Below, piece by piece: positions 1-55,135 of a stretch of DNA of 55,135 bases (the stretch's first letter is position 1; the number at the start of each line of letters is the position of its first letter). The notes under the pieces are model-generated. The model made no database searches. It was not told where the DNA came from and saw nothing but the letters and a program-made list of their open reading frames with translations. The stretch is from contig CAYWJO010000020.1 of the NCBI GenBank assembly GCA_964458565.1, positions 1 through 55,135 of the forward strand, read 5' to 3'. Origin of the DNA: an uncultured archaeon (GTDB taxonomy: Archaea; Asgardarchaeota; Thorarchaeia; Thorarchaeales; Thorarchaeaceae). Position numbers and translations under genes: made by a program.

Positions 1-907
1 AAGAATAATCGTCCTAGATGATTTTTCAGCATCATACCCCTGGAACTTACCCAAGCATAACAAGCTGCAAGTCATAGAAGGCAGTATACTAGACGAACAG
101 AAACTCAAGCAGGTCTTCTACAGCAAACCTGACTATGTCTTTCATCTTGCAGCACACTTTGCTAATCAAAATAGTATCGATCACCCAGAGAGTGACCTCA
201 TGGTCAACGGTCTTGGGTTACTCAAGGTCCTAGAATATGCACGATTAACCGAACCCAAGCGATTCATTTTTGCAGGATCTGGATGTTCAGTCTATGGAAG
301 TCATGCAGAGATACCATTTCGTGAAGGTACTATCAGCTTAACCTTGGATACGCCATATCAGATTCACAAACTTTTAGGTGAACTCTATTGTAACCATTAC
401 TTGGAAATCTATGGCTTAAAGATAGCAATTGGAAGATTCTTCAACGTATTTGGTCCTGGTGAAGTTCCTGGTAGATACAGAAATGTAATTCCCAACTTTA
501 TCTGGTTAGCAATGAATGGAAAACCCCTTACTATTACTGGTACTGGAGATGAGACGCGTGATTTTGCTTATGTGACAGATATTGTGAATGGTATTCTTAA
601 GATGGGTGTCATGGATTCTGCCCTTGGTGAGGCAATGAATCTCGCTTCTGGAACAGAAACCTCCGTCATATATCTAGCAGAAAAAATTAACGAGATTACG
701 GGCAATAAATCAGGAATTACCTACGTATCAAAAAGGGACTGGGATAAATCAAATCGCCGTTTGGCATCTATTGAGAAAGCACGTGAACTCATTGGATATC
801 AACCTCAAATGGGCTTCGAAGAGGGATTAACGCATGTCTACTCATGGATTCTTGAGAACAAGGAGAACATTGAAAGATCATTGGCTCCTTCTGATCGACT
901 ATGGTAA
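1..907 (+). CDS. NAD-dependent epimerase/dehydratase (extended SDR, NDP-sugar modifying), 5'-truncated by window edge
   Basis: Frame is open from base 2 (RIIVLDDFS...DYVFHLAAHFANQNS) into the listed ORF at 200. Catalytic YxxxK (YQIHK), plus FNVFGP and G.ETRDF.YV motifs of extended SDRs. Confidence 0.9.
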   Translation, partial: RIIVLDDFSASYPWNLPKHNKLQVIEGSILDEQKLKQVFYSKPDYVFHLAAHFANQNSIDHPESDLMVNGLGLLKVLEYARLTEPKRFIFAGSGCSVYGSHAEIPFREGTISLTLDTPYQIHKLLGELYCNHYLEIYGLKIAIGRFFNVFGPGEVPGRYRNVIPNFIWLAMNGKPLTITGTGDETRDFAYVTDIVNGILKMGVMDSALGEAMNLASGTETSVIYLAEKINEITGNKSGITYVSKRDWDKSNRRLASIEKARELIGYQPQMGFEEGLTHVYSWILENKENIERSLAPSDRLW

Positions 908-914
908 ATATATT

Positions 915-2348
915 CTATACAGTTCTGATGAGATCTTTGATATGGTATATACCAACAATATTTGTTCTCCCAGGAATCAATCTTGTGCCTGATGTGAATA
1001 CAATATCCTTTTTCTCATCTAACAAACCTTCCTCATACACGGCCCGAACTGACTCCTGCACAAGTGAATCAACATCATTGAGATGTTTATCGAAGTAGAT
1101 GGGATGTACTCCCCACAATAGACGGACTTGCCGCATCACCCGTTTGTTATTTGTCACAGCAAAAATGGCGGTTGGAGGTCTGAACTTGGATATCCAGCGT
1201 GCGGTGAATCCACTTCTTGTTGAAGTGATGACTCCATCAATCTTGTCAGGTATCAAAGTGACTGCATTGTAGACAAGATTCCCAATTATTTCTACAATCA
1301 TCTTCTCTGGCGATGTAATGCTCAAGGGTTCGATATCTGGTAAACTTTCCTCAGCTCTGCGTGCTATTTTCTGCATCATTCGCACAACACCTGGTGGGTC
1401 ATGACCCATCGCGGTCTCTCCACTGAGCATCACTGCATCAGCTCTATCAAGAACTGCATGTGCAACATCACTCACCTCTGCACGAGTGGGCATAGTTTCG
1501 TAGGTCATTGATTCTAGCATATGCGTAGCGACGATCGCTGGACGCGCCCAGATGTTTGCTTGGTTTATCAGCTGTCTTTGTAGAATGGGAACATCTTCTA
1601 TTGGTACTTCTATTCCCAAATCTCCTCTTGCTATCATTACTCCATGTGACTCTTTGAGAATCTCATCGTAGTTCTTAACTGCCAACATGTGCTCAATTTT
1701 ACTTACAATATCCACATGTTGTGGACCGTTAGCCTCGACAATCTCGTTTACGCGTCTAACATCATCGCCTTCTCTCACAAAGGACAGCGCAATCATATCA
1801 GGCTCTAGTTCAGCAGCCAAGTCTAAATCATTCAGATCTTTCTCGGTTGGGATGCCGCATGATAGCTTTATCCCAGGTACGTTGACTCCCTTTCTACTAG
1901 ACACTATCCCCCCACTCATCACATCTGTATATATCTCAGAACCTTGAATCTCTCTCACAAGTAGTCTAACCGTACCATCATTAATCGCGATAGTATCACC
2001 AACTTTGACATCATCTGGAAGTTCTTTATGGGACACAGATACCCTAGTTTCATCTCCCACGAAATCTTCAGTAGAGAGTATGAATTCATTTCCTACTTGG
2101 AGTTTCACCGCCTCTTTTATTTCTCCAACACGAATCTTGGGTCCTTGAAGGTCGAAAAGAATAGCGATGCAGTCATCGATAGATCTAATCCTATCGAATG
2201 TTTCTCTCGCCTCAAGGTGCGCCATATGAGAAAGATTGAGTCGAGCAACATCCATTCCCTCATCGATCATTTTGGTTAGTGTTTCTGTAGATTTCGAAGC
2301 AGGACCAATTGTACACACTATCTTTGTTCGGGTATTATCGAATTTCAT
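915..2348 (-). CDS. pyk: Pyruvate kinase (PKIR variant, associated with K+-independent enzymes)
   Basis: RTKIVCTIGPAS, ARLN.SH, DLQGPKIR, KIE, MIARGDLGIE, PTRAEVSDVA, DAVMLSGETA. Confidence 0.97.
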   Translation of the reverse strand: MKFDNTRTKIVCTIGPASKSTETLTKMIDEGMDVARLNLSHMAHLEARETFDRIRSIDDCIAILFDLQGPKIRVGEIKEAVKLQVGNEFILSTEDFVGDETRVSVSHKELPDDVKVGDTIAINDGTVRLLVREIQGSEIYTDVMSGGIVSSRKGVNVPGIKLSCGIPTEKDLNDLDLAAELEPDMIALSFVREGDDVRRVNEIVEANGPQHVDIVSKIEHMLAVKNYDEILKESHGVMIARGDLGIEVPIEDVPILQRQLINQANIWARPAIVATHMLESMTYETMPTRAEVSDVAHAVLDRADAVMLSGETAMGHDPPGVVRMMQKIARRAEESLPDIEPLSITSPEKMIVEIIGNLVYNAVTLIPDKIDGVITSTRSGFTARWISKFRPPTAIFAVTNNKRVMRQVRLLWGVHPIYFDKHLNDVDSLVQESVRAVYEEGLLDEKKDIVFTSGTRLIPGRTNIVGIYHIKDLIRTV

Positions 2349-2488
2349 CAGGAGTCATCTCCCTACATTATGTGGTTGTAATCAATCATTGCTATTAAAC
2401 CGATGGTTGACAAGTGAACTCTAATGACTATACTTTAGTGAATAGGTTGATATTGTCTAATTATTGAAGGACCCAATAGAAAACAACG

Positions 2489-5400
2489 GTGATTTCAATG
2501 AAGGAGTATCGGGATTCCTTGATTACAACTTGTTTTATCTTACTATTTCTCAGTAGTCTTTGTATTTCTGTATCCCCAAATAACACTCCTGGAAATGTAA
2601 CTAAAGACATTGTTGCTGAGCAATCTATTGTTCCTTTGATTGATTCATTTACATCCAGTGATACTTACTCAAGTCCTCTATATGGTGGTATTTCCTTTGA
2701 TATTACCATGGAGGATGGATATCTCGATGGTTACAATCTGTTCAATTTGCATGCAATCAATGCTAGCAGACGTGGTCAGCGTATTAACAACTCATTAGTC
2801 ATTTTTGATATGGAGGGAAACTTACTCCTTGAGAACTCCGTCTTCAATAAGCCTATTGAGTTGATAAACTCTACAACCGTTCTTGGAGATAGCTCAAGCG
2901 GTGCTGTGCTTTGGAATATGGAGACCGATGTATATCAATTTCTAGGTTTTAGAGGACACCATGAATATGAATACAATCCAAATGATAACACAATCTTCAC
3001 TCTTGAGCTAACTACCGAGGAGATTGGGGGTGCCATCTACCGTTTTGATAAAATCCAAGAGTACGCTCTCGATGGTACTCTAGTCTGGAGTCTAGATGTT
3101 CACGATTTCATCGACTACACGCAGTGGTGTCCATATCATGACCGTCAGAGTGGATTTAATGATGTCACTCATTGCAACACAGTTTTTTATGATGCTGATG
3201 AGGATACCATTCTCCTAAATGGACGCAATGTGAATACTTTCTATAAAATTGATCATTCGACAGGAGACGTGATTTGGGCACTTGGGGAGTATGGTGATTT
3301 CACATTGATAGATAGATTCGGTCGCCAAAAAACGAGCCTCTTCTATCACGCACACTCTGTCGAACAGATTGATGATAACAGGTACATTATTTTTGATAAT
3401 GACTTTCATAATCAAACAGACAATGGGAATCACAGGTCTCGCATCCTTGAGATTGAAATTGATGAGAATACAATGACTGCCACCGAGGCTTGGTCTTGGA
3501 CTGGTGATCTTAGCTATTATTCAGCCTGGTGGGGAGATGCTGATAGGTTAGCTAATGGTAACAGATTAGGTACGTTCGGAACCGAAACTAAGGATGTAGG
3601 TCCATATGGTGCTCGATTAGTTGAGGTTAACGAGGACGGTGATATTGTTTGGGAGATGTCTTTTGAAAACACTGAGGAATTTATCTATGGTGTATATCGA
3701 ATGGAACGGATCCGATTTTCTCCCTTACTCTCTTCACCACCCGATGTGTTAGTGAGCTATGGCTCTAGTCTTGACCTGTCATGGCAGACGTGGTATAACT
3801 TCAGGTCAAAGCGGACCATGTATGGCACATATGAGCTTTACATTGATGATTTCCTATCTGACAATGGACCTGTCGAGTTTGATAAATTCTGGCGGGCCAC
3901 GAACCTAAATTTCGGTTTCAGCGGACTCAGCGTAGGGGACCATAACATCACCCTACTCGTCAAGGACGAAGGCGGTCATGGCACTTCAGATACTGTCAAT
4001 GTAAGTGTGCGAACATTTCATATCGATAGAACTGGACCTTTAATCATTGAAACGAGTGTTTCTAATTCTATAATCACTTGGAGTGGTGTAAGTTCCTACT
4101 CTGTTTCCTATGAACTCTCTGTAAATGGTACTGTCATAGGTCAGGACATATGGGATAAGTCTGATATTCATCTGGACCTAAACACTCTATCAATAGGTCA
4201 CTATAACATAATATTGGAGTTCACAAACACAACTGGAATTGTATATAGTGATTCGTTTTGGGTTATTGTAAATCCTTCTGCAATACCGGTGTTTACGAGT
4301 GTGCCTGATGATACTAGCATCGACTGGAATACAACAACTACGATGAGCTGGTCGGTTTTTGACCATTCTCCATCAGAATGGTACCTATACCGAAATGGTA
4401 CAATAATTCTCTCTGGTACATGGAACGGTGGCACACATAACATAGATTGGCATGTATCAGGTGTTGATGAGGGTCTATATAATATTACAATGATTCTGCG
4501 GGATGTTGTGTCAAATACTAACTCCTCTACCTGCTGGTTGTATGTAATTCCTCCAAGCCCTCCTATATTGACGAAGGCTCCATACTCTGACACTATCGAG
4601 TGGGCTAAGAGCACCGTTCGATACAATTGGGAAGTTCATGGCGGAACCCATTGGATGCTATATAGGAATGGAACCATAATGAAGGAGGGGACTAAACGAG
4701 CACCTCAACTCACCCTTGAGATAATAAATTGGCAGGCAGATGGTTGGCGGTTAGGTGATTATAATATCACATTGGTTGTCAGTGATGAGTTGTATTCAAT
4801 CTCAAGTACTATCTGGCTTACAGTGTATGTTGACTTTGGTGATGCATATGTTGACGCAGTAGTTACAACTAGGTCTGCATGGTATTCGGATGGTGATAAT
4901 GCAGTAGGAGCACCAGATGGTGAGGTTGCGAGTCTATTCGAGGATTATGGTCCAGGATATATGACATTGGATATGGGTGAGAATGAAGAGATATTCGATG
5001 AAGAGGGAACTGATTTTGAGGTTATCGCGAATGGAGGTAATTATTCTATTTCAGTTTCTCCGGATTTGATTCAGCCATTCCTGGATTTAGGAGTGGTTTC
5101 AGGAAACCACAGTTTCGAATTATCATCGATTGAGTACAATAAAGTTAGATATGTGAAATTAGAGATATACAGTTCCGAAACGGTATTTCTCGATGCCATT
5201 GTAGCTCTTAACTACAATGAACAAGGATCCGACAATGATGCACCCATTATCAATCAACTGAATGACTTGGAGATATGGACTAATCAGACACCATATGAGA
5301 TAGAATGGACTGTTTCTGATCGGACTCCTTGGAATTATTCTATTTACCTTAATGGGACTCTGTCATATACTGCTCCTTGGGATGGATCTCCCATCGTGTA

Positions 5401-5635
5401 CTCATTTGATCCTCCCTCTCCAGGAGTATGGGAGGTCCATCTTGTGGTTGTTGATTTATTCGATAATACAGCAACTAATACTCTACTCATCACCTTGCAT
5501 CAGGTTCCTGGTATTGAACCATGGGTATTACTTGCAATTGGATCGGGCGTAGTTGGAGTAATTGCTTTGACCGCCTATCTATTTCATCGCAAGAAATCCG
5601 GATCCGATTCTGGAATACCGGTTGGTGAAGATTAG
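2489..5635 (+). CDS. Secreted, C-terminally membrane-anchored arylsulfotransferase (ASST)-like protein with Ig-like repeats and putative carbohydrate-binding module (paralog 1)
   Basis: N-terminal hydrophobic signal. ASST-type motifs GHHEYE, THCNT, NGRN, YHAHSV, IIFDN, GDADRL.NGN. Repeated G.YNIT...D..DTV.V modules. TM helix followed by RKK. Start may be ATG 2498. Confidence 0.8.
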   Translation: MISMKEYRDSLITTCFILLFLSSLCISVSPNNTPGNVTKDIVAEQSIVPLIDSFTSSDTYSSPLYGGISFDITMEDGYLDGYNLFNLHAINASRRGQRINNSLVIFDMEGNLLLENSVFNKPIELINSTTVLGDSSSGAVLWNMETDVYQFLGFRGHHEYEYNPNDNTIFTLELTTEEIGGAIYRFDKIQEYALDGTLVWSLDVHDFIDYTQWCPYHDRQSGFNDVTHCNTVFYDADEDTILLNGRNVNTFYKIDHSTGDVIWALGEYGDFTLIDRFGRQKTSLFYHAHSVEQIDDNRYIIFDNDFHNQTDNGNHRSRILEIEIDENTMTATEAWSWTGDLSYYSAWWGDADRLANGNRLGTFGTETKDVGPYGARLVEVNEDGDIVWEMSFENTEEFIYGVYRMERIRFSPLLSSPPDVLVSYGSSLDLSWQTWYNFRSKRTMYGTYELYIDDFLSDNGPVEFDKFWRATNLNFGFSGLSVGDHNITLLVKDEGGHGTSDTVNVSVRTFHIDRTGPLIIETSVSNSIITWSGVSSYSVSYELSVNGTVIGQDIWDKSDIHLDLNTLSIGHYNIILEFTNTTGIVYSDSFWVIVNPSAIPVFTSVPDDTSIDWNTTTTMSWSVFDHSPSEWYLYRNGTIILSGTWNGGTHNIDWHVSGVDEGLYNITMILRDVVSNTNSSTCWLYVIPPSPPILTKAPYSDTIEWAKSTVRYNWEVHGGTHWMLYRNGTIMKEGTKRAPQLTLEIINWQADGWRLGDYNITLVVSDELYSISSTIWLTVYVDFGDAYVDAVVTTRSAWYSDGDNAVGAPDGEVASLFEDYGPGYMTLDMGENEEIFDEEGTDFEVIANGGNYSISVSPDLIQPFLDLGVVSGNHSFELSSIEYNKVRYVKLEIYSSETVFLDAIVALNYNEQGSDNDAPIINQLNDLEIWTNQTPYEIEWTVSDRTPWNYSIYLNGTLSYTAPWDGSPIVYSFDPPSPGVWEVHLVVVDLFDNTATNTLLITLHQVPGIEPWVLLAIGSGVVGVIALTAYLFHRKKSGSDSGIPVGED

Positions 5636-7231
5636 ATGCATATTTCTAAGAACCAAGGAATTTTGGTTATACTTCTTCTACATTGCACTCTTTTTTCATC
5701 CATTCTTCCATTATTCACAGCAACTAATGATTTGTATGTGTTTAATCCATCGTCTGATTTCATTTCTGTTGAAAACTTAGTTCTACCAATCTATGAAGGT
5801 ATCACTGCTGAGTTAATCAATACGGACGAAGCCTTTGAAGGTTTAAACCTCATGTATATCTGGCGACTGAATGAAAGTGATCTCTTCAAACGAATGGAGA
5901 CCTCTCTCATAATTACTGATATGAGAGGAAATCTACTCCTTGAGGAACCAACCCTTGAGTCTCCCGCAGAATTCTATAATGCAACTACGATACTCTGTCA
6001 AAATCAAGACCAAGAATCTGTTCTTTGGAATATCGCAACTGGTAAGATACAACCTTTGGGATTCTTCAGTCATCATGATTTGGAAGCAAACTTTGAGAAT
6101 AATACAATATTCGCACTCGAAGAATACTATTTAGTATCAAAAGACTTTCCATATGCTTATGATGCGATATTGGAATATGACCTAGATGGAAATTTAGTGT
6201 GGCAATTGAACACATCTACCTTTGTTCACGGGTATCAGTGGTGTCCATTTCATGATTATAGAAGCAGTTTCATCCCAGATATCACACACTCTAACACAGT
6301 ATTTTATGATCCAAGTGAGGATGTTATATATCTCAATACTAGAAATCTGAACACATTCTACAAAATCGACCACAAGACTGGAGATATAATCTGGGCATTA
6401 GGAGAATATGGGGACTTTGATTTATACAGTATAACTGGTGATGAAAAGACAAATCTCTTCTATCATTCTCATGCTTTGGAATTAATTGATGAGAACACCT
6501 TCATTTTATTTGATAATGACTATCATAATCAAACGAATCCAGATAGTCTGAATTCACGTATACTTGAGATTGTGGTCAATGAATCCACTATGATGGCAAA
6601 TGTATCATGGGTATGGACCAGCCCACAAGAATATCATTCTATAATCTATGGTGATGCAGACCATCTGCCCAACGGAAATCGTCTTGGTGTTTTTGGTACT
6701 CACTGGAAACTGAATCCTGAATTAGGTGCAATTTTAGTTGAGGTCAATGATGAGGGGGATATTGTGTGGGAAATCAAATTCATTAATGAGAACAACATCG
6801 TTTATGGACTTTATAATATGGAACGGTTTAGATTTTCTCCAACCATTTCACAGGAACATGATACATTAGTAATCTCAGGAACTGACTCCTTCCTTACCTG
6901 GAATGCCTGGTATAATTATCGTGCAAAACACGATGTGACTGGACACTACGAAATCTTTGTTGATGATGTACTTTTTGAATCAAATTGCATCATATATGAT
7001 AGATATTGGCGTCCAGTGAATATCAGTTACAATACAAACTCATTATCCGTGGGAACCCATAATGTAACGGTATTGGTTTTTGATGAAATTGGCAATTCTG
7101 CATCTGATTCACTTGAGATTACTGTTGTACCATCCGGAATAATCGTTGACACCTCTTGGTTATTTGGAATTACTTTAGCTTGTAGTACTATTGGAATTGC
7201 AGCCATCCTGTATAGAAAGAAACAATTGTGA
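5636..7231 (+). CDS. ASST-like surface protein, short form: propeller + one Ig-like module + TM (paralog 2)
   Basis: SHHDLE, THSNT, NTRN, YHSHAL, LFDND, GDADHLPNGNRL. C-terminal TM + RKK. Abuts the upstream stop (TAG ATG). Confidence 0.8.
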   Translation: MHISKNQGILVILLLHCTLFSSILPLFTATNDLYVFNPSSDFISVENLVLPIYEGITAELINTDEAFEGLNLMYIWRLNESDLFKRMETSLIITDMRGNLLLEEPTLESPAEFYNATTILCQNQDQESVLWNIATGKIQPLGFFSHHDLEANFENNTIFALEEYYLVSKDFPYAYDAILEYDLDGNLVWQLNTSTFVHGYQWCPFHDYRSSFIPDITHSNTVFYDPSEDVIYLNTRNLNTFYKIDHKTGDIIWALGEYGDFDLYSITGDEKTNLFYHSHALELIDENTFILFDNDYHNQTNPDSLNSRILEIVVNESTMMANVSWVWTSPQEYHSIIYGDADHLPNGNRLGVFGTHWKLNPELGAILVEVNDEGDIVWEIKFINENNIVYGLYNMERFRFSPTISQEHDTLVISGTDSFLTWNAWYNYRAKHDVTGHYEIFVDDVLFESNCIIYDRYWRPVNISYNTNSLSVGTHNVTVLVFDEIGNSASDSLEITVVPSGIIVDTSWLFGITLACSTIGIAAILYRKKQL

Positions 7232-7298
7232 AATGACCTCATCTATGGAGTAGTATATAACGAAGCAATTCTACACCCATCCTGAAGAAAGCGCAATA

Positions 7299-8612
7299 TT
7301 GGTGGTTATCGAATTGGTGACAATAAGCGAGATTAAAGCGATTGAAATCCTTGATTCACGCGGCAATCCTACAATAATGACCAAGGTAATCCTCTCTGAT
7401 GGAACCTCTGGTGTTGCTCGTGTTCCAAGTGGTGCTTCTACCGGACTCCGTGAAGCGATGGAACTTAGAGATGGTGAAGCTCGGTATCTTGGTAAGGGTG
7501 TGAGGACCGCAATTGATAATGTTCACAAAGTACTAGCAAAAGGTCTGCTGTCTGTGGATCCTCTCTCTCAGGCTGAAGTTGATGCAGCTATGTTGAACAT
7601 GGACGGAACTGAAGGTAAAAAGAATCTTGGAGCAAATGCGATTCTTTCCGTATCTATGGCAACTGCTGTTGCAGCTGCAAATCATCTTGGTCTGGAACTA
7701 TTTGAATATCTTAGAACCAAGGTGATTGGAAAAGATGCACGATACCTCCAACCTGTGCCAATGTCCAATGTGATAAATGGCGGGGCACATGCTGGTAATA
7801 ATCTTGCAATTCAAGAATTCATGATTCTACCCATAGGAGCTAAGGACATTTTAGAAGCAGTTCAATGCATAAGCGAAGTCTATCATGTTCTTGGGAAACG
7901 ATTGATCAAAAACCATGGACGGATGAGTAAACACGTAGGAGACGAAGGCGGATTCTGTGGATACGGTCTGCAGACCTCTTACGATGCATTTGAAGAAATT
8001 GTGGCTGCTACAGAAGAGGCCGGTTATGCTTCTGGAAAAGATGTGGTTCTAGGAATAGACGCTGCTGCAAGTGGGTTTTACAAAGATGGTAAGTATAACT
8101 TAGATGGCAAGTCCCTTGATACAGGAGATTTGATTGATTATTATCTTGATATGGAAAAGACATTTCCATTGCAGTCTAACGAAGATCCCTTCGATGAGGA
8201 AGCATTTGAAGAATTTTCTGAATATACAAAGAAGACCAAAATACAGATTGTGACAGATGACCTAACAGTATCTCATCCACCTACAGTGAGAAAATGTATT
8301 GAAATGGGTGCAGGAAACGCTCTGCTTCTGAAGGTCAATCAGATTGGTTCAGTTACGGAAGCTATTGAAGCTGCAAAGACGGCTCAAGGTGCAGGTTGGC
8401 CGGTTGTCGTCAGTCACAGAAGTGGTGAGACCGGAGATACTTTCATCTCAGATCTTTCTGTTGCACTTGCATCAGGTCTGATAAAGACCGGAGCTCCTGC
8501 TCGTAGCGATCGTGTAGAGAAATACAATCGATTGATGGAGATATTTCACATTCTTGAAGGGGGATGCAGCTATCCTGGTTCTGGATTTCGCACTGCGTGG
8601 AGGGACTATTAA
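7299..8612 (+). CDS. eno: Enolase
   Basis: EILDSRGNPT, VPSGASTG..EA.ELRDG, NGGAHA, QEFMI, GDEGGF, LLKVNQIG, SHRSGET, IKTGAP.RS.R..KYN. True start probably a few codons downstream (~7314-7317). Confidence 0.97.
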   Translation: MVVIELVTISEIKAIEILDSRGNPTIMTKVILSDGTSGVARVPSGASTGLREAMELRDGEARYLGKGVRTAIDNVHKVLAKGLLSVDPLSQAEVDAAMLNMDGTEGKKNLGANAILSVSMATAVAAANHLGLELFEYLRTKVIGKDARYLQPVPMSNVINGGAHAGNNLAIQEFMILPIGAKDILEAVQCISEVYHVLGKRLIKNHGRMSKHVGDEGGFCGYGLQTSYDAFEEIVAATEEAGYASGKDVVLGIDAAASGFYKDGKYNLDGKSLDTGDLIDYYLDMEKTFPLQSNEDPFDEEAFEEFSEYTKKTKIQIVTDDLTVSHPPTVRKCIEMGAGNALLLKVNQIGSVTEAIEAAKTAQGAGWPVVVSHRSGETGDTFISDLSVALASGLIKTGAPARSDRVEKYNRLMEIFHILEGGCSYPGSGFRTAWRDY

Positions 8613-8615
8613 CCA

Positions 8616-9854
8616 ATGGAATCTAAGCGGACTGCTATTCTATTTATTATGGATGGACTTGGAGACCGTCCTGTCCCTGATTTGAATGGCAAGACGCCCT
8701 TGGAATTTGCGAATACTCCAACTTTCGATATGTTGGTATCCCAAGGGCAAAGCGGTCTTATGGATGTAATTGGACCTGGGATAACTCCTGGAAGCGATGC
8801 TGCTCATCTCGCATTGTTTGGATATGATCCATATGAAAACTATCCTGGCAGAGGTCCACTTGAGGCTCAGGGTGCTGGATTAAGTACAAAACCTGGTGAC
8901 GTGGCATTCCGTTCTAATTTCGCTACAGTAGACGAAAATTTCATTGTGCAAGACCGAAGAGCTGGGCGAGAAATATCTTCTGAGGAAGGTGAAATTCTTC
9001 AACACGCTCTGGATGGTCTTGAGATCGAGGATGTTCTCGTTCGATTCATCCATACTGTAGAGCATAGAGGCGCGTTAGTTCTTGAAGGCCCTGGTCTTTC
9101 TCCTCGGATCACAGATGTCGATCCGCATGAAACAGGAAAAAGAGTTTTGGAGTGTAAACCTGTAGTTCCTGAGGCTGAGAAGACTGCTAGAATTGTGAAC
9201 AAGCTGATTCAATTATCGAATGAAAAATGGAATGCCCTCGATATGAATAAGAAACGTATTGAGCGCGGACTTCCCCCAGCAAATGTCATTCTTCTTCGAG
9301 GTCAGGGTCAGCATATGGATTCCCCAACACTGTTTGAACGATATGGTATAAAATGTGCTGTTATTGCAGGAGGTGCTCTCTATATTGGTACAGCTAAATA
9401 CGTTGGTATGGAACACGTGTTGGTTGAGGGACAGACTGGAACGATTGACACAAACTTCGATAACATCGCCTCAAAGGTGATTGACAGCGTTGAAAATTAC
9501 GACTATATCTTTGTTCACATTAAAGCTACTGATAATGCCAGCCATGATCATGATGTAAACCAAAAGGTCTTGGCTATCGAGCGGTCTGATCAGATGATTG
9601 GAAAAATAATCGAAGCCGTTGGTGATAGGATAGTCATAGCTATATCTGGAGATCATTCAACTCCTGTGACCATAGGTGAACATACATGTGACCCTGTACC
9701 TATCATTCTATGGGGTACAAATATTCGTCCTGATAAGACAATTACATTCTGCGAACTTGAATCATCAATTGGTGGTCTTGGAACAATCCGAGGACATGAT
9801 GTTCTCCCTTTACTCTTAGGATATTCAGGCCAAATTGAAAAATTTGGTGCGTGA
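8616..9854 (+). CDS. apgM: 2,3-bisphosphoglycerate-independent phosphoglycerate mutase, archaeal type
   Basis: DGLGDRP...L.GKTPLE.A.TP, PGSD.AHL.LFGYDP, GRGPLEA.G, AFR.NF.T, HIK.TD.ASHD, GDHSTP, H..DPVP. Confidence 0.95.
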   Translation: MESKRTAILFIMDGLGDRPVPDLNGKTPLEFANTPTFDMLVSQGQSGLMDVIGPGITPGSDAAHLALFGYDPYENYPGRGPLEAQGAGLSTKPGDVAFRSNFATVDENFIVQDRRAGREISSEEGEILQHALDGLEIEDVLVRFIHTVEHRGALVLEGPGLSPRITDVDPHETGKRVLECKPVVPEAEKTARIVNKLIQLSNEKWNALDMNKKRIERGLPPANVILLRGQGQHMDSPTLFERYGIKCAVIAGGALYIGTAKYVGMEHVLVEGQTGTIDTNFDNIASKVIDSVENYDYIFVHIKATDNASHDHDVNQKVLAIERSDQMIGKIIEAVGDRIVIAISGDHSTPVTIGEHTCDPVPIILWGTNIRPDKTITFCELESSIGGLGTIRGHDVLPLLLGYSGQIEKFGA

Positions 9855-9968
9855 TAAAGGAGGTTCTATCATCAGTAACTCATTAGATTACTTGACTTAG
9901 AAAGCGACAATTATAAGTTACTTGTAGAAATCTCAATTGTGCTTAATCACAGACGTGATGTGTGACCC

Positions 9969-11801
9969 GTGCAGCCAAACAACAGAATCAAATCCGTTCT
10001 CCTAATCTTTATTTTAGTTCTAACACTTTATCCGATTCCTTTAGTTGCATCCGATTCTCATAAAATCTCTCAGGACTGGAATATTAACGCTGAAATCAAT
10101 GGCGCGCAGGTGCATATTTTGAAGGAAGAAGGTGCATTTGATGGCTACAATCTCTTCATGCTTCGAAAGACGAGTACGTCAACTACAGTTCGAGAATTCT
10201 ATTTGATGATTGTAGATATGGAAGGAAATGTGCTCTTAAATGAGCATATGGGTGACGGAATACTCCTTGCAGACTGTCCTGCTGAATTCATTGATCCAAA
10301 TACGATTCTCACCCGCAGACCTAGTGGTGCTATTCTCTATCACCTTGAGAATGGAAGTATAACAGATTTCAACTTTGCTGGGCATCATGAGTTTGAATAC
10401 AATCCTAATAGTGGAACATTCTTTACGTTCAATTATCAATATGTTGACATAAACGGGACATCTTATCTTTTTGACATGATTAAGGAGTTTGATCGTACTG
10501 GCTCTCTCGTTTGGTCTCTGGACACATCTACTTTCATCACTCCTGACCAATACTGTCCTTATTCAGATCGCTACATGAACAAACCAGATGTTACTCACTC
10601 CAACACTATTTTCTATGATCCGGAAGAGGATACAATTCTATACAACTCCCGCAATACAAACACTTTCTATCTGATTGACCATAACACAAGTGAGATACTT
10701 TGGGGGCTCGGTGAATTTGGTGATTTCACCTTAATTGATCAATATGGAAATCAGAAGGAAAATCTCTTCTACCACGCGCATGCAGTGGAACAAGTTGATG
10801 AGAATGTTTTCATTCTTTTTGATAACGACCTACACAATCAGACCTCTGAGATCAACTACACCTCTCGTATGCTTGAGATCACAATCGATGAAGACACAAT
10901 GACTGCTCATACATCTTGGGTCTGGTCTGCTCCCAGAGAATATTACTCATTCATTTGGGGTGATGCAGACAGGCTTCCTAATGGAAACCGGTTAGGGGTT
11001 TTTGGGCCTTGGTATCATTTTGATAGCAGTCCGTATGGCGGTCGTGTTGTCGAAGTGAATCCCGAGGGTGAGGTTGTATGGGAAATGACCTTTGAAAACA
11101 ATGCAAATTATAACTATGGTATCTATAAAATCGAACGATTCCGAAATTCACCAATCACAACTGAAACTGGTATGACTCATGGTCTCGTAGGCGAGAACAT
11201 CGTAGTTGATTGGGATGTTTTCTATAACTATCGTCCGAAAAGGACGATATCAGGTAGTTATGAACTCTATCTGGATGATGCATTATTTGAATCTGGGCAA
11301 TTGTCTTATGACAAATATTGGCGTCCATCCGAGCTAGAATTCGATCTTGGCATTATTGATCAGGGCTTACACAATGCTACACTCCTGTTTAATGAGCCAT
11401 CAGGTTCAAGAACAATCAGTACTATCTTTGTGAATATCTCACTATTCTATCTTGAATTTCAGGGACCACTTTCATTTGTTGTAGGAGACCCCAACAATCT
11501 AATTCGATGGACCGGTGATACTCTATTACCCTACCAATGCACAATATCCGTTGATGAGAATAACGTTTCATCATTCACTTGGAATGGATCTGATATAACA
11601 CTCGATGTAAGTACATATGGAGTTGGTAATCATTCTCTTCAGATTGAATTATTCAATGGAAGTGATCTTGTTTATTCAGCTTCGAATGAGTTTCAAATTG
11701 TTGGAGTTCCATTCTCAATACCTATTGAATTGATACTCCTTATTGCTACAGTATCGGGTGGAATAATCGTTATCTTCTTCATTTTCAAGAGGCGTAGATA
11801 A
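9969..11801 (+). CDS. ASST-like surface protein: propeller + two Ig-like modules + TM (paralog 3)
   Basis: Signal peptide. GHHEFE, THSNT, NSRN, YHAHAV, GDADRLPNGNRL. TM + KRRR. Confidence 0.8.
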   Translation: MQPNNRIKSVLLIFILVLTLYPIPLVASDSHKISQDWNINAEINGAQVHILKEEGAFDGYNLFMLRKTSTSTTVREFYLMIVDMEGNVLLNEHMGDGILLADCPAEFIDPNTILTRRPSGAILYHLENGSITDFNFAGHHEFEYNPNSGTFFTFNYQYVDINGTSYLFDMIKEFDRTGSLVWSLDTSTFITPDQYCPYSDRYMNKPDVTHSNTIFYDPEEDTILYNSRNTNTFYLIDHNTSEILWGLGEFGDFTLIDQYGNQKENLFYHAHAVEQVDENVFILFDNDLHNQTSEINYTSRMLEITIDEDTMTAHTSWVWSAPREYYSFIWGDADRLPNGNRLGVFGPWYHFDSSPYGGRVVEVNPEGEVVWEMTFENNANYNYGIYKIERFRNSPITTETGMTHGLVGENIVVDWDVFYNYRPKRTISGSYELYLDDALFESGQLSYDKYWRPSELEFDLGIIDQGLHNATLLFNEPSGSRTISTIFVNISLFYLEFQGPLSFVVGDPNNLIRWTGDTLLPYQCTISVDENNVSSFTWNGSDITLDVSTYGVGNHSLQIELFNGSDLVYSASNEFQIVGVPFSIPIELILLIATVSGGIIVIFFIFKRRR

Positions 11802-11895
11802 ATGTCGAAATGTTCTTTAGAACATCAAAATGGGAATCTTGTATTGTCCAGATTCCTTAAGAAAAGACATCCAACTTGATTACATTTGGAGAGAA

Positions 11896-12798
11896 ATGGT
11901 GATGAGATATCTGCTTACTCTATTAGTGTTCGGGATGGCTCTTACTCTACCAATAGTATCAGTAACTGCATTAAATACAAGCACCCAAAACAGGATGGGT
12001 GATTTGGATTCCATTGAAGGTGATATCTACGCAGATGCGATTCTCACTTCAAGATCTGCTTGGTACGGTAATGGTGAGAATGCGCTAGGAGCACCTGATA
12101 ATGAGAATGCTACAATTTATGCTGATTATGGCTACGGGTATCTGACTCTTGATATGGGATATGAAGAGGAGATACTGAATGGAACTGGAGCTGATTTTAC
12201 AGTAATAGCAGAAGGTGACTCTTACCGTATAGGTGTAACATCTGATTTAGACATTAGTTTCACTTACTATCCTGCAATTAATGGAACACAAGATTTTGAT
12301 TTGAATGCCCTTTCATTGGATAGTGCGAGGTATGTACGAATCGAATTGATGTCTGGGAATGCAGTCTATCTTGATGCAATAGTCGCAATCCATTATAACT
12401 CTCCTTCAGATGATGGTTCCCCAATTATCACAGCTCTTGATGATATTCTTCTCGACCCTGGTGTTGATAATGTAACATTAGATTGGTCAACCTCTGATGA
12501 ATATCCCCTGAATTATACAATTTTTATGAACGGCACAGCAATCGATTCTGATTCATGGAATGGTGCGAACATCGTGTATACAGCAATATTCACAGAGAAT
12601 GGAGTGTATAACATCACACTCTTGTTATTCGATGCCTTCGGAAATCATGCTGAAGACACTGTGATGGTCACAGTGCCCGAAGAAGCAACAACTCCTAGTT
12701 TGGGTGTCGATTTAGGTACTCTTCTAATGATTGGTCTAGGTGTCTCTGTGATTGCAATTATAATAGCATTATATGTGATACGAAAACGAAGTCCATGA
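11896..12798 (+). CDS. Secreted membrane-anchored protein: putative carbohydrate-binding beta-sandwich + Ig-like module + TM; equals the C-terminal part of the long ASST paralogs
   Basis: Signal peptide follows ATG 11896 (ORF track starts at 11830). The GD.YAD....RSAWY.NG.NALGAPD...LTLDMG..EEI.NG.G.DF...ARYVRI...LDAI block is shared with paralogs 1, 4 and 6. TM + RKR. Confidence 0.75.
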   Translation: MVMRYLLTLLVFGMALTLPIVSVTALNTSTQNRMGDLDSIEGDIYADAILTSRSAWYGNGENALGAPDNENATIYADYGYGYLTLDMGYEEEILNGTGADFTVIAEGDSYRIGVTSDLDISFTYYPAINGTQDFDLNALSLDSARYVRIELMSGNAVYLDAIVAIHYNSPSDDGSPIITALDDILLDPGVDNVTLDWSTSDEYPLNYTIFMNGTAIDSDSWNGANIVYTAIFTENGVYNITLLLFDAFGNHAEDTVMVTVPEEATTPSLGVDLGTLLMIGLGVSVIAIIIALYVIRKRSP

Positions 12799-12848
12799 AA
12801 TTAAAACAAGGATTATAGGCGAACATAATTTGGAGTAGATGATGTGTC

Positions 12849-15800
12849 ATGCATAGAAAACTGATCGTTGCGGTTCTAATTTTACTCTTTACCATGCCAA
12901 TGGTTCCAAGTAGCGTTGAGTCAATTACAGATACATCTCAACCCCTTAACTATGAAACTAAAGTGCGTGACAGAGATGTTGACAATTTAACTCTCACAAC
13001 TGTTGATATCATGGGGGCAGATGTAGAGATATGGACTTCAGACCAAGCGTTTGAAGGATACAATCTCTTTGTCCTCAGAAAGAAAAATGTAGATGTTACT
13101 GGATACAATCAAACTCTACTACTTACTGACATGGAAGGGAATATTCTAATCGAAGAAAATGTTGTTGAAGGAATCTTTGAACTTGCTGATGTGAATTGTG
13201 AGATGATTAACTCTACAACTCTACTCATGGGGTATCAAGGTACTGCTGCACTCTGGAATCTTGAAACAGGACGGAAGAAATTCCTTGGTTTTTGGGGACA
13301 TCACGAATACGAGTACAATAATAATGATAACACCATTTTCACATTCAAGTACCATTCTGTTGAAATCGAAGGTAATCCCTATCTTATGGATGAAATCAGA
13401 GAATACGATCTTGATGGGAACATAGTTTGGTCTCTCGATGTTAGTGAGTTCATTTCACATGAATGGTATTGCCCTTATGAAGATCGTTTCATGAATCAGC
13501 CCGACATCACTCATTCCAACACACTCTTTTATGATGATGATGAGGACATGATTTACTATCATCCTAGAAACACGAATACATTTTTCAAAATCGACCATGC
13601 GACCGGAGATGTAATCTGGGGGCTTGGTGAGTATGGGGACTTCACACTTATTGACAGATATGGTCGAGTCACTAACGCTCTTTTCTATCATGGACATGCG
13701 CTTGAAAAGGTTGATGATAATACGTTCATTATCTTCGATAATGACCTGCACAATCAATCCAACCAGTTTAACTATCGTTCTCGAATGATTGAGATCACGA
13801 TTGATGAAGACACAATGACAGCTTATGAGAGCTGGACTTGGACTGGAGGCGACGATTACTGGTGTCATTTCTGGGGCGATGCAGACCGGCTTCCTAATGG
13901 GAACAGATTGGGGGTTTTTGGTGCTCCAACTCACGCTGCAGGTGATTATGGCGCGAGAGTGGTAGAAGTCAATGAAGCCGGTGAAATTGTATGGGAGATG
14001 AACTTTCGAGGATCTGATCAGTATAAGTGGGGGATTTACCGTTGTGACAGAATCAGGTTTGAACCATCTCTAATCTCTCCAGTAGATTCAATTGCATTAT
14101 TCAATGAAGAAATAGAGCTTACATGGCAAGCACTGTATAATTTTCGTAGTAAGCAATCACTTACTGGTTCTTACTGGGCATATGTGAATGGAAGTCTGGT
14201 GAGTACAGGGAATATAACCTATGACCGATTCTGGCGTCCCGTTGATGTTCCTGTAGCAATAGGTCAATGGTCTCCCGGTGTGTACAATGTCACACTAGTT
14301 GCTGCAGATGAAGGTGGGCATACAACATCTGATACCGTAATGATATCTGTAGTTCCCATTTACATGAATCGTGTGGGCTCTACACATCTTGAAGAGGGAC
14401 AAAACGAATATGTGATTACTTGGACTGGGGGAACTATTCATCCTCTTATATGCACTATTCTTGTTGATGGTGCTGAAACCACAACTTTTTCCTGGAATGG
14501 AGACGATATCAATCTCGATTTAGGTGCAATAGGTGTAGGTGAACATCAAGTACAACTAAGTCTTTACAACGATACTGTTGAGGTATATCTTGATGAATTC
14601 ACACTGAAAATATGTCCTAATGAGTTACCTGTTTTCTATTCTTCACCAATCATCAAATCATTTGCGTATGGTCGTGAGAAACAATTGATTTGGGGAGTCA
14701 ACGATTGCGCTCCAGCCTTTAGAGAGCTCTATGTTGATGGAAATATGATATCGAATGAAACCTGGGAGGTAGGTACTGTTAAGGTTGAGTGGACTCCTGT
14801 TGATCTGGATATTGGGGCGTACAATATCACTCTGGTCTTGATTGATATGGCGAACCACAGAGTATCTGACTCGGTCGTGCTCTTCATCACAGTCCCTTCG
14901 CCTCCAATGATTGTTTCCCGTCCTATTGTCGAACCAATTTTGTGGGGTACACCTGATGTTTCATTCAGTTGGGAAGTTAGAGGTGGTGGTCAATGGACTG
15001 TATATAAGAACTCAATACCCCTGTATGGTGGTCCTGTGATTGACACCACGATAGGTTTTACAATCCACGATTGGGGAGCGGAGTTGTGGAGTGTTGGCAC
15101 AAACGAAATCGTGCTAAAGGTCTACGATTCATTTGGATTTACTTCTGACACCTTGAGTGTTGAGGTCATACAGGACCCTGGGGATGCTTATGCAGATAGC
15201 ATTGTCACCTCTAGATCCACCTGGTATTCCAATGGTGATAATGCGATAGGTGAACCGGATGGCGTAACCGCTTCAATATTCATGGATTATGGACCTGGAT
15301 ACATGACACTAGATATGGGGTTGAATGAAGAGATTGTTAACGGTGTTGGTGACGATCTAATAATCTACTCTAATGGTGGGAATTATTCCCTCTCAATTCT
15401 TCAAACATTAACCAGTAATCCCATCTCAATTGGTGTATTCAGCGGAAATCATAGTATTGACCTAGATTCATTTGAGGTCAGTTTGGTTCGATATGTTCGA
15501 TTGGAATACTACAATGGAGACTGGGTCGAGCTAGATGCAATAGAGGCATTACATCACAATAATCCTTCAAGTGATCTCATAAATCCCCAGATTAGTGATG
15601 AACACAATCTCGTCCTTGATCCAGGTCTGAGAAGTGTCGTTCTTGAATGGACCGGCAGTGACGAGAATCCGCTTATCTATCAAGTTCTGCATAATGGTAC
15701 TATTATGAAATACGGCGCTTGGACTGGTGGTGCAGTTGAATATACCTTCAGACCAAAAGATATCGGCATCTGGAATGTAACTATGGTCTTTTTTGATGCT

Positions 15801-15953
15801 TTTGGTAACTCTGCGTACGACTCGGTGTTAGTTGAAGTGAGTTTCATTCCATCAGATACTCTGGAGGTCACCACACTCTTGCTCATTAGTGGTATCGGTA
15901 TCTCTGCGCTCATTATTGCGATTATATTCTGGTATAGGCGGAAATCTACATAG
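12849..15953 (+). CDS. ASST-like surface protein, long form (paralog 4)
   Basis: GHHEYE, THSNT, HPRN, YHGHAL, GDADRLPNGNRL. Same Ig/beta-sandwich/TM architecture as paralog 1. Confidence 0.8.
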   Translation: MHRKLIVAVLILLFTMPMVPSSVESITDTSQPLNYETKVRDRDVDNLTLTTVDIMGADVEIWTSDQAFEGYNLFVLRKKNVDVTGYNQTLLLTDMEGNILIEENVVEGIFELADVNCEMINSTTLLMGYQGTAALWNLETGRKKFLGFWGHHEYEYNNNDNTIFTFKYHSVEIEGNPYLMDEIREYDLDGNIVWSLDVSEFISHEWYCPYEDRFMNQPDITHSNTLFYDDDEDMIYYHPRNTNTFFKIDHATGDVIWGLGEYGDFTLIDRYGRVTNALFYHGHALEKVDDNTFIIFDNDLHNQSNQFNYRSRMIEITIDEDTMTAYESWTWTGGDDYWCHFWGDADRLPNGNRLGVFGAPTHAAGDYGARVVEVNEAGEIVWEMNFRGSDQYKWGIYRCDRIRFEPSLISPVDSIALFNEEIELTWQALYNFRSKQSLTGSYWAYVNGSLVSTGNITYDRFWRPVDVPVAIGQWSPGVYNVTLVAADEGGHTTSDTVMISVVPIYMNRVGSTHLEEGQNEYVITWTGGTIHPLICTILVDGAETTTFSWNGDDINLDLGAIGVGEHQVQLSLYNDTVEVYLDEFTLKICPNELPVFYSSPIIKSFAYGREKQLIWGVNDCAPAFRELYVDGNMISNETWEVGTVKVEWTPVDLDIGAYNITLVLIDMANHRVSDSVVLFITVPSPPMIVSRPIVEPILWGTPDVSFSWEVRGGGQWTVYKNSIPLYGGPVIDTTIGFTIHDWGAELWSVGTNEIVLKVYDSFGFTSDTLSVEVIQDPGDAYADSIVTSRSTWYSNGDNAIGEPDGVTASIFMDYGPGYMTLDMGLNEEIVNGVGDDLIIYSNGGNYSLSILQTLTSNPISIGVFSGNHSIDLDSFEVSLVRYVRLEYYNGDWVELDAIEALHHNNPSSDLINPQISDEHNLVLDPGLRSVVLEWTGSDENPLIYQVLHNGTIMKYGAWTGGAVEYTFRPKDIGIWNVTMVFFDAFGNSAYDSVLVEVSFIPSDTLEVTTLLLISGIGISALIIAIIFWYRRKST

Positions 15954-17637
15954 TTGTTAATTCAGGTTCAGGTGGATATGAGTATTCAGGGCTACTGTTA
16001 ATCCGTTTTCTATTTCTGAATTGCCAGATGAATAATATCGTTATTAGTACAATGAGCGTGATTGCACCATAATTTGCATACAATAGGGCATTTTGCTCAA
16101 CAGTGATTATAATATAATCTGTCATTTCGAGCCCTTCAGAATTTGATACTGTGACTGATATGTTGTGTGTACCAATCCCTAATCCTGTAAATCCTAGAAC
16201 TATGAAATTCTCTTGCCAATATGATTCCATAACAAACGGATAGGTGAATAGAACAGTATCCGCCTCTTCAATGGTAATGAGAGCGGTTGTCTCATACATT
16301 CGTCTAATATTATCCCATACTCGAAGATTAATTTCCATATCTGCACCATCGACGTAAGGCTCTGGGATTCCCATTACCCTGACAAATGGATGAACGTAAA
16401 ATCGTTCTATGTCCTCAATAGATATAGAATAAACATCGGAATCAAACTCGATCTCCCATGCGAGTCTGTCATTCTGAGTGAATTCTAGGAGAACTGGTCG
16501 ATCTTGTCTATTGAATGCAATAATTGTGTTTTCCAACGGGATTCTGCTCATGCTACCTGAAGACGCAAAGGAATTATCTGGCCCATTCAGAGATCGTACA
16601 ACTTGCGTGACGTTTCCTTCTTCATCAAGCACGAATTCGATGAATCTAGTAATTCCAATTCTTGGGTCTGAGGCAGTCAAGTTCCAATAATCTGTGTCGA
16701 TGCAGACAAATTGGTCAGGTCCCACTTTCTCACATGAATCCGGATGATAGAATATATTGTCCAACGATTCACCTACAAGATTGAATATTTCAAACTCGTT
16801 CTGATATCTTCCAATAATCCATTCAGTTTCCCCCGATGCGTAGTTGATTTTCACCACACAGTCTAGGTTTCTGACCGTGAGGTATATCATCGCATCTTCC
16901 ATATCCCATGAAATACTGTTAGCATGCATCCAGTCAATATCTGTAGGTGCTCCTTCAACAGTTTCTTCTCGTAAGAGATATTCACTTGCATTGAATGGGA
17001 ACGTCATATTACCGTCCCATCTCCAAAGCTCGGTACCCTCAAGATCATATTCAACAATGTCATTTCCAATTATTGTGTAGTCGGTTCCATTGTGCATATA
17101 ATTTCCAAAATTTGAACTCTCAATAACAAGGAAACTTTCCGTGTTCGGATTATATTCAATATCATTAGCCCCGCTCGGAACGGGAAGCACTTCTGTACCG
17201 TTCGTCATAATGTTCCAAATTGTGATAGTATCTGGTTCATCATTAGCAGTTAAAGCAACTGTAGTAGAATTAATCCATGTTGGATGTCCATATCCGTAAC
17301 CTTCTTTATACAATCCTGAGAAGACCTTTCCTTCCATATTCATAACTAACACAAAACCAAATGCAGGATTTGTAGTACCTGCATGATAATACTGAACTGG
17401 TACAAGATTGTATCCATCAGCTGCCCGATTTGGACTGTATTGGTTGACAAATATGGATTCTCTGACTACTTCGAATTCAGTTGAATTATAGGGTAATGCT
17501 TCGCCTACTTGGTATTGGTGGACTTCATTCATTTCACATGTCTTGATGCATTCATTACTCATCGGATAACACAAAGATGCAGCAAATGTCACAATCAAGA
17601 TTAAGGCGATGATTCTGTGTCCTCGCATTGTCTTCAC
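15946..17637 (-). CDS. Divergent ASST-like surface protein, probably catalytically inactive (paralog 5)
   Basis: Retains DIEYNP, IVEYD..G...W.W, WMHANS, VRNLD, W.IG, but has GAND in place of GHHE and YHPDS in place of YHxH. Signal peptide, one Ig-like module, TM and a ~20-aa tail. Confidence 0.7.
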   Translation of the reverse strand: MKTMRGHRIIALILIVTFAASLCYPMSNECIKTCEMNEVHQYQVGEALPYNSTEFEVVRESIFVNQYSPNRAADGYNLVPVQYYHAGTTNPAFGFVLVMNMEGKVFSGLYKEGYGYGHPTWINSTTVALTANDEPDTITIWNIMTNGTEVLPVPSGANDIEYNPNTESFLVIESSNFGNYMHNGTDYTIIGNDIVEYDLEGTELWRWDGNMTFPFNASEYLLREETVEGAPTDIDWMHANSISWDMEDAMIYLTVRNLDCVVKINYASGETEWIIGRYQNEFEIFNLVGESLDNIFYHPDSCEKVGPDQFVCIDTDYWNLTASDPRIGITRFIEFVLDEEGNVTQVVRSLNGPDNSFASSGSMSRIPLENTIIAFNRQDRPVLLEFTQNDRLAWEIEFDSDVYSISIEDIERFYVHPFVRVMGIPEPYVDGADMEINLRVWDNIRRMYETTALITIEEADTVLFTYPFVMESYWQENFIVLGFTGLGIGTHNISVTVSNSEGLEMTDYIIITVEQNALLYANYGAITLIVLITILFIWQFRNRKRINSSPEYSYPPEPELTTM

Positions 17638-17708
17638 CTGAATATCAGATTCTTGACGACACTAGATATTAAAAATACACTTCGGATGTTGTTGCCATGA
17701 CTATAATA

Positions 17709-19061
17709 CTAAGTCTGTCTCTTAATACCCACTTTTCCAACGCAACGATACTCAAAACCTCTTGAAACTAAATCGTTGGCATCAAATACGTTACGACCAT
17801 CTACAATCACAGGAGTACGCATTACCTTGACAATTCTGTCTAAATCCATTTCGAAGTATTCGTTATGTTTTGTAACTAGCGCCAGACAGTCCGAGTCTTT
17901 TGCTGCTTCAATGATATCACGTTGGATTTCATGAGGTGTAAATTCCCATGTCTGTACAAATGGATCGTGAATACGTACTTGCGCACCTTTTGACATCAGA
18001 GCAGCTATCAACGTCGCAGCGGGCGAATTTCTGGTGTCATCACTATTTTCAAGATATGCCACACCAAGGACTGTGACGATTGAATCCTGAATTGAAACTT
18101 CCTTGAATTGCAGTGCATTTTGGATTAGATCGGTCATATGAACCGGCATATGATTATTGATTCTTCTCGCTAGTGAAATGAATTCAGGTTCTATTTTCCA
18201 CGTTCCGTATTCATATAAACCGTATCTGAGGAGCCACGGATCCTTTGGAAGACAGTGTCCACCAACACCCGCTCCTGGGATGTGCATATGCCTGTCATGT
18301 CTTGCGTTTATCAACTTGATAATCTCATAGATATTAACACCAAGACTTTCAGAAACCAATGCCATTTCATTTGCGAATGCGATATTCACATCCCGATAGG
18401 CATTCTCGATTGTCTTTGATAGTTCTGCGGTGAGGGTATCTGTTGTGTAAATCTCTTCTTTCACAATCGTTGCATATAGGTCATATGCTCTCTTGGTAGC
18501 TTCTGCGGTGATTCCTCCGACAACTCTTGGCATATTCGCAATGAATTCAAGAAGTCTTCCCGGCATAACACGCTCATATGAGAATGCAAGATCAAAGTCC
18601 TCTCCGCCTACTAAACCGGATTCCTTTTCGATGATTGTCTTTACAACATTTTCTGTTGTTCCTGGGGCAACTGTTGATTCTACAATAACCAATGCACCCT
18701 TTTTGAGTTTTTTACCAATATTTGCACTTACTTCTCTCAGGGATTGATACTGTGGCATGTTCTGTGCATCAGTTGGTGTCTGAACATCAATAAGGATGAT
18801 ATCAGCATCTGCTAATACTTCTATATCATCTGTCACTACAAAGGTGCCCTTCTTTACTACTCGCGATATGAGCTCCTCGAGACCTGGTTCTACTCCCTCA
18901 AATGGTGATTTCCCATTGTTCAGTGCGTCAATTTTCCAACCAGACCTCTTTGATTTTCTCTGGAGCCCTGTAACATGATGTCCTTCAACATCTGCGAGCA
19001 ATGCTGCAGCAGGGATGCCAACATAGCCCATACCAACAACAACTATCTCTGTTGTCATCAT
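17709..19061 (-). CDS. Nucleotide-sugar dehydrogenase (UDP-ManNAc/UDP-GlcNAc 6-dehydrogenase, WecC/WbpA-like)
   Basis: GMGYVG, V.TP, VESTV.PGTT, ERV.PG, K..EN.YRDVNIAFANE, PG.GVGGHCLPKDP, D.RNSP, DGRN. Confidence 0.93.
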   Translation of the reverse strand: MMTTEIVVVGMGYVGIPAAALLADVEGHHVTGLQRKSKRSGWKIDALNNGKSPFEGVEPGLEELISRVVKKGTFVVTDDIEVLADADIILIDVQTPTDAQNMPQYQSLREVSANIGKKLKKGALVIVESTVAPGTTENVVKTIIEKESGLVGGEDFDLAFSYERVMPGRLLEFIANMPRVVGGITAEATKRAYDLYATIVKEEIYTTDTLTAELSKTIENAYRDVNIAFANEMALVSESLGVNIYEIIKLINARHDRHMHIPGAGVGGHCLPKDPWLLRYGLYEYGTWKIEPEFISLARRINNHMPVHMTDLIQNALQFKEVSIQDSIVTVLGVAYLENSDDTRNSPAATLIAALMSKGAQVRIHDPFVQTWEFTPHEIQRDIIEAAKDSDCLALVTKHNEYFEMDLDRIVKVMRTPVIVDGRNVFDANDLVSRGFEYRCVGKVGIKRQT

Positions 19062-19216
19062 TTACACCTTCTTCGGTACTTCAGACACGCGTCGCTGAGG
19101 TGTCATTGTTGAAAAAGGTTGCCAAAGTACGAAGAATGCACCTGTGAAATGAATGAATCCCGAAATCCTCATTAACCCAGTCTTCTGGGATATTACATCG
19201 CTGGTGATCAGATAAA

Positions 19217-22200
19217 TTGCCTTCAAGAAACTACTCTCTACTTGTATTCGTACTTCTGATAGTTACTTCACAATTAATTATCGGATTAGATGAGTTGGTT
19301 TTATATGAAGACACACAGAAAGCACCAAACTCTCGATACCCATTGAGTAATTTGGATCCATACACTGTGAATTTAGAGGTTCCAATCAATAGCGATGATG
19401 CTTTCGACGGGTACACAATGTTCACGCTAAGTCAATCAAGTTCTAGCGGAACGAATAACTCCCTAGTGATTGTTGATATGAATGGTGAGGTTGTCCGAGA
19501 CTTGTATATCGGTGATTTAGTTGCGTTCTATTCGATGGCTGAATTTGTAGATCCCTATACGATCTTAGTTGGTGCTCGCGAGGGTCCCGGTTTCTGGAAT
19601 ATAGTTAATGATACCTGGGAGCATGTACCTAGACGTGGTCACCACGAATATGAATACAATCCTAACTCCGATACGATATTCATGCTCCAGCATATTAAGG
19701 TTGATATTGAAGGCACGAATTATCTCTATGATACAATAGAAGAAGTTGACCGAAACGGTACTGTTGTATGGTCTTTGAACACCACTGATTTTATCTCTCC
19801 CTCTTGGTGGTATACTGGTGAAATAGCTGGTGGGGCTCCAGATGTGACCCATTCAAACACCATTTTCTATGATGCTGATGAAGACGCGTTCCTGTATAAC
19901 TCTCGAAACACTAACACTTTCTTTAAGATCAATCATACAAATGGTGAGGTAATCTGGGCATTAGGGGAGTTTGGTGATTTTACCCTCCTTGATGGACTCG
20001 GTCAACCTAAACGGAGTTTATTTTGGCATGCGCATTCAGTCGAAAAATTGGGTGAGAATAAATTTATTATATTCGATAATGATTACTATGATCAAGTTGA
20101 TCCAGGAAACAAAAATTCTCGTATTGTGGAGATAACAATCAACCAGACATCAATGACTGCGCAGGAAACCTGGTCGTATGCTGCATCCAGCAGTCATTGG
20201 ACTGCGGGTTGGGGTGATGCGGATAGGCTTCCAAATGGAAACCGGCTTGGAACCTTTGGTTATTGGAGTGCGGGTATTCCTGCAATCATTGAAGTAAGTC
20301 CATCTGGGAGTATTGTGTGGGAATTGGATTTTCCAAAGGAGGATGGTGCCATATATGGCACATATCGTTCTGAGAGAATTCGTTTTAATCCTATAATCAA
20401 TCATCCAGATGATATTCTAGTGCCAGCCCAAGAAAACTTCTCAATTCCATGGAAGACCTGGTATAATTACCGAACGAAACAATACCTTCCTGGTAGTTAC
20501 TCACTTTATCTTAATGACGAAGTGATTCAGTCTGGTGTCTTCGACTTTAACAAATTCTGGCAAGATACAGAATTAACAATGAACATTGATGCACTTCCTG
20601 TTGGACAATATAATCTCACGCTTGCAGTTTACAATGACGTGGGACAGAGAATTACCGATACAGTCAATGTTGATGTCGGTTCCCTTTTCATTACAAGGTC
20701 AGGACCTGAAGAAATTGAATATGGCCAGATGAATTCTACCATCCGCTGGTCTGGATTCACAACTGAATCTGTAAACCTCAATCTTACAATCAATGGGGTT
20801 CCGATAAGATTCGAGCCATGGAATGGCACTGATATATTATTGGATTTGAATTCGCTCGAAATCGGTTCTCATCATATCATCCTACAGATATCTAATGCTA
20901 CAGCAGTACTTCATGTTGATGATTTTTGGGCCAATATCTATGATGCTGAACCTCCGATAGTTTTCACATCGAACACAGAATTTGTTATCGAATGGGATGA
21001 ACCATGTCATCTATATTGGGATATTTTCGATATGACACCAATGAACTGGATGGTTTCAATTAATGGTGTTTTTGTTCAATCAAATTCATGGATTGATAAA
21101 AACACGACAGTAGATTGGTTAGTTCCAACTCTTAGCGAGGGTGTTTACTATATTACACTTACAGCTTTTGATTGGGCTGGTTTTCAATCCAATTCTACGG
21201 TCAGACTGATTGTTTTAGAACCTGACAATCCAATTATCGCATCCACTCCATATCCTGATGTCATTGAATGGGGTACTGAGAGCTTTAAGCTTGAATGGGA
21301 AGTGCATGGTGCGTCAGAATGGGTATTATTGAAGGATGGAGTCCTATTCCAATCTGGACTCATGGATTCAGTCTTCATTTCAGTATCAATTGATTCGTGG
21401 AGCAATAGGGCATGGATTCCAGGTGTGTATAATCTAACACTTGTTGTATCGAATTTGGAAGGAAATGAGGATTGTGCAATTACCTTTTTGCGTATCGTAT
21501 TGAATCTGGGTGATCCGTATGCAGACACTCTAATCACAAGCTGGTCTGGTTGGTATTATGATGGTAACAACTCGATTGGTCCCCCAGATGGTATGTTCAC
21601 TACAATCTATGTGGAATACGGAAATGGGTATGTTACTCTAGATATGGGACAAGGCGAAGAGATACTCAATAATCCTGGGGTTGACTTCTCGATTATTGCT
21701 CGAGGAGGCGATTATCAATTATCTGTGGCTACGAATCTTGACAGTAATTTCGAAATTATGGGTGTCTTTAGTGGAAACACTAGCTTTGAGTTGTCAGAGG
21801 TTGATCTTGAATCTGCTCGATATGTTCGGATAACCTATTTTGATGGAGCTTTTATTGAGTTGGATGCAGTTGTTGCATTCTCGTACAATCTCCCCACAAC
21901 CGAGAGTATTATTCCACTAGTAGTAGGTCCAAATGACTACACAATGGAAAGTGGAACCACTTTGATTCTCAATTGGACTGCATACGACCTAGCTCCCTGG
22001 AACTACTCCATCTATGTCAACGGAGTGAAGACTATAACAGGAGTATGGGCGGTTGGTAATATCACTTACATATTCTGTCCCGAATCCGGAGGAATTTGGA
22101 ATATCACAATTGTAGTGTCCGATTTATTCGGGAATTGTGCCGCTGATACTGTCTTGGTGGATGTAAGAGAACGAACATCTCCCCTAGTTGTGTATCCTAT

Positions 22201-22267
22201 TGCATTTTCAATCGTTACTCTTTGTACATTGCTAGTAATTTTATCCAACAGGTATAAACCAACATAA
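19217..22267 (+). CDS. ASST-like surface protein, long form (paralog 6)
   Basis: GHHEYE, THSNT, NSRN, WHAHSV, GDADRLPNGNRL. Ig repeats, shared beta-sandwich block, C-terminal TM. TTG start. Confidence 0.8.
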   Translation: MPSRNYSLLVFVLLIVTSQLIIGLDELVLYEDTQKAPNSRYPLSNLDPYTVNLEVPINSDDAFDGYTMFTLSQSSSSGTNNSLVIVDMNGEVVRDLYIGDLVAFYSMAEFVDPYTILVGAREGPGFWNIVNDTWEHVPRRGHHEYEYNPNSDTIFMLQHIKVDIEGTNYLYDTIEEVDRNGTVVWSLNTTDFISPSWWYTGEIAGGAPDVTHSNTIFYDADEDAFLYNSRNTNTFFKINHTNGEVIWALGEFGDFTLLDGLGQPKRSLFWHAHSVEKLGENKFIIFDNDYYDQVDPGNKNSRIVEITINQTSMTAQETWSYAASSSHWTAGWGDADRLPNGNRLGTFGYWSAGIPAIIEVSPSGSIVWELDFPKEDGAIYGTYRSERIRFNPIINHPDDILVPAQENFSIPWKTWYNYRTKQYLPGSYSLYLNDEVIQSGVFDFNKFWQDTELTMNIDALPVGQYNLTLAVYNDVGQRITDTVNVDVGSLFITRSGPEEIEYGQMNSTIRWSGFTTESVNLNLTINGVPIRFEPWNGTDILLDLNSLEIGSHHIILQISNATAVLHVDDFWANIYDAEPPIVFTSNTEFVIEWDEPCHLYWDIFDMTPMNWMVSINGVFVQSNSWIDKNTTVDWLVPTLSEGVYYITLTAFDWAGFQSNSTVRLIVLEPDNPIIASTPYPDVIEWGTESFKLEWEVHGASEWVLLKDGVLFQSGLMDSVFISVSIDSWSNRAWIPGVYNLTLVVSNLEGNEDCAITFLRIVLNLGDPYADTLITSWSGWYYDGNNSIGPPDGMFTTIYVEYGNGYVTLDMGQGEEILNNPGVDFSIIARGGDYQLSVATNLDSNFEIMGVFSGNTSFELSEVDLESARYVRITYFDGAFIELDAVVAFSYNLPTTESIIPLVVGPNDYTMESGTTLILNWTAYDLAPWNYSIYVNGVKTITGVWAVGNITYIFCPESGGIWNITIVVSDLFGNCAADTVLVDVRERTSPLVVYPIAFSIVTLCTLLVILSNRYKPT

Positions 22268-22398
22268 TGCGTTATTATCTCACATGAAATACAATCTCGA
22301 TTTGTGCCTTTGGGATTTCGATACAATCCGATTGGATGAAACGCTATCCTCTTATGTGCTCCTATGTATTGAAGTACAGAGGACAGAGGTTTCAATAG

Positions 22399-25300
22399 AT
22401 GAAGATTCTACGATATATCATTGTACTGCTCATTGTAATAGGAGTCCTTGTAGTAGCATCAGGAATAATCTATGGCTGGTTACTAGGACAGACTATCTAT
22501 CAGAGTATGTATGAATCTAAAGCAGGAGTTAATTTCTGGAACACCTGGACTTTAGAATGGAATATTTTCACCGCTTCAGCTCTCCTTGCCATTTTAAGCT
22601 GGATTTCTCTTCCTCAACGTTCCACCTTTCTTACCTTCATCTCAGCTTTATCAGGCACTGGACCAACATTGAAGCGTCTAACTGTGAGTCAGTCAATCAT
22701 TTGGAAGGCTCTTGAGCTTGGTGGTTTCTTTGTGTTTTATATATCAACAGGTGGCTATTCCATCACCGGTCAGAATGTTGCGTTTCTATTAATGCTCATG
22801 GGACACGAATCAATTTCCATTACATCTGAACAGATGAGTACTTTATTCTCGTTACCTTTTTCACCTGGAACAAGTGCTGCAACTATAGAATCATTGATTC
22901 CTGCAATGGAGGCATACCAGCTTTATCTGGGACTTGTTGGTACACTTATCTTTGCGACAGGAGTTAGAATTGGGTTAACTCTTGTTACAGATTTTCTCTC
23001 TGAGAAAAAGGACATCTATATCATTGCAGCGAAGTCGCTCTCTCTTGGTGCTATTGCATCCATATTGGAGATTCTGAGTGTACCTATGTGGACTGTGAAT
23101 GCGGGAACTTGGATGACATATCTCACTTTGATTATTGTTCTTTTCTCATGTATCATCGGTGCTATTGGTTTCAGTATGTTGCGATTGCGTACGGGCGATG
23201 CCCGTTCTCGACTTCGAAGTAAAATACAAAGTCTTGAAGATGATTTAATTCGGTTGCAGGGTGAGCTCGCGTCGCTTAGACAGGAATATGAGAGCGGCGC
23301 TATGGATGCGGATGAATACCGCACAAGAGTATCCTTTCTTATGGAGGATCGTTCTCACATTTCAAATGAGTTGCGGAGATTAAAATTAGAAAGGATGCTT
23401 CCTGCATTTGGCTCATCTCGTTCTTTTGGGGTATTAGCAGTAATCCTCATTGTTCTATGTATCTCTCTTCCAATCATACAGGGTTTCTACTATGGTGTTC
23501 AAATGGAAGGCGACAAATATGTGGACTGGAAATTTGGTTATGAAACTGAAAAAGAGATTGCCATCACAAGCTGGGCTTCTGGAGTCTCAGATATAGAATC
23601 TCTTACCTTGGATGACCTTACATCGAATGCAACTCCTGAAGGTGAGGTGGAGTTTCTCAATACCGTACGTCAATGGGATAACACTGCTAGTTATTTACGG
23701 ATGCGGAATCAGATCGGAACGAATTGGATGCAGTTAGCAGACTCAGATATTGTATATTTACGAAATCATGAATATTGGATAGCCCCTCTTACCTTTGATC
23801 GAATCGCTACTAGTACAAATTTCATCAGCCAGCATCTAATATACACACACACCGAAGGTCTTGTTGTATTAGATGCGTTTAGTGGTGATGTTATCGAGCA
23901 CGAGAATCTTGTAGCTCTTTTGAATCGAAGTCAAGGTATACAAACCTACTATGGAGAAGGCAGTAGTTTCTATGATGCAGCATTTGTGAACGTTCCTGGA
24001 TTTCAAGAAGTTGGTAATCATTCATTTCAAGGCGAACCCGACTATCGCCTGCAAGGATTTGAATCACTCTTCTATTTCTTTGGATTGGGTCCGGATGCAT
24101 GGTCGTTTCTTGGACGTGATATGGATATTCTTTTGGAACGTGATGTCATCTCACGTGTTAGGTCAATCATGCTTCAGGGAATTACGGTTGATAGCGACCC
24201 CTATATTGTAGTGGATGCAAGTGGAGATCTTCATTATGCAGTTTCAGTCTATACCGATTATCGACTATCGACTGGATATGCAAAGGAGAACTACATGCGC
24301 TTTTTGGGCGTCATTTTAGTTGGCATCGAATCTGGAGAACTGAGTTTTTACAAATCCCCTACGATTGTTGAATCATTCTTTATTGAACAGACCTACATGA
24401 ACTACTATGACTGGCAGGAGGCTCCTTTGTGGTTGCAGCGTCAAATGAAATGGCCCGAGGACCTCTATGAGCGCCAACTTGATGTTGCCTATTTCACACA
24501 TGTAAAAGATGGTTTGGTTTGGCAAAGTGGACGTGACTTTCATGAAAGCCCAAGCAATTCCGATACAAGATATATCATCATGCGGATAGGGGGTGTTGAG
24601 AGATTCGTAGCTATGCACAATACTGAATTTCTTGCTTCACCTGGGCAAAATCTAGCTGGCATCTATGTAATGGGTTGCGGCGACAAAAACTTTGGAAAGT
24701 TACAGTTTTATAGTGCAGGATCAGAAGGATATTCCACTTATTTAGGACCTAATGCCGCTGTTCAAGCTTTTGAAACTGCAGATCAAGTGCGGACCCAGCT
24801 ACAATTGTGGGGTGCACATAGGTATGGTAATCGACTTCTATACCATCTAGGTGGAGACCTATTCTTTGTAATTCCAGTATTCTTAGAGGTGGAAACCTCA
24901 ACAGACATAGTCATTGAAAAGCTTGGAGGCGTGGGTTTAGTTGATGTTGAAACAGGAAAACGAGTTGAACTCGGAAGTAATGTTATTGAGGCATACTATC
25001 AGATGTTTGGCTTCTTGAATGAAACTACTGTTGATGCTGGTGAAGTGGGTTTCGAGAGTGCCCATTTTAATCCAGTGACAATCAACTCTGGGGACTTCTC
25101 ACAGCTAGTAACTCTGATTCGAAATAATGATGATATAAGCCACAACATAACATTGGAGATTAGCGTGTTCGCTGGAAACTTCAGTATTGATTGGCACGGT
25201 TTAGAAGTTGTACCCTATATCTATCCTACAAATAAAACCTTCACGATGAATATTGGTACTGTTGGACCAGGCGACCTCTATGGAACTTCTCCAAAGGTAA

Positions 25301-25410
25301 CAGCATTCCTTGAAACTGGCTTAGTGTATGCTCAGTATCTGGTGATTGTCACACTCAGAACTGAAGATGGCGTTATGGATCAGGTAAGTCTCTTCATGAC
25401 AATAACCTAG
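22399..25410 (+). CDS. UPF0182-family integral membrane protein with coiled-coil insertion and C-terminal Ig-like extension
   Basis: Multi-TM N-terminal half followed by R.WD, HL.YTH..G, YYGE, D.DPY, NY.R and P.DL...Q, which I recognise as UPF0182 motifs. Confidence 0.75.
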   Translation: MKILRYIIVLLIVIGVLVVASGIIYGWLLGQTIYQSMYESKAGVNFWNTWTLEWNIFTASALLAILSWISLPQRSTFLTFISALSGTGPTLKRLTVSQSIIWKALELGGFFVFYISTGGYSITGQNVAFLLMLMGHESISITSEQMSTLFSLPFSPGTSAATIESLIPAMEAYQLYLGLVGTLIFATGVRIGLTLVTDFLSEKKDIYIIAAKSLSLGAIASILEILSVPMWTVNAGTWMTYLTLIIVLFSCIIGAIGFSMLRLRTGDARSRLRSKIQSLEDDLIRLQGELASLRQEYESGAMDADEYRTRVSFLMEDRSHISNELRRLKLERMLPAFGSSRSFGVLAVILIVLCISLPIIQGFYYGVQMEGDKYVDWKFGYETEKEIAITSWASGVSDIESLTLDDLTSNATPEGEVEFLNTVRQWDNTASYLRMRNQIGTNWMQLADSDIVYLRNHEYWIAPLTFDRIATSTNFISQHLIYTHTEGLVVLDAFSGDVIEHENLVALLNRSQGIQTYYGEGSSFYDAAFVNVPGFQEVGNHSFQGEPDYRLQGFESLFYFFGLGPDAWSFLGRDMDILLERDVISRVRSIMLQGITVDSDPYIVVDASGDLHYAVSVYTDYRLSTGYAKENYMRFLGVILVGIESGELSFYKSPTIVESFFIEQTYMNYYDWQEAPLWLQRQMKWPEDLYERQLDVAYFTHVKDGLVWQSGRDFHESPSNSDTRYIIMRIGGVERFVAMHNTEFLASPGQNLAGIYVMGCGDKNFGKLQFYSAGSEGYSTYLGPNAAVQAFETADQVRTQLQLWGAHRYGNRLLYHLGGDLFFVIPVFLEVETSTDIVIEKLGGVGLVDVETGKRVELGSNVIEAYYQMFGFLNETTVDAGEVGFESAHFNPVTINSGDFSQLVTLIRNNDDISHNITLEISVFAGNFSIDWHGLEVVPYIYPTNKTFTMNIGTVGPGDLYGTSPKVTAFLETGLVYAQYLVIVTLRTEDGVMDQVSLFMTIT

Positions 25411-26366
25411 GTGTTGTTCTTACACCATTCATATGTCATTCGAAGTCCGTCCTCAATTGAAACTTTGGGGGTGAAATCTAGGATAGTCTTCGCCATCTTA
25501 GATGTTCCCAGGCTGTCTAAAACATCGCCAATTCTAGGAGGAATGTGAATAATCGCAATATCTGGCTGTGAGAATGATCTAATTTGCTCTGCAAGCTCAA
25601 GAATAGATATTGGAGATTCACCAGATATATTGATGATTTTACCTGCGGCGTCTGACTTTTCAGCCGCTGATAATAATGCTCTTGCTACATCCTCGACATA
25701 GAGAAAGCTTCGCGTCTGGTTGCCTTTTCCCTCGATGACAAGTTGTTTTCCTTCTAATGCACGATTTATGAAAATGGACACAACACCGCTATATTCCGAA
25801 TATGCCTGTCGAGGTCCATAGATATTGAAGAGTCGCAATACGGTGGAATCAATATTATACGAATTACTAAATGCAGTCATGTATTTTTCTCCCGCAATTT
25901 TTGATGCTGCGTATGGGCTAAGCGGATTGAGTGGTGCATCTTCTGGTGTAGGGATTTTTTCAGGATTTCCATATACGGCTGCACTAGATGTGAATATGAC
26001 CCGTTTGGCGTTATTCAGTCTTGCTAGGTTGAGAACATTGACTGTTCCAGATACATTGACCCTATTGACAAGGACCGGGTCTTCTGTAGATAGTTTGACG
26101 GAAGATATTGCTGCTAAATGGAAAACTGCATCTAGTTCAGTATTGATAATATTCTGGAGGTCGATACAATCCTTACCACAGATATCCTGTTCTATGAATT
26201 CGAATTTTGATTGCTCTATTGCATTTTCGAGGTTTCTCATGTGGCCTGTTCTTAGATTATCTATTCCCATCACATTGTAGTTGTTTTTTAAAAGGAGTTC
26301 AATTAGATGGCTTGCAATAAAACCCGCTGCACCTGTGACTAAGACCGTCTTATTCATCTGTGCCAC
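25407..26366 (-). CDS. NAD-dependent NDP-sugar epimerase (GalE/WbpP-like)
   Basis: VLVTGAAGFIASH, FHLAA, SSAAVYG, PLSPYAASK, R.FN.YGPRQ, G.QTR.F.YV.D. 4-bp stop overlap with the convergent UPF0182 gene. Confidence 0.93.
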   Translation of the reverse strand: MAQMNKTVLVTGAAGFIASHLIELLLKNNYNVMGIDNLRTGHMRNLENAIEQSKFEFIEQDICGKDCIDLQNIINTELDAVFHLAAISSVKLSTEDPVLVNRVNVSGTVNVLNLARLNNAKRVIFTSSAAVYGNPEKIPTPEDAPLNPLSPYAASKIAGEKYMTAFSNSYNIDSTVLRLFNIYGPRQAYSEYSGVVSIFINRALEGKQLVIEGKGNQTRSFLYVEDVARALLSAAEKSDAAGKIINISGESPISILELAEQIRSFSQPDIAIIHIPPRIGDVLDSLGTSKMAKTILDFTPKVSIEDGLRMTYEWCKNNT

Positions 26367-26529
26367 TAAGTTATCTGAATTTCTATATCTCCTATAATAG
26401 TTGTTAATAAGACTACTATTGCACTATAACTTTACATTTGCACCAATTACGAGGTTGTGTCCCTTTCTACACAGAGTTATTAAACAATATTAGATGTAAT
26501 ATTTCTATACATAGTGGTTTGAAGCAGCG

Positions 26530-29112
26530 ATGGCGTCCATAATGATGAGAATGTATCGAGAAGGAATTCTTGGCGTGGTTCTATTCACTCTTCTTCTAAG
26601 TTCAATCACGCAGGTAGATCAAGGCCCAACTAACCTGACACAAAAGCCACAACCTGCTGCTGGTAATATGGACACGATTTTCTGGGAGACAATCGGGAAT
26701 CCTGAATACCTTGACCCACATGTGGATTACGAATCATTCGGCGATTGGATTTTTTATAACGTCTATGAGACCCTCTTTACCTACCCTTGGGATAGTTCTA
26801 GTACATACCCCACAGAACCATTGCTCGCTCAGAGTGTTACTATATCTGAAGATGGATTGAACTACACCTTCGCTCTTAGACAAGGAATAACATTCCATGA
26901 TGGCACACCTTTCAACGCTTCCTGTGTCAAGTATAATATTGAGCGTGTCCTTGCTATCTTTGATACTTGGGGTCCAGCATGGATGATAGCTGAGCCAATA
27001 TTGGGTGGACAAGCAATCGAAGATGCTGCATATGAATTTGGTGAAGGTAGCCCTCAACATACAGGTAACTACACTGCATGGGTCGCAGCTAACGATGCTG
27101 GTACAGGTGCTCTCCTTGTACTTGATACATACAGTATCAGAATTCGACTTGCTTATCCATATGCTGGTTTTATTGCAGTTCTTACACATTCGGTGGGATC
27201 TATGATAAGTCCATCTTTCATTGAGGAGAATGGAGGTGTCACTATTGGCGGACATAACCTATACCTCGATGAGCATACCTGTGGCACTGGACCCTACCAG
27301 ATATACAATTGGATTCCTGATGACTATATTCGGTTAACCAAGAATCCATATTATTGGAGAGAACTATCCGCAAAATCCATGCATCCCTATGCTGGTTCAA
27401 TTGACACAGTCATCATCAAGACGAACGAGGATGTGAACAGCCGACTTCTGAACATCCAGACTGGCGAGTCTGATGGAGCTTATTGGCCAACAAGCTACGC
27501 GGATCAAATCTACAACGGATACACTGGTGATCCAGGCGACGGTACTCTGATGACTGACAATCCAAACCTCAAGCTCTGGGCTGGGCAACCAGAATATGAT
27601 GTTATGTTCCTTGGTTTCAACATGCACCAATACTTGAGAAATATGTCGGGGGCAACCTACGAAAATCCCTTCCAGTTGAAACCTCTTCGTAAAGCCATTT
27701 CCTATTCTTATAATATCTCCCGAATAATTGAAGATGTGTATTATGAATTTGGAATTCCAATGCAAGGACCTATACCCAAAGGTATGCTTGGACATTATTA
27801 TGAGCTTTTCATGTATGACTATAATATCACCGCTGCAGTGGAACAATGGAATCTCGCGATGGATGCAGGTCTGGATGACATCCTTGCTAATAATTCATAT
27901 AAAATCGAATTAATCGCAGCAGCTAGTAGCACGGCTAGGTCTGCGCTCTTTGATGTCTTTAAGGATGGGATTGAAGATATTCTGAATCATCCAGCAGCTA
28001 TCCAACCAACCTCTAATCTTTCGATCACTTTGGAAGACATCGAATGGGGCTCGTATATAACAATGATGCGTAATTATGACATACCTATCTATTTTCTAGG
28101 TTGGGCTCCGGACTACGCAGACCCTGATACATACATCACTCCATTCGTTCATAGTAATTCTACTTATGGCAAAAGAGTCGGTCTCAATGAGTCCGATGGA
28201 TGGGATTCAGTATATGTTGACGGATTGATACAGGATGCAGCACAGACCCAAACCGTATCACAAAGAGAGTTAATCTACAAAGAGATTCAAGAGATAATAG
28301 TTGAACATGCTGCATATCTCTGGATAACCCAATTAACAAGCTTTCACGTTGAGCGTGAGAACATGTATGGATATATCTTCAATCCAATGCATGACCCGTA
28401 TTTCTATCATTATTATAAAATGTCCGAGTCAACAACCGAGAGTTGGTCCACCTCCACACAATTACACAATTTGTATTGGGGTGTGGATGTTGGTGATCGA
28501 TTAGATTTCATTGTTACAAATACGATGACTTCCGAAATTCAAGAAGCAATCTATTTTCCATATGAAATCGATTCGGGGGCTTCATACTTTATTGTAAATT
28601 ACACTCCCCCCATACCCGAGGTCATTGATACCTATTATCAAATTCAACTTAATGCTGCGAGTGGGCCGATACGTTATGCAAATGGTACTGAATGGTATCG
28701 TGTTACCTTTCCTTTCGCTATGCCTATCGGGGATTGGGAGTTTCTAACCACACTTGTTGAGAGAATGCTTGGTGGCTATCAAGTGGAAACTACTGATTCT
28801 GAATGGGGTTTTACCGGTATAACAGCTCTAGATGGTTATGAGATGCACGGTGAGATGTTCTATCAGAAGACCAACGGATTCCTATCAAAATATATCACTG
28901 AAATCTATAATTCCTCAGACACAACAAAACTTGCTGAAATCCGGTTTGAAACCATCGTCCCCTCTACTCCTAGTAGTAGCACTGGGAACAACACAGGTGG
29001 ACTCACACCTGAGCAAATTTTCACCATCATTAGCTGGTCAATTACTTTGGCCTCGACCACGGTGATTGTAATTGTGATCGTCTTGACCATGCGTAGTTGG
29101 CGTGAACAATAA
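26530..29112 (+). CDS. ABC-type peptide/nickel substrate-binding protein (family 5) with extra C-terminal domain and TM anchor
   Basis: P..LDP, NVYETL, PLLA.S..IS.DG..YTF.LR.GI.FHDGTPF.A..VK, GTGPY, LR.AISY, GW.PDY.DP. Ser/Thr linker, extra ~170-aa domain and TM. Confidence 0.88.
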   Translation: MASIMMRMYREGILGVVLFTLLLSSITQVDQGPTNLTQKPQPAAGNMDTIFWETIGNPEYLDPHVDYESFGDWIFYNVYETLFTYPWDSSSTYPTEPLLAQSVTISEDGLNYTFALRQGITFHDGTPFNASCVKYNIERVLAIFDTWGPAWMIAEPILGGQAIEDAAYEFGEGSPQHTGNYTAWVAANDAGTGALLVLDTYSIRIRLAYPYAGFIAVLTHSVGSMISPSFIEENGGVTIGGHNLYLDEHTCGTGPYQIYNWIPDDYIRLTKNPYYWRELSAKSMHPYAGSIDTVIIKTNEDVNSRLLNIQTGESDGAYWPTSYADQIYNGYTGDPGDGTLMTDNPNLKLWAGQPEYDVMFLGFNMHQYLRNMSGATYENPFQLKPLRKAISYSYNISRIIEDVYYEFGIPMQGPIPKGMLGHYYELFMYDYNITAAVEQWNLAMDAGLDDILANNSYKIELIAAASSTARSALFDVFKDGIEDILNHPAAIQPTSNLSITLEDIEWGSYITMMRNYDIPIYFLGWAPDYADPDTYITPFVHSNSTYGKRVGLNESDGWDSVYVDGLIQDAAQTQTVSQRELIYKEIQEIIVEHAAYLWITQLTSFHVERENMYGYIFNPMHDPYFYHYYKMSESTTESWSTSTQLHNLYWGVDVGDRLDFIVTNTMTSEIQEAIYFPYEIDSGASYFIVNYTPPIPEVIDTYYQIQLNAASGPIRYANGTEWYRVTFPFAMPIGDWEFLTTLVERMLGGYQVETTDSEWGFTGITALDGYEMHGEMFYQKTNGFLSKYITEIYNSSDTTKLAEIRFETIVPSTPSSSTGNNTGGLTPEQIFTIISWSITLASTTVIVIVIVLTMRSWREQ

Positions 29113-29131
29113 TAGGAACTATAAGTCCTTA

Positions 29132-29471
29132 CCTTAATTATATCGCAACATGTTCTACGTGTACATCATTGAAACAGACAAAGGAACCTATTATACTGGG
29201 CAGACTAATGACTTAACGCGTCGCCTAAGAGAACATGCTTCCCAAAGTTCTCAATCTGCATCATATTTCAGAATGCATAGACCACTCTTCCTTGTACACC
29301 TTGAAGAATTCGAAACACGTGGGGGAGCTATGCGAAGAGAGATTGAATTGAAGAAGAACCGGCGTTTAAAACAACAATTGATAGACGAAAATGAGCGCAT
29401 CAGTATTGAGAGCTATTTGTCTGCTTCCGATTAATCTCGTAGAATTCATATACAATTGGTTCCTTAATTAT
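29132..29471. repeat. 10-bp direct repeat CCTTAATTAT at 29132-29141 and 29462-29471, flanking the GIY-YIG gene
   Basis: Read directly from the sequence. AT-rich, so chance cannot be excluded. Confidence 0.55.
29150..29434 (+). CDS. GIY-YIG nuclease, stand-alone UPF0213/YhbQ-like
   Basis: FYVYII....G.YYTG.T.DL.RRL.EH, RP..LV..E.F..R..A..RE..LK. Confidence 0.9.
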   Translation: MFYVYIIETDKGTYYTGQTNDLTRRLREHASQSSQSASYFRMHRPLFLVHLEEFETRGGAMRREIELKKNRRLKQQLIDENERISIESYLSASD

Positions 29472-29782
29472 TAACTACGGTCTCTGGATTTGATTCATCA
29501 AATGGTTTCCTTGAATTGTATCAATATGAGGTATATAACGCCACAACGATGGATATTCTTGCAGGTTTCTGGGTGGAAGGGTTGGCAGAGACAACTACGT
29601 TTCCTTTACCAACCTCTCCATTCTCAACAAGTGAACTTCCAACATCTCCCACATCATCAACAGACAACCAACCCTTCAACGTTTCTGAACTTATGATGAT
29701 CATTAGTTGGACTATCACTATTGGTTCGATTGTTGTCATTATTGTGTTTATAGTTCTCATAATCCGGAATAGAAAAACATGA
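29468..29782 (+). pseudogene. 5'-truncated remnant of a membrane-anchored protein homologous to the C-terminus of the upstream binding protein
   Basis: Open frame after TAA at 29465 reads FDSSNGFLELYQYEVYNATT...IISWTITIGSIVVIIVFIVL, versus YQKTNGFLSKYITEIYNSSD...IISWSITLASTTVIVIVIVL upstream. No signal peptide. Confidence 0.6.
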
Positions 29783-29855
29783 CCTCTTAGATACCTTATG
29801 CATTAGCTGTTGGAATGTTCGAAGCGTTCATATCTTGGATGATTGAATAATCCCT

Positions 29856-31376
29856 GTGGTCAGAATGGATGAATTCGTCTTAGCAATTGATGTTGGTACC
29901 ACAGGCGTACGGTCCATCTTCTACACTATTGATGGAAAACCCATTGTATCATCCTATGAGGAATTTCCAAGTCAATTTCCTCAACCCTCTTGGGTTGAGC
30001 AGGATGCTAATCTATGGTGGAACACCGTATGCACAACGATCAAAAGATGTTTGAAATCCGGATTGAGCAGTGAGTATGTAATTGGTATAAGCGTCACAAA
30101 CCAACGTGAAACAGTAGTTCCTGTAGACGAGAATAACCATCCAATACGAAATGCCATTGTTTGGCAAGATAGGCGAACCGTTCCACAGTGCGATTGGATC
30201 CATGAGAATCTGACATCAGATACTATCTATTCAATTACAGGTCTAACTATTGATCCATACTTTACAGCTCCCAAGTTACTCTGGATCAAAAGGCATGATG
30301 AATCTACATTCAAGAAGGCTCACAAGTTTCTGCTCGTTCATGATTTCATCATCAGCAAACTCTCTGGTGAATACGTCACTGATAGATCAAATGCTAGTCG
30401 AACCATGCTTTTTGACATAAACAAATCTGATTGGTCTAAGCCTCTTTTAGAAAAAATGGGCATACAATCTGAAAAACTACCTGCTGTGAAGATAGCCGGA
30501 ACAAAAATTGGCGAACTTACAGCTTCTGCCGCCAAAGAAATCGGGCTCAAAGAAGGAACGCCTGTAGTTCTTGGTGGTGGAGATCAACAATGTGCTGCTT
30601 TAGGTGTTGGAGTTGTCCGGTCAGGGATGACTAAATCAACAACGGGTACTGGCACATTCATTCTTGCTTATTCTGAGGATGTACTACTTGACTCTCTAAA
30701 ACGTGTCTTATGTAGTTGTCATGTGGTGCCTAATGCATACGTTATCGAATCAAGTATTTTCACTACGGGTTCCGCTTTGAGATGGTTTAGAGACAATCTT
30801 GGTTACAGAGAGAGAACTATTGCAGAAGAATTGGGTGTTGATCCTTACGAGGTCTTAACTGAAGGTGCAAGTGAGGTTTCTCCTGGATCAGAAGGAGTTC
30901 TTCATATCCCCCATTTTGTGGGTGCTGGAGCTCCTCATTGGAACCCACATGCAAGAGCAATATTTGCAGGATTAGCATTAGGACATTCACGAAAACATCT
31001 CATCCGTGCAATTCTTGAAGGTGTGTCATATGAGATACGAACAAATCTCGAGGTCATGAACGAGATTGGTCTCTCAATTTCCGAAGTCCGAGTGACCGGA
31101 GGTGCTACTCGAAGTAATCTATGGATGCAGATACAAAGTGATATTCTAAACTTGCCTATAGTACTCACCGAACTTGAAGAAGCTACAGCTTTGGGTGCAG
31201 CGATATTGGCATGCAAAGGTGTGGGTGTGTTTTCCTCAATACCCGAAGCCGCAGAAGAAATGGTCAAACCAAGAGAACGACTTCTTCCCACCGAACAAAA
31301 TCGTGAGGTTTACGACAAAGCCTATAGTCGATACCAGATGCTATATTCATCCATAAAGGACATGAGCTGGGACTAG
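29856..31376 (+). CDS. FGGY-family carbohydrate kinase (xylulokinase/glycerol kinase-like)
   Basis: LAIDVGTTG, P.P.WVEQD, TNQRET, AIVWQD.R, SNASRT.LF, GGDQ.CAA.G, G.GAP.W, RA.LEG, GGA.RS..W.QI..D, E.TALGAA.LA. Confidence 0.93.
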   Translation: MVRMDEFVLAIDVGTTGVRSIFYTIDGKPIVSSYEEFPSQFPQPSWVEQDANLWWNTVCTTIKRCLKSGLSSEYVIGISVTNQRETVVPVDENNHPIRNAIVWQDRRTVPQCDWIHENLTSDTIYSITGLTIDPYFTAPKLLWIKRHDESTFKKAHKFLLVHDFIISKLSGEYVTDRSNASRTMLFDINKSDWSKPLLEKMGIQSEKLPAVKIAGTKIGELTASAAKEIGLKEGTPVVLGGGDQQCAALGVGVVRSGMTKSTTGTGTFILAYSEDVLLDSLKRVLCSCHVVPNAYVIESSIFTTGSALRWFRDNLGYRERTIAEELGVDPYEVLTEGASEVSPGSEGVLHIPHFVGAGAPHWNPHARAIFAGLALGHSRKHLIRAILEGVSYEIRTNLEVMNEIGLSISEVRVTGGATRSNLWMQIQSDILNLPIVLTELEEATALGAAILACKGVGVFSSIPEAAEEMVKPRERLLPTEQNREVYDKAYSRYQMLYSSIKDMSWD

Positions 31377-31378
31377 TA

Positions 31379-32665
31379 TTAAGAAGAATATATCGCAAGC
31401 TTATTTCCCTTATCAAGAACAAGAATCTGTGCTGATGTGTCTTCCTTTAACCATCCATCTATCACATCTTGTGGATGTTGCGTCTTTAACAGATGTGCAG
31501 ATTGGAGTGTCGGCTCATCAAGCTCTGAGTACATTTTAATTTTCGAAATTCGCTGAAGTAGTTCTGCAAATTTGTACGCTTTATGTTCATAGAGATGGTA
31601 TTTACCTTTGATTGATTTAACAACTTCATCCAATGGTGCAGTCAGTTTCATGTAGAAGTTCTCATAAGCTGTTTCAGGAGCCACTCCATCACGACATTCG
31701 GCGAGGAACAAGATCTCTCCTTTATCTTTAACCGCATTCTTTGTCAATTCAAGCCCTCTCTGTGCGTGATAGAGGGATATGTCTTGTGGGTACCCTCCTG
31801 GTGAGACTATTATTCTTGATGTGGGTTTCACCGTGAAGCTTGCAGTCCTGTCTAAAACCTCAATTCCTCCTGCAATAACAGGTTCAAGACGACCTGCATC
31901 AGCCCAAACAAGTTTTCCACTACTTGAAATCACAGACAGAGTGAATGCTTTTGCGTTCCTGGTAATCATCTCAGCGGCTTCCCGCATATCATTAGCAAGA
32001 GGATTGTTTCTTCTTGCTGGATTTGGATGAAATGGATGCTTTCCGAATGTCGAATCCGGGTCCAACGCCATAGCATGATTTGCCTCTATTGTATCGAATG
32101 CACATACACCTGGAAGAAAGTCCTTGAGTGCGTTTGAATAACCTGCAAAATAGTGTGCCTTCATATCAGCTAATGCAACATATACATCATGACCCACGGC
32201 TTTGGAGGTTACAATGACAGGAGTACCACGACTTGTTGTGCCAAGTTTTACCACATCTGGATCATTGCTATCGTTAATCTTTATTCGATATTCATTCAGA
32301 CTATCAGCTTCAGATGCTCTCTTTATCATGTCGATAATCTTCAAGTTCTCTGGATGTTCGACTTCATGTGAACCTGTGGTAATAATGAATTGAACACTAT
32401 TTGCATCCTTCAGCGATGGTGTGACTGCATTAAGAAGTTCCCAATGAGGTTCATCTCTAGTATGGTCTTCTACAAGTACACAAACACTCTTGCTCTTTGC
32501 TATGTCTGATAAGAGTGGACCATGAGGGTTATTCATCACCCTCTCTAATTCGGTATCAACATCAGATAGCAAATCCAGCTGACTTGGCACAATTCTACCA
32601 GCTAAGTTCTCGTCCGGAATCTCAATAGTTACTTTCCCATCACCGTAGCTTACAGCAATATCCAT
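31379..32665 (-). CDS. larA: LarA-family nickel-pincer-dependent alpha-hydroxyacid racemase/epimerase
   Basis: D.TR (VEDHTR), TGSH, LGTTSRGTPV, HYFAGYS...K..LPG, SPGGYP.D..LY...G, AEC.DG. Start taken at MDIAV (ORF track 32683). Substrate unknown. Confidence 0.85.
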   Translation of the reverse strand: MDIAVSYGDGKVTIEIPDENLAGRIVPSQLDLLSDVDTELERVMNNPHGPLLSDIAKSKSVCVLVEDHTRDEPHWELLNAVTPSLKDANSVQFIITTGSHEVEHPENLKIIDMIKRASEADSLNEYRIKINDSNDPDVVKLGTTSRGTPVIVTSKAVGHDVYVALADMKAHYFAGYSNALKDFLPGVCAFDTIEANHAMALDPDSTFGKHPFHPNPARRNNPLANDMREAAEMITRNAKAFTLSVISSSGKLVWADAGRLEPVIAGGIEVLDRTASFTVKPTSRIIVSPGGYPQDISLYHAQRGLELTKNAVKDKGEILFLAECRDGVAPETAYENFYMKLTAPLDEVVKSIKGKYHLYEHKAYKFAELLQRISKIKMYSELDEPTLQSAHLLKTQHPQDVIDGWLKEDTSAQILVLDKGNKLAIYSS

Positions 32666-32770
32666 CCATCTGACACCATGCACATGATGAATATTCGTTC
32701 AGAAAAGGATTCGCCAATGTGCAGATACCATGCCGAAACTCATATCCGCTACAATGTTCAGGTTTTCTAC

Positions 32771-33097
32771 ATGAGTGATTCGAATGAAAATCCTGGCGCT
32801 TTTACCGGTGTAGGTCGTTGGCTTACAGTAGCATCCGAACTTCCTTGTTCAGTCATTGTCTTTCTATTTGCAGGCCAACTTGTAGGACAGCAGATTTGGG
32901 GTGATCAAGGTGCAATCACAGGAGCTCTCATAGGAGTCATTCTAGGATTCGTAATTGGAATCTATAGTGTTTTTATCACTATTCGAAGATTCGAACAAAT
33001 AGAAGCAGAATCCTTGGAACGAAATCGGAAATACATGCCTCCAGCTGAGGAAATATTCGAGGAGTATGATTGGTCTTCAAAGAAGACCAATGATTGA
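32771..33097 (+). CDS. Small two-TM protein resembling AtpZ/AtpI (ATP synthase gene-1 family)
   Basis: Two TM helices with the pattern (S/G)EL...V......G...G......G.LIG..LG...G.Y, near ATPase genes. Start ATG 32771. Confidence 0.5.
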   Translation: MSDSNENPGAFTGVGRWLTVASELPCSVIVFLFAGQLVGQQIWGDQGAITGALIGVILGFVIGIYSVFITIRRFEQIEAESLERNRKYMPPAEEIFEEYDWSSKKTND

Positions 33098-33098
33098 A

Positions 33099-33668
33099 TT
33101 ACTCCAAGAACTCTGAATCGTCGCTATCTAAGACCTCTATTATTACCTTAGTAGCGGTTCTGCCAACACCCGCAATTATCAGTTGAATCAGAAATGCGAT
33201 GAAGAACGCACCCAATGCTAGATTGAATAATTGGAGTGCTATAGAACCTACTGCTAACGGTGCCAAGAAATAACTGTATACCAGCCAGAATATCCAGATA
33301 CTAAGGATACCCATGACTATTACCAATAATGCGTATAGATAGACAACTAACTTTACCTTTGGCGTATCCATCCTTACTTCTTGGATGCCAGGTCCAATAA
33401 CAGCATCACCAATACGTCTGGAGAAACGGACGAAAACTCCTAGAGCAGCTAGAAAGATGAATAGAATTATGATAATCACAACAAGTATAAACAAGACTTG
33501 AATATCCGAACTGAATTCAGGTAGGAATCCCATCAAGAAATGTCCTATAAGTGCGCCAAACATTATTATTACTGATACTATCTCAATCACAAATGTGATA
33601 GTTGCAGAATTCCTAAACAGACTTCCAAGATCTATCATATCGACATTACTTCGTTTCTCCTCGTTCAT
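33099..33668 (-). CDS. Hypothetical 4-TM membrane protein
   Basis: 189-aa ORF with four hydrophobic segments arranged as two hairpins, and an acidic C-terminus. Confidence 0.7.
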   Translation of the reverse strand: MNEEKRSNVDMIDLGSLFRNSATITFVIEIVSVIIMFGALIGHFLMGFLPEFSSDIQVLFILVVIIIILFIFLAALGVFVRFSRRIGDAVIGPGIQEVRMDTPKVKLVVYLYALLVIVMGILSIWIFWLVYSYFLAPLAVGSIALQLFNLALGAFFIAFLIQLIIAGVGRTATKVIIEVLDSDDSEFLE

Positions 33669-33799
33669 AGAATCACATCGTGTCTTATGGCTGCGTTTTA
33701 TTTGAATTCTTCGAAACTGAACTTATTTCTGCGCGTTCGTCAAGCTTATATCGTGCATATTGAAGTGCATTTCTACATACCACAAAGAGCTGATAACAC

Positions 33800-34864
33800 G
33801 TGTCTATTGGAGCTGCAAACCTGTATGGATTTGTCAACGCTCGTATTCGAGCGCTCAAATCCGATTTTCTCACAGTGGGTGATTATGAACGGTTAATGCA
33901 GTCCAAAGACTATGATGACTACATCAAAATCCTTTCAGGAACCGCATACGGCCCTTCGATGAATCGAGCATCCTCGGGTAAGAACTTGTATCCCAATGAA
34001 CTCGCATTATTTCTTGCGAAAGAATTTGCGGAAGTTGTCTACAATCTTTCGCGTTCTCTTACGGGAAAAGTACAGAAGTTCACTAAGAAATACATGGAAC
34101 TATTCTTGGCTGAAAGTATCAAGACTATTGTGCGTGGACTACATGCAGGTCTTGACCGAGAAGAGATTCTGCGGTTCACTGTACCAACCTCTGCTGAGCA
34201 ATTAAGTGAATATGAAATGTTGGTCAATTCTCCTTCTGTGAATGCGATGATTGATTCACTCCCATACTGGGAGATCAAGGTGGCGATGTTGACTCGTTTA
34301 CATCTCTATGAAGAATATGATTCAACCGCACCCATTGAGGTTGCAATAGAGGAATGGTATCTTCGAAGCATTCTGGAAGCATTAAAGGGCTTCTCAAAAG
34401 GTGACAAGAAGAGAGTACTTGATATCCTTGAAGCACGTGTCGATTTACACAATGTATTGGCAACACTTCGAGGTCTCTATCTTAACCTTGACTCACGGGT
34501 AATTGAACTGTCTTTGGTTCGATTCACTCGAAAATCAAGGTCCTTGATGGAATCTCTTGCGGTATCCACCAATTGGAGAGATGTTTTCAATCGTTTGAAT
34601 ACAACCCGCTATGCTCAAATAGGTGGTCGTCTTGCTAGGCTCTATGAGGATACTAATGATCTTGCTGAAATTGAACTTGCTGTGGAAGATTATGTTGCAC
34701 AGAGGGTTTTACAGCAGATGACTGCATTTCCCTTTCATTTAGGGACAATCATAGGTTTCTTCAATCTGAAATACTATGAAGTGAAAAACATTAGATCCAT
34801 TGCGGTAGGTATAGAAAGAGGCGAATCTGCCGATATAATTAGACAAATGATTACAATATGGTAA
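33800..34864 (+). CDS. atpC: A/V-type ATPase subunit C (d/AC39 family)
   Basis: Y...NARIRA.KS..L....Y..L, T.YG, D..N....LR, E..NIR.I..G...G...D.I; adjacent to the proteolipid gene. Confidence 0.88.
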   Translation: MSIGAANLYGFVNARIRALKSDFLTVGDYERLMQSKDYDDYIKILSGTAYGPSMNRASSGKNLYPNELALFLAKEFAEVVYNLSRSLTGKVQKFTKKYMELFLAESIKTIVRGLHAGLDREEILRFTVPTSAEQLSEYEMLVNSPSVNAMIDSLPYWEIKVAMLTRLHLYEEYDSTAPIEVAIEEWYLRSILEALKGFSKGDKKRVLDILEARVDLHNVLATLRGLYLNLDSRVIELSLVRFTRKSRSLMESLAVSTNWRDVFNRLNTTRYAQIGGRLARLYEDTNDLAEIELAVEDYVAQRVLQQMTAFPFHLGTIIGFFNLKYYEVKNIRSIAVGIERGESADIIRQMITIW

Positions 34865-34879
34865 CGGAGAAAACCCCTA

Positions 34880-35263
34880 ATGAAACAAGACAATCGAATC
34901 ACAAGTCTTCTGATGTTCATTGCTGGAGCATTTGTGTTTGTGCTTGCATTGATTCCAAATGTGAGTGCGCTTTCACAAAATCCCGTAGGTGGATTTCAAG
35001 CATTGCAAGCAGCAGATGCTGGACTGGGAATCCTAGGTATTGCTATTGGCGCTGGTCTTGCCCTTGGACTTGCTGGACTAGGTGCATCAATTGGAATGGG
35101 TACTGCCTCAGCAGCAGCACTAGGTGCTATTACTGAGAAACCAGAGACCTTTGGAAAATCAATTCTGTACGTTGTGTTCATCGAAGCTGTTGCTATCTAC
35201 GGTTTCGTTATTGCATTCCTACTTGTTGGTAACATAAGCCAACTAATTAGTACAATCGGATAG
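34880..35263 (+). CDS. atpK: A/V-type ATPase proteolipid subunit K/c with N-terminal hydrophobic leader
   Basis: AIGAGLALGLAGLGASIGMG..S.AA.GAI.EKPE.FGK......FIEAVAIYG, with the essential Glu. Confidence 0.95.
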   Translation: MKQDNRITSLLMFIAGAFVFVLALIPNVSALSQNPVGGFQALQAADAGLGILGIAIGAGLALGLAGLGASIGMGTASAAALGAITEKPETFGKSILYVVFIEAVAIYGFVIAFLLVGNISQLISTIG

Positions 35264-35275
35264 AATTGACTATCT

Positions 35276-35299
35276 TGGGTGCAGAAATTCCTGCACCCA
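35276..35299. terminator. Perfect 9-bp hairpin (TGGGTGCAG-aaattc-CTGCACCCA) between convergent atpK and atpE; possible bidirectional terminator or processing site
   Basis: Inverted repeat read directly in the 40-bp convergent intergenic gap. Confidence 0.5.
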
Positions 35300-35303
35300 C
35301 TAT

Positions 35304-35930
35304 CTAGGTGTCCCCAGGAAAGAGGGCTTCATTGATTGCATATCGTATATCCGACTCCAGTCTTTCCATACGAGCTTCGATGGTGTTGTCAACCCATCTC
35401 TCTTTATCCAAGGTTCGAACAATCACACCACCTTCAGAGCGAACTGTTTCTTTCGAGATTGTGATAGTGGTTTTCTTACCAATCTCATCCTCAATGGCTT
35501 TCTTCGCGGCCGCAGCAGTCAAGGAAATCTTTTGGTTCCGGGGATAGACCAGCTCCAATTCATCTACTTCCAGACATTTAGCACCATCTACAATTAGACG
35601 AGTCAAATCTGCTTCATATGCTTTTGATCCAACTCTTTTCACGAGTTCCTCTCTTGCTGATTGTAGAACGTCTTGGACAATGTTCTCCTTTGCTTGGAGA
35701 ATTTTCTGTTTCACTCGGAGTTTTGCGCTTGCCTCATATCGAACTAGTTCAGCTTTCAGTTCGGAATTAGCCTTGGAGATGATTTCATTAGCTTTCTCTT
35801 CTGCTCTCTTCTGTGCGATTTCAAGTCTAATCCTTTTGTCATCCTCTGCTTCAGTAAGGATTTTCTTCTCGTCCTCGTCTGTTTTAGCTTGAATCATCTC
35901 GATAATTTTTTCTGTGCCGCTCATTCTCAC
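35304..35930 (-). CDS. atpE: A/V-type ATPase subunit E
   Basis: G.EKII..I...........EA coiled-coil N-terminus; C-terminal GGVIV.......VDNT.EAR. Confidence 0.9.
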   Translation of the reverse strand: MRMSGTEKIIEMIQAKTDEDEKKILTEAEDDKRIRLEIAQKRAEEKANEIISKANSELKAELVRYEASAKLRVKQKILQAKENIVQDVLQSAREELVKRVGSKAYEADLTRLIVDGAKCLEVDELELVYPRNQKISLTAAAAKKAIEDEIGKKTTITISKETVRSEGGVIVRTLDKERWVDNTIEARMERLESDIRYAINEALFPGDT

Positions 35931-36259
35931 TCCTCTCCTAGTACAATTTTGAGAACCGTCTTTACGGCTTTATCTTGTTTCTTCTTTGAGATATCTTGAT
36001 ATTCAGCCACTTTGGCATCAGCATTTGAGAGGATACTCCCTTCAATCTTGATTTTCTTATCCTCCTTCTCCTTGAGAAGACGCTCAGCTTCTTGTCTCGC
36101 ATCAATCTCTCTCTGATTCATAATCTCAGCGGCTTTTGTTTCAGTTTCTTTTTTCATCTTGCGAATTTCAGCATTAGCATCTTCAATTCGTTGCTTTGCA
36201 TCTTCTTCCGCTTGATGTATTCTGTCAATCTCTTCTTGAGCAGTACCCATTTCTAGCAA
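35927..36259 (-). CDS. A/V-type ATPase peripheral stalk subunit H (G-like)
   Basis: 110-aa charged helix I..I..AEE.A...IE.A...; C-terminal AV..VL..VLG. Stop overlaps the atpE start. Confidence 0.75.
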   Translation of the reverse strand: MLEMGTAQEEIDRIHQAEEDAKQRIEDANAEIRKMKKETETKAAEIMNQREIDARQEAERLLKEKEDKKIKIEGSILSNADAKVAEYQDISKKKQDKAVKTVLKIVLGEE

Positions 36260-36436
36260 CTCGGGGTGTGGTTGTTTTTGTTTTTAGGGTTTAAATCCCT
36301 GATAAAGATAGTCGTGTGTAAATTTAACCTATATTTTAATGTGGAGGGTGCGATTCACAACGTTTATGTAACGGCTGACGTGGTACCGACACCGGTTTGC
36401 ATATTTGCATCCTTACATAAAATCGAGGACCCCATC

Positions 36437-38617
36437 ATGGGAATAAGCATGAGTCCGGCTAAAATGGTCGTTGCAAAGGTTGTATCCCATAGGGACTTTG
36501 AACGACAAGTCATTATTGCTTTGGAATCTTTCAAGAAATTCGAGTTCATTGATGTACCACGACAAGCAGGGATCGCAGACATTGAAAAATCACGAGATGA
36601 ACAGACCGTTTATGCTGTGATGGATCGAGTAAATAGAATGGTCGAATCCCTTGATTTGGACACTAAAAGACGGAAAGGATCTTTGATTGAGATCAATGAC
36701 TCTACTCTCCACGATTCACTAGAGTACGTTGGAACCGTAATCGGTTCAGTTGAGGAGGAGATCTTAGAACTTGACCGCGACCTGATGGTTGCAACTCAGG
36801 AGCTATCAAGGCAGCAAGGAATCCGAGATGTCGCAGCATCCTTACGTCCATTGGGTATCGATCCAAGTTTACTTGGTAGTACAAGTTATACCTTTACAAC
36901 TGCAGGTATTCTTCCATCTGGACGAGTTTCGCAGCTTGAATGGAGTCTTAATGAATTGACTGAAGGTGCATATTCGTTCAACTCTCTTACCGTAGGGCGT
37001 GGAATGTCCGTAGCAAGTATCAGTGTAGGAATTGACCGCAAAGATGCAACAGAGAGAATCTTGAGTGCGATGGAATTTGAATCATTTACTATTTCTGAAG
37101 ACTCGAGTGGAAGACCTGATGATATTGTTGAGAATGCTACACTTCGAATATCTGAACTTGAATCTAATATAGACCAATTGAAAATTAGGAAAGCCTATCT
37201 AGCTAACGAGTGGGGATCCCGTATACTCGCAACATGGGAACTTCTTACAATAGAACACAATCGTGTCGAGGCTAAGAAATATCTCGTATATACTCCTCAA
37301 TCATTGAAAGTTTGGGGTTGGATTCCTCATGGTACAGAGGAGAGTTTTAGGGACCTTCTAACCGAAATGACGAATTCTGTTGTTGAAGTCACATTTGACG
37401 AACCTGATTTTGCTGAAGTCGAATCACCAACATATTTGAACAATCCATCTTTTATGAAACCAACTCAAGATGTCGTGGAAGCATTTGGCACTCCTGGAAA
37501 GCACGACCTTGACCCTACCAAAATTATGTGGTTATCATTTCCTCTGATTTTTGGTATGGTGTTCGCGGATATTGGCCAAGGGTTTCTGATTCTACTCATA
37601 GGTCTCTTTGCTCTTAGAGCAAAGCGCAGAGGAGATGATTGGGGTGACATTATGGGCTATATCCAGAGTGGTGCCGAGGGGCTCATAATGATGGGTATAT
37701 TTGCGATTATTGGAGGCTTCCTGTTTGGTAGCTTCTTTGGTGCTGAAACTGTAGTAGAGCCGTTATGGGGCGTCTTCGCACACTATGATAGCCATGGTCA
37801 TGTCAATCCTTACAGATCTGCACATATGCTTAAATTATCAATCGAAATTGGTGCAATCCAACTGACTATTGGAATACTTCTTAGTCTGTATGTCAAATTA
37901 AAACACAAGGAATTTCGCGAAGCACTGGCCTCCTTTGCTTATGTTTGGTTGTATCTCGGATTTGTCAATCTTCTTTTTGGGGTAAGCTATAACAGCATCG
38001 GTGATTGGTTCAGTGATAAAGCAGTTAATCTCTGGCTGCCAATCATTGGAATCGGTTATGGCACAGGTGACAATGGCATATATCCAACATTACCTGTTAC
38101 TGCATTCACATTTACAATCCTCGTTTTCATAGTACCATTCATCCTCATGGCGATACCATCTCTTATGGGTGGAATGGATGGCATGGTTCACCTTCTTGAG
38201 AATGGATTGGGCATGATTAGTCACACTGTGAGCTATGCGCGAATCTTTGCACTCAATACAGTTCACATCATTCTGAGTGGTGTATTCTTTACGTTGGTTC
38301 CACCATTGTTAGAGATACCATTTCCAAGCATTGAGATATTCGGCCTCGAGATTATTCCTGTACATGTCTATCGACCTGACACACATGCCGAAGTGGCTCC
38401 ATATTTGCCTCTCTTAGGCGCAATAATTGGAACCTTCATTGTAGGAATTCTGGAAGGCTTGCTTGCGTTCATGCATACTCTTCGTTTGCATTTTGTTGAA
38501 TGGTTTAGCAAGTTCTATGAAGCTGGAGGAGTCCGATTTAATCCATTTCAATATCCACGAAAACACACTGTTTCGATGAATCAAGTACCCGAAATAGTAG
38601 TTGCAGCAAACAGTTGA
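36437..38617 (+). CDS. atpI: A/V-type ATPase membrane subunit I (a)
   Basis: P.KM start, GWIP, PT.L.NP, G.P....DPT, FPL.FG..F.D.G.G, SHT.SY.RI.AL (essential Arg), H.LRLH.VEWF.KFY..GG..F.PF. Start at ATG 36437 rather than 36266. Confidence 0.95.
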   Translation: MGISMSPAKMVVAKVVSHRDFERQVIIALESFKKFEFIDVPRQAGIADIEKSRDEQTVYAVMDRVNRMVESLDLDTKRRKGSLIEINDSTLHDSLEYVGTVIGSVEEEILELDRDLMVATQELSRQQGIRDVAASLRPLGIDPSLLGSTSYTFTTAGILPSGRVSQLEWSLNELTEGAYSFNSLTVGRGMSVASISVGIDRKDATERILSAMEFESFTISEDSSGRPDDIVENATLRISELESNIDQLKIRKAYLANEWGSRILATWELLTIEHNRVEAKKYLVYTPQSLKVWGWIPHGTEESFRDLLTEMTNSVVEVTFDEPDFAEVESPTYLNNPSFMKPTQDVVEAFGTPGKHDLDPTKIMWLSFPLIFGMVFADIGQGFLILLIGLFALRAKRRGDDWGDIMGYIQSGAEGLIMMGIFAIIGGFLFGSFFGAETVVEPLWGVFAHYDSHGHVNPYRSAHMLKLSIEIGAIQLTIGILLSLYVKLKHKEFREALASFAYVWLYLGFVNLLFGVSYNSIGDWFSDKAVNLWLPIIGIGYGTGDNGIYPTLPVTAFTFTILVFIVPFILMAIPSLMGGMDGMVHLLENGLGMISHTVSYARIFALNTVHIILSGVFFTLVPPLLEIPFPSIEIFGLEIIPVHVYRPDTHAEVAPYLPLLGAIIGTFIVGILEGLLAFMHTLRLHFVEWFSKFYEAGGVRFNPFQYPRKHTVSMNQVPEIVVAANS

Positions 38618-38640
38618 CGATGAAATCTAGGGTAGGTGGA

Positions 38641-40971
38641 CTAATTTCCACCTGCTCCTAGATAAAGAGCCGCTAATTCCGCATCTCCCTTTACATTGGG
38701 ATTCTGATCCATCCCGATTTTCTGTTTACTATCCCATATACTTCTTGCCAGAAGATCTGTGGTTTTTGCTTTTCCATCCACACTCTGAGCAGCTTGATTA
38801 TCACCGAGTTGTTGGAAAACTTGTGCAGCAACAGTGTAATTTCCCACTGCTTCTCTGAGCTGATCATTAGCCTCTGTATAATGCATTTTAGCTTTTGAAC
38901 GATCTCCTTGTCTGAAGCGAAATTCAGCCATAAAGTCACTCTTTGCCCCTTCAAGTCGAGAGAGGTCGCCTCTGTATTTCATGACCACACCTCTCAGTTG
39001 CGTCACCTGAACATCTACACTATTGTTCTTGCGAATCTCTGAACCCTTCACACTATTCAGCTCGTTCGCTGCTGACTCAAAAGCTGCAACAGCTTGTTTA
39101 ATTCTCTCAATGGTATTGTCGTGTGCCATGATAACACCATCAATAGAATCATCACCTTCTAACTGAGCTAATTCATCTTCAAGTCTTTGAAATATGTTTA
39201 TTCGCTCTACTTGAGCTCTAAACGCCCACTGATCTGCCTGCGAACCGAAAACTTGGGCTTCGGATGCATACGCAGTTGCCAGAGCGAGTCTACCTAGATC
39301 TCTCATCTCTTCAGCTTGGCTGTCTTCTCCAATAACCTTGTAGTAAGATGCAGCCTCTGCGGCATGAAGGTTTTCTAATATCCTTGACATCACAAACTTC
39401 ACACCCTGCTGAAGTTCAGAACTTAGTTGAAATTGAATCACGTACTTGACATGGTTCAAAAGGGCAAGTGTTTTGTTGCGGAGCTCTCCTACTTCACTAT
39501 CTTCCATCTCGAGGCTCAATAAGATACCTAGTATGTCCAATCCCTCACGAATAGAATCCAGAGCATCTGCTGGGCTCTTATTAAGATGTAATATCGCCTC
39601 GTCAAGTGCTTTGTTTACACTTTGAATGAGTCCTGTTTTTCTAAGATCCTTTGCAAAATCAATCTGTGCCGAGATTCCGCTCATATCATCAGATTTCTTC
39701 AAGAGTTCATGTACAAATGAGAAGGTTTTAAGATTCTCCTGAATTGCAGCAGTTAACTCTCTGGTCTTTGAAAGTTTCTCTGCACTCTTTAAATCTTTGA
39801 CAATCTCTTTCAATACTTCGATTGATTCCTTCTTATTATTTACAACAATCAATTCAGAAAAAGACCGAACCGCGGCTTCAGCTTTGCAGAAATGTGCTTG
39901 TGCTTTTTTATGTTCCTTATCCAACCTTGATTGTTCGGCGTTTGACTGTAAACCGAGTACTTCTCTAAAGCACTTCTCAGCCCTACCAAATGCATCCGAG
40001 GAAACAATGTAGAGCTTTGAGGCATCTTCAAGATTTCCAGCTCTCATCTGTGCATCAGCGATGTCATTATATGTCATCGCTAGATACACTTCACTAAGTC
40101 CTGCAGTGTTCTGTTTCCAAGCTTTTATGACCCCAATTCTCTGCTTGTTTGTCTTCTTATCCTTCTGAAAATACGGGAGTGCATCAATGTAAAGGTCTGT
40201 TGCACGTTCAAATATAAACGAGCTAAGGATGTCTCGCCAGAGGAGTTCGTCAAAGGGATTGAATGCTTGTCTAAATGTACTCTCAATACCAATTAATTCA
40301 TTTAGAAATTCATCATAGAATTCTGCTTCTGCAGATTTGTTTTTACCTAATATATCTGCCAGCTGTTTGTCATCCTCAGATAAACCTTCTTTCATAAGAT
40401 GGTATGTCTGATGACCAAGTGCTACTCGACGAAGTTTCTGAGTCCCATCAACTTTGGAAGGGATTGCAGAGAAACCCCTCTCAAGCATCGTATATACTGC
40501 AGCAAGATGGAGTGATGCACTTTTTTCTTTCTCAGGATCATCCTCCTCTGTAAAGGGTCCACTAGCTGCGGCGGCTTGATGAAGCCATGCCATGACTCTT
40601 GCCATCCAAATATCTGCAAGATTACGTTGAGATTGTGCTAATAACTCTTCAATAGCTTTCTCGAGTTGTTCCTTCTGCTCCCCTTCTGCATGATTAGCTC
40701 GTTCCCTCAAATAAGCTATGTCAAACTCCTCTCCCATTATTTGAGTATTGAATAAAGCTAATTCATCATACAACTCTGTGAATGCATCATGCATCTCAAT
40801 CCGTTTTCTTTCCAGACCCTCTTTGTCATCGATATCATGCAATGAAAATTCTCTAACAGTATCCTGAGCCTGAATGTTAAGCTCAAACAGATGACTAGTA
40901 TAGACTTTCACATCTATATCTTCTAATGTATCCGTATCTTCTTTTTTTGCTCCGGGGAGCACGTTTGACAT
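38641..40971 (-). CDS. Large all-alpha helical-repeat (TPR/SNAP-like solenoid) hypothetical protein
   Basis: 776 aa, Ala/Glu/Lys/Leu-rich, no TM. Repeated A..Y..A...F patterns (ASKLYIVSSDAFGRA, AASYYKVIG, AVGNYTVAAQVFQQLG). GGAGGT SD upstream. Confidence 0.7.
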   Translation of the reverse strand: MSNVLPGAKKEDTDTLEDIDVKVYTSHLFELNIQAQDTVREFSLHDIDDKEGLERKRIEMHDAFTELYDELALFNTQIMGEEFDIAYLRERANHAEGEQKEQLEKAIEELLAQSQRNLADIWMARVMAWLHQAAAASGPFTEEDDPEKEKSASLHLAAVYTMLERGFSAIPSKVDGTQKLRRVALGHQTYHLMKEGLSEDDKQLADILGKNKSAEAEFYDEFLNELIGIESTFRQAFNPFDELLWRDILSSFIFERATDLYIDALPYFQKDKKTNKQRIGVIKAWKQNTAGLSEVYLAMTYNDIADAQMRAGNLEDASKLYIVSSDAFGRAEKCFREVLGLQSNAEQSRLDKEHKKAQAHFCKAEAAVRSFSELIVVNNKKESIEVLKEIVKDLKSAEKLSKTRELTAAIQENLKTFSFVHELLKKSDDMSGISAQIDFAKDLRKTGLIQSVNKALDEAILHLNKSPADALDSIREGLDILGILLSLEMEDSEVGELRNKTLALLNHVKYVIQFQLSSELQQGVKFVMSRILENLHAAEAASYYKVIGEDSQAEEMRDLGRLALATAYASEAQVFGSQADQWAFRAQVERINIFQRLEDELAQLEGDDSIDGVIMAHDNTIERIKQAVAAFESAANELNSVKGSEIRKNNSVDVQVTQLRGVVMKYRGDLSRLEGAKSDFMAEFRFRQGDRSKAKMHYTEANDQLREAVGNYTVAAQVFQQLGDNQAAQSVDGKAKTTDLLARSIWDSKQKIGMDQNPNVKGDAELAALYLGAGGN

Positions 40972-41100
40972 GAAGTTACCTCCAGAGGATAATCTGGAAG
41001 GAATGGGATTGAAGTTCTACTTAAGACTACCTAGTGTTGCGCATTTGTCTAGAATGTATAACAAGAGAAAATTAACTACTGAATAATTTCGTAGTTTTAT

Positions 41101-41475
41101 CTATTCATCAAGAGTTCTAAATCGAATTCTTCGCCCATCTCGGAATTTAACTAACCTGCCTTCGTCTACTAGTTTATTCAGTACTTCACTTGTTCTCGAT
41201 CTAGATTTTCCCCATTCTGTAGCAAGTTCAGTTGCGGTCTTTCCGACCTCTTTCTCTTCTAAGATTGTAACTAGTCGATCCCAGCTTGCATCCCCCTGAA
41301 TTGTGTTACCATCACTGAATATGCTGTATTGCTGTGCCTTGGGTTCAATCTCTTCGGTATGTATTTTGGTCTTGAGTTCATTAACAGTTTCAGCTAGGAC
41401 CTTTACGGTCATTCTAAGCTCTTTGATTTCATCCTTTAATTCACGTATCTCAGGTTTGGGTTTCAGATTTGACAT
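41101..41475 (-). CDS. Coiled coil + winged helix-turn-helix protein (putative transcription regulator)
   Basis: N-terminal heptads (IRELKDEIKELRMTVKVLAETVNELK); T.TELA...GKSRS..S..L.KL..EG.L...R.GR...F. Confidence 0.8.
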   Translation of the reverse strand: MSNLKPKPEIRELKDEIKELRMTVKVLAETVNELKTKIHTEEIEPKAQQYSIFSDGNTIQGDASWDRLVTILEEKEVGKTATELATEWGKSRSRTSEVLNKLVDEGRLVKFRDGRRIRFRTLDE

Positions 41476-41495
41476 ATTATCCCCTCCATATCAGA

Positions 41496-41798
41496 TTATC
41501 CGTTCCTGAATTCAAGATAATTGCGCTTCTTTTTCTTCTTCTCAAATCTTTCTTTGACTTCAGCAGATTTGAATTTCATTTGTTTTGGAGGTGAGTAATC
41601 CTCCAAATTTTCTACCGAAGCCACTTCTTCCGATCGTATTACGTTGGGCCCACTTGTTTTCGCATTCACTGCTTCTGCTTGTGTTCCCTTTATGATGGCA
41701 TATTCTGTCTTCTTGATTTCTAATACATGCTCAGTCAGAATATCCCGAGTTTCTTTTGCGCAGAGGTTTTTTTTGTGCTGGTATGTCATTCTAATCAC
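41496..41798 (-). CDS. Hypothetical small basic protein
   Basis: 100-aa ORF co-oriented between trmI and the wHTH gene, with Lys-rich C-terminus (KKKKKRNY). Confidence 0.55.
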   Translation of the reverse strand: MIRMTYQHKKNLCAKETRDILTEHVLEIKKTEYAIIKGTQAEAVNAKTSGPNVIRSEEVASVENLEDYSPPKQMKFKSAEVKERFEKKKKKRNYLEFRNG

Positions 41799-41910
41799 AG
41801 CTGTCTAATTCGATTGCATCTATTATCTATCTGTCGTCAACAATAATCGACAATCAACAATAACTATGCATTATTTCCTTATAGGGATTTCGAAAGTAAT
41901 GAAATTCGAT

Positions 41911-42693
41911 TCATTCATCTGGATTTAGTTTTCTTGCAAACGTTATGTAACCTGTATGTCCTACCATCCATGTGGTTGGACGTGTTTTGTTCTCTCTCAC
42001 CATGATTTCACGTTGAAGGACTTCTAACGTTCTTATCATACCCCACTTTCCGTTCTCACTCAGCGCTTTGCATGTTTTCATTACTTGTTCGATTGTAGGA
42101 CTGTAGCTGGCTATTTGATGACTTGACTTCAATGCATTATGAGCCAGATCAACAATTTCCCAAGGTGTAGCTAGATCTAATATTACTGCATCAATTTCTG
42201 ACTCTATAATACCCTCTGAGATATCTCTATGATGCATGGTTATTCGACTCATATTGGCGTACCGCTCAAGATTCTTCTTTGCTCCTTGATACATGTCTTC
42301 TCGAATCTCATATGTATACACTTGACCTGAATCTCCAACTGCATTCGCTAATACCCAGGTTAAGGCACCAGAACCCGTTCCTGATTCCACAACTCGAGAC
42401 CCTGCTCCAATTCCTGTTTCAAGAAGAATTGCTCCTGCATCTTTCGCATAGATGATCTGTGTATTTCTTCCCATAGAAATCTGAATATCAGTTAAACTAG
42501 GTCTATGTATCTGAAATATTTGATTTGAATGACTAGTGACCTTGATTCCATAGGGTCTACCAATAATATCATCAAACTTAATTATCCCCTTATTGGAATG
42601 AAATTCCTCACCTGTTTTCACCTTTCTAATCCAATTCCTCTTTGCATCGAGAAAGATGAACACATAAGAGCCATCTTGGATTATATCCTGCAT
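41911..42693 (-). CDS. trmI: tRNA (adenine-57/58-N1)-methyltransferase
   Basis: F....G.I....IIG..YG, R.TQIIY.KD...I, V.E.GTGSG.LT..LA, YE.RE, DA..LDL..PW, YSP..EQV, RP...M.GHTGY..FAR. Confidence 0.95.
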   Translation of the reverse strand: MQDIIQDGSYVFIFLDAKRNWIRKVKTGEEFHSNKGIIKFDDIIGRPYGIKVTSHSNQIFQIHRPSLTDIQISMGRNTQIIYAKDAGAILLETGIGAGSRVVESGTGSGALTWVLANAVGDSGQVYTYEIREDMYQGAKKNLERYANMSRITMHHRDISEGIIESEIDAVILDLATPWEIVDLAHNALKSSHQIASYSPTIEQVMKTCKALSENGKWGMIRTLEVLQREIMVRENKTRPTTWMVGHTGYITFARKLNPDE

Positions 42694-42804
42694 AATCCAA
42701 ACACGAACACGTTTGGTTTTGAGTCTTGCGCGTTAATTCTGAGACGCGCCCAAGCTGCAAAGACTTATCCATTTTCAGAAGAGTGAGAACTGAGAGGGTG
42801 GTCA

Positions 42805-44979
42805 ATGAATAACGAAGACCCCAACCACGATAATCCAGAAGAAACAGAACAAACTGATGTGGATGATGATAGATTACCACTATATGCCGCATCAATGTTC
42901 GACTACAAGCCCCGCGTCGATTTACCTCTTGATCTATTTGTTGATTCCGAGAAAGGAGTCATAATCGGAAGATCAAAGTCGTTTCATGAGAAATACAAGC
43001 AAATAGGTTTGGGATTAATTGGTGCTGTCACTGAAACTTCGGATGACCCTCTTACTACAATGACAGGTGCACCTGTCTATCTAGATCTTGTCAGTCCTCA
43101 TGTCTTATTTGTAGCTGGAAAACGTGGATCTGGTAAAAGCTACACACTTGGAATTCTCTTCGAAGAATTAGCTCGGGCTATAAATAGACATGAAATTGAA
43201 GTAGCTGTTGTCGTTGTGGATACCGTGGATGTTTTCCGACAATCTGTAGAACCTAATACAGAGCAAGTGGATTTGCTTAGAAAGTGGAATCTTGAATCCA
43301 CTGGATTTCCTGTTGCTGTATATATTCCCAAGAAAACCTATAGAGCACTACCTGAAGATGTGAAGGAGAAAGCGAACTTGCACCCTCTAGCAATCAGTCC
43401 TCGCGAACTTTCAGGCTCTGAATGGGGATATATTCTGGAGAAGGGCGGAGAGCTTAGTACAACAATGGAGAATCTTATTGGTGATATTGTTGATTCTCTC
43501 AAACGTGGATATACTCTTAATGATGGGGAACGAATCTCTCCAAATAATGACTATAGTATTCGTGATATGATTCATTGTATCGAATCCAATCCAGCTATTA
43601 CAGAATTCTACAAACTATCAACTCGAACTGCAATGATACAGCGTCTTCGGAGTGCACAGAGGCTTGGAGTATTTCATCCAGGTGGTACAAGCGCTCAAGA
43701 CTTAGCTATTGCAGGTCAAGTAACAATCATCGATGTTGCTCCGCTTGGATCTGATGCTGAAACTGTACTTGCAATTTTAACTAACATGCTTTGTCGTCAG
43801 GTGCTAACTTATCGAATGGCATGGACCGATGAAGGAACTAGTGCTAGAGAAGAACTCCCTCCGACATGGCTAATCATAGATGAAGCACATACGCTTGTGC
43901 CCCGAAGCGGAGATACTCCTGCGAAGAATGCAATTATTGGTTATGCAAAACTTGGAAGACGTTTTGGTTGTAGCCTCGTTCTTTGCACGCAACAACCTTC
44001 TGCTGTTTCAGATGATGCCATCTCCCAAGCTGACATTATTATCTCTCATTCATTATCACATGATGGAGACATTAGAGCCCTCCAGCAAAGGGCTCCAGCA
44101 GTAATGCCTGAATCATTTAGAGATAAGGTTTTCATCAGTAGTTTACCACGTGGAGTAGCCCTTTTGTTTGATCAGAGTACTGAAAACAAGCGTGGTTTCA
44201 TCATGCAGGTCCGACCGCGGTTATCTCAACATGGTGGAACAGACCGTCTTTCTGGTGTTCTCGAAGCTGCAACCTTATTTTCAAAGGACGAAGACGAACT
44301 TCCTCAGGAAGAAACTCCACAACCCATGGCTGCGGAGTTGGAGGGAGCGGAAGAGAGTTACCTTCTTCCTGGAGTACCGAAGCCACCCATTCAACTTAGT
44401 AAATCCGATTGGGAGGCTCTTGATGGATGGATAAAAGAGTATATCCAGCAGAAATTTGAACAAGAACTTCAAGAGTATACGATTACTGAAAGACCAGCGC
44501 CTCATTTAGAACACCCTCTAGAAGAAACTGAAGTCATCGAGCCAAGTGATGATCTTTCCTCCTCAAGTACGATAATTAATCTTAACAAAATTCAATTCGC
44601 TAGTTTCACAAATCTGCAGCCATCCCTTTTATCAAAGGCAATGACAAGGTTAGTACTTTACTCGCCACCAACGCATGATTTCTTGTTCTATTCTAACAAA
44701 CTGCATAGAGATTCTATTCAGATTCTGAAGGCGTCTCAGAATCCGACGCATATAGTTTCCCTTCTTGGAAGCTCTCTTCAAGAACAAGGATTCACAGTGC
44801 AAAACTATGTTCAACATGAATCGTTTACATTTGTGTTATTGAGAAAGAACCATATTCGAGCAGCCTTTGCGGTTGGTCTGAGCTCAGGTAATGTATCAAT
44901 TCCGTTGATTATTGTCGGATCCAATTCAGGTGAAGTATCCGCTATAGCTGCCGAGATTGGAAACCAGCTTCGTGCTTAA
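42805..44979 (+). CDS. HerA/FtsK-superfamily (DUF87-type) P-loop ATPase with acidic linker and extra C-terminal domain
   Basis: Walker A GKRGSGKS, Walker B LIIDEAH, arginine-finger region GRRFG, TQQP, and R.R...HGG. Confidence 0.85.
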   Translation: MNNEDPNHDNPEETEQTDVDDDRLPLYAASMFDYKPRVDLPLDLFVDSEKGVIIGRSKSFHEKYKQIGLGLIGAVTETSDDPLTTMTGAPVYLDLVSPHVLFVAGKRGSGKSYTLGILFEELARAINRHEIEVAVVVVDTVDVFRQSVEPNTEQVDLLRKWNLESTGFPVAVYIPKKTYRALPEDVKEKANLHPLAISPRELSGSEWGYILEKGGELSTTMENLIGDIVDSLKRGYTLNDGERISPNNDYSIRDMIHCIESNPAITEFYKLSTRTAMIQRLRSAQRLGVFHPGGTSAQDLAIAGQVTIIDVAPLGSDAETVLAILTNMLCRQVLTYRMAWTDEGTSAREELPPTWLIIDEAHTLVPRSGDTPAKNAIIGYAKLGRRFGCSLVLCTQQPSAVSDDAISQADIIISHSLSHDGDIRALQQRAPAVMPESFRDKVFISSLPRGVALLFDQSTENKRGFIMQVRPRLSQHGGTDRLSGVLEAATLFSKDEDELPQEETPQPMAAELEGAEESYLLPGVPKPPIQLSKSDWEALDGWIKEYIQQKFEQELQEYTITERPAPHLEHPLEETEVIEPSDDLSSSSTIINLNKIQFASFTNLQPSLLSKAMTRLVLYSPPTHDFLFYSNKLHRDSIQILKASQNPTHIVSLLGSSLQEQGFTVQNYVQHESFTFVLLRKNHIRAAFAVGLSSGNVSIPLIIVGSNSGEVSAIAAEIGNQLRA

Positions 44980-45386
44980 TGCTCGGCCTTATAAGCAGAA
45001 ATTCTCGAAAACAAAAACAGGTGGATTATTTGAGCAAAGCTGATATCAGACCTCCAGTGAACCTAAAACTAGCATCGATGGAAGATCTAGCACGGATGCT
45101 CGTATCTTGGTCTCAGCGTGACAGACCTGCAAGCATGTTATACTTTGAACTCGGTGGAAAGCATATTTTTGGTACACTCATATCTAACCATGGTTATTAT
45201 GAGTATCAAGGCGTACCACTTTGGATATACACTGAAACCAACTCAGGTCCAGAAGGTAATTTTCTTGCATACAAAGCTCGACCAAAAGAATCGGTTGAGT
45301 TCGTACATAGCATCGATTCTGAACCTATGACTGTTCATCTTCCAATCATTAGACTAGCTGAAAAATTGGAAATCTTAGATATATAG
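44979..45386 (+). CDS. Conserved archaeal hypothetical protein (resembles small TACK/crenarchaeal proteins with a YYE..G.P..Y motif)
   Basis: S.EDLAR, GYYEYQGVPLWIY, LPII.L. TAATG coupling to the ATPase, or an alternative TTG start at 45030. Family recognition is from memory. Confidence 0.6.
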   Translation: MLGLISRNSRKQKQVDYLSKADIRPPVNLKLASMEDLARMLVSWSQRDRPASMLYFELGGKHIFGTLISNHGYYEYQGVPLWIYTETNSGPEGNFLAYKARPKESVEFVHSIDSEPMTVHLPIIRLAEKLEILDI

Positions 45387-45421
45387 GAGTAGGTCTTTTT
45401 TCTGCTCTATATACTCTCTTC

Positions 45422-46495
45422 CTAGTACATTTCCCTAGGCGACGCTCTTAGGTAGCTTACAATGAGCACTCCAGCGAATATGAAGAATGCGAGCCATATA
45501 ATCAATGTGATGAGAATAACTTGGGTTTTGAAGAAGAGTTCGACCACAAGAAATAGGCCAACAATAAAAATATTTGATGCGCCTCCCATTGTTGTGTCAT
45601 TCTCTACTTTTAATCGGAATTTTACTAAAACCATGATAATGACTATTCCTAGTGAGATCCAGTTGATATAGGATGTAAACAATTCTGACTGATTTAGAAA
45701 TGGGATTTCTCCAAATGGCGTAGCAATAGGAGGTAGATACAATATGAGAAAAATCGCGAATATTAGAAACTCTAGCAATCTAATCCAATTTGTAGGTGTC
45801 TTTGTGTAAATTTCACCGTACAATCCCTTGTCGTACTGTGACGCACCATAGTATAGGAAGTATATTGGCGCACCAAAACTCAGAGCATTCACCAAACATT
45901 GTGCTATCCCATATACAACGGTTATCCAATAAGATGTCCACATTGTTAGTATCCCATCCCAAACAGCTATGTAGTTCGGAATAAATTGGATCATAACAAG
46001 ACCGGGAAAAATGCAGAGTCCAATTGCTGCAAGTACTGCGAGTACCGCTGCTGGTTTTCCTCCGCCAAGCTTACCAACCCCTATCGTGTAAAACAAGCGA
46101 CCGGCTACGATGAGGCCTCCAATAATCGCAAGTGGTGCAGTAATCATGGGTAAAATGAAGAACATCAACACAAACGCTGCATTTGTGCCATAGAATACTC
46201 TCCATCTCAAGGGTACTGACGTTGTTGAACCTTCCATGAGATGTGCAGTATTGGCCAATCTATATCTCTCAAAATAGACGAATCCCAACCATGGAGACGC
46301 AAAAACTAGTGGTGTGATTAGGTAATGGAACATGGTATCGAAGAATAAATCACCAAACGGTTCCATCTGAAATGGCAAAAAGAATACAAGGATGAAAAAG
46401 TAAAGCGGAGCTGCAATAGCAACTAACATAACAACTAATCTTGTCTTCAACCAGTCTGGGCTCAAGGGTGAATCTCCGACTCGTGATATCTCCAA
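45422..46495 (-). CDS. Hypothetical polytopic membrane protein
   Basis: 357 aa with roughly 9-10 hydrophobic segments; no family motif recognised. Confidence 0.7.
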   Translation of the reverse strand: MEISRVGDSPLSPDWLKTRLVVMLVAIAAPLYFFILVFFLPFQMEPFGDLFFDTMFHYLITPLVFASPWLGFVYFERYRLANTAHLMEGSTTSVPLRWRVFYGTNAAFVLMFFILPMITAPLAIIGGLIVAGRLFYTIGVGKLGGGKPAAVLAVLAAIGLCIFPGLVMIQFIPNYIAVWDGILTMWTSYWITVVYGIAQCLVNALSFGAPIYFLYYGASQYDKGLYGEIYTKTPTNWIRLLEFLIFAIFLILYLPPIATPFGEIPFLNQSELFTSYINWISLGIVIIMVLVKFRLKVENDTTMGGASNIFIVGLFLVVELFFKTQVILITLIIWLAFFIFAGVLIVSYLRASPREMY

Positions 46496-46541
46496 ATCGT
46501 ATAAAAGTATGCGCGCAAATTAATCAATTGGAGGTTAAGAT

Positions 46542-47339
46542 ATGTCTGGTCAATTCAAACGGAAGCTATCTGCAGCCGCGTTTGTGAGAAAGACTCGTCT
46601 CATTATAGGCTTAGACCTAACAGCAGACCTCTTTGGAAAATCCGAAAATGAGCGTAGAAGGGAACGAGAAAATTTAGAACAGGATGCTTTGAAACTTGTT
46701 AAACAAACAGCTGAATATGCTGTTGCATTCAAATTCAATAGACAGCTCGTATTGCCATTAGGTCTCTACGATGGTATACCAAGGATATTAGATTCGATTC
46801 ATGACTTGGGATTAACAGCAATCATGGATTGTAAAATAAACGATGTTGGCCACACAAATGCGTATATCGCTCAGTACTATTTTGATGCAGGTTTTGATGC
46901 TGTAATCACAAATCCTCTTGTAGGATGGGCTAGTGGACTCGATTCGGTTTTTGAGGCAGCTACTAAAAGAGGGAAGGGTGTAATCACACTTTGTTATATG
47001 TCCCATGCAGCTGCTGACGAAGGCTATGGACTCCAAGTGTGCATGGATGAGAAGTGTAAGGAACACGCCCCCTTATACGAGCTCTTTGCCCATCGCGCAC
47101 TTAAGTGGGGTGCTGACGGAGTTATTGTAGGTGCTACCTATCCAGATAAAATTAGAGAAATCCGTAGAATTCTACGTGAAGAAGTTCCAATAATCAGCCC
47201 TGGCATTGGAGCTCAGGGTGGAAGTGCGCATGAAGCTATTTTGGCTGGTGCCTCTTATATTATAGCTGCGAGATCGATTGTCACCAATCCAAATCCTGCG
47301 AATGTCGCTCAAGAACTAGCCAAAGAAACACAAGTCTAA
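46542..47339 (+). CDS. pyrF: Orotidine 5'-phosphate decarboxylase
   Basis: LIIGLD, A.K.N, DCKINDVGHT (DxKxxD), VIVGAT.P, ISPGIGAQGG, I..RSI. GGAGGT SD upstream. Confidence 0.95.
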   Translation: MSGQFKRKLSAAAFVRKTRLIIGLDLTADLFGKSENERRRERENLEQDALKLVKQTAEYAVAFKFNRQLVLPLGLYDGIPRILDSIHDLGLTAIMDCKINDVGHTNAYIAQYYFDAGFDAVITNPLVGWASGLDSVFEAATKRGKGVITLCYMSHAAADEGYGLQVCMDEKCKEHAPLYELFAHRALKWGADGVIVGATYPDKIREIRRILREEVPIISPGIGAQGGSAHEAILAGASYIIAARSIVTNPNPANVAQELAKETQV

Positions 47340-47441
47340 TTTGAAATGAACATTTTCGTACATCATTGCCCGATTACGCTCGCACATCGCCCGAATATTC
47401 CAGAAAAAGATAAAGGTAAATGGTGACTTAGAATACGTGTT

Positions 47442-47459
47442 ATGTACAAAAGTGTACAT
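47442..47459. promoter_or_regulatory. Perfect 7-4-7 palindrome ATGTACA-aaag-TGTACAT, candidate operator upstream of the aminotransferase
   Basis: Inverted repeat read directly, 42 bp before ATG 47502. Confidence 0.4.
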
Positions 47460-47501
47460 GATATTGCTGAGTGGTATCACAAATTATTGGGATGAATTCT
47501 G

Positions 47502-48773
47502 ATGACAAACAAGAGTGGTTATGCTTTTGCAACTTGGACTGGTTTTATCGAGGAATCTCAAATTCGATCACTTCTGAAATACAACGTCAAGTATTATTTC
47601 GCAGGTGGTAAACCTGGAATTATGCCAACTGATGTCTTTGCTCAGATTTTAGCTGAGCTAAGTGAGAGGTACAAAAAAGACTCTAAATTAGCTCTTGATG
47701 ACCTTAACTATGGTCCTACGGGGGGACACGACTGGTTTCTGAAGACATTAGCGAAAAGACTCCACGACGTGCGCGATATTCCGATTGATTGTGAAACTGA
47801 ATGGCAATGTGTATCAATTACTAATGGATCGCAGCAGGCGTTGTATGCATTGCTAGATACAATAATTGATCCTGGCGATGTCATCATTACTCCATCGCCC
47901 TCATATCTTGGTTTTCTCGCACCCGCAGTCAAGCTTGGAGCAAGGATAATTGCTGTTCCAACTGACTTGGATGGCATCATTCCGGAATACGTTGAAAAAG
48001 CAGTCCATCTATCCAAATTAAAATTTGGCAAGTCTCCGGATATCCTGTATGTTGTTCCTGATTCTGATAATCCAAAGGGCACAACAATTCCTGAGAAGCG
48101 AAGACGTGCACTCTTTGATATCTGTGAGAACCATGATATTCTCCTCATTGAGGACTCTGCCTATGCAGAAATACAGTTCAAAAAGAATCCCAAACCCATC
48201 AAGGTGTTGGACAAAGAAAACACAAGAGTAGCTTATCTTGGTACCACAAGCAAAGAAGCAGCTGTCCTAAGAGTTGGGTATTCAGTTCTTCCAATAAGTG
48301 TGAGAGACCAAGTTCTAAAAGACAAGGGTTACCTTGATCTATGTACCGCAACACTTGTACAACGGATTCTCGACGAATATTACAAAAACTACATCGATGA
48401 GGCTATGAAACGAAGCGTACCCCTCTATAAAGAGCGTTACATTGCCATGGCTAAGGCGATGGATGAGTCCTTCCCCGCAGGAGAACGTACTCACCCAACT
48501 GGTGGATTCTTCGTCTGGTGGAAGAGTGAAGACCCGAGCTTCAGCAGCAGCAAGTTCATGGAAGAATTTGCGATACCCAATGACATACTCTTCGTTCCTG
48601 GAGGTCCCTTCTACCCACAAGTTGGATATCAAATGACTAATGGTGGAAATGATTTAGAGCCGAGTGTTCCCGAATATAATACCATGCGTCTTGGATTCTC
48701 ATACGCTGTTCCCGATATTATCACGGAGGGCATCACTCGAATGGGTGAGCTTCTTACTAAGGCCCTTGGTTGA
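47502..48773 (+). CDS. PLP-dependent class I aminotransferase (MocR/Aro8/LysN-like subgroup)
   Basis: S.IR.LL, FAGG.P, L.YGPT.G, IT.GSQQAL, PSY.G, NP.G.T, IED.AY, GT.SK (PLP Lys), LRVGY, GGFF.W, VPG..F, RL.FS. Confidence 0.92.
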   Translation: MTNKSGYAFATWTGFIEESQIRSLLKYNVKYYFAGGKPGIMPTDVFAQILAELSERYKKDSKLALDDLNYGPTGGHDWFLKTLAKRLHDVRDIPIDCETEWQCVSITNGSQQALYALLDTIIDPGDVIITPSPSYLGFLAPAVKLGARIIAVPTDLDGIIPEYVEKAVHLSKLKFGKSPDILYVVPDSDNPKGTTIPEKRRRALFDICENHDILLIEDSAYAEIQFKKNPKPIKVLDKENTRVAYLGTTSKEAAVLRVGYSVLPISVRDQVLKDKGYLDLCTATLVQRILDEYYKNYIDEAMKRSVPLYKERYIAMAKAMDESFPAGERTHPTGGFFVWWKSEDPSFSSSKFMEEFAIPNDILFVPGGPFYPQVGYQMTNGGNDLEPSVPEYNTMRLGFSYAVPDIITEGITRMGELLTKALG

Positions 48774-48776
48774 TCT

Positions 48777-50492
48777 TCAAACTACAAAGTTGATGAATAT
48801 TGTAGCTCCATTCTTGAGTGAAGATACATACGCTCTTTCATAAGGACCAAACAGGTCCTGTAGGCCTGCATTTATCCCCCACTCAATCCAAGACCAACTA
48901 GACTCCTGTCCCATTTTATCTTCTACATATTGACCAAATGTCCAACTGAGATAACGTTCTAATTCTAATCGAGTAATTATTAGCTCATTATCTCTCTTTC
49001 CTTCAGGAGTATCTAGTTCACTCAGTATTTCCTTATGTTTTTCATTAATCTGCTTGTGTGTTTGGTTAAGGAAATTTTTGAATCCATACCACGCTTCGTT
49101 CATTTCATCAGGTCTGTTCTTTCTTTTCGCTTTGTTTGCTTTTCCCATATACTTGAACATCTCAGACTGGTGTAGTACGGGGATATTCTTCTTTGTCAAT
49201 GTTTCTGCAAGACGCTCATTATATGGTGTATTGAAATACACTCTTGGATATTTCACAAACATCGGAAATGGAATGGACAATGCCTCCGCTGTAGGAATCA
49301 CTTGTGCATAGTATGCAGTTTCACCTGCACCACCAACATGAACAAGCACCGGTAATACTCGGTTGAGGATAATTTGCCTTGAATCAACCCTTGGTGATAA
49401 AAACTCAGCATGATCTTCCAAATTCGGTTGGTCCGCTGATGTTTCTATCTCAATACTCTGACTACACGAAGGGCATTTGCCATGGAGAATCGTTTTGTTT
49501 CCTTCACGTTTATATGCAAGCTCGGTACGACTTCGATTACATCCCTTCTCCGGACATTCATAATAGAATGGAACATAATCCCTGCTTCTCTCCCCACTTC
49601 CAGGAATGAATCCATTTTCCTTAATCAATGAGGTGCTTTCTGCGTGTGTCTGAATGAATACTTCCCGATTCTCTGCAGATAAGAGAAACTCCATCCCCTC
49701 AATTAGTAACTTTCTAATCTCCTTGTTCGATGTTGGTATAAGTGGAATTCCAAGATCTCCTTCTACATTCATCAATCTCCCCATGATGCTTACAGCCCAC
49801 TCATCAAGCGTTGAAGAGTTATAAAACGCCCATCTAGTGATTGAAAGTGCATGTTCCATTCTCTCTTCATAGAGCTTTTTGGCTGTTCCATCTAGTATCT
49901 TAAGAAGTGGATTGTAATTGGATCTAATACTCTCTTCTACTTCTAGATACCAGTCATTACTAGGAAGCGGAATTTTACTAACCGGTGAATACGCATACCC
50001 CTCCGGAATTGGAATGCTTACTAGATTTCCTCCCTGCCCCATTATAGGTGTTCTAATATTCGTGAGTTCAGATTGCACAATGTCATAATCAGCGATAAAA
50101 TAGAAGGGCGTTATATTTTGACCTGCATCCTGCGCTAATCTGGCAATGATTGATGCTGTTGCTGCCTTATTCAGAATGTAACATGAACCTCCCATAGCGA
50201 CACTTTGATGTGCAGCCTCAATTCCACCAATACTGATTCTATCAATATTTTGACATACTTTTGGAGTGAGCGCTGAAATTTTGGAGTTCGCACTATGGAG
50301 TGCTTCTTTCAATCGACGCGCTTTTACTTCATCAAACCATTCGGTTTCATTATATTTTTCTAATAACGCTGGAATCCGTTCAACAACTTGCTGGAGACTT
50401 TTTGGGGGATCATTGTACAGTTTCCCTGCTAAAGAGGTATATTCGTTCTTCCAGATGTAATCCTCATATACCTTTGATATGCTCTGATCCAA
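48777..50492 (-). CDS. bshC: BshC-like cysteine-adding enzyme of bacillithiol biosynthesis, with a Cys4 insertion
   Basis: AHQ...MGG..Y...KA (cf. TGQQ...GGPLY...K), PFY.I.D.D (cf. P.FW..EDHD), LSP.V..R......LP...VGG.GE.AY.AQ, P....PR, C-terminal coiled coil. Directly downstream of bshA. Confidence 0.8.
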   Translation of the reverse strand: MDQSISKVYEDYIWKNEYTSLAGKLYNDPPKSLQQVVERIPALLEKYNETEWFDEVKARRLKEALHSANSKISALTPKVCQNIDRISIGGIEAAHQSVAMGGSCYILNKAATASIIARLAQDAGQNITPFYFIADYDIVQSELTNIRTPIMGQGGNLVSIPIPEGYAYSPVSKIPLPSNDWYLEVEESIRSNYNPLLKILDGTAKKLYEERMEHALSITRWAFYNSSTLDEWAVSIMGRLMNVEGDLGIPLIPTSNKEIRKLLIEGMEFLLSAENREVFIQTHAESTSLIKENGFIPGSGERSRDYVPFYYECPEKGCNRSRTELAYKREGNKTILHGKCPSCSQSIEIETSADQPNLEDHAEFLSPRVDSRQIILNRVLPVLVHVGGAGETAYYAQVIPTAEALSIPFPMFVKYPRVYFNTPYNERLAETLTKKNIPVLHQSEMFKYMGKANKAKRKNRPDEMNEAWYGFKNFLNQTHKQINEKHKEILSELDTPEGKRDNELIITRLELERYLSWTFGQYVEDKMGQESSWSWIEWGINAGLQDLFGPYERAYVSSLKNGATIFINFVV

Positions 50493-50504
50493 GATACTCC
50501 CCTC

Positions 50505-51674
50505 TTATTGTGTTTCGAGAGCTTCCTGAAACACCTTTTCATACATTGGAACGATTTTTTGTACTGAGAATGAATCCATTACTCTCTGCCTACCAGCTTT
50601 AGCTAGCTCTTTCCTACGTTTTTCGTCTTCTATCAGCTCTATGACTGCTTGCGCAAATTCAATTTCCTCATAGCCTTCTGTTACAATTCCATCTTTACCT
50701 GGTCTAACGAGCTCAGGTATTCCTCCTGCTGGGGTGGTTACTATTGGCAATCCACAAGACATCGATTCTAAAAGAACTAGTGGCATCCCTTCCAAAGTGG
50801 AATTCAATATGAACATGTCCGCAGAACACATTATATCCATCATATTGCTCTTGATGCCTAGAAGATGAACATTGTCACATAGATCAAGCGCTTCTATTTT
50901 TCGTTCAACATCAATTCGAGTAGGGCCATCTCCAGCAATCACCAATCTGGCATGCGGGTGATGGTCAACAACTATTCTCATAATTTCTATTAATTCTACA
51001 ATTCTCTTGACTTTTCTAAAGTTAGAGGCATGCAAGAGAACGATGTCATCTGAACCGATTTCTTTTGCTTCTTCTGCAGACCTTATTGCAACGCATCCGC
51101 TCTCAACAATGAGTTTGAAACCCTCCTTGGGTTTAAATTTCTCTACATCAATGAAATTTGGAATGACATGAATTTCTCTTTCTATTCCTAACTCATTATG
51201 AGCCTTCTTTTTCAGAAAATCCGAAACAACCGTCACTCCATTGGCTCTCTCAACAGTATGACGTACTACTGGTTCGTAGGCTGGATCAATACCCAAAGTG
51301 TGAACATCGGACCCGTGGAGTGTGATAACATATGGAAGATTGCATATCTCTCGGGCCATATATGCAGACATCGCATGAGGTATCGCATAGTGTGCATGCA
51401 ATAGATCAAGTTTAACATCTCTAGCAACTTTGACAATTTTAGATGTGAGTGCCATTGTGTATGGAGACCCAATATTCTTGAAAAGTGGGTAGTCAAATGA
51501 GTCAACAAGATCAACGTGCACTCCCTTAGTCTGTTCCCACATCAATGAGAAGGGTCTCTGATACGTGATGAAGTGTATTAGATGGCCTCTATTGGCCAAA
51601 TGCTGACCAAGACGTGTTGCCAGATAACCCGATCCACCAACGGATGAATAGAGATTTACACCAATCCTCACCAA
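50505..51674 (-). CDS. bshA: N-acetyl-alpha-D-glucosaminyl L-malate synthase BshA (GT4)
   Basis: GGSG..AT.LG..LA.RGH.IHFITY..PF, YPLF...PY..AL.SK, LDLLH.HYAIPHA..AY.AR, TLHG.D...G.D, H.SNFR.VKR, GDGP. These are BshA-specific rather than generic GT4 signatures. Confidence 0.88.
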   Translation of the reverse strand: MVRIGVNLYSSVGGSGYLATRLGQHLANRGHLIHFITYQRPFSLMWEQTKGVHVDLVDSFDYPLFKNIGSPYTMALTSKIVKVARDVKLDLLHAHYAIPHAMSAYMAREICNLPYVITLHGSDVHTLGIDPAYEPVVRHTVERANGVTVVSDFLKKKAHNELGIEREIHVIPNFIDVEKFKPKEGFKLIVESGCVAIRSAEEAKEIGSDDIVLLHASNFRKVKRIVELIEIMRIVVDHHPHARLVIAGDGPTRIDVERKIEALDLCDNVHLLGIKSNMMDIMCSADMFILNSTLEGMPLVLLESMSCGLPIVTTPAGGIPELVRPGKDGIVTEGYEEIEFAQAVIELIEDEKRRKELAKAGRQRVMDSFSVQKIVPMYEKVFQEALETQ

Positions 51675-51789
51675 AATACACCTTTTGGGTTGTAGCTCTC
51701 AGCTGTGACCTTTAAGGCAAATGGTTTAGGTAGTTTCTAAAGGTTTTCATCTGAAAAGGTTGATTAGCAAGTTAATTATCCTTAGGAGT

Positions 51790-52458
51790 ATGACCCACTC
51801 AGAGGAGCGTTCCCTTTTAGTAATCGTTGCCCACCCTGATGATGAATGTATAGGAGCTGGAGGTACAATAATCTCTCATGCTAGTACGGGTGTTTCAGTT
51901 GATGTTCTATGTCTTACAGGAAATAAAGAGAGAAACCTGGAACTGAATCATGCATGCAAAAAACTAGGTGTTCGTAACGTGTATTCCTCCATTCGCGACG
52001 ATTTTGCAATTGATATGTCTCTAACCTCTGATGTTTCGGATGTGATTATTGCTACACGTCCTGAAGTTGTGATTACTCACTCATACCATGATTATAATCG
52101 AAATCATAGCATGTGCGCAAGAATCGTTGATGAAGCAGTCGAGTGGGCTTCACATACAACGATGTTTGAAAGTGCTTACAAAGTGAGTCGAATCTACCAC
52201 ATGGAAATCAATTCTCTTCTCACTCGACCAAACATAATGGTTGATATTTCTGATCACTATGAGAAAGCATTGGAATCACTCCGCGAACACAAGTCCCAAG
52301 TTGGAAAAGCTGATGGATTCTATCTAAAATTCTATGATGCACGAACTCGACTTAGAGGTGTTCAGTCCGCTTGTTCACGAGCTGAGGCATTCAGTCTAAT
52401 ACCAACCAATCATGTTGGTCCGTTCTATCCAAAAAATAACGTGAAAACCCTGTTATGA
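51790..52458 (+). CDS. bshB: PIG-L/LmbE-family deacetylase, BshB-like (atypical NRNH for HxDH)
   Basis: VAHPDD...G.GGTI, RP..VITH, VDIS........AL..H.SQ, AEAF. Divergent from bshA. AGGAG SD before ATG 51790. Confidence 0.75.
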   Translation: MTHSEERSLLVIVAHPDDECIGAGGTIISHASTGVSVDVLCLTGNKERNLELNHACKKLGVRNVYSSIRDDFAIDMSLTSDVSDVIIATRPEVVITHSYHDYNRNHSMCARIVDEAVEWASHTTMFESAYKVSRIYHMEINSLLTRPNIMVDISDHYEKALESLREHKSQVGKADGFYLKFYDARTRLRGVQSACSRAEAFSLIPTNHVGPFYPKNNVKTLL

Positions 52459-52472
52459 AAAAAGTATCTTGA

Positions 52473-52874
52473 TTATTCTGAACCATCAGCTTTTCTTCTT
52501 CTTGCGGCAAGCAGTTGCTTCAGTTCACCCATCATACTTGTTGGTCCACTCGGTGCAGCCGCAGGTGCAGGTCCTCTGGTCGGAGCTTTTGCCATTGCAG
52601 GTGCGGCATCTGCAGCAGCACTTGGCGCAATGGTCGCTCCTGAAGTAACTCTGGAGGCTAGAGAACTCATCTGACTCTCCAACGAACCAACTGAAGACTT
52701 GATGCTACTGATCTCATTTTGAAGTGCATCTATTGCGCTTATTAGCTTTGAAGTAATGATTGTGACTACTTCACCCATCTCACGAAGTCGTTCTGCATTG
52801 GGATCTGCTAGTGCCCACTCAAACTCTTCCATAATGAATTCAGCATCAGCATCTTTGTTCTTTTCGTCAGACAT
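52473..52874 (-). CDS. Small coiled-coil protein with Ala/Pro linker and C-terminal Ena/VASP FAB-like motif; putative actin-binding protein
   Basis: Acidic N-terminus with Trp, ~50-aa heptad region, APAMAKAPTRGPAPAAAPSGP linker, then SMMGELKQLLAARRRKA. The ORF is solid; the function is inferred. Confidence 0.6.
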   Translation of the reverse strand: MSDEKNKDADAEFIMEEFEWALADPNAERLREMGEVVTIITSKLISAIDALQNEISSIKSSVGSLESQMSSLASRVTSGATIAPSAAADAAPAMAKAPTRGPAPAAAPSGPTSMMGELKQLLAARRRKADGSE

Positions 52875-52937
52875 TTCAGCGCATCTCTATTCGTTTGACG
52901 AATGGTTCGGCTATAAACCTTGTCTGGAAGTACTAGT

Positions 52938-54308
52938 TCATCCTATGGTTTTAACTACTACTGTTTTTGTTCTCTCAAGTATCTCAGTGACTCTTTTCTC
53001 TGTTTGGGCTTCACATGTTATTCTGATGAGAGGTTCAGTTCCTGATGGACGTACCAGTACCCACCCATCCTTTAGGGAGATGCCAATGCCATCGACTGTA
53101 AGGACATCGATCACATCGCCAATTGCCTCCGGTAGTATTTGTCCTAATTCGTTCATCACGTCAGCCTTTCTCTCGTTTGGGCATGGAATCTTACTCTTCT
53201 TGAGTGGGTATATTGGAATCTCTCCAATAATATTTCCGAATGTTCTTCCCGTTTTCGCCATGAGCTCAAGAAGTCTACATGCTGTCAAGAACGGCTCTGG
53301 TGCAAGGTGGAATTCAGGTAGTATGAAAACACCACAAGCTTCTCCACCAAAGACTGCGCCCATCTTTTTGACCTTAATTGCTACTTGGATGTCACCGACT
53401 GGAGTTCTTATCGGTTGCCCTCCAGATTTCTCTATAATCTCATCTAATACGCTGGAACTGTCCACTGTATGAATCACAATCTTTTTTCCAGTTCTTCTGA
53501 TTGCTTCACGTCCTAGTAAAGCAATTGTTCTGTCACCTCGGATTACTTCTCCTTTCTCAGTTACAAATACAACTCTATCAGCATCACCGTCATGGGCAAT
53601 TCCAAGATCCGCTCCAGTTTTGTGAATCATATGAATGAGGTCACCAAGTGATTCTTCCTCAGGCTCAGATTTTCGACCTGGAAAATGACCATCTAATTGA
53701 CTGTTTATTGTAATCACTTTACACCCAAGTTTTTGCATCAGATAGGGAGTTAGAACGCATGCTGCACCATTTCCTGGGTCGATTATAACTCTGAAATTCT
53801 TTGATTTAATCAGTTCTACATTTGTTTCTGCGAGTATTGCATCGATATGTTCCTCTGCAGCAGTTTCGAGTATATGTTGTTCACCTAGCTGGTCCCAATT
53901 TGCTGCCTTGAAGTTCTTTGTTTCATACAGTCTTTCCAGCTCGGCTTCTTCCTTATGAGTAAAACCCATGCTATCTCCTGCCCAGAACTTGATACCGGTG
54001 TAGTCTGGTGGATTGTGTGATGCAGTAATCATAACACCTGCGTCATATCCTCGATTCATAGTTGTGAATGCTAGTGTTGGAGTTGGAATGATGCCTGCTT
54101 TAGTGACGTTGACTCCTGTTGACATAACCCCCGCCGCGAAAGCATCCTCGACCATGATTCCTGTGGTTCTTGCGTCTCGGGCAATTAGAACAGTACCCTC
54201 AGATAGGTAAGTTCCCAAAGATTTTCCGAGATTCATTACCATCTCGATATCGAATTCCTTACCATAGACCTTCCTAACACCAGTGGTTCCGAATAGCTTA
54301 CCAGTCAT
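52938..54308 (-). CDS. glmM: Phosphoglucosamine mutase / phosphomannomutase (alpha-D-phosphohexomutase)
   Basis: LFGT.GVR, D.R, PTP, ITASHNP (phospho-Ser), DGDADR (metal loop), GGE..G, VRPSGTEP..RI..EA. Start ATG 54308 (ORF track 54317). Confidence 0.9.
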   Translation of the reverse strand: MTGKLFGTTGVRKVYGKEFDIEMVMNLGKSLGTYLSEGTVLIARDARTTGIMVEDAFAAGVMSTGVNVTKAGIIPTPTLAFTTMNRGYDAGVMITASHNPPDYTGIKFWAGDSMGFTHKEEAELERLYETKNFKAANWDQLGEQHILETAAEEHIDAILAETNVELIKSKNFRVIIDPGNGAACVLTPYLMQKLGCKVITINSQLDGHFPGRKSEPEEESLGDLIHMIHKTGADLGIAHDGDADRVVFVTEKGEVIRGDRTIALLGREAIRRTGKKIVIHTVDSSSVLDEIIEKSGGQPIRTPVGDIQVAIKVKKMGAVFGGEACGVFILPEFHLAPEPFLTACRLLELMAKTGRTFGNIIGEIPIYPLKKSKIPCPNERKADVMNELGQILPEAIGDVIDVLTVDGIGISLKDGWVLVRPSGTEPLIRITCEAQTEKRVTEILERTKTVVVKTIG

Positions 54309-54356
54309 TCGATTCACATCTCCTCACTGACCTGTTTATCTCAAAAAGCTAACTAC

Positions 54357-54836
54357 TTGTGTATTTTAGAATTGGTTATGATTTGTGTTACATCATATAT
54401 TTTCGTCTCTATGGGGATAGGCGGTGCGGGAGGAAGGATGATTGGTTGGGGTGCTGGAGAAATCCCGAAGCTTGTCACTCGTCTACAGCGGATATGGCAT
54501 GCTGCGTCTGTCCCTTTAGGATGGTTTACGGAAGCGTGGTTCGAGATGGAGCTGGAACAGTCTCCAGAACTCATGTCGTTGCTTACTCTCTCAATCGTGG
54601 TCTCCGGATTGACTGGAAAGCCTGACAAGAATTCAGGTACACAACAGAGTGTGGAAATAACAAAGTCACTGAGAGAGGGCATCCAGATGTCACTCGAACG
54701 TATCAACATGGCTCTACATTTGATGCAGATGACCATGGTCAGTCCAATTCTCTTGGTCGGACCGCTGGGTGGGTTTGCCTTCACGGGTCGGCTCTCCAAT
54801 GTTAGGGTCGAGGGTTATCTGTGTTTAAATCGATGA
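54357..54836 (+). CDS. Possible hypothetical membrane protein
   Basis: 159-aa ORF with hydrophobic segments. Competing ORFs on both strands; no motif. Confidence 0.3.
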   Translation: MCILELVMICVTSYIFVSMGIGGAGGRMIGWGAGEIPKLVTRLQRIWHAASVPLGWFTEAWFEMELEQSPELMSLLTLSIVVSGLTGKPDKNSGTQQSVEITKSLREGIQMSLERINMALHLMQMTMVSPILLVGPLGGFAFTGRLSNVRVEGYLCLNR

Positions 54837-54864
54837 GTTGAGAAAGAATGGAGGGTTGAAAGGC

Positions 54865-55135
54865 ATGGAACGTGCAGGAAAGGCGGTACTGATAAGCACT
54901 CTTGTAGTCGTAGGGCTCGTTGTGACACTGGTTGCAGTGGAGATATTCAGACCACCTCCCGAACCTACGACTGAGTTTAATGAATCAATTCTAACAAGTG
55001 ATTCCAGAACAAGTGGAGTGAAGGTCCTCAATATCAAGTACTTCAGGGACTGTGCGTTCTCACTTCAGTTCGTAGATGACCCTGACCTGTTCCTCTTGAT
55101 GGAAGTTGAGACCTACAAAGAATATGTGTACAGTC
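54865..55135 (+). CDS. Hypothetical secreted or N-terminally anchored protein, 3'-truncated by window edge
   Basis: Manual translation from ATG 54865 gives MERAGKAVLISTLVVVGLVVTLVAVEIFRPPPEP..., open to the end of the window. Confidence 0.6.
   Translation, partial: MERAGKAVLISTLVVVGLVVTLVAVEIFRPPPEPTTEFNESILTSDSRTSGVKVLNIKYFRDCAFSLQFVDDPDLFLLMEVETYKEYVYS

Follow-up and report, generated by a model that had tools for sequence, protein, structure and literature searches.

The PAPS-independent aryl-sulfate sulfotransferases (ASSTs), the mechanism of which has been described, are in use as biocatalysts, but little is known of the donors, acceptors and roles that they have in nature; some of them were first described as arylsulfatases (PMC13426309). 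The member Cpz4 of Streptomyces sp. MK730-62F2 (PDB 9KF4, 9KF6) sulfates a sugar hydroxyl (PMC13426309) and works in the caprazamycin two-step sulfation scheme (Cpz6/Cpz8/Cpz4; PMC4257720), its partners being the PAPS-dependent Cpz8 and the type III polyketide synthase (PKS) Cpz6. The other described relative considered here is the periplasmic ASST (AssT) of E. coli CFT073 (PDB 3ELQ, 3ETS, 3ETT, 4P04-07).

A literature search found no paper on these proteins in archaea. We analysed a 55,135-nucleotide stretch of DNA from an uncultured Thor-type Asgard archaeon (CAYWJO010000020.1:1-55135, referred to as the window), in which six neighbouring ASST-like genes (ASST1 to ASST6) were found within positions 2489-22267, out of a genome-wide total of ten.

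Architecture and fold of the array

An earlier note on this DNA had claimed six ASST-like paralogs, and Pfam bore this out: all six ORFs matched PF05935 (Arylsulfotrans) with 55-89 bits, above the curated cut-off of 24.2 bits, and ASST6 also passed the cut-off of PF14269. NCBI names these proteins aryl-sulfate sulfotransferases, and no NCBIfam model matched any of them. The next ORF after ASST6 (22399-25410) was considered as a paralog and rejected, since it encodes a UPF0182 protein. The genes of the array, with E-values for PF05935 and predicted domains, are as follows:

2489-5635, plus strand: ASST1, long form, 1048 aa (E 6e-24), catalytic H, H, N, R, H intact; N-terminal hydrophobic segment, propeller (aa 49-417), Ig-like region (aa 415-774), CBM-like domain (aa 782-914), Ig-like domain (aa 916-1007), TM (aa 1008-1033), basic tail
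5636-7231, plus strand: ASST2, short form, 531 aa (E 3e-19), catalytic residues intact; propeller, one Ig-like domain, TM, RKKQL tail
9969-11801, plus strand: ASST3, mid form, 610 aa (E 4e-25), the copy used for modelling; helix (aa 4-20), propeller (about aa 35-395), two Ig-like domains (aa 400-580), TM helix (aa 586-609), KRRR tail
11830-12798, plus strand: propeller-less stalk-only gene, 322 aa, seventh related gene of the array; N-terminal hydrophobic segment of its own, CBM32/discoidin-like jelly roll (aa 63-193), Ig/PKD-like domain (aa 195-284), TM (aa 295-320), RKRSP tail
12849-15953, plus strand: ASST4, long form, 1034 aa (E 5e-18), ASST1-like architecture
15946-17637, minus strand: ASST5, diverged short form, 563 aa (E 6e-15)
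17709-19061, minus strand: UDP-glucose 6-dehydrogenase (UGDH, by Pfam), a context gene between ASST copies
19217-22267, plus strand: ASST6, long form, 1016 aa (E 5e-25)

The first base of ASST2 directly follows the ASST1 stop, and the 3′ ends of ASST4 and ASST5 overlap by 8 bases. In its database version, ASST1 starts at the ATG at 2498 and measures 1045 aa.

The fold was examined with an AlphaFold model of ASST3 (pLDDT 93.4, pTM 0.86), for which the top ten Foldseek matches were all Cpz4 or E. coli ASST. Superposition, which had been proposed earlier as a check on the ASST-type fold, yielded a Z of 34.6 with Cpz4 (34.6-35.1 across Cpz4 structures; 2.6 Å over 323 residues) and of 31.6 with E. 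coli ASST (3elq; 3.2 Å over 342 residues), while the best unrelated propeller, TolB, reached a Z of 21. Taken together with the sequences, the model of ASST3 shows the ASST proteins as six-bladed ASST-type propellers, predicted to be borne on an Ig-like stalk.

The order of signal peptide, propeller, Ig-like stalk and C-terminal TM with basic tail claimed for the six proteins was found in all of them, with a hydrophobic segment as the N-terminal part. The Ig-like nature of the stalk was confirmed, with the correction that three types were present, with one Ig-like domain in the short form, two in the mid form, and about five plus a CBM-like jelly roll in the long form. Each of the six ASSTs has a single hydrophobic segment at either end, with K/R residues following the C-terminal one. 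These segments are as expected of membrane-tethered proteins facing outward, which supports the predicted placement of the ASSTs and agrees with the cell-tethered location proposed before; the C-terminal helix and basic tail would hold each protein in the membrane. The PGF motif, which marks PGF-CTERM/archaeosortase anchoring, was absent from all inspected ASST C-termini. A PF09721 search of the genome for an exosortase-family gene was empty, and the same search also missed the Haloferax control.

The stalk-only gene, the CBM-like domain of the long forms and the four further copies in the genome had been missed in the earlier note. The C-terminal ~270 aa of the long forms share 34-38% identity with the stalk-only protein (model pLDDT 84), the jelly roll of which was recognised by its similarity to discoidin, CBM32 and F-lectin domains (Z 9-12); the label CBM-like is a call on the predicted fold only.

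Catalytic residues

In the alignment, five copies (ASST1-4 and ASST6) displayed the motifs HH(E/D), TH(S/C)N, RN and HxH, as had been noticed before. The accompanying claim that these match the E. coli active site in order could be upheld, with His356, Asn358, Arg374 and His436 aligned and His252 less firmly so. In ASST3 the corresponding residues are:

10386-10781, plus strand: span of the catalytic residues H140, H210, N212, R228 and H271
10386-10388, plus strand: H140, proposed His252 equivalent (blade alignment)
10596-10604, plus strand: H210 and N212, His356 and Asn358 equivalents (hmmsearch and hhalign against E. coli ASST)
10650-10652, plus strand: R228, Arg374 equivalent (hmmsearch and hhalign against E. 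coli ASST)
10779-10781, plus strand: H271, sulfo-His436 equivalent (hhalign)

Equivalents of His356, Asn358 and Arg374 were present in all six copies, both in a residue-by-residue alignment to 3elq and in the HMM alignment. The His436 equivalent (precursor residue 463) is the second His of HxH according to hhalign (95% probability), with which the HMM alignment agrees; this nucleophilic histidine is present in five copies and replaced by Asp in ASST5. The first catalytic blade was out of register in hhalign and in full-length local alignment, and the backing for His252 comes from a short blade-restricted alignment only. Specifically, HHExEYNPNSGT paired with THESIETPNGT from the His252 region at a score of 36.5, against 11.9 ± 5.8 for shuffles (maximum 36.0), which is ~4 SD above the shuffles, yet barely over the best of them. 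Short block profiles of the HH and HxH motifs gave nothing usable against E. coli ASST. The equivalent of Thr501 of E. coli ASST is a variable position (I/W/F/G) directly before a conserved GDAD motif, and this threonine, listed only for the E. coli enzyme, is not taken here as defining the family. Among 117 diverse members of the family, each of the five catalytic residues was conserved in 90% or more, and all five were intact in 45 of the 46 Asgard copies read.

The minus-strand copy ASST5 reads AN, HAN, RN and HPD at the four motifs. Its H140 is thus changed to N and its H271 to D, and GDAD has become GSxS, while H210, N212 and R228 are intact. These changes suggest that ASST5 is probably catalytically dead; its nearest relatives in another genome have both histidines intact. 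A paralog in genome G003 contains an in-frame TGA in place of a conserved glycine codon. A selenocysteine reading of this codon was dropped in favour of a nonsense change.

Sequence and model together make it very probable that the array encodes tethered, catalytically competent ASST-family enzymes. Alternatively, these might be structural or adhesive surface proteins, such as an S-layer-like coat or lectins, in which the propeller serves as a scaffold and sulfotransfer is vestigial. The presence of ten copies with long Ig-like stalks, the persistence of an intact ASST5 despite its lost nucleophile, the existence of the stalk-only gene and the recurrence of the terminal Ig-TM module in other proteins of the same genome would all be in line with such a role, as would the appearance of an archaeal surface-layer propeller-PKD protein (1l0q) among the fold matches. 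However, the latter match is weak (TM 0.29) beside those to ASSTs, and the five catalytic residues have stayed intact in the 45 copies across Asgard lineages that are just 25-55% identical overall, so that we regard a mainly structural role as improbable. The same fold and histidine nucleophile might also transfer or hydrolyse another group (e.g. phosphate or sulfonate esters), with which the low identity to characterised ASSTs (only 17-21%) and the replaced Thr501 would be compatible. The exact conservation of the sulfuryl-binding His/His/Asn/Arg set nevertheless speaks against other chemistry, as do genomic ties that lead to sulfate activation and not to phosphate metabolism, and we consider it highly improbable.

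Genomic links and proposed role

That the array was locally expanded, as had been stated, holds in part: the syntenic site in a relative has only two ASST copies, and ASST1, ASST3 and ASST4 form a genome-specific clade, but ASST2, ASST5 and ASST6 are older paralogs. The sister of ASST6 is a copy on another contig (C58). ASST5, which is 24-28% identical to the other five, falls in the same deep clade as an SCP2-ASST fusion, one of the four additional ASST copies located on other contigs.

The neighbours of the array are glycolysis and nucleotide-sugar genes, with the PAPS and PKS genes lying elsewhere. The only gene order in common, enolase-iPGM-ASST-UGDH, was seen with a relative of the same family (G037:C23), in which UGDH is also located between ASST copies. 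A functional tie to glycolysis, with enolase and iPGM lying within the array on the same strand, was rejected, because this arrangement recurs only in that relative and not in the arrays of other lineages. A peptide/oligosaccharide-type binding protein and a sugar kinase are encoded near the array within the window.

Genes for sulfate activation and transfer were found on other contigs of the same genome. Contig C35 carries a cluster of a PAPS-type sulfotransferase, the SCP2-ASST, ATP sulfurylase (Sat) and APS kinase (CysC), together with TauE transporters, and a type III PKS is located on C30:

C35:1601-2734: PAPS-type sulfotransferase, with an ARAGTT motif; cytoplasmic
C30:1119-2234: type III PKS, on a contig apart from the C35 cluster and the array

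The SCP2-ASST gene was obtained by joining the start of C35 to the end of C6 via an 18-residue overlap, and its product is a doubly anchored fusion. The genome also encodes a CysQ-like phosphatase and three TauE-family transporters. All three kinds of caprazamycin-type enzyme are hence encoded in one genome, namely a type III PKS, a PAPS-type sulfotransferase and ten ASSTs.

Similar links were observed in other Asgard genomes. In 10 other genomes from three Asgard families, there are 11 places where the sulfotransferase adjoins SCP2-ASST, and long, window-type ASSTs adjoin CysQ-like and Sat-CysC genes in three genomes (G151, G160 and G196). A type III PKS was present in 12 of the 201 sampled Asgard genomes, all 12 of which were ASST-positive (counts that ignore kinship). 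One contig (G151:C102) even holds a full cluster of type III PKS, short ASST, SCP2-ASST and sulfotransferase, and another (G086:C70) a partial cluster in which the type III PKS is divergent from a long ASST. Twelve genomes of family f5 have ASST arrays without SCP2-ASST with the query used, and the window array is not strictly dependent on SCP2-ASST. Some ASST-positive genomes have no APS kinase, so the link to PAPS synthesis is not obligate.

The earlier note had proposed either scavenging or sulfation of the cell's own surface, and of these two roles the latter is favoured by the links to PAPS synthesis, the PAPS-type sulfotransferase and the type III PKS. In scavenging, the enzymes would draw on aryl or glycan sulfates of sediment organic matter and pass or re-shuffle their sulfuryl groups to other acceptors or to water, thereby unlocking substrates or freeing sulfate, and no self-made donor would be involved. 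Several observations are consistent with this: a formylglycine sulfatase (PF00884) was not found in the genome, the many diverged paralogs could cover a broad substrate range, the CBM-like domain could bind polysaccharide, the binding protein and sugar kinase lie close by, some ASST-type enzymes were initially called arylsulfatases (PMC13426309), and APS kinase or SCP2-ASST is missing from several ASST-positive genomes. Against this stand the repeated links of both window-type and SCP2-type copies to what are anabolic genes, and the absence of sulfate or sulfated-sugar uptake genes beside the array, and we deem scavenging unlikely.

Sulfation outside the cell would be the most likely role. The best explanation, which we hold to be rather probable, is an outward-facing, tethered battery of ASSTs that would use a self-made donor and act on exopolysaccharide or on glycans of the cell's own surface; for the pairing of a self-made donor with a glycan acceptor, we see close to an even chance. 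The five intact copies would operate by the ping-pong mechanism of E. coli ASST, in which a sulfate ester donates its sulfuryl group to the histidine, from where it moves on to the hydroxyl of an acceptor. This donor would most likely be a phenolic or pyrone sulfate produced by the cell, a proposal made because type III PKS, PAPS-type sulfotransferase, Sat, APS kinase, CysQ-like phosphatase, TauE transporters and SCP2-ASST are all present in the genome. This gene set mirrors the caprazamycin two-step set, supplemented with putative means to bring the carrier across to the outside. As acceptors, sugars of the own surface glycans or exopolysaccharide would be most likely, with the diverged paralogs perhaps specialised for different acceptors or positions. 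More tentatively, we suggest a possible shuttle in which cytoplasmic PAPS is used to sulfate a polyketide phenol, the SCP2 domain and perhaps TauE exporters carry the product outside, and the tethered ASSTs use it on surface glycans, with the diverged paralogs writing different sulfation patterns.

Eukaryotes transport PAPS into the Golgi. If the shuttle is real, it would solve the same problem in a prokaryote, and would provide a first natural role for a large uncharacterised ASST branch. In the closest prokaryotic relatives of eukaryotes, the ASST family forms a large set of enzymes predicted to be surface-anchored, with stalks and a sugar-binding-like module, and is accompanied by genes for a plausible donor made by the cell. 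The array bears on whether Asgard archaea carry sulfated surface glycans, and it offers expressible proteins and a defined three-enzyme scheme for sulfation outside the membrane in a cell without periplasm or Golgi.

Comparison with known systems

Among solved structures, Cpz4 is the top match of the Asgard proteins in sequence (profile E 1e-13) as well as in fold, and the second His of the Asgard HxH falls on its catalytic His in the alignment. The likeness extends to its partners, since both a PAPS-type sulfotransferase and a type III PKS are encoded in Asgard genomes and form a cluster with ASSTs in G151:C102. Cpz4 is, however, a 472-residue antibiotic-pathway enzyme, the deposited chain of which has no membrane-anchor or stalk domains, whereas the Asgard ASSTs are predicted to be tethered outside on Ig-like stalks, occur in arrays of up to ten, share ~20% identity with Cpz4 and have no antibiotic pathway nearby.

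With E. coli ASST, the Asgard proteins share the six-bladed propeller, the aligned equivalents of His356, Asn358, Arg374 and His436 (and probably His252), and a location outside the cytoplasm. In contrast, the E. coli enzyme is a soluble dimer that depends on DsbL/DsbI and begins with a beta-sandwich domain (PMC13426309). This N-terminal domain is without Asgard counterpart, as the aligned range begins at chain residue 113-116. The E. coli enzyme moreover has no stalk, CBM-like domain or membrane anchor, and its Thr501 is not conserved in the Asgard copies.

The Asgard SCP2-ASST with its adjoining PAPS-type sulfotransferase has the propeller family and the double anchoring in common with the window copies. 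The six window copies differ in having no SCP2 domain and in not lying beside a sulfotransferase, and they seem to be further transferases, with SCP2-ASST as the member that would handle the carrier.

Gene content and architectures of the arylsulfotransferase array

The genome bin, of which the window is contig C20, belongs to a Thor-type Asgard archaeon and is 3.73 Mb in size, 93% complete and 5% contaminated. As the earlier note had proposed from sequence, six arylsulfate sulfotransferase-like paralogs (ASST1 to ASST6, in map order) lie between 2489 and 22267, and all six ORFs exceeded the curated cut-off of PF05935 (Arylsulfotransferase; E 6e-15 to 4e-25). In the NCBI annotation, "aryl-sulfate sulfotransferase" is already the name of many such Asgard proteins, and our literature searches returned no paper on them in archaea. 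The array contains:

2489-5635, + strand: ASST1, 1048 aa, PF05935
5636-7231, + strand: ASST2, 531 aa, PF05935
9969-11801, + strand: ASST3, 610 aa, PF05935
11830-12798: stalk-only gene, 322 aa, with its own N-terminal hydrophobic segment and a C-terminal anchor
12849-15953, + strand: ASST4, 1034 aa, PF05935
15946-17637, - strand: ASST5, 563 aa, PF05935
19217-22267, + strand: ASST6, 1016 aa, PF05935

Genes for enolase, cofactor-independent phosphoglycerate mutase (iPGM) and UDP-glucose dehydrogenase (UGDH) are interspersed among the copies, and the array is flanked by genes for pyruvate kinase and two NAD-dependent sugar epimerases/dehydratases. Eight same-strand genes at 2489-15953, in which ASST genes are mixed with enolase and phosphoglycerate mutase, are separated by gaps of 0-114 bases. 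Directly after the array, 22399-25410 encodes a UPF0182 multi-pass membrane protein (1003 aa) with a weakly CdvA-like coiled-coil stretch. Elsewhere in the window, a 776-aa ORF adjoining V-type ATPase subunit genes (38641-40971, - strand) had no Pfam match at E 1e-5. A BshC-like gene (48777-50492, - strand), a GT4 glycosyltransferase gene (50505-51674, - strand) and a PIG-L-family deacetylase gene (51760-52458, + strand) stand side by side, the enzyme set of bacillithiol-type thiol synthesis that is unexpected in an Asgard archaeon.

Each ASST copy has a single hydrophobic segment at its N-terminus and another at its C-terminus, the latter followed by K/R as previously claimed, from which we infer anchored, outward-facing proteins. 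N-glycosylation sequons number 1.4-2.2 per 100 residues in the copies versus 0.7 in the adjoining UPF0182 protein. Ig-like domains occur in all copies, but home-made domain profiles divided the shared stalk described before into three architectures. In the short form (ASST2, ASST5), the propeller is followed by a single Ig-like domain and the anchor; the mid form (ASST3) has two Ig-like domains; and the long form (ASST1, ASST4, ASST6) has approximately four, followed by a carbohydrate-binding module (CBM)-like domain, a final Ig-like domain and the anchor.

Neither the stalk-only gene nor the CBM-like domain was described in the earlier note. The stalk-only protein, without a match in Pfam or NCBIfam, shares 34-38% identity with the C-terminal ~270 residues of the long forms. 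Its model (pLDDT 84) has a jelly roll (residues 63-193) ahead of a domain of Ig/PKD type and a membrane helix, and the jelly roll aligns with sugar-binding modules such as CBM32, F-type lectin and discoidin domains (Z 9-12, 110-125 residues, 2.6-3.2 Å), a predicted CBM-like resemblance at the level of the fold only. ASST3 and the stalk-only gene after it look like a long form divided into two separately anchored proteins. In a FastTree phylogeny of the propellers, ASST3 falls among the long forms. The final Ig-like domain, membrane helix and basic tail also end other proteins of this genome (contigs C21, C23, C15, C10, C24, C72, C36, C6 and C12), and may be a cassette that this archaeon uses generally for surface anchoring.

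Fold and catalytic residues

ASST3 was modelled from an alignment of 117 family members (pLDDT 93.4, pTM 0.86), yielding a helix (4-20), a propeller (~35-395), two beta-sandwich domains (400-580) and a second helix (586-609). Among PDB entries, the top ten found by Foldseek were exclusively E. coli ASST or Cpz4, the ASST-type sulfotransferase of caprazamycin biosynthesis in Streptomyces sp. MK730-62F2. With VIA-align the model superposed on Cpz4 with Z 35.1 (9kf4) and Z 34.6 (9kf6; 2.6 Å, 323 residues) and on E. coli ASST (3elq) with Z 31.6 (3.2 Å, 342 residues), versus Z 21 for TolB, the best unrelated propeller, in agreement with the ASST-type propeller predicted earlier. Since the aligned part of E. 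coli ASST begins at chain residue 113-116, ASST3 lacks an equivalent of the N-terminal sandwich domain of that enzyme.

In E. coli ASST, His436 is transiently sulfated and surrounded by His252, His356, Asn358, Arg374 and Thr501 (PMC13426309). The CFT073 gene for this enzyme was taken from its RefSeq record. In a profile of 40 Asgard sequences, the THSN and RN motifs matched His356, Asn358 and Arg374 residue for residue. By hhalign, the second His of HxH fell on precursor His463, i.e. His436 (95% probability), and Cpz4 aligned likewise. Thr501 aligned with a variable position. The earlier active-site match thus stands for these four residues, while that to His252 is only probable: its blade was shifted in hhalign, and a blade-restricted alignment pairing HHExEYNPNSGT with THESIETPNGT scored 36.5 versus 11.9 ± 5.8 for shuffles (top shuffle 36.0), making the H140-type residue (ASST3 numbering) the probable equivalent.

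Residues H140, H210, N212, R228 and H271 are each present in at least 90% of the 117 aligned sequences. The same positions were read in 46 ASST ORFs, taken from the present genome and from 12 loci elsewhere in Asgard archaea; in 45 of them, every one of the five that the ORF covers is intact. Only ASST5 departs from this pattern: positions 140 and 271 are Asn and Asp, respectively, and its GDAD motif is degraded, leaving five window copies with the catalytic motifs, as first read. Because its nearest relatives elsewhere retain both histidines, ASST5, although an intact ORF, was probably inactivated recently and is probably catalytically dead. A purely structural role for the family is unlikely given the conserved catalytic set. 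In another Asgard genome (G003:C24, L005:9763-11394), one ASST paralog carries an in-frame TGA at a position that is a conserved glycine in the family; this probably reflects a nonsense mutation or sequencing error rather than selenocysteine.

Distribution and history

PF05935 matches were found in 55 of 201 sampled Asgard genomes, patchily (14/43 of the same family, 18/21 of family f5), with the ten genes of the present genome being the highest count. The propellers of the five copies with intact catalytic residues share 40-58% identity with one another and 24-28% with that of ASST5. In the propeller tree, ASST1, ASST3 and ASST4 formed a clade with a contig C10 copy (support 0.95), and a same-family relative (G037:C23) has the window order of enolase, iPGM, ASST, UGDH (minus strand) and long ASST with two copies only, supporting local expansion in part. 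ASST6, however, was sister to a contig C58 copy (0.99), ASST5 grouped with copies of another genome (0.99) and ASST2 fell among short forms of other lineages, so the array is a mixture of old paralogs and lineage-specific duplicates. Other lineages carry tandem arrays of their own, made up of three to six short forms, with neither glycolysis nor UGDH neighbours. Particular to the window are an array larger than any other in the sampled genomes, its three architectures, a probably dead copy, an apparently split-off stalk-only gene and a syntenic two-copy relative.

Sulfate activation and comparison with caprazamycin sulfation

Another contig of the same genome, C35, carries a sulfate-activation cluster:

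C35: ATP sulfurylase (Sat)
C35: APS kinase (CysC)
C35: CysQ-like phosphatase
C35: PAPS-type sulfotransferase (PF13469/PF00685, ARAGTT motif, no hydrophobic segment)
C35: phosphodiesterase-family protein
C35: alpha/beta hydrolase
C35: three TauE/SafE transporters

C35 opens with an SCP2-domain ORF running off the contig (C35:1-583), whose last 18 residues equal the first 18 of an ASST ORF at the end of contig C6 (C6:115305-116891). This overlap indicates that the contigs adjoin and that both pieces form one gene beside the cluster, predicted to encode a doubly anchored SCP2-ASST fusion of ~705 residues. An intact version was seen in G133:C15; there, the sulfotransferase/SCP2-ASST pair (L021:5605-8342) lies ~2 kb from genes for a polysaccharide pyruvyl transferase and a Wzx-like polysaccharide flippase. 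In 10 other genomes, from three Asgard families, the ~385-residue sulfotransferase adjoins an SCP2-ASST gene, at 11 places in all. Long ASSTs of the window type stand immediately upstream of genes for a CysQ-like protein and a Sat-CysC fusion in three genomes (G151:C32, G160:C127, G196:C70).

The genome also encodes a type III polyketide synthase (PKS; C30:1119-2234), detected in just 12 of the 201 sampled genomes, all ASST-positive (hypergeometric P 7e-8, overstated as kinship is ignored). Within genus g9, PKS and SCP2-ASST are present in the same three genomes and in no others. In G151:C102 a short ASST is followed by an unknown gene, the type III PKS, SCP2-ASST and the sulfotransferase, and in G086:C70 a long ASST and the PKS are divergently oriented.

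These physical links to PAPS synthesis genes, sulfotransferase and PKS, in this and other Asgard genomes, argue against the ASSTs scavenging environmental sulfate esters. Scavenging is nevertheless a live, though less likely, rival: some ASST-positive genomes lacked APS kinase or SCP2-ASST with the queries used (many bins being incomplete), so the association is not obligate. No formylglycine sulfatase was found in the present genome. We favour ping-pong sulfuryl transfer by the five ASST copies with intact catalytic residues, for which the donor would be a self-made phenolic sulfate. The acceptors may be glycans, in view of the CBM-like module, of nucleotide-sugar genes close by and of the precedent of Cpz4, which sulfates a sugar hydroxyl (PMC13426309). 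In caprazamycin biosynthesis, Cpz8 sulfates a polyketide pyrone from PAPS, and the sulfated pyrone is the donor for Cpz4 (PMC4257720); the type III PKS, PAPS-type sulfotransferase and ASST of these archaea correspond to the enzyme set of this two-step sulfation.

Follow-up and report, generated by a model that had tools for sequence, protein, structure and literature searches.

A conserved coiled-coil protein of Asgard archaea with a VASP FAB-like C-terminal helix, a candidate actin regulator

A small gene of an uncultured archaeon of the Thorarchaeaceae, located in a stretch of 55,135 nucleotides that was analysed as a whole and is called the window here, encodes a protein of 133 amino acids. 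The protein belongs to an Asgard family that is unnamed and undescribed in the literature and databases searched, and its design is known from eukaryotes. It is made of three parts, namely a coiled coil with a conserved head, a flexible arm of alanine, proline and glycine, and a C-terminal helix which resembles, at the level of a motif, the F-actin-binding motif (FAB) of VASP. Judged from these sequence features, the protein is a good candidate for a missing archaeal actin regulator. Actin filaments may be the partner of the tail, in which case the protein would be a VASP-like bundler, tether or elongation aid; this reading is held tentatively, at somewhat less than an even chance.

Gene, protein architecture and family

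The gene and its parts are located in the window as follows.

52473-52874, minus strand: whole gene, 133 codons with ATG start, stop codon (52473-52475) included
52912-52917, minus strand: TTTATA box, candidate archaeal promoter of the gene's own, proposed from reading of the sequence
52809-52871, minus strand: acidic N-terminal helix 1, residues 2-22, including EEFEWAL (alignment and AlphaFold2)
52743-52826, minus strand: invariant head block, residues 17-44, EFEWAL.DP....R..GEVV.IIT.KL (most invariant columns lie in head and tail)
52644-52796, minus strand: long heptad coiled-coil helix, residues 27-77, pLDDT 91-97, its sequence varying within the family
52539-52643, minus strand: disordered Ala/Pro/Gly linker, residues 78-112, with no PPPP run (AlphaFold2 and family alignment)
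52485-52538, minus strand: terminal amphipathic basic helix, residues 113-130, VASP FAB-like (conservation, AlphaFold2 and profile scores)

The TTTATA box was read 37 nt upstream of the ATG, within the 63-nt gap behind the phosphohexomutase gene. EEFEWA corresponds to residues 16-21. Between about residues 37 and 76 hydrophobic residues recur cleanly in a 3-4 pattern, and the tail is SMMGELKQLLAARRRKA (residues 113-129). In the register read from the sequence, position a of the heptads is occupied by T41, I48, I55, V62, M69 and V76, and position d by V37, L44, L51, I58, L65 and L72. The three helices and the disordered segment between the second and the third were predicted by AlphaFold2 on the family alignment. 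The acidic EEFEWA N-terminus, heptad coil, Ala/Pro linker and basic tail given in the preliminary description of this 133-residue frame were all present as described. The head block is a candidate docking or packing surface.

Database searches recovered 171 proteins of similar length at E ≤ 0.01, and those that carry a label are almost all Thorarchaeota. When 400 genomes of the phylum were searched in full, the gene was present in 80 of the 85 genomes of the home taxonomic family, and weaker full-length matches were obtained in many other Asgard families. The 28 columns that are invariant among 30 aligned members form two blocks, the head and the tail; the coil and the linker are variable. This gene is not a chance reading frame, because it has so many database relatives, is carried by nearly all genomes of the home family and has its invariant residues clustered at both ends.

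The divergent relatives are 112-190 residues long, and they include members in two closed Loki-type genomes (4.36 and 6.04 Mb). Every lineage examined showed the same order, with a head helix of the form M-x-[DE]-[DE]-F followed by a coiled coil, then by a Pro-rich arm and finally by a C-terminal helix, for example NPVSLRGAIMGELKELFAKRK or SLRGSIMDELKTLFSKRR. The Thor protein has each of the features by which members of the family are recognized, including the M-x-[DE]-[DE]-F head, the coil, the Pro-rich arm, an end helix of the form [ILM][MQ].ELK.L[FL]..[KR][KR] and a total length of 120-190 residues. Tandem copies were observed in Hel-type genomes or contigs, at L028:85-447(-) with L028:599-973(-) and at L100:6001-6378(+) with L100:6527-6892(+). 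One Hel-type contig with tandem copies is labelled as a bacterial MAG and was probably misbinned, because it carries an Arf/Ras GTPase.

Conservation of the tail and restriction to actin-bearing Asgard genomes had been proposed as checks in the preliminary description. MMGELK.LLAARR.K is kept without exception in Thor, where 15 tail residues are invariant; across the Asgard members the invariant residues are F18 and L118, with E117 and K119 conserved in at least 90%. All members that turned up in the searches made come from genomes and contigs of Asgard type. Non-Thor tails start R-G-A-I-M-G-E-L-K, in several lineages the end is a run of acidic residues such as TDDDDDD, and W20, the tryptophan of EEFEWA, was found in Thor only.

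The tail is helical and amphipathic, has a basic cluster and forms the very C-terminus behind a flexible linker, and similar short motifs arise easily. These properties would suit a membrane tether, in which the basic end helix inserts into lipid like the helices of MinD and FtsA, and the stalk and head hold something there. Membrane-targeting helices usually keep their amphipathicity and not their exact letters. The hold on E117, L118 and K119 across the phylum, the 15 fixed residues in Thor, the acidic residue fixed inside the helix and the acidic runs at the end of several lineages all argue against insertion into lipid, which is considered improbable. A contact of the tail with a protein fits better than simple amphipathicity, because specific polar residues (E117, K119) are conserved besides the hydrophobic face.

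Comparison with known actin-associated proteins

Against Pfam the protein gave only sub-threshold coiled-coil noise, e.g., FlaC, Lpp and Dynactin p22. The PDB was searched with the sequence alone and with the profile of the family, and the matches were generic and mostly trimeric coiled coils, including Lpp, phage gp26, reovirus sigma-1, HA2 and GCN4 adaptor fusions; neither the matches of the sequence nor the top 60 of the profile contained a BRICK1, WAVE or VASP chain. Foldseek against the PDB and a feature search of the ESM Atlas returned the protein's own unnamed clusters or nothing. Neither the tail profile nor a FAB 25-mer had a useful match in the PDB, and the results for the 25-mer held no VASP chain. 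No longer or fused form of the family was found at E ≤ 0.01, which is weak evidence.

The preliminary description had likened the coil to Brk1/HSPC300 and to the WAVE1 SHD helix, and the Brk1 fragments quoted there match PDB 3p8c_E residues 14-75 exactly. As a homologue of Brk1 or of the SHD helix, the protein would be a subunit of a proto-WAVE complex. Brk1 (PDB 3p8c chain E) is also a small coiled-coil protein made of a single long helix, the short string 'IIT.S' is common to Brk1 and the family, and hhalign of the family against Brk1 residues 20-72 yielded 46 aligned columns with 24% identity (pairwise E 0.0015). The same comparison, however, needed two gaps and had an hhalign probability of 16.5%, and BLASTP of the family protein against Brk1 gave no alignment at E ≤ 100. 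The 'SRVTSGAT' end of the coil, which resembles 'ARVTKGET' of Brk1 (pattern 'RVT.G.T'), is not conserved within the family, and the tryptophan through which EEFEWA was compared with the DWA of Brk1 is specific to Thor. The best PDB profile matches, being generic trimeric coils, and the Foldseek results also speak against this kinship, and Brk1, unlike the family, has no Pro-rich arm or terminal helix. The models for CYFIP, Nckap1 and ARPC4 (PF05994, PF09735 and PF05856) gave no match in the genome of this archaeon, which is 93% complete; these absences are weak evidence because control genomes cannot give positives for such eukaryotic families. Based on BLASTP, hhalign, the PDB profile and conservation within the family, kinship with Brk1 or WAVE is largely refuted at the sequence level, and homology is given a very small probability.

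The comparison of the tail with VASP had a different outcome. The human VASP FAB is a 20-mer comprising residues 259-278 (PMC10340426), and its sequence as given in the preliminary description was checked in that source. It was scored on a profile of 19 columns of the family tails, with 2,067,521 windows from the six-frame open reading frames of the genome as background and 20,000 composition-preserving shuffles of the FAB as control. The FAB obtained 23.7 bits; among the background windows only the protein itself equals or beats this score, and none of the 20,000 shuffles reaches it. The match is specific to the FAB, because on the same profile the VASP GAB, which is WH2-like, reaches about 3 bits. 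In a plain ungapped BLOSUM62 comparison the Thor tail ranks 3rd to 5th among the approximately 2.1 million windows of its own genome, and a nitrilase-like reading frame carries the similar MMGELNQIFEKRR by chance.

The strength of the match differs between lineages. It is strongest on Thor tails (27.2 bits) and weaker on non-Thor tails (16.2 bits), for which 6 background windows are as good or better and 33 of the 20,000 shuffles reach the score. The match is at its strongest for the 'AARRRKA' ending, which is Thor-specific, so the letters most like those of VASP are not ancestral; the core shared by the lineages is [IL]M.E[LM]..[LM][LF] with a basic cluster, and the ARRRKA identity is a peculiarity of Thor. 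The resemblance is real at the motif level, goes beyond composition and is unlikely to be pure chance; homology is not established by it. The likeness to VASP is functional or convergent, and membership in that family is not claimed.

The EVH2 region of Ena/VASP contains a Pro-rich region, the GAB, the FAB (259-278) and a tetramerising coiled coil (PMC10340426). The archaeal family has in common with it a coiled coil, a flexible Pro-rich segment and an amphipathic helix that is preceded by glycine and has a basic end, true polyproline being present in the non-Thor members only. The order of the parts is reversed, with the coil N-terminal and the tail at the very C-terminus, and EVH1, GAB or a second WH2-like motif are lacking. 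HMMER detected no homology to Ena/VASP. There was no Pfam match to WH1/EVH1 at E ≤ 10, the N-terminus being a 22-residue helix, and none to VASP_tetra, the coil preceding the tail and following a regular 3-4 heptad pattern; as for the GAB, a single conserved helix follows the linker of the Thor protein. The coil of Ena/VASP is a right-handed tetramerisation coil, whereas that of the Thor protein is a regular left-handed heptad coil of about 50 residues, and the whole protein has 133 residues compared with about 380 in Ena/VASP.

WH2-like motifs of the LKKT type occur in two-domain gelsolins of Asgard archaea (PMC7444086, PMC9433394). Like WH2, the tail is a short amphipathic helix followed by basic residues, and the non-Thor tail start is close to the R..LL..I(R/K) start of WH2; unlike WH2, it has no L-[KR]-[KR]-[TV] after a helix break and is predicted to form one continuous helix. 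The Pfam WH2 model (PF02205) did not match any of 15 isolated tails at E ≤ 10, and when five genomes were searched at the same threshold it matched other reading frames weakly and never a member of the family. A WH2 identity of the tail, which the preliminary description had suggested checking, therefore found no support in this model.

The arm differs between lineages. The preliminary description had pointed out that the linker has no true polyproline run, and PPPP is absent from it, yet present in other Asgard relatives. None of the 139 Thor-type members has PPPP, the Thor arm being Ala/Pro only. The non-Thor arms contain on average 33% proline, with PPPP in 18 of 36 members and PPPPP in 11 of 36, and most non-Thor lineages have PPPP(P) or GPP-repeat tracts, e.g., GGPPGGPPGGPPPGP or PPPPPGR repeats; the orthologues of L. 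ossiferum type and of MK-D1 type are among those with true polyproline. These tracts resemble known profilin-binding sites. It was reported that Loki profilins do not bind to VASP polyproline (PMC8410842).

Genomic distribution, neighbours and the actin gene

The genome that carries the gene also has actin (419 bits) and gelsolin-domain genes; profilin was not detected in it with the Pfam model. Of the genomes sampled, actin was found in 30 of 31 in the home family and in every one in two other Asgard families (14/14 and 17/17). Two small genomes have a family member and no actin match; they are 82-84% complete, and all five of the sister genomes tested contain both actin and the family gene. 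A 1DGelX-type protein with a single gelsolin domain is encoded in the same genome by a 306-aa open frame (contig C30, ~24308-24469, plus strand). In its long Thr/Pro arm PPPTPPP occurs repeatedly, its C-terminus is rich in lysine, and neither a related X domain nor a related tail is present. An actin-binding protein with polyproline thus exists in this genome, though the linker of the 133-aa protein lacks it.

The actin gene of this genome has a feature of its own. The gene is located outside the window, on contig C1 (locus L001, 1555-2661, minus strand), and its frame is broken after ...KTFQN by 30 nt containing a TAA stop, after which the canonical C-terminus (MWVSRKEF...) resumes in frame.

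L001:1556-1585 (= G000:C1:109606-109635), minus strand: 30-nt insert, the removal of which restores FQKMW

An insert is present at the same position of actin in four other genera, and the other genera sampled have uninterrupted genes. The predicted fold of the RNA (z-score -5.1) comprises an exon-exon helix, a central helix of 4 bp with a bulge on either side and, innermost, a hairpin of 9 bp, and compensatory changes occur in this fold across the five genera. If each strand is cut 2 nt to the 3' side of the central helix, precisely L001:1556-1585 is excised and FQKMW results. Exactly these 30 nt are missing from a metatranscriptome contig of 812 nt that otherwise matches with 0 mismatches, and are retained in the DNA contig; the support comes from this one RNA contig of a single run. 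The insert looks like a bulge-helix-bulge intron, a candidate for endonuclease splicing of an archaeal actin mRNA; no report of such an intron in archaeal actin mRNA was found in the literature searched.

The neighbours of the family gene are of other kinds. In Thor the synteny consists of sugar and thiol metabolism genes: the block at 48777-54317 of the window contains genes for a BshC-like protein (571 aa), a GT4 glycosyltransferase (389 aa), a PIG-L deacetylase (232 aa), the family protein and a phosphohexomutase (459 aa), and this order is kept in two other Thor genera. The block resembles a bacillithiol-type thiol pathway in an archaeon. Further along, an alpha/beta-type reading frame and a Ras-family GTPase were observed. 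In the closed Loki-type genomes the family gene adjoins a gene for a 206-aa protein (L077:5667-6284(-), L078:4037-4654(+)) which combines an Elf1 zinc ribbon (PF05129, E 9e-17) at the N-terminus with a long extension. In three genomes from two Asgard families other than Thor, the immediate neighbour of the family gene, at L079:4483-5112(+), L083:4318-4950(+) and L080:4144-4761(-), encodes an unnamed helical protein which is rich in Lys and Glu, has 206-211 residues and starts with ..ITHEDE..; the three proteins match one another with E 1e-36 to 1e-93. No Pfam family covers this protein, BLAST gave no match to it in the Thor genome, and it may be a lineage-specific partner. No actin-related gene was a neighbour in any lineage examined.

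This gene order bears on an explanation that does without actin. The protein could be a 'fly-casting' adaptor with an oligomeric stalk and flexible arms, the tail of which recruits a universal Asgard machine such as an ATPase, a GTPase or a membrane-remodelling complex. Tails of the ribosomal P-stalk recruit translation GTPases in this manner, and ribosomal P1/aP1 offers an analogy of architecture only: it also has an N-terminal helical self-association domain, an Ala/Pro/Gly linker and a conserved C-terminal recruiting peptide, but a different N-terminal fold and tail sequence and no sequence relationship. The linker of the Thor protein weakly matches ribosomal protein P1 in the PDB search (E 0.22). 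The conservation of both ends around a variable middle, the lack of actin-related synteny, the presence in several lineages of an unrelated, conserved helical neighbour of no family, and the partly Thor-specific nature of the FAB-like letters all favour an adaptor of this kind. Against it, no search produced a candidate partner, polyproline combined with a FAB-like helix is otherwise typical of actin assembly factors, and the FAB score lies above all background windows. On balance such an adaptor is somewhat less likely than the actin reading.

In the literature searched, the actin regulators reported for Asgard archaea are gelsolins and profilins only, with WH2-like motifs only inside gelsolins; no Asgard elongation, bundling or nucleation-promoting factor and no protein like this family is described there. 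The only experimental data set found is a co-IP of Lokiactin in L. ossiferum (bioRxiv 10.1101/2025.11.30.690169; PRIDE PXD068820). An orthologue of the L. ossiferum type is encoded at G138:2,628,841-2,629,245; it has about 16.1 kDa, and its tryptic peptides include VEGLADVIEK and APPAQAPANPVSLR. The co-IP table uses private locus tags, and the tag range expected for the orthologue, GNAMCCOK_0222x-0225x, is a rough one interpolated between actin (03343) and 2DGel2 (02589); among the rows of the table with log2 ratios from 2.58 to 1.14, no protein of about 16 kDa falls in this range, which counts neither for nor against actin as the partner. According to a statement of its authors, such experiments under-represent membrane-associated proteins (bioRxiv 10.1101/2025.11.30.690169), a point that would count for the membrane tether considered above.

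Possible function and significance

In the preferred reading, the protein would be a small stand-alone scaffold which associates with itself through its coiled coil, each chain ending in a flexible arm tipped by the conserved docking helix. The heptads have beta-branched residues at position a and leucine at position d, a pattern that by the rules of GCN4 favours dimers, and the best sequence matches are trimers; two or three chains may be joined. The partner of the docking helix is most likely the archaeon's own actin, and the joined tails would bind along filaments or at their end, as the FAB of Ena/VASP does. Filament-bound tails could then bundle or tether filaments or help to elongate them, and the true-polyproline arms of the non-Thor lineages could also recruit profilin-actin. 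The invariant N-terminal head may place the assembly on some other structure. A multivalent tether fits the family, because a stalk of variable sequence and a flexible arm lie between the conserved head and the conserved tail.

Asgard cells in culture crawl and form protrusions filled with actin, and the Asgard actin regulators described in the literature searched leave a place vacant for an elongation or bundling factor. The family is near-universal in its home family and also occurs in several other Asgard families. It brings together three ingredients of eukaryotic filament-end factors, that is, presumed self-association, a Pro-rich arm and a FAB-like helix. A bolder proposal, which we regard as doubtful, is that the family represents an ancestral Asgard factor for actin assembly or bundling, from which the eukaryotic modules combining FAB or WH2 with polyproline (Ena/VASP, WASP/WAVE-type) descend or whose design they repeat. 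Such a pan-Asgard oligomer would recruit profilin-actin with its polyproline arm and bind filaments with its terminal helix, and, if this were true, a third class of actin regulators would have existed beside profilin and gelsolin before eukaryogenesis. The pre-eukaryotic origin of an actin assembly factor of this kind becomes testable, because the protein is short, soluble-looking and easy to express. If the partner is not actin, the family would still be a conserved, unnamed and Asgard-specific adaptor.
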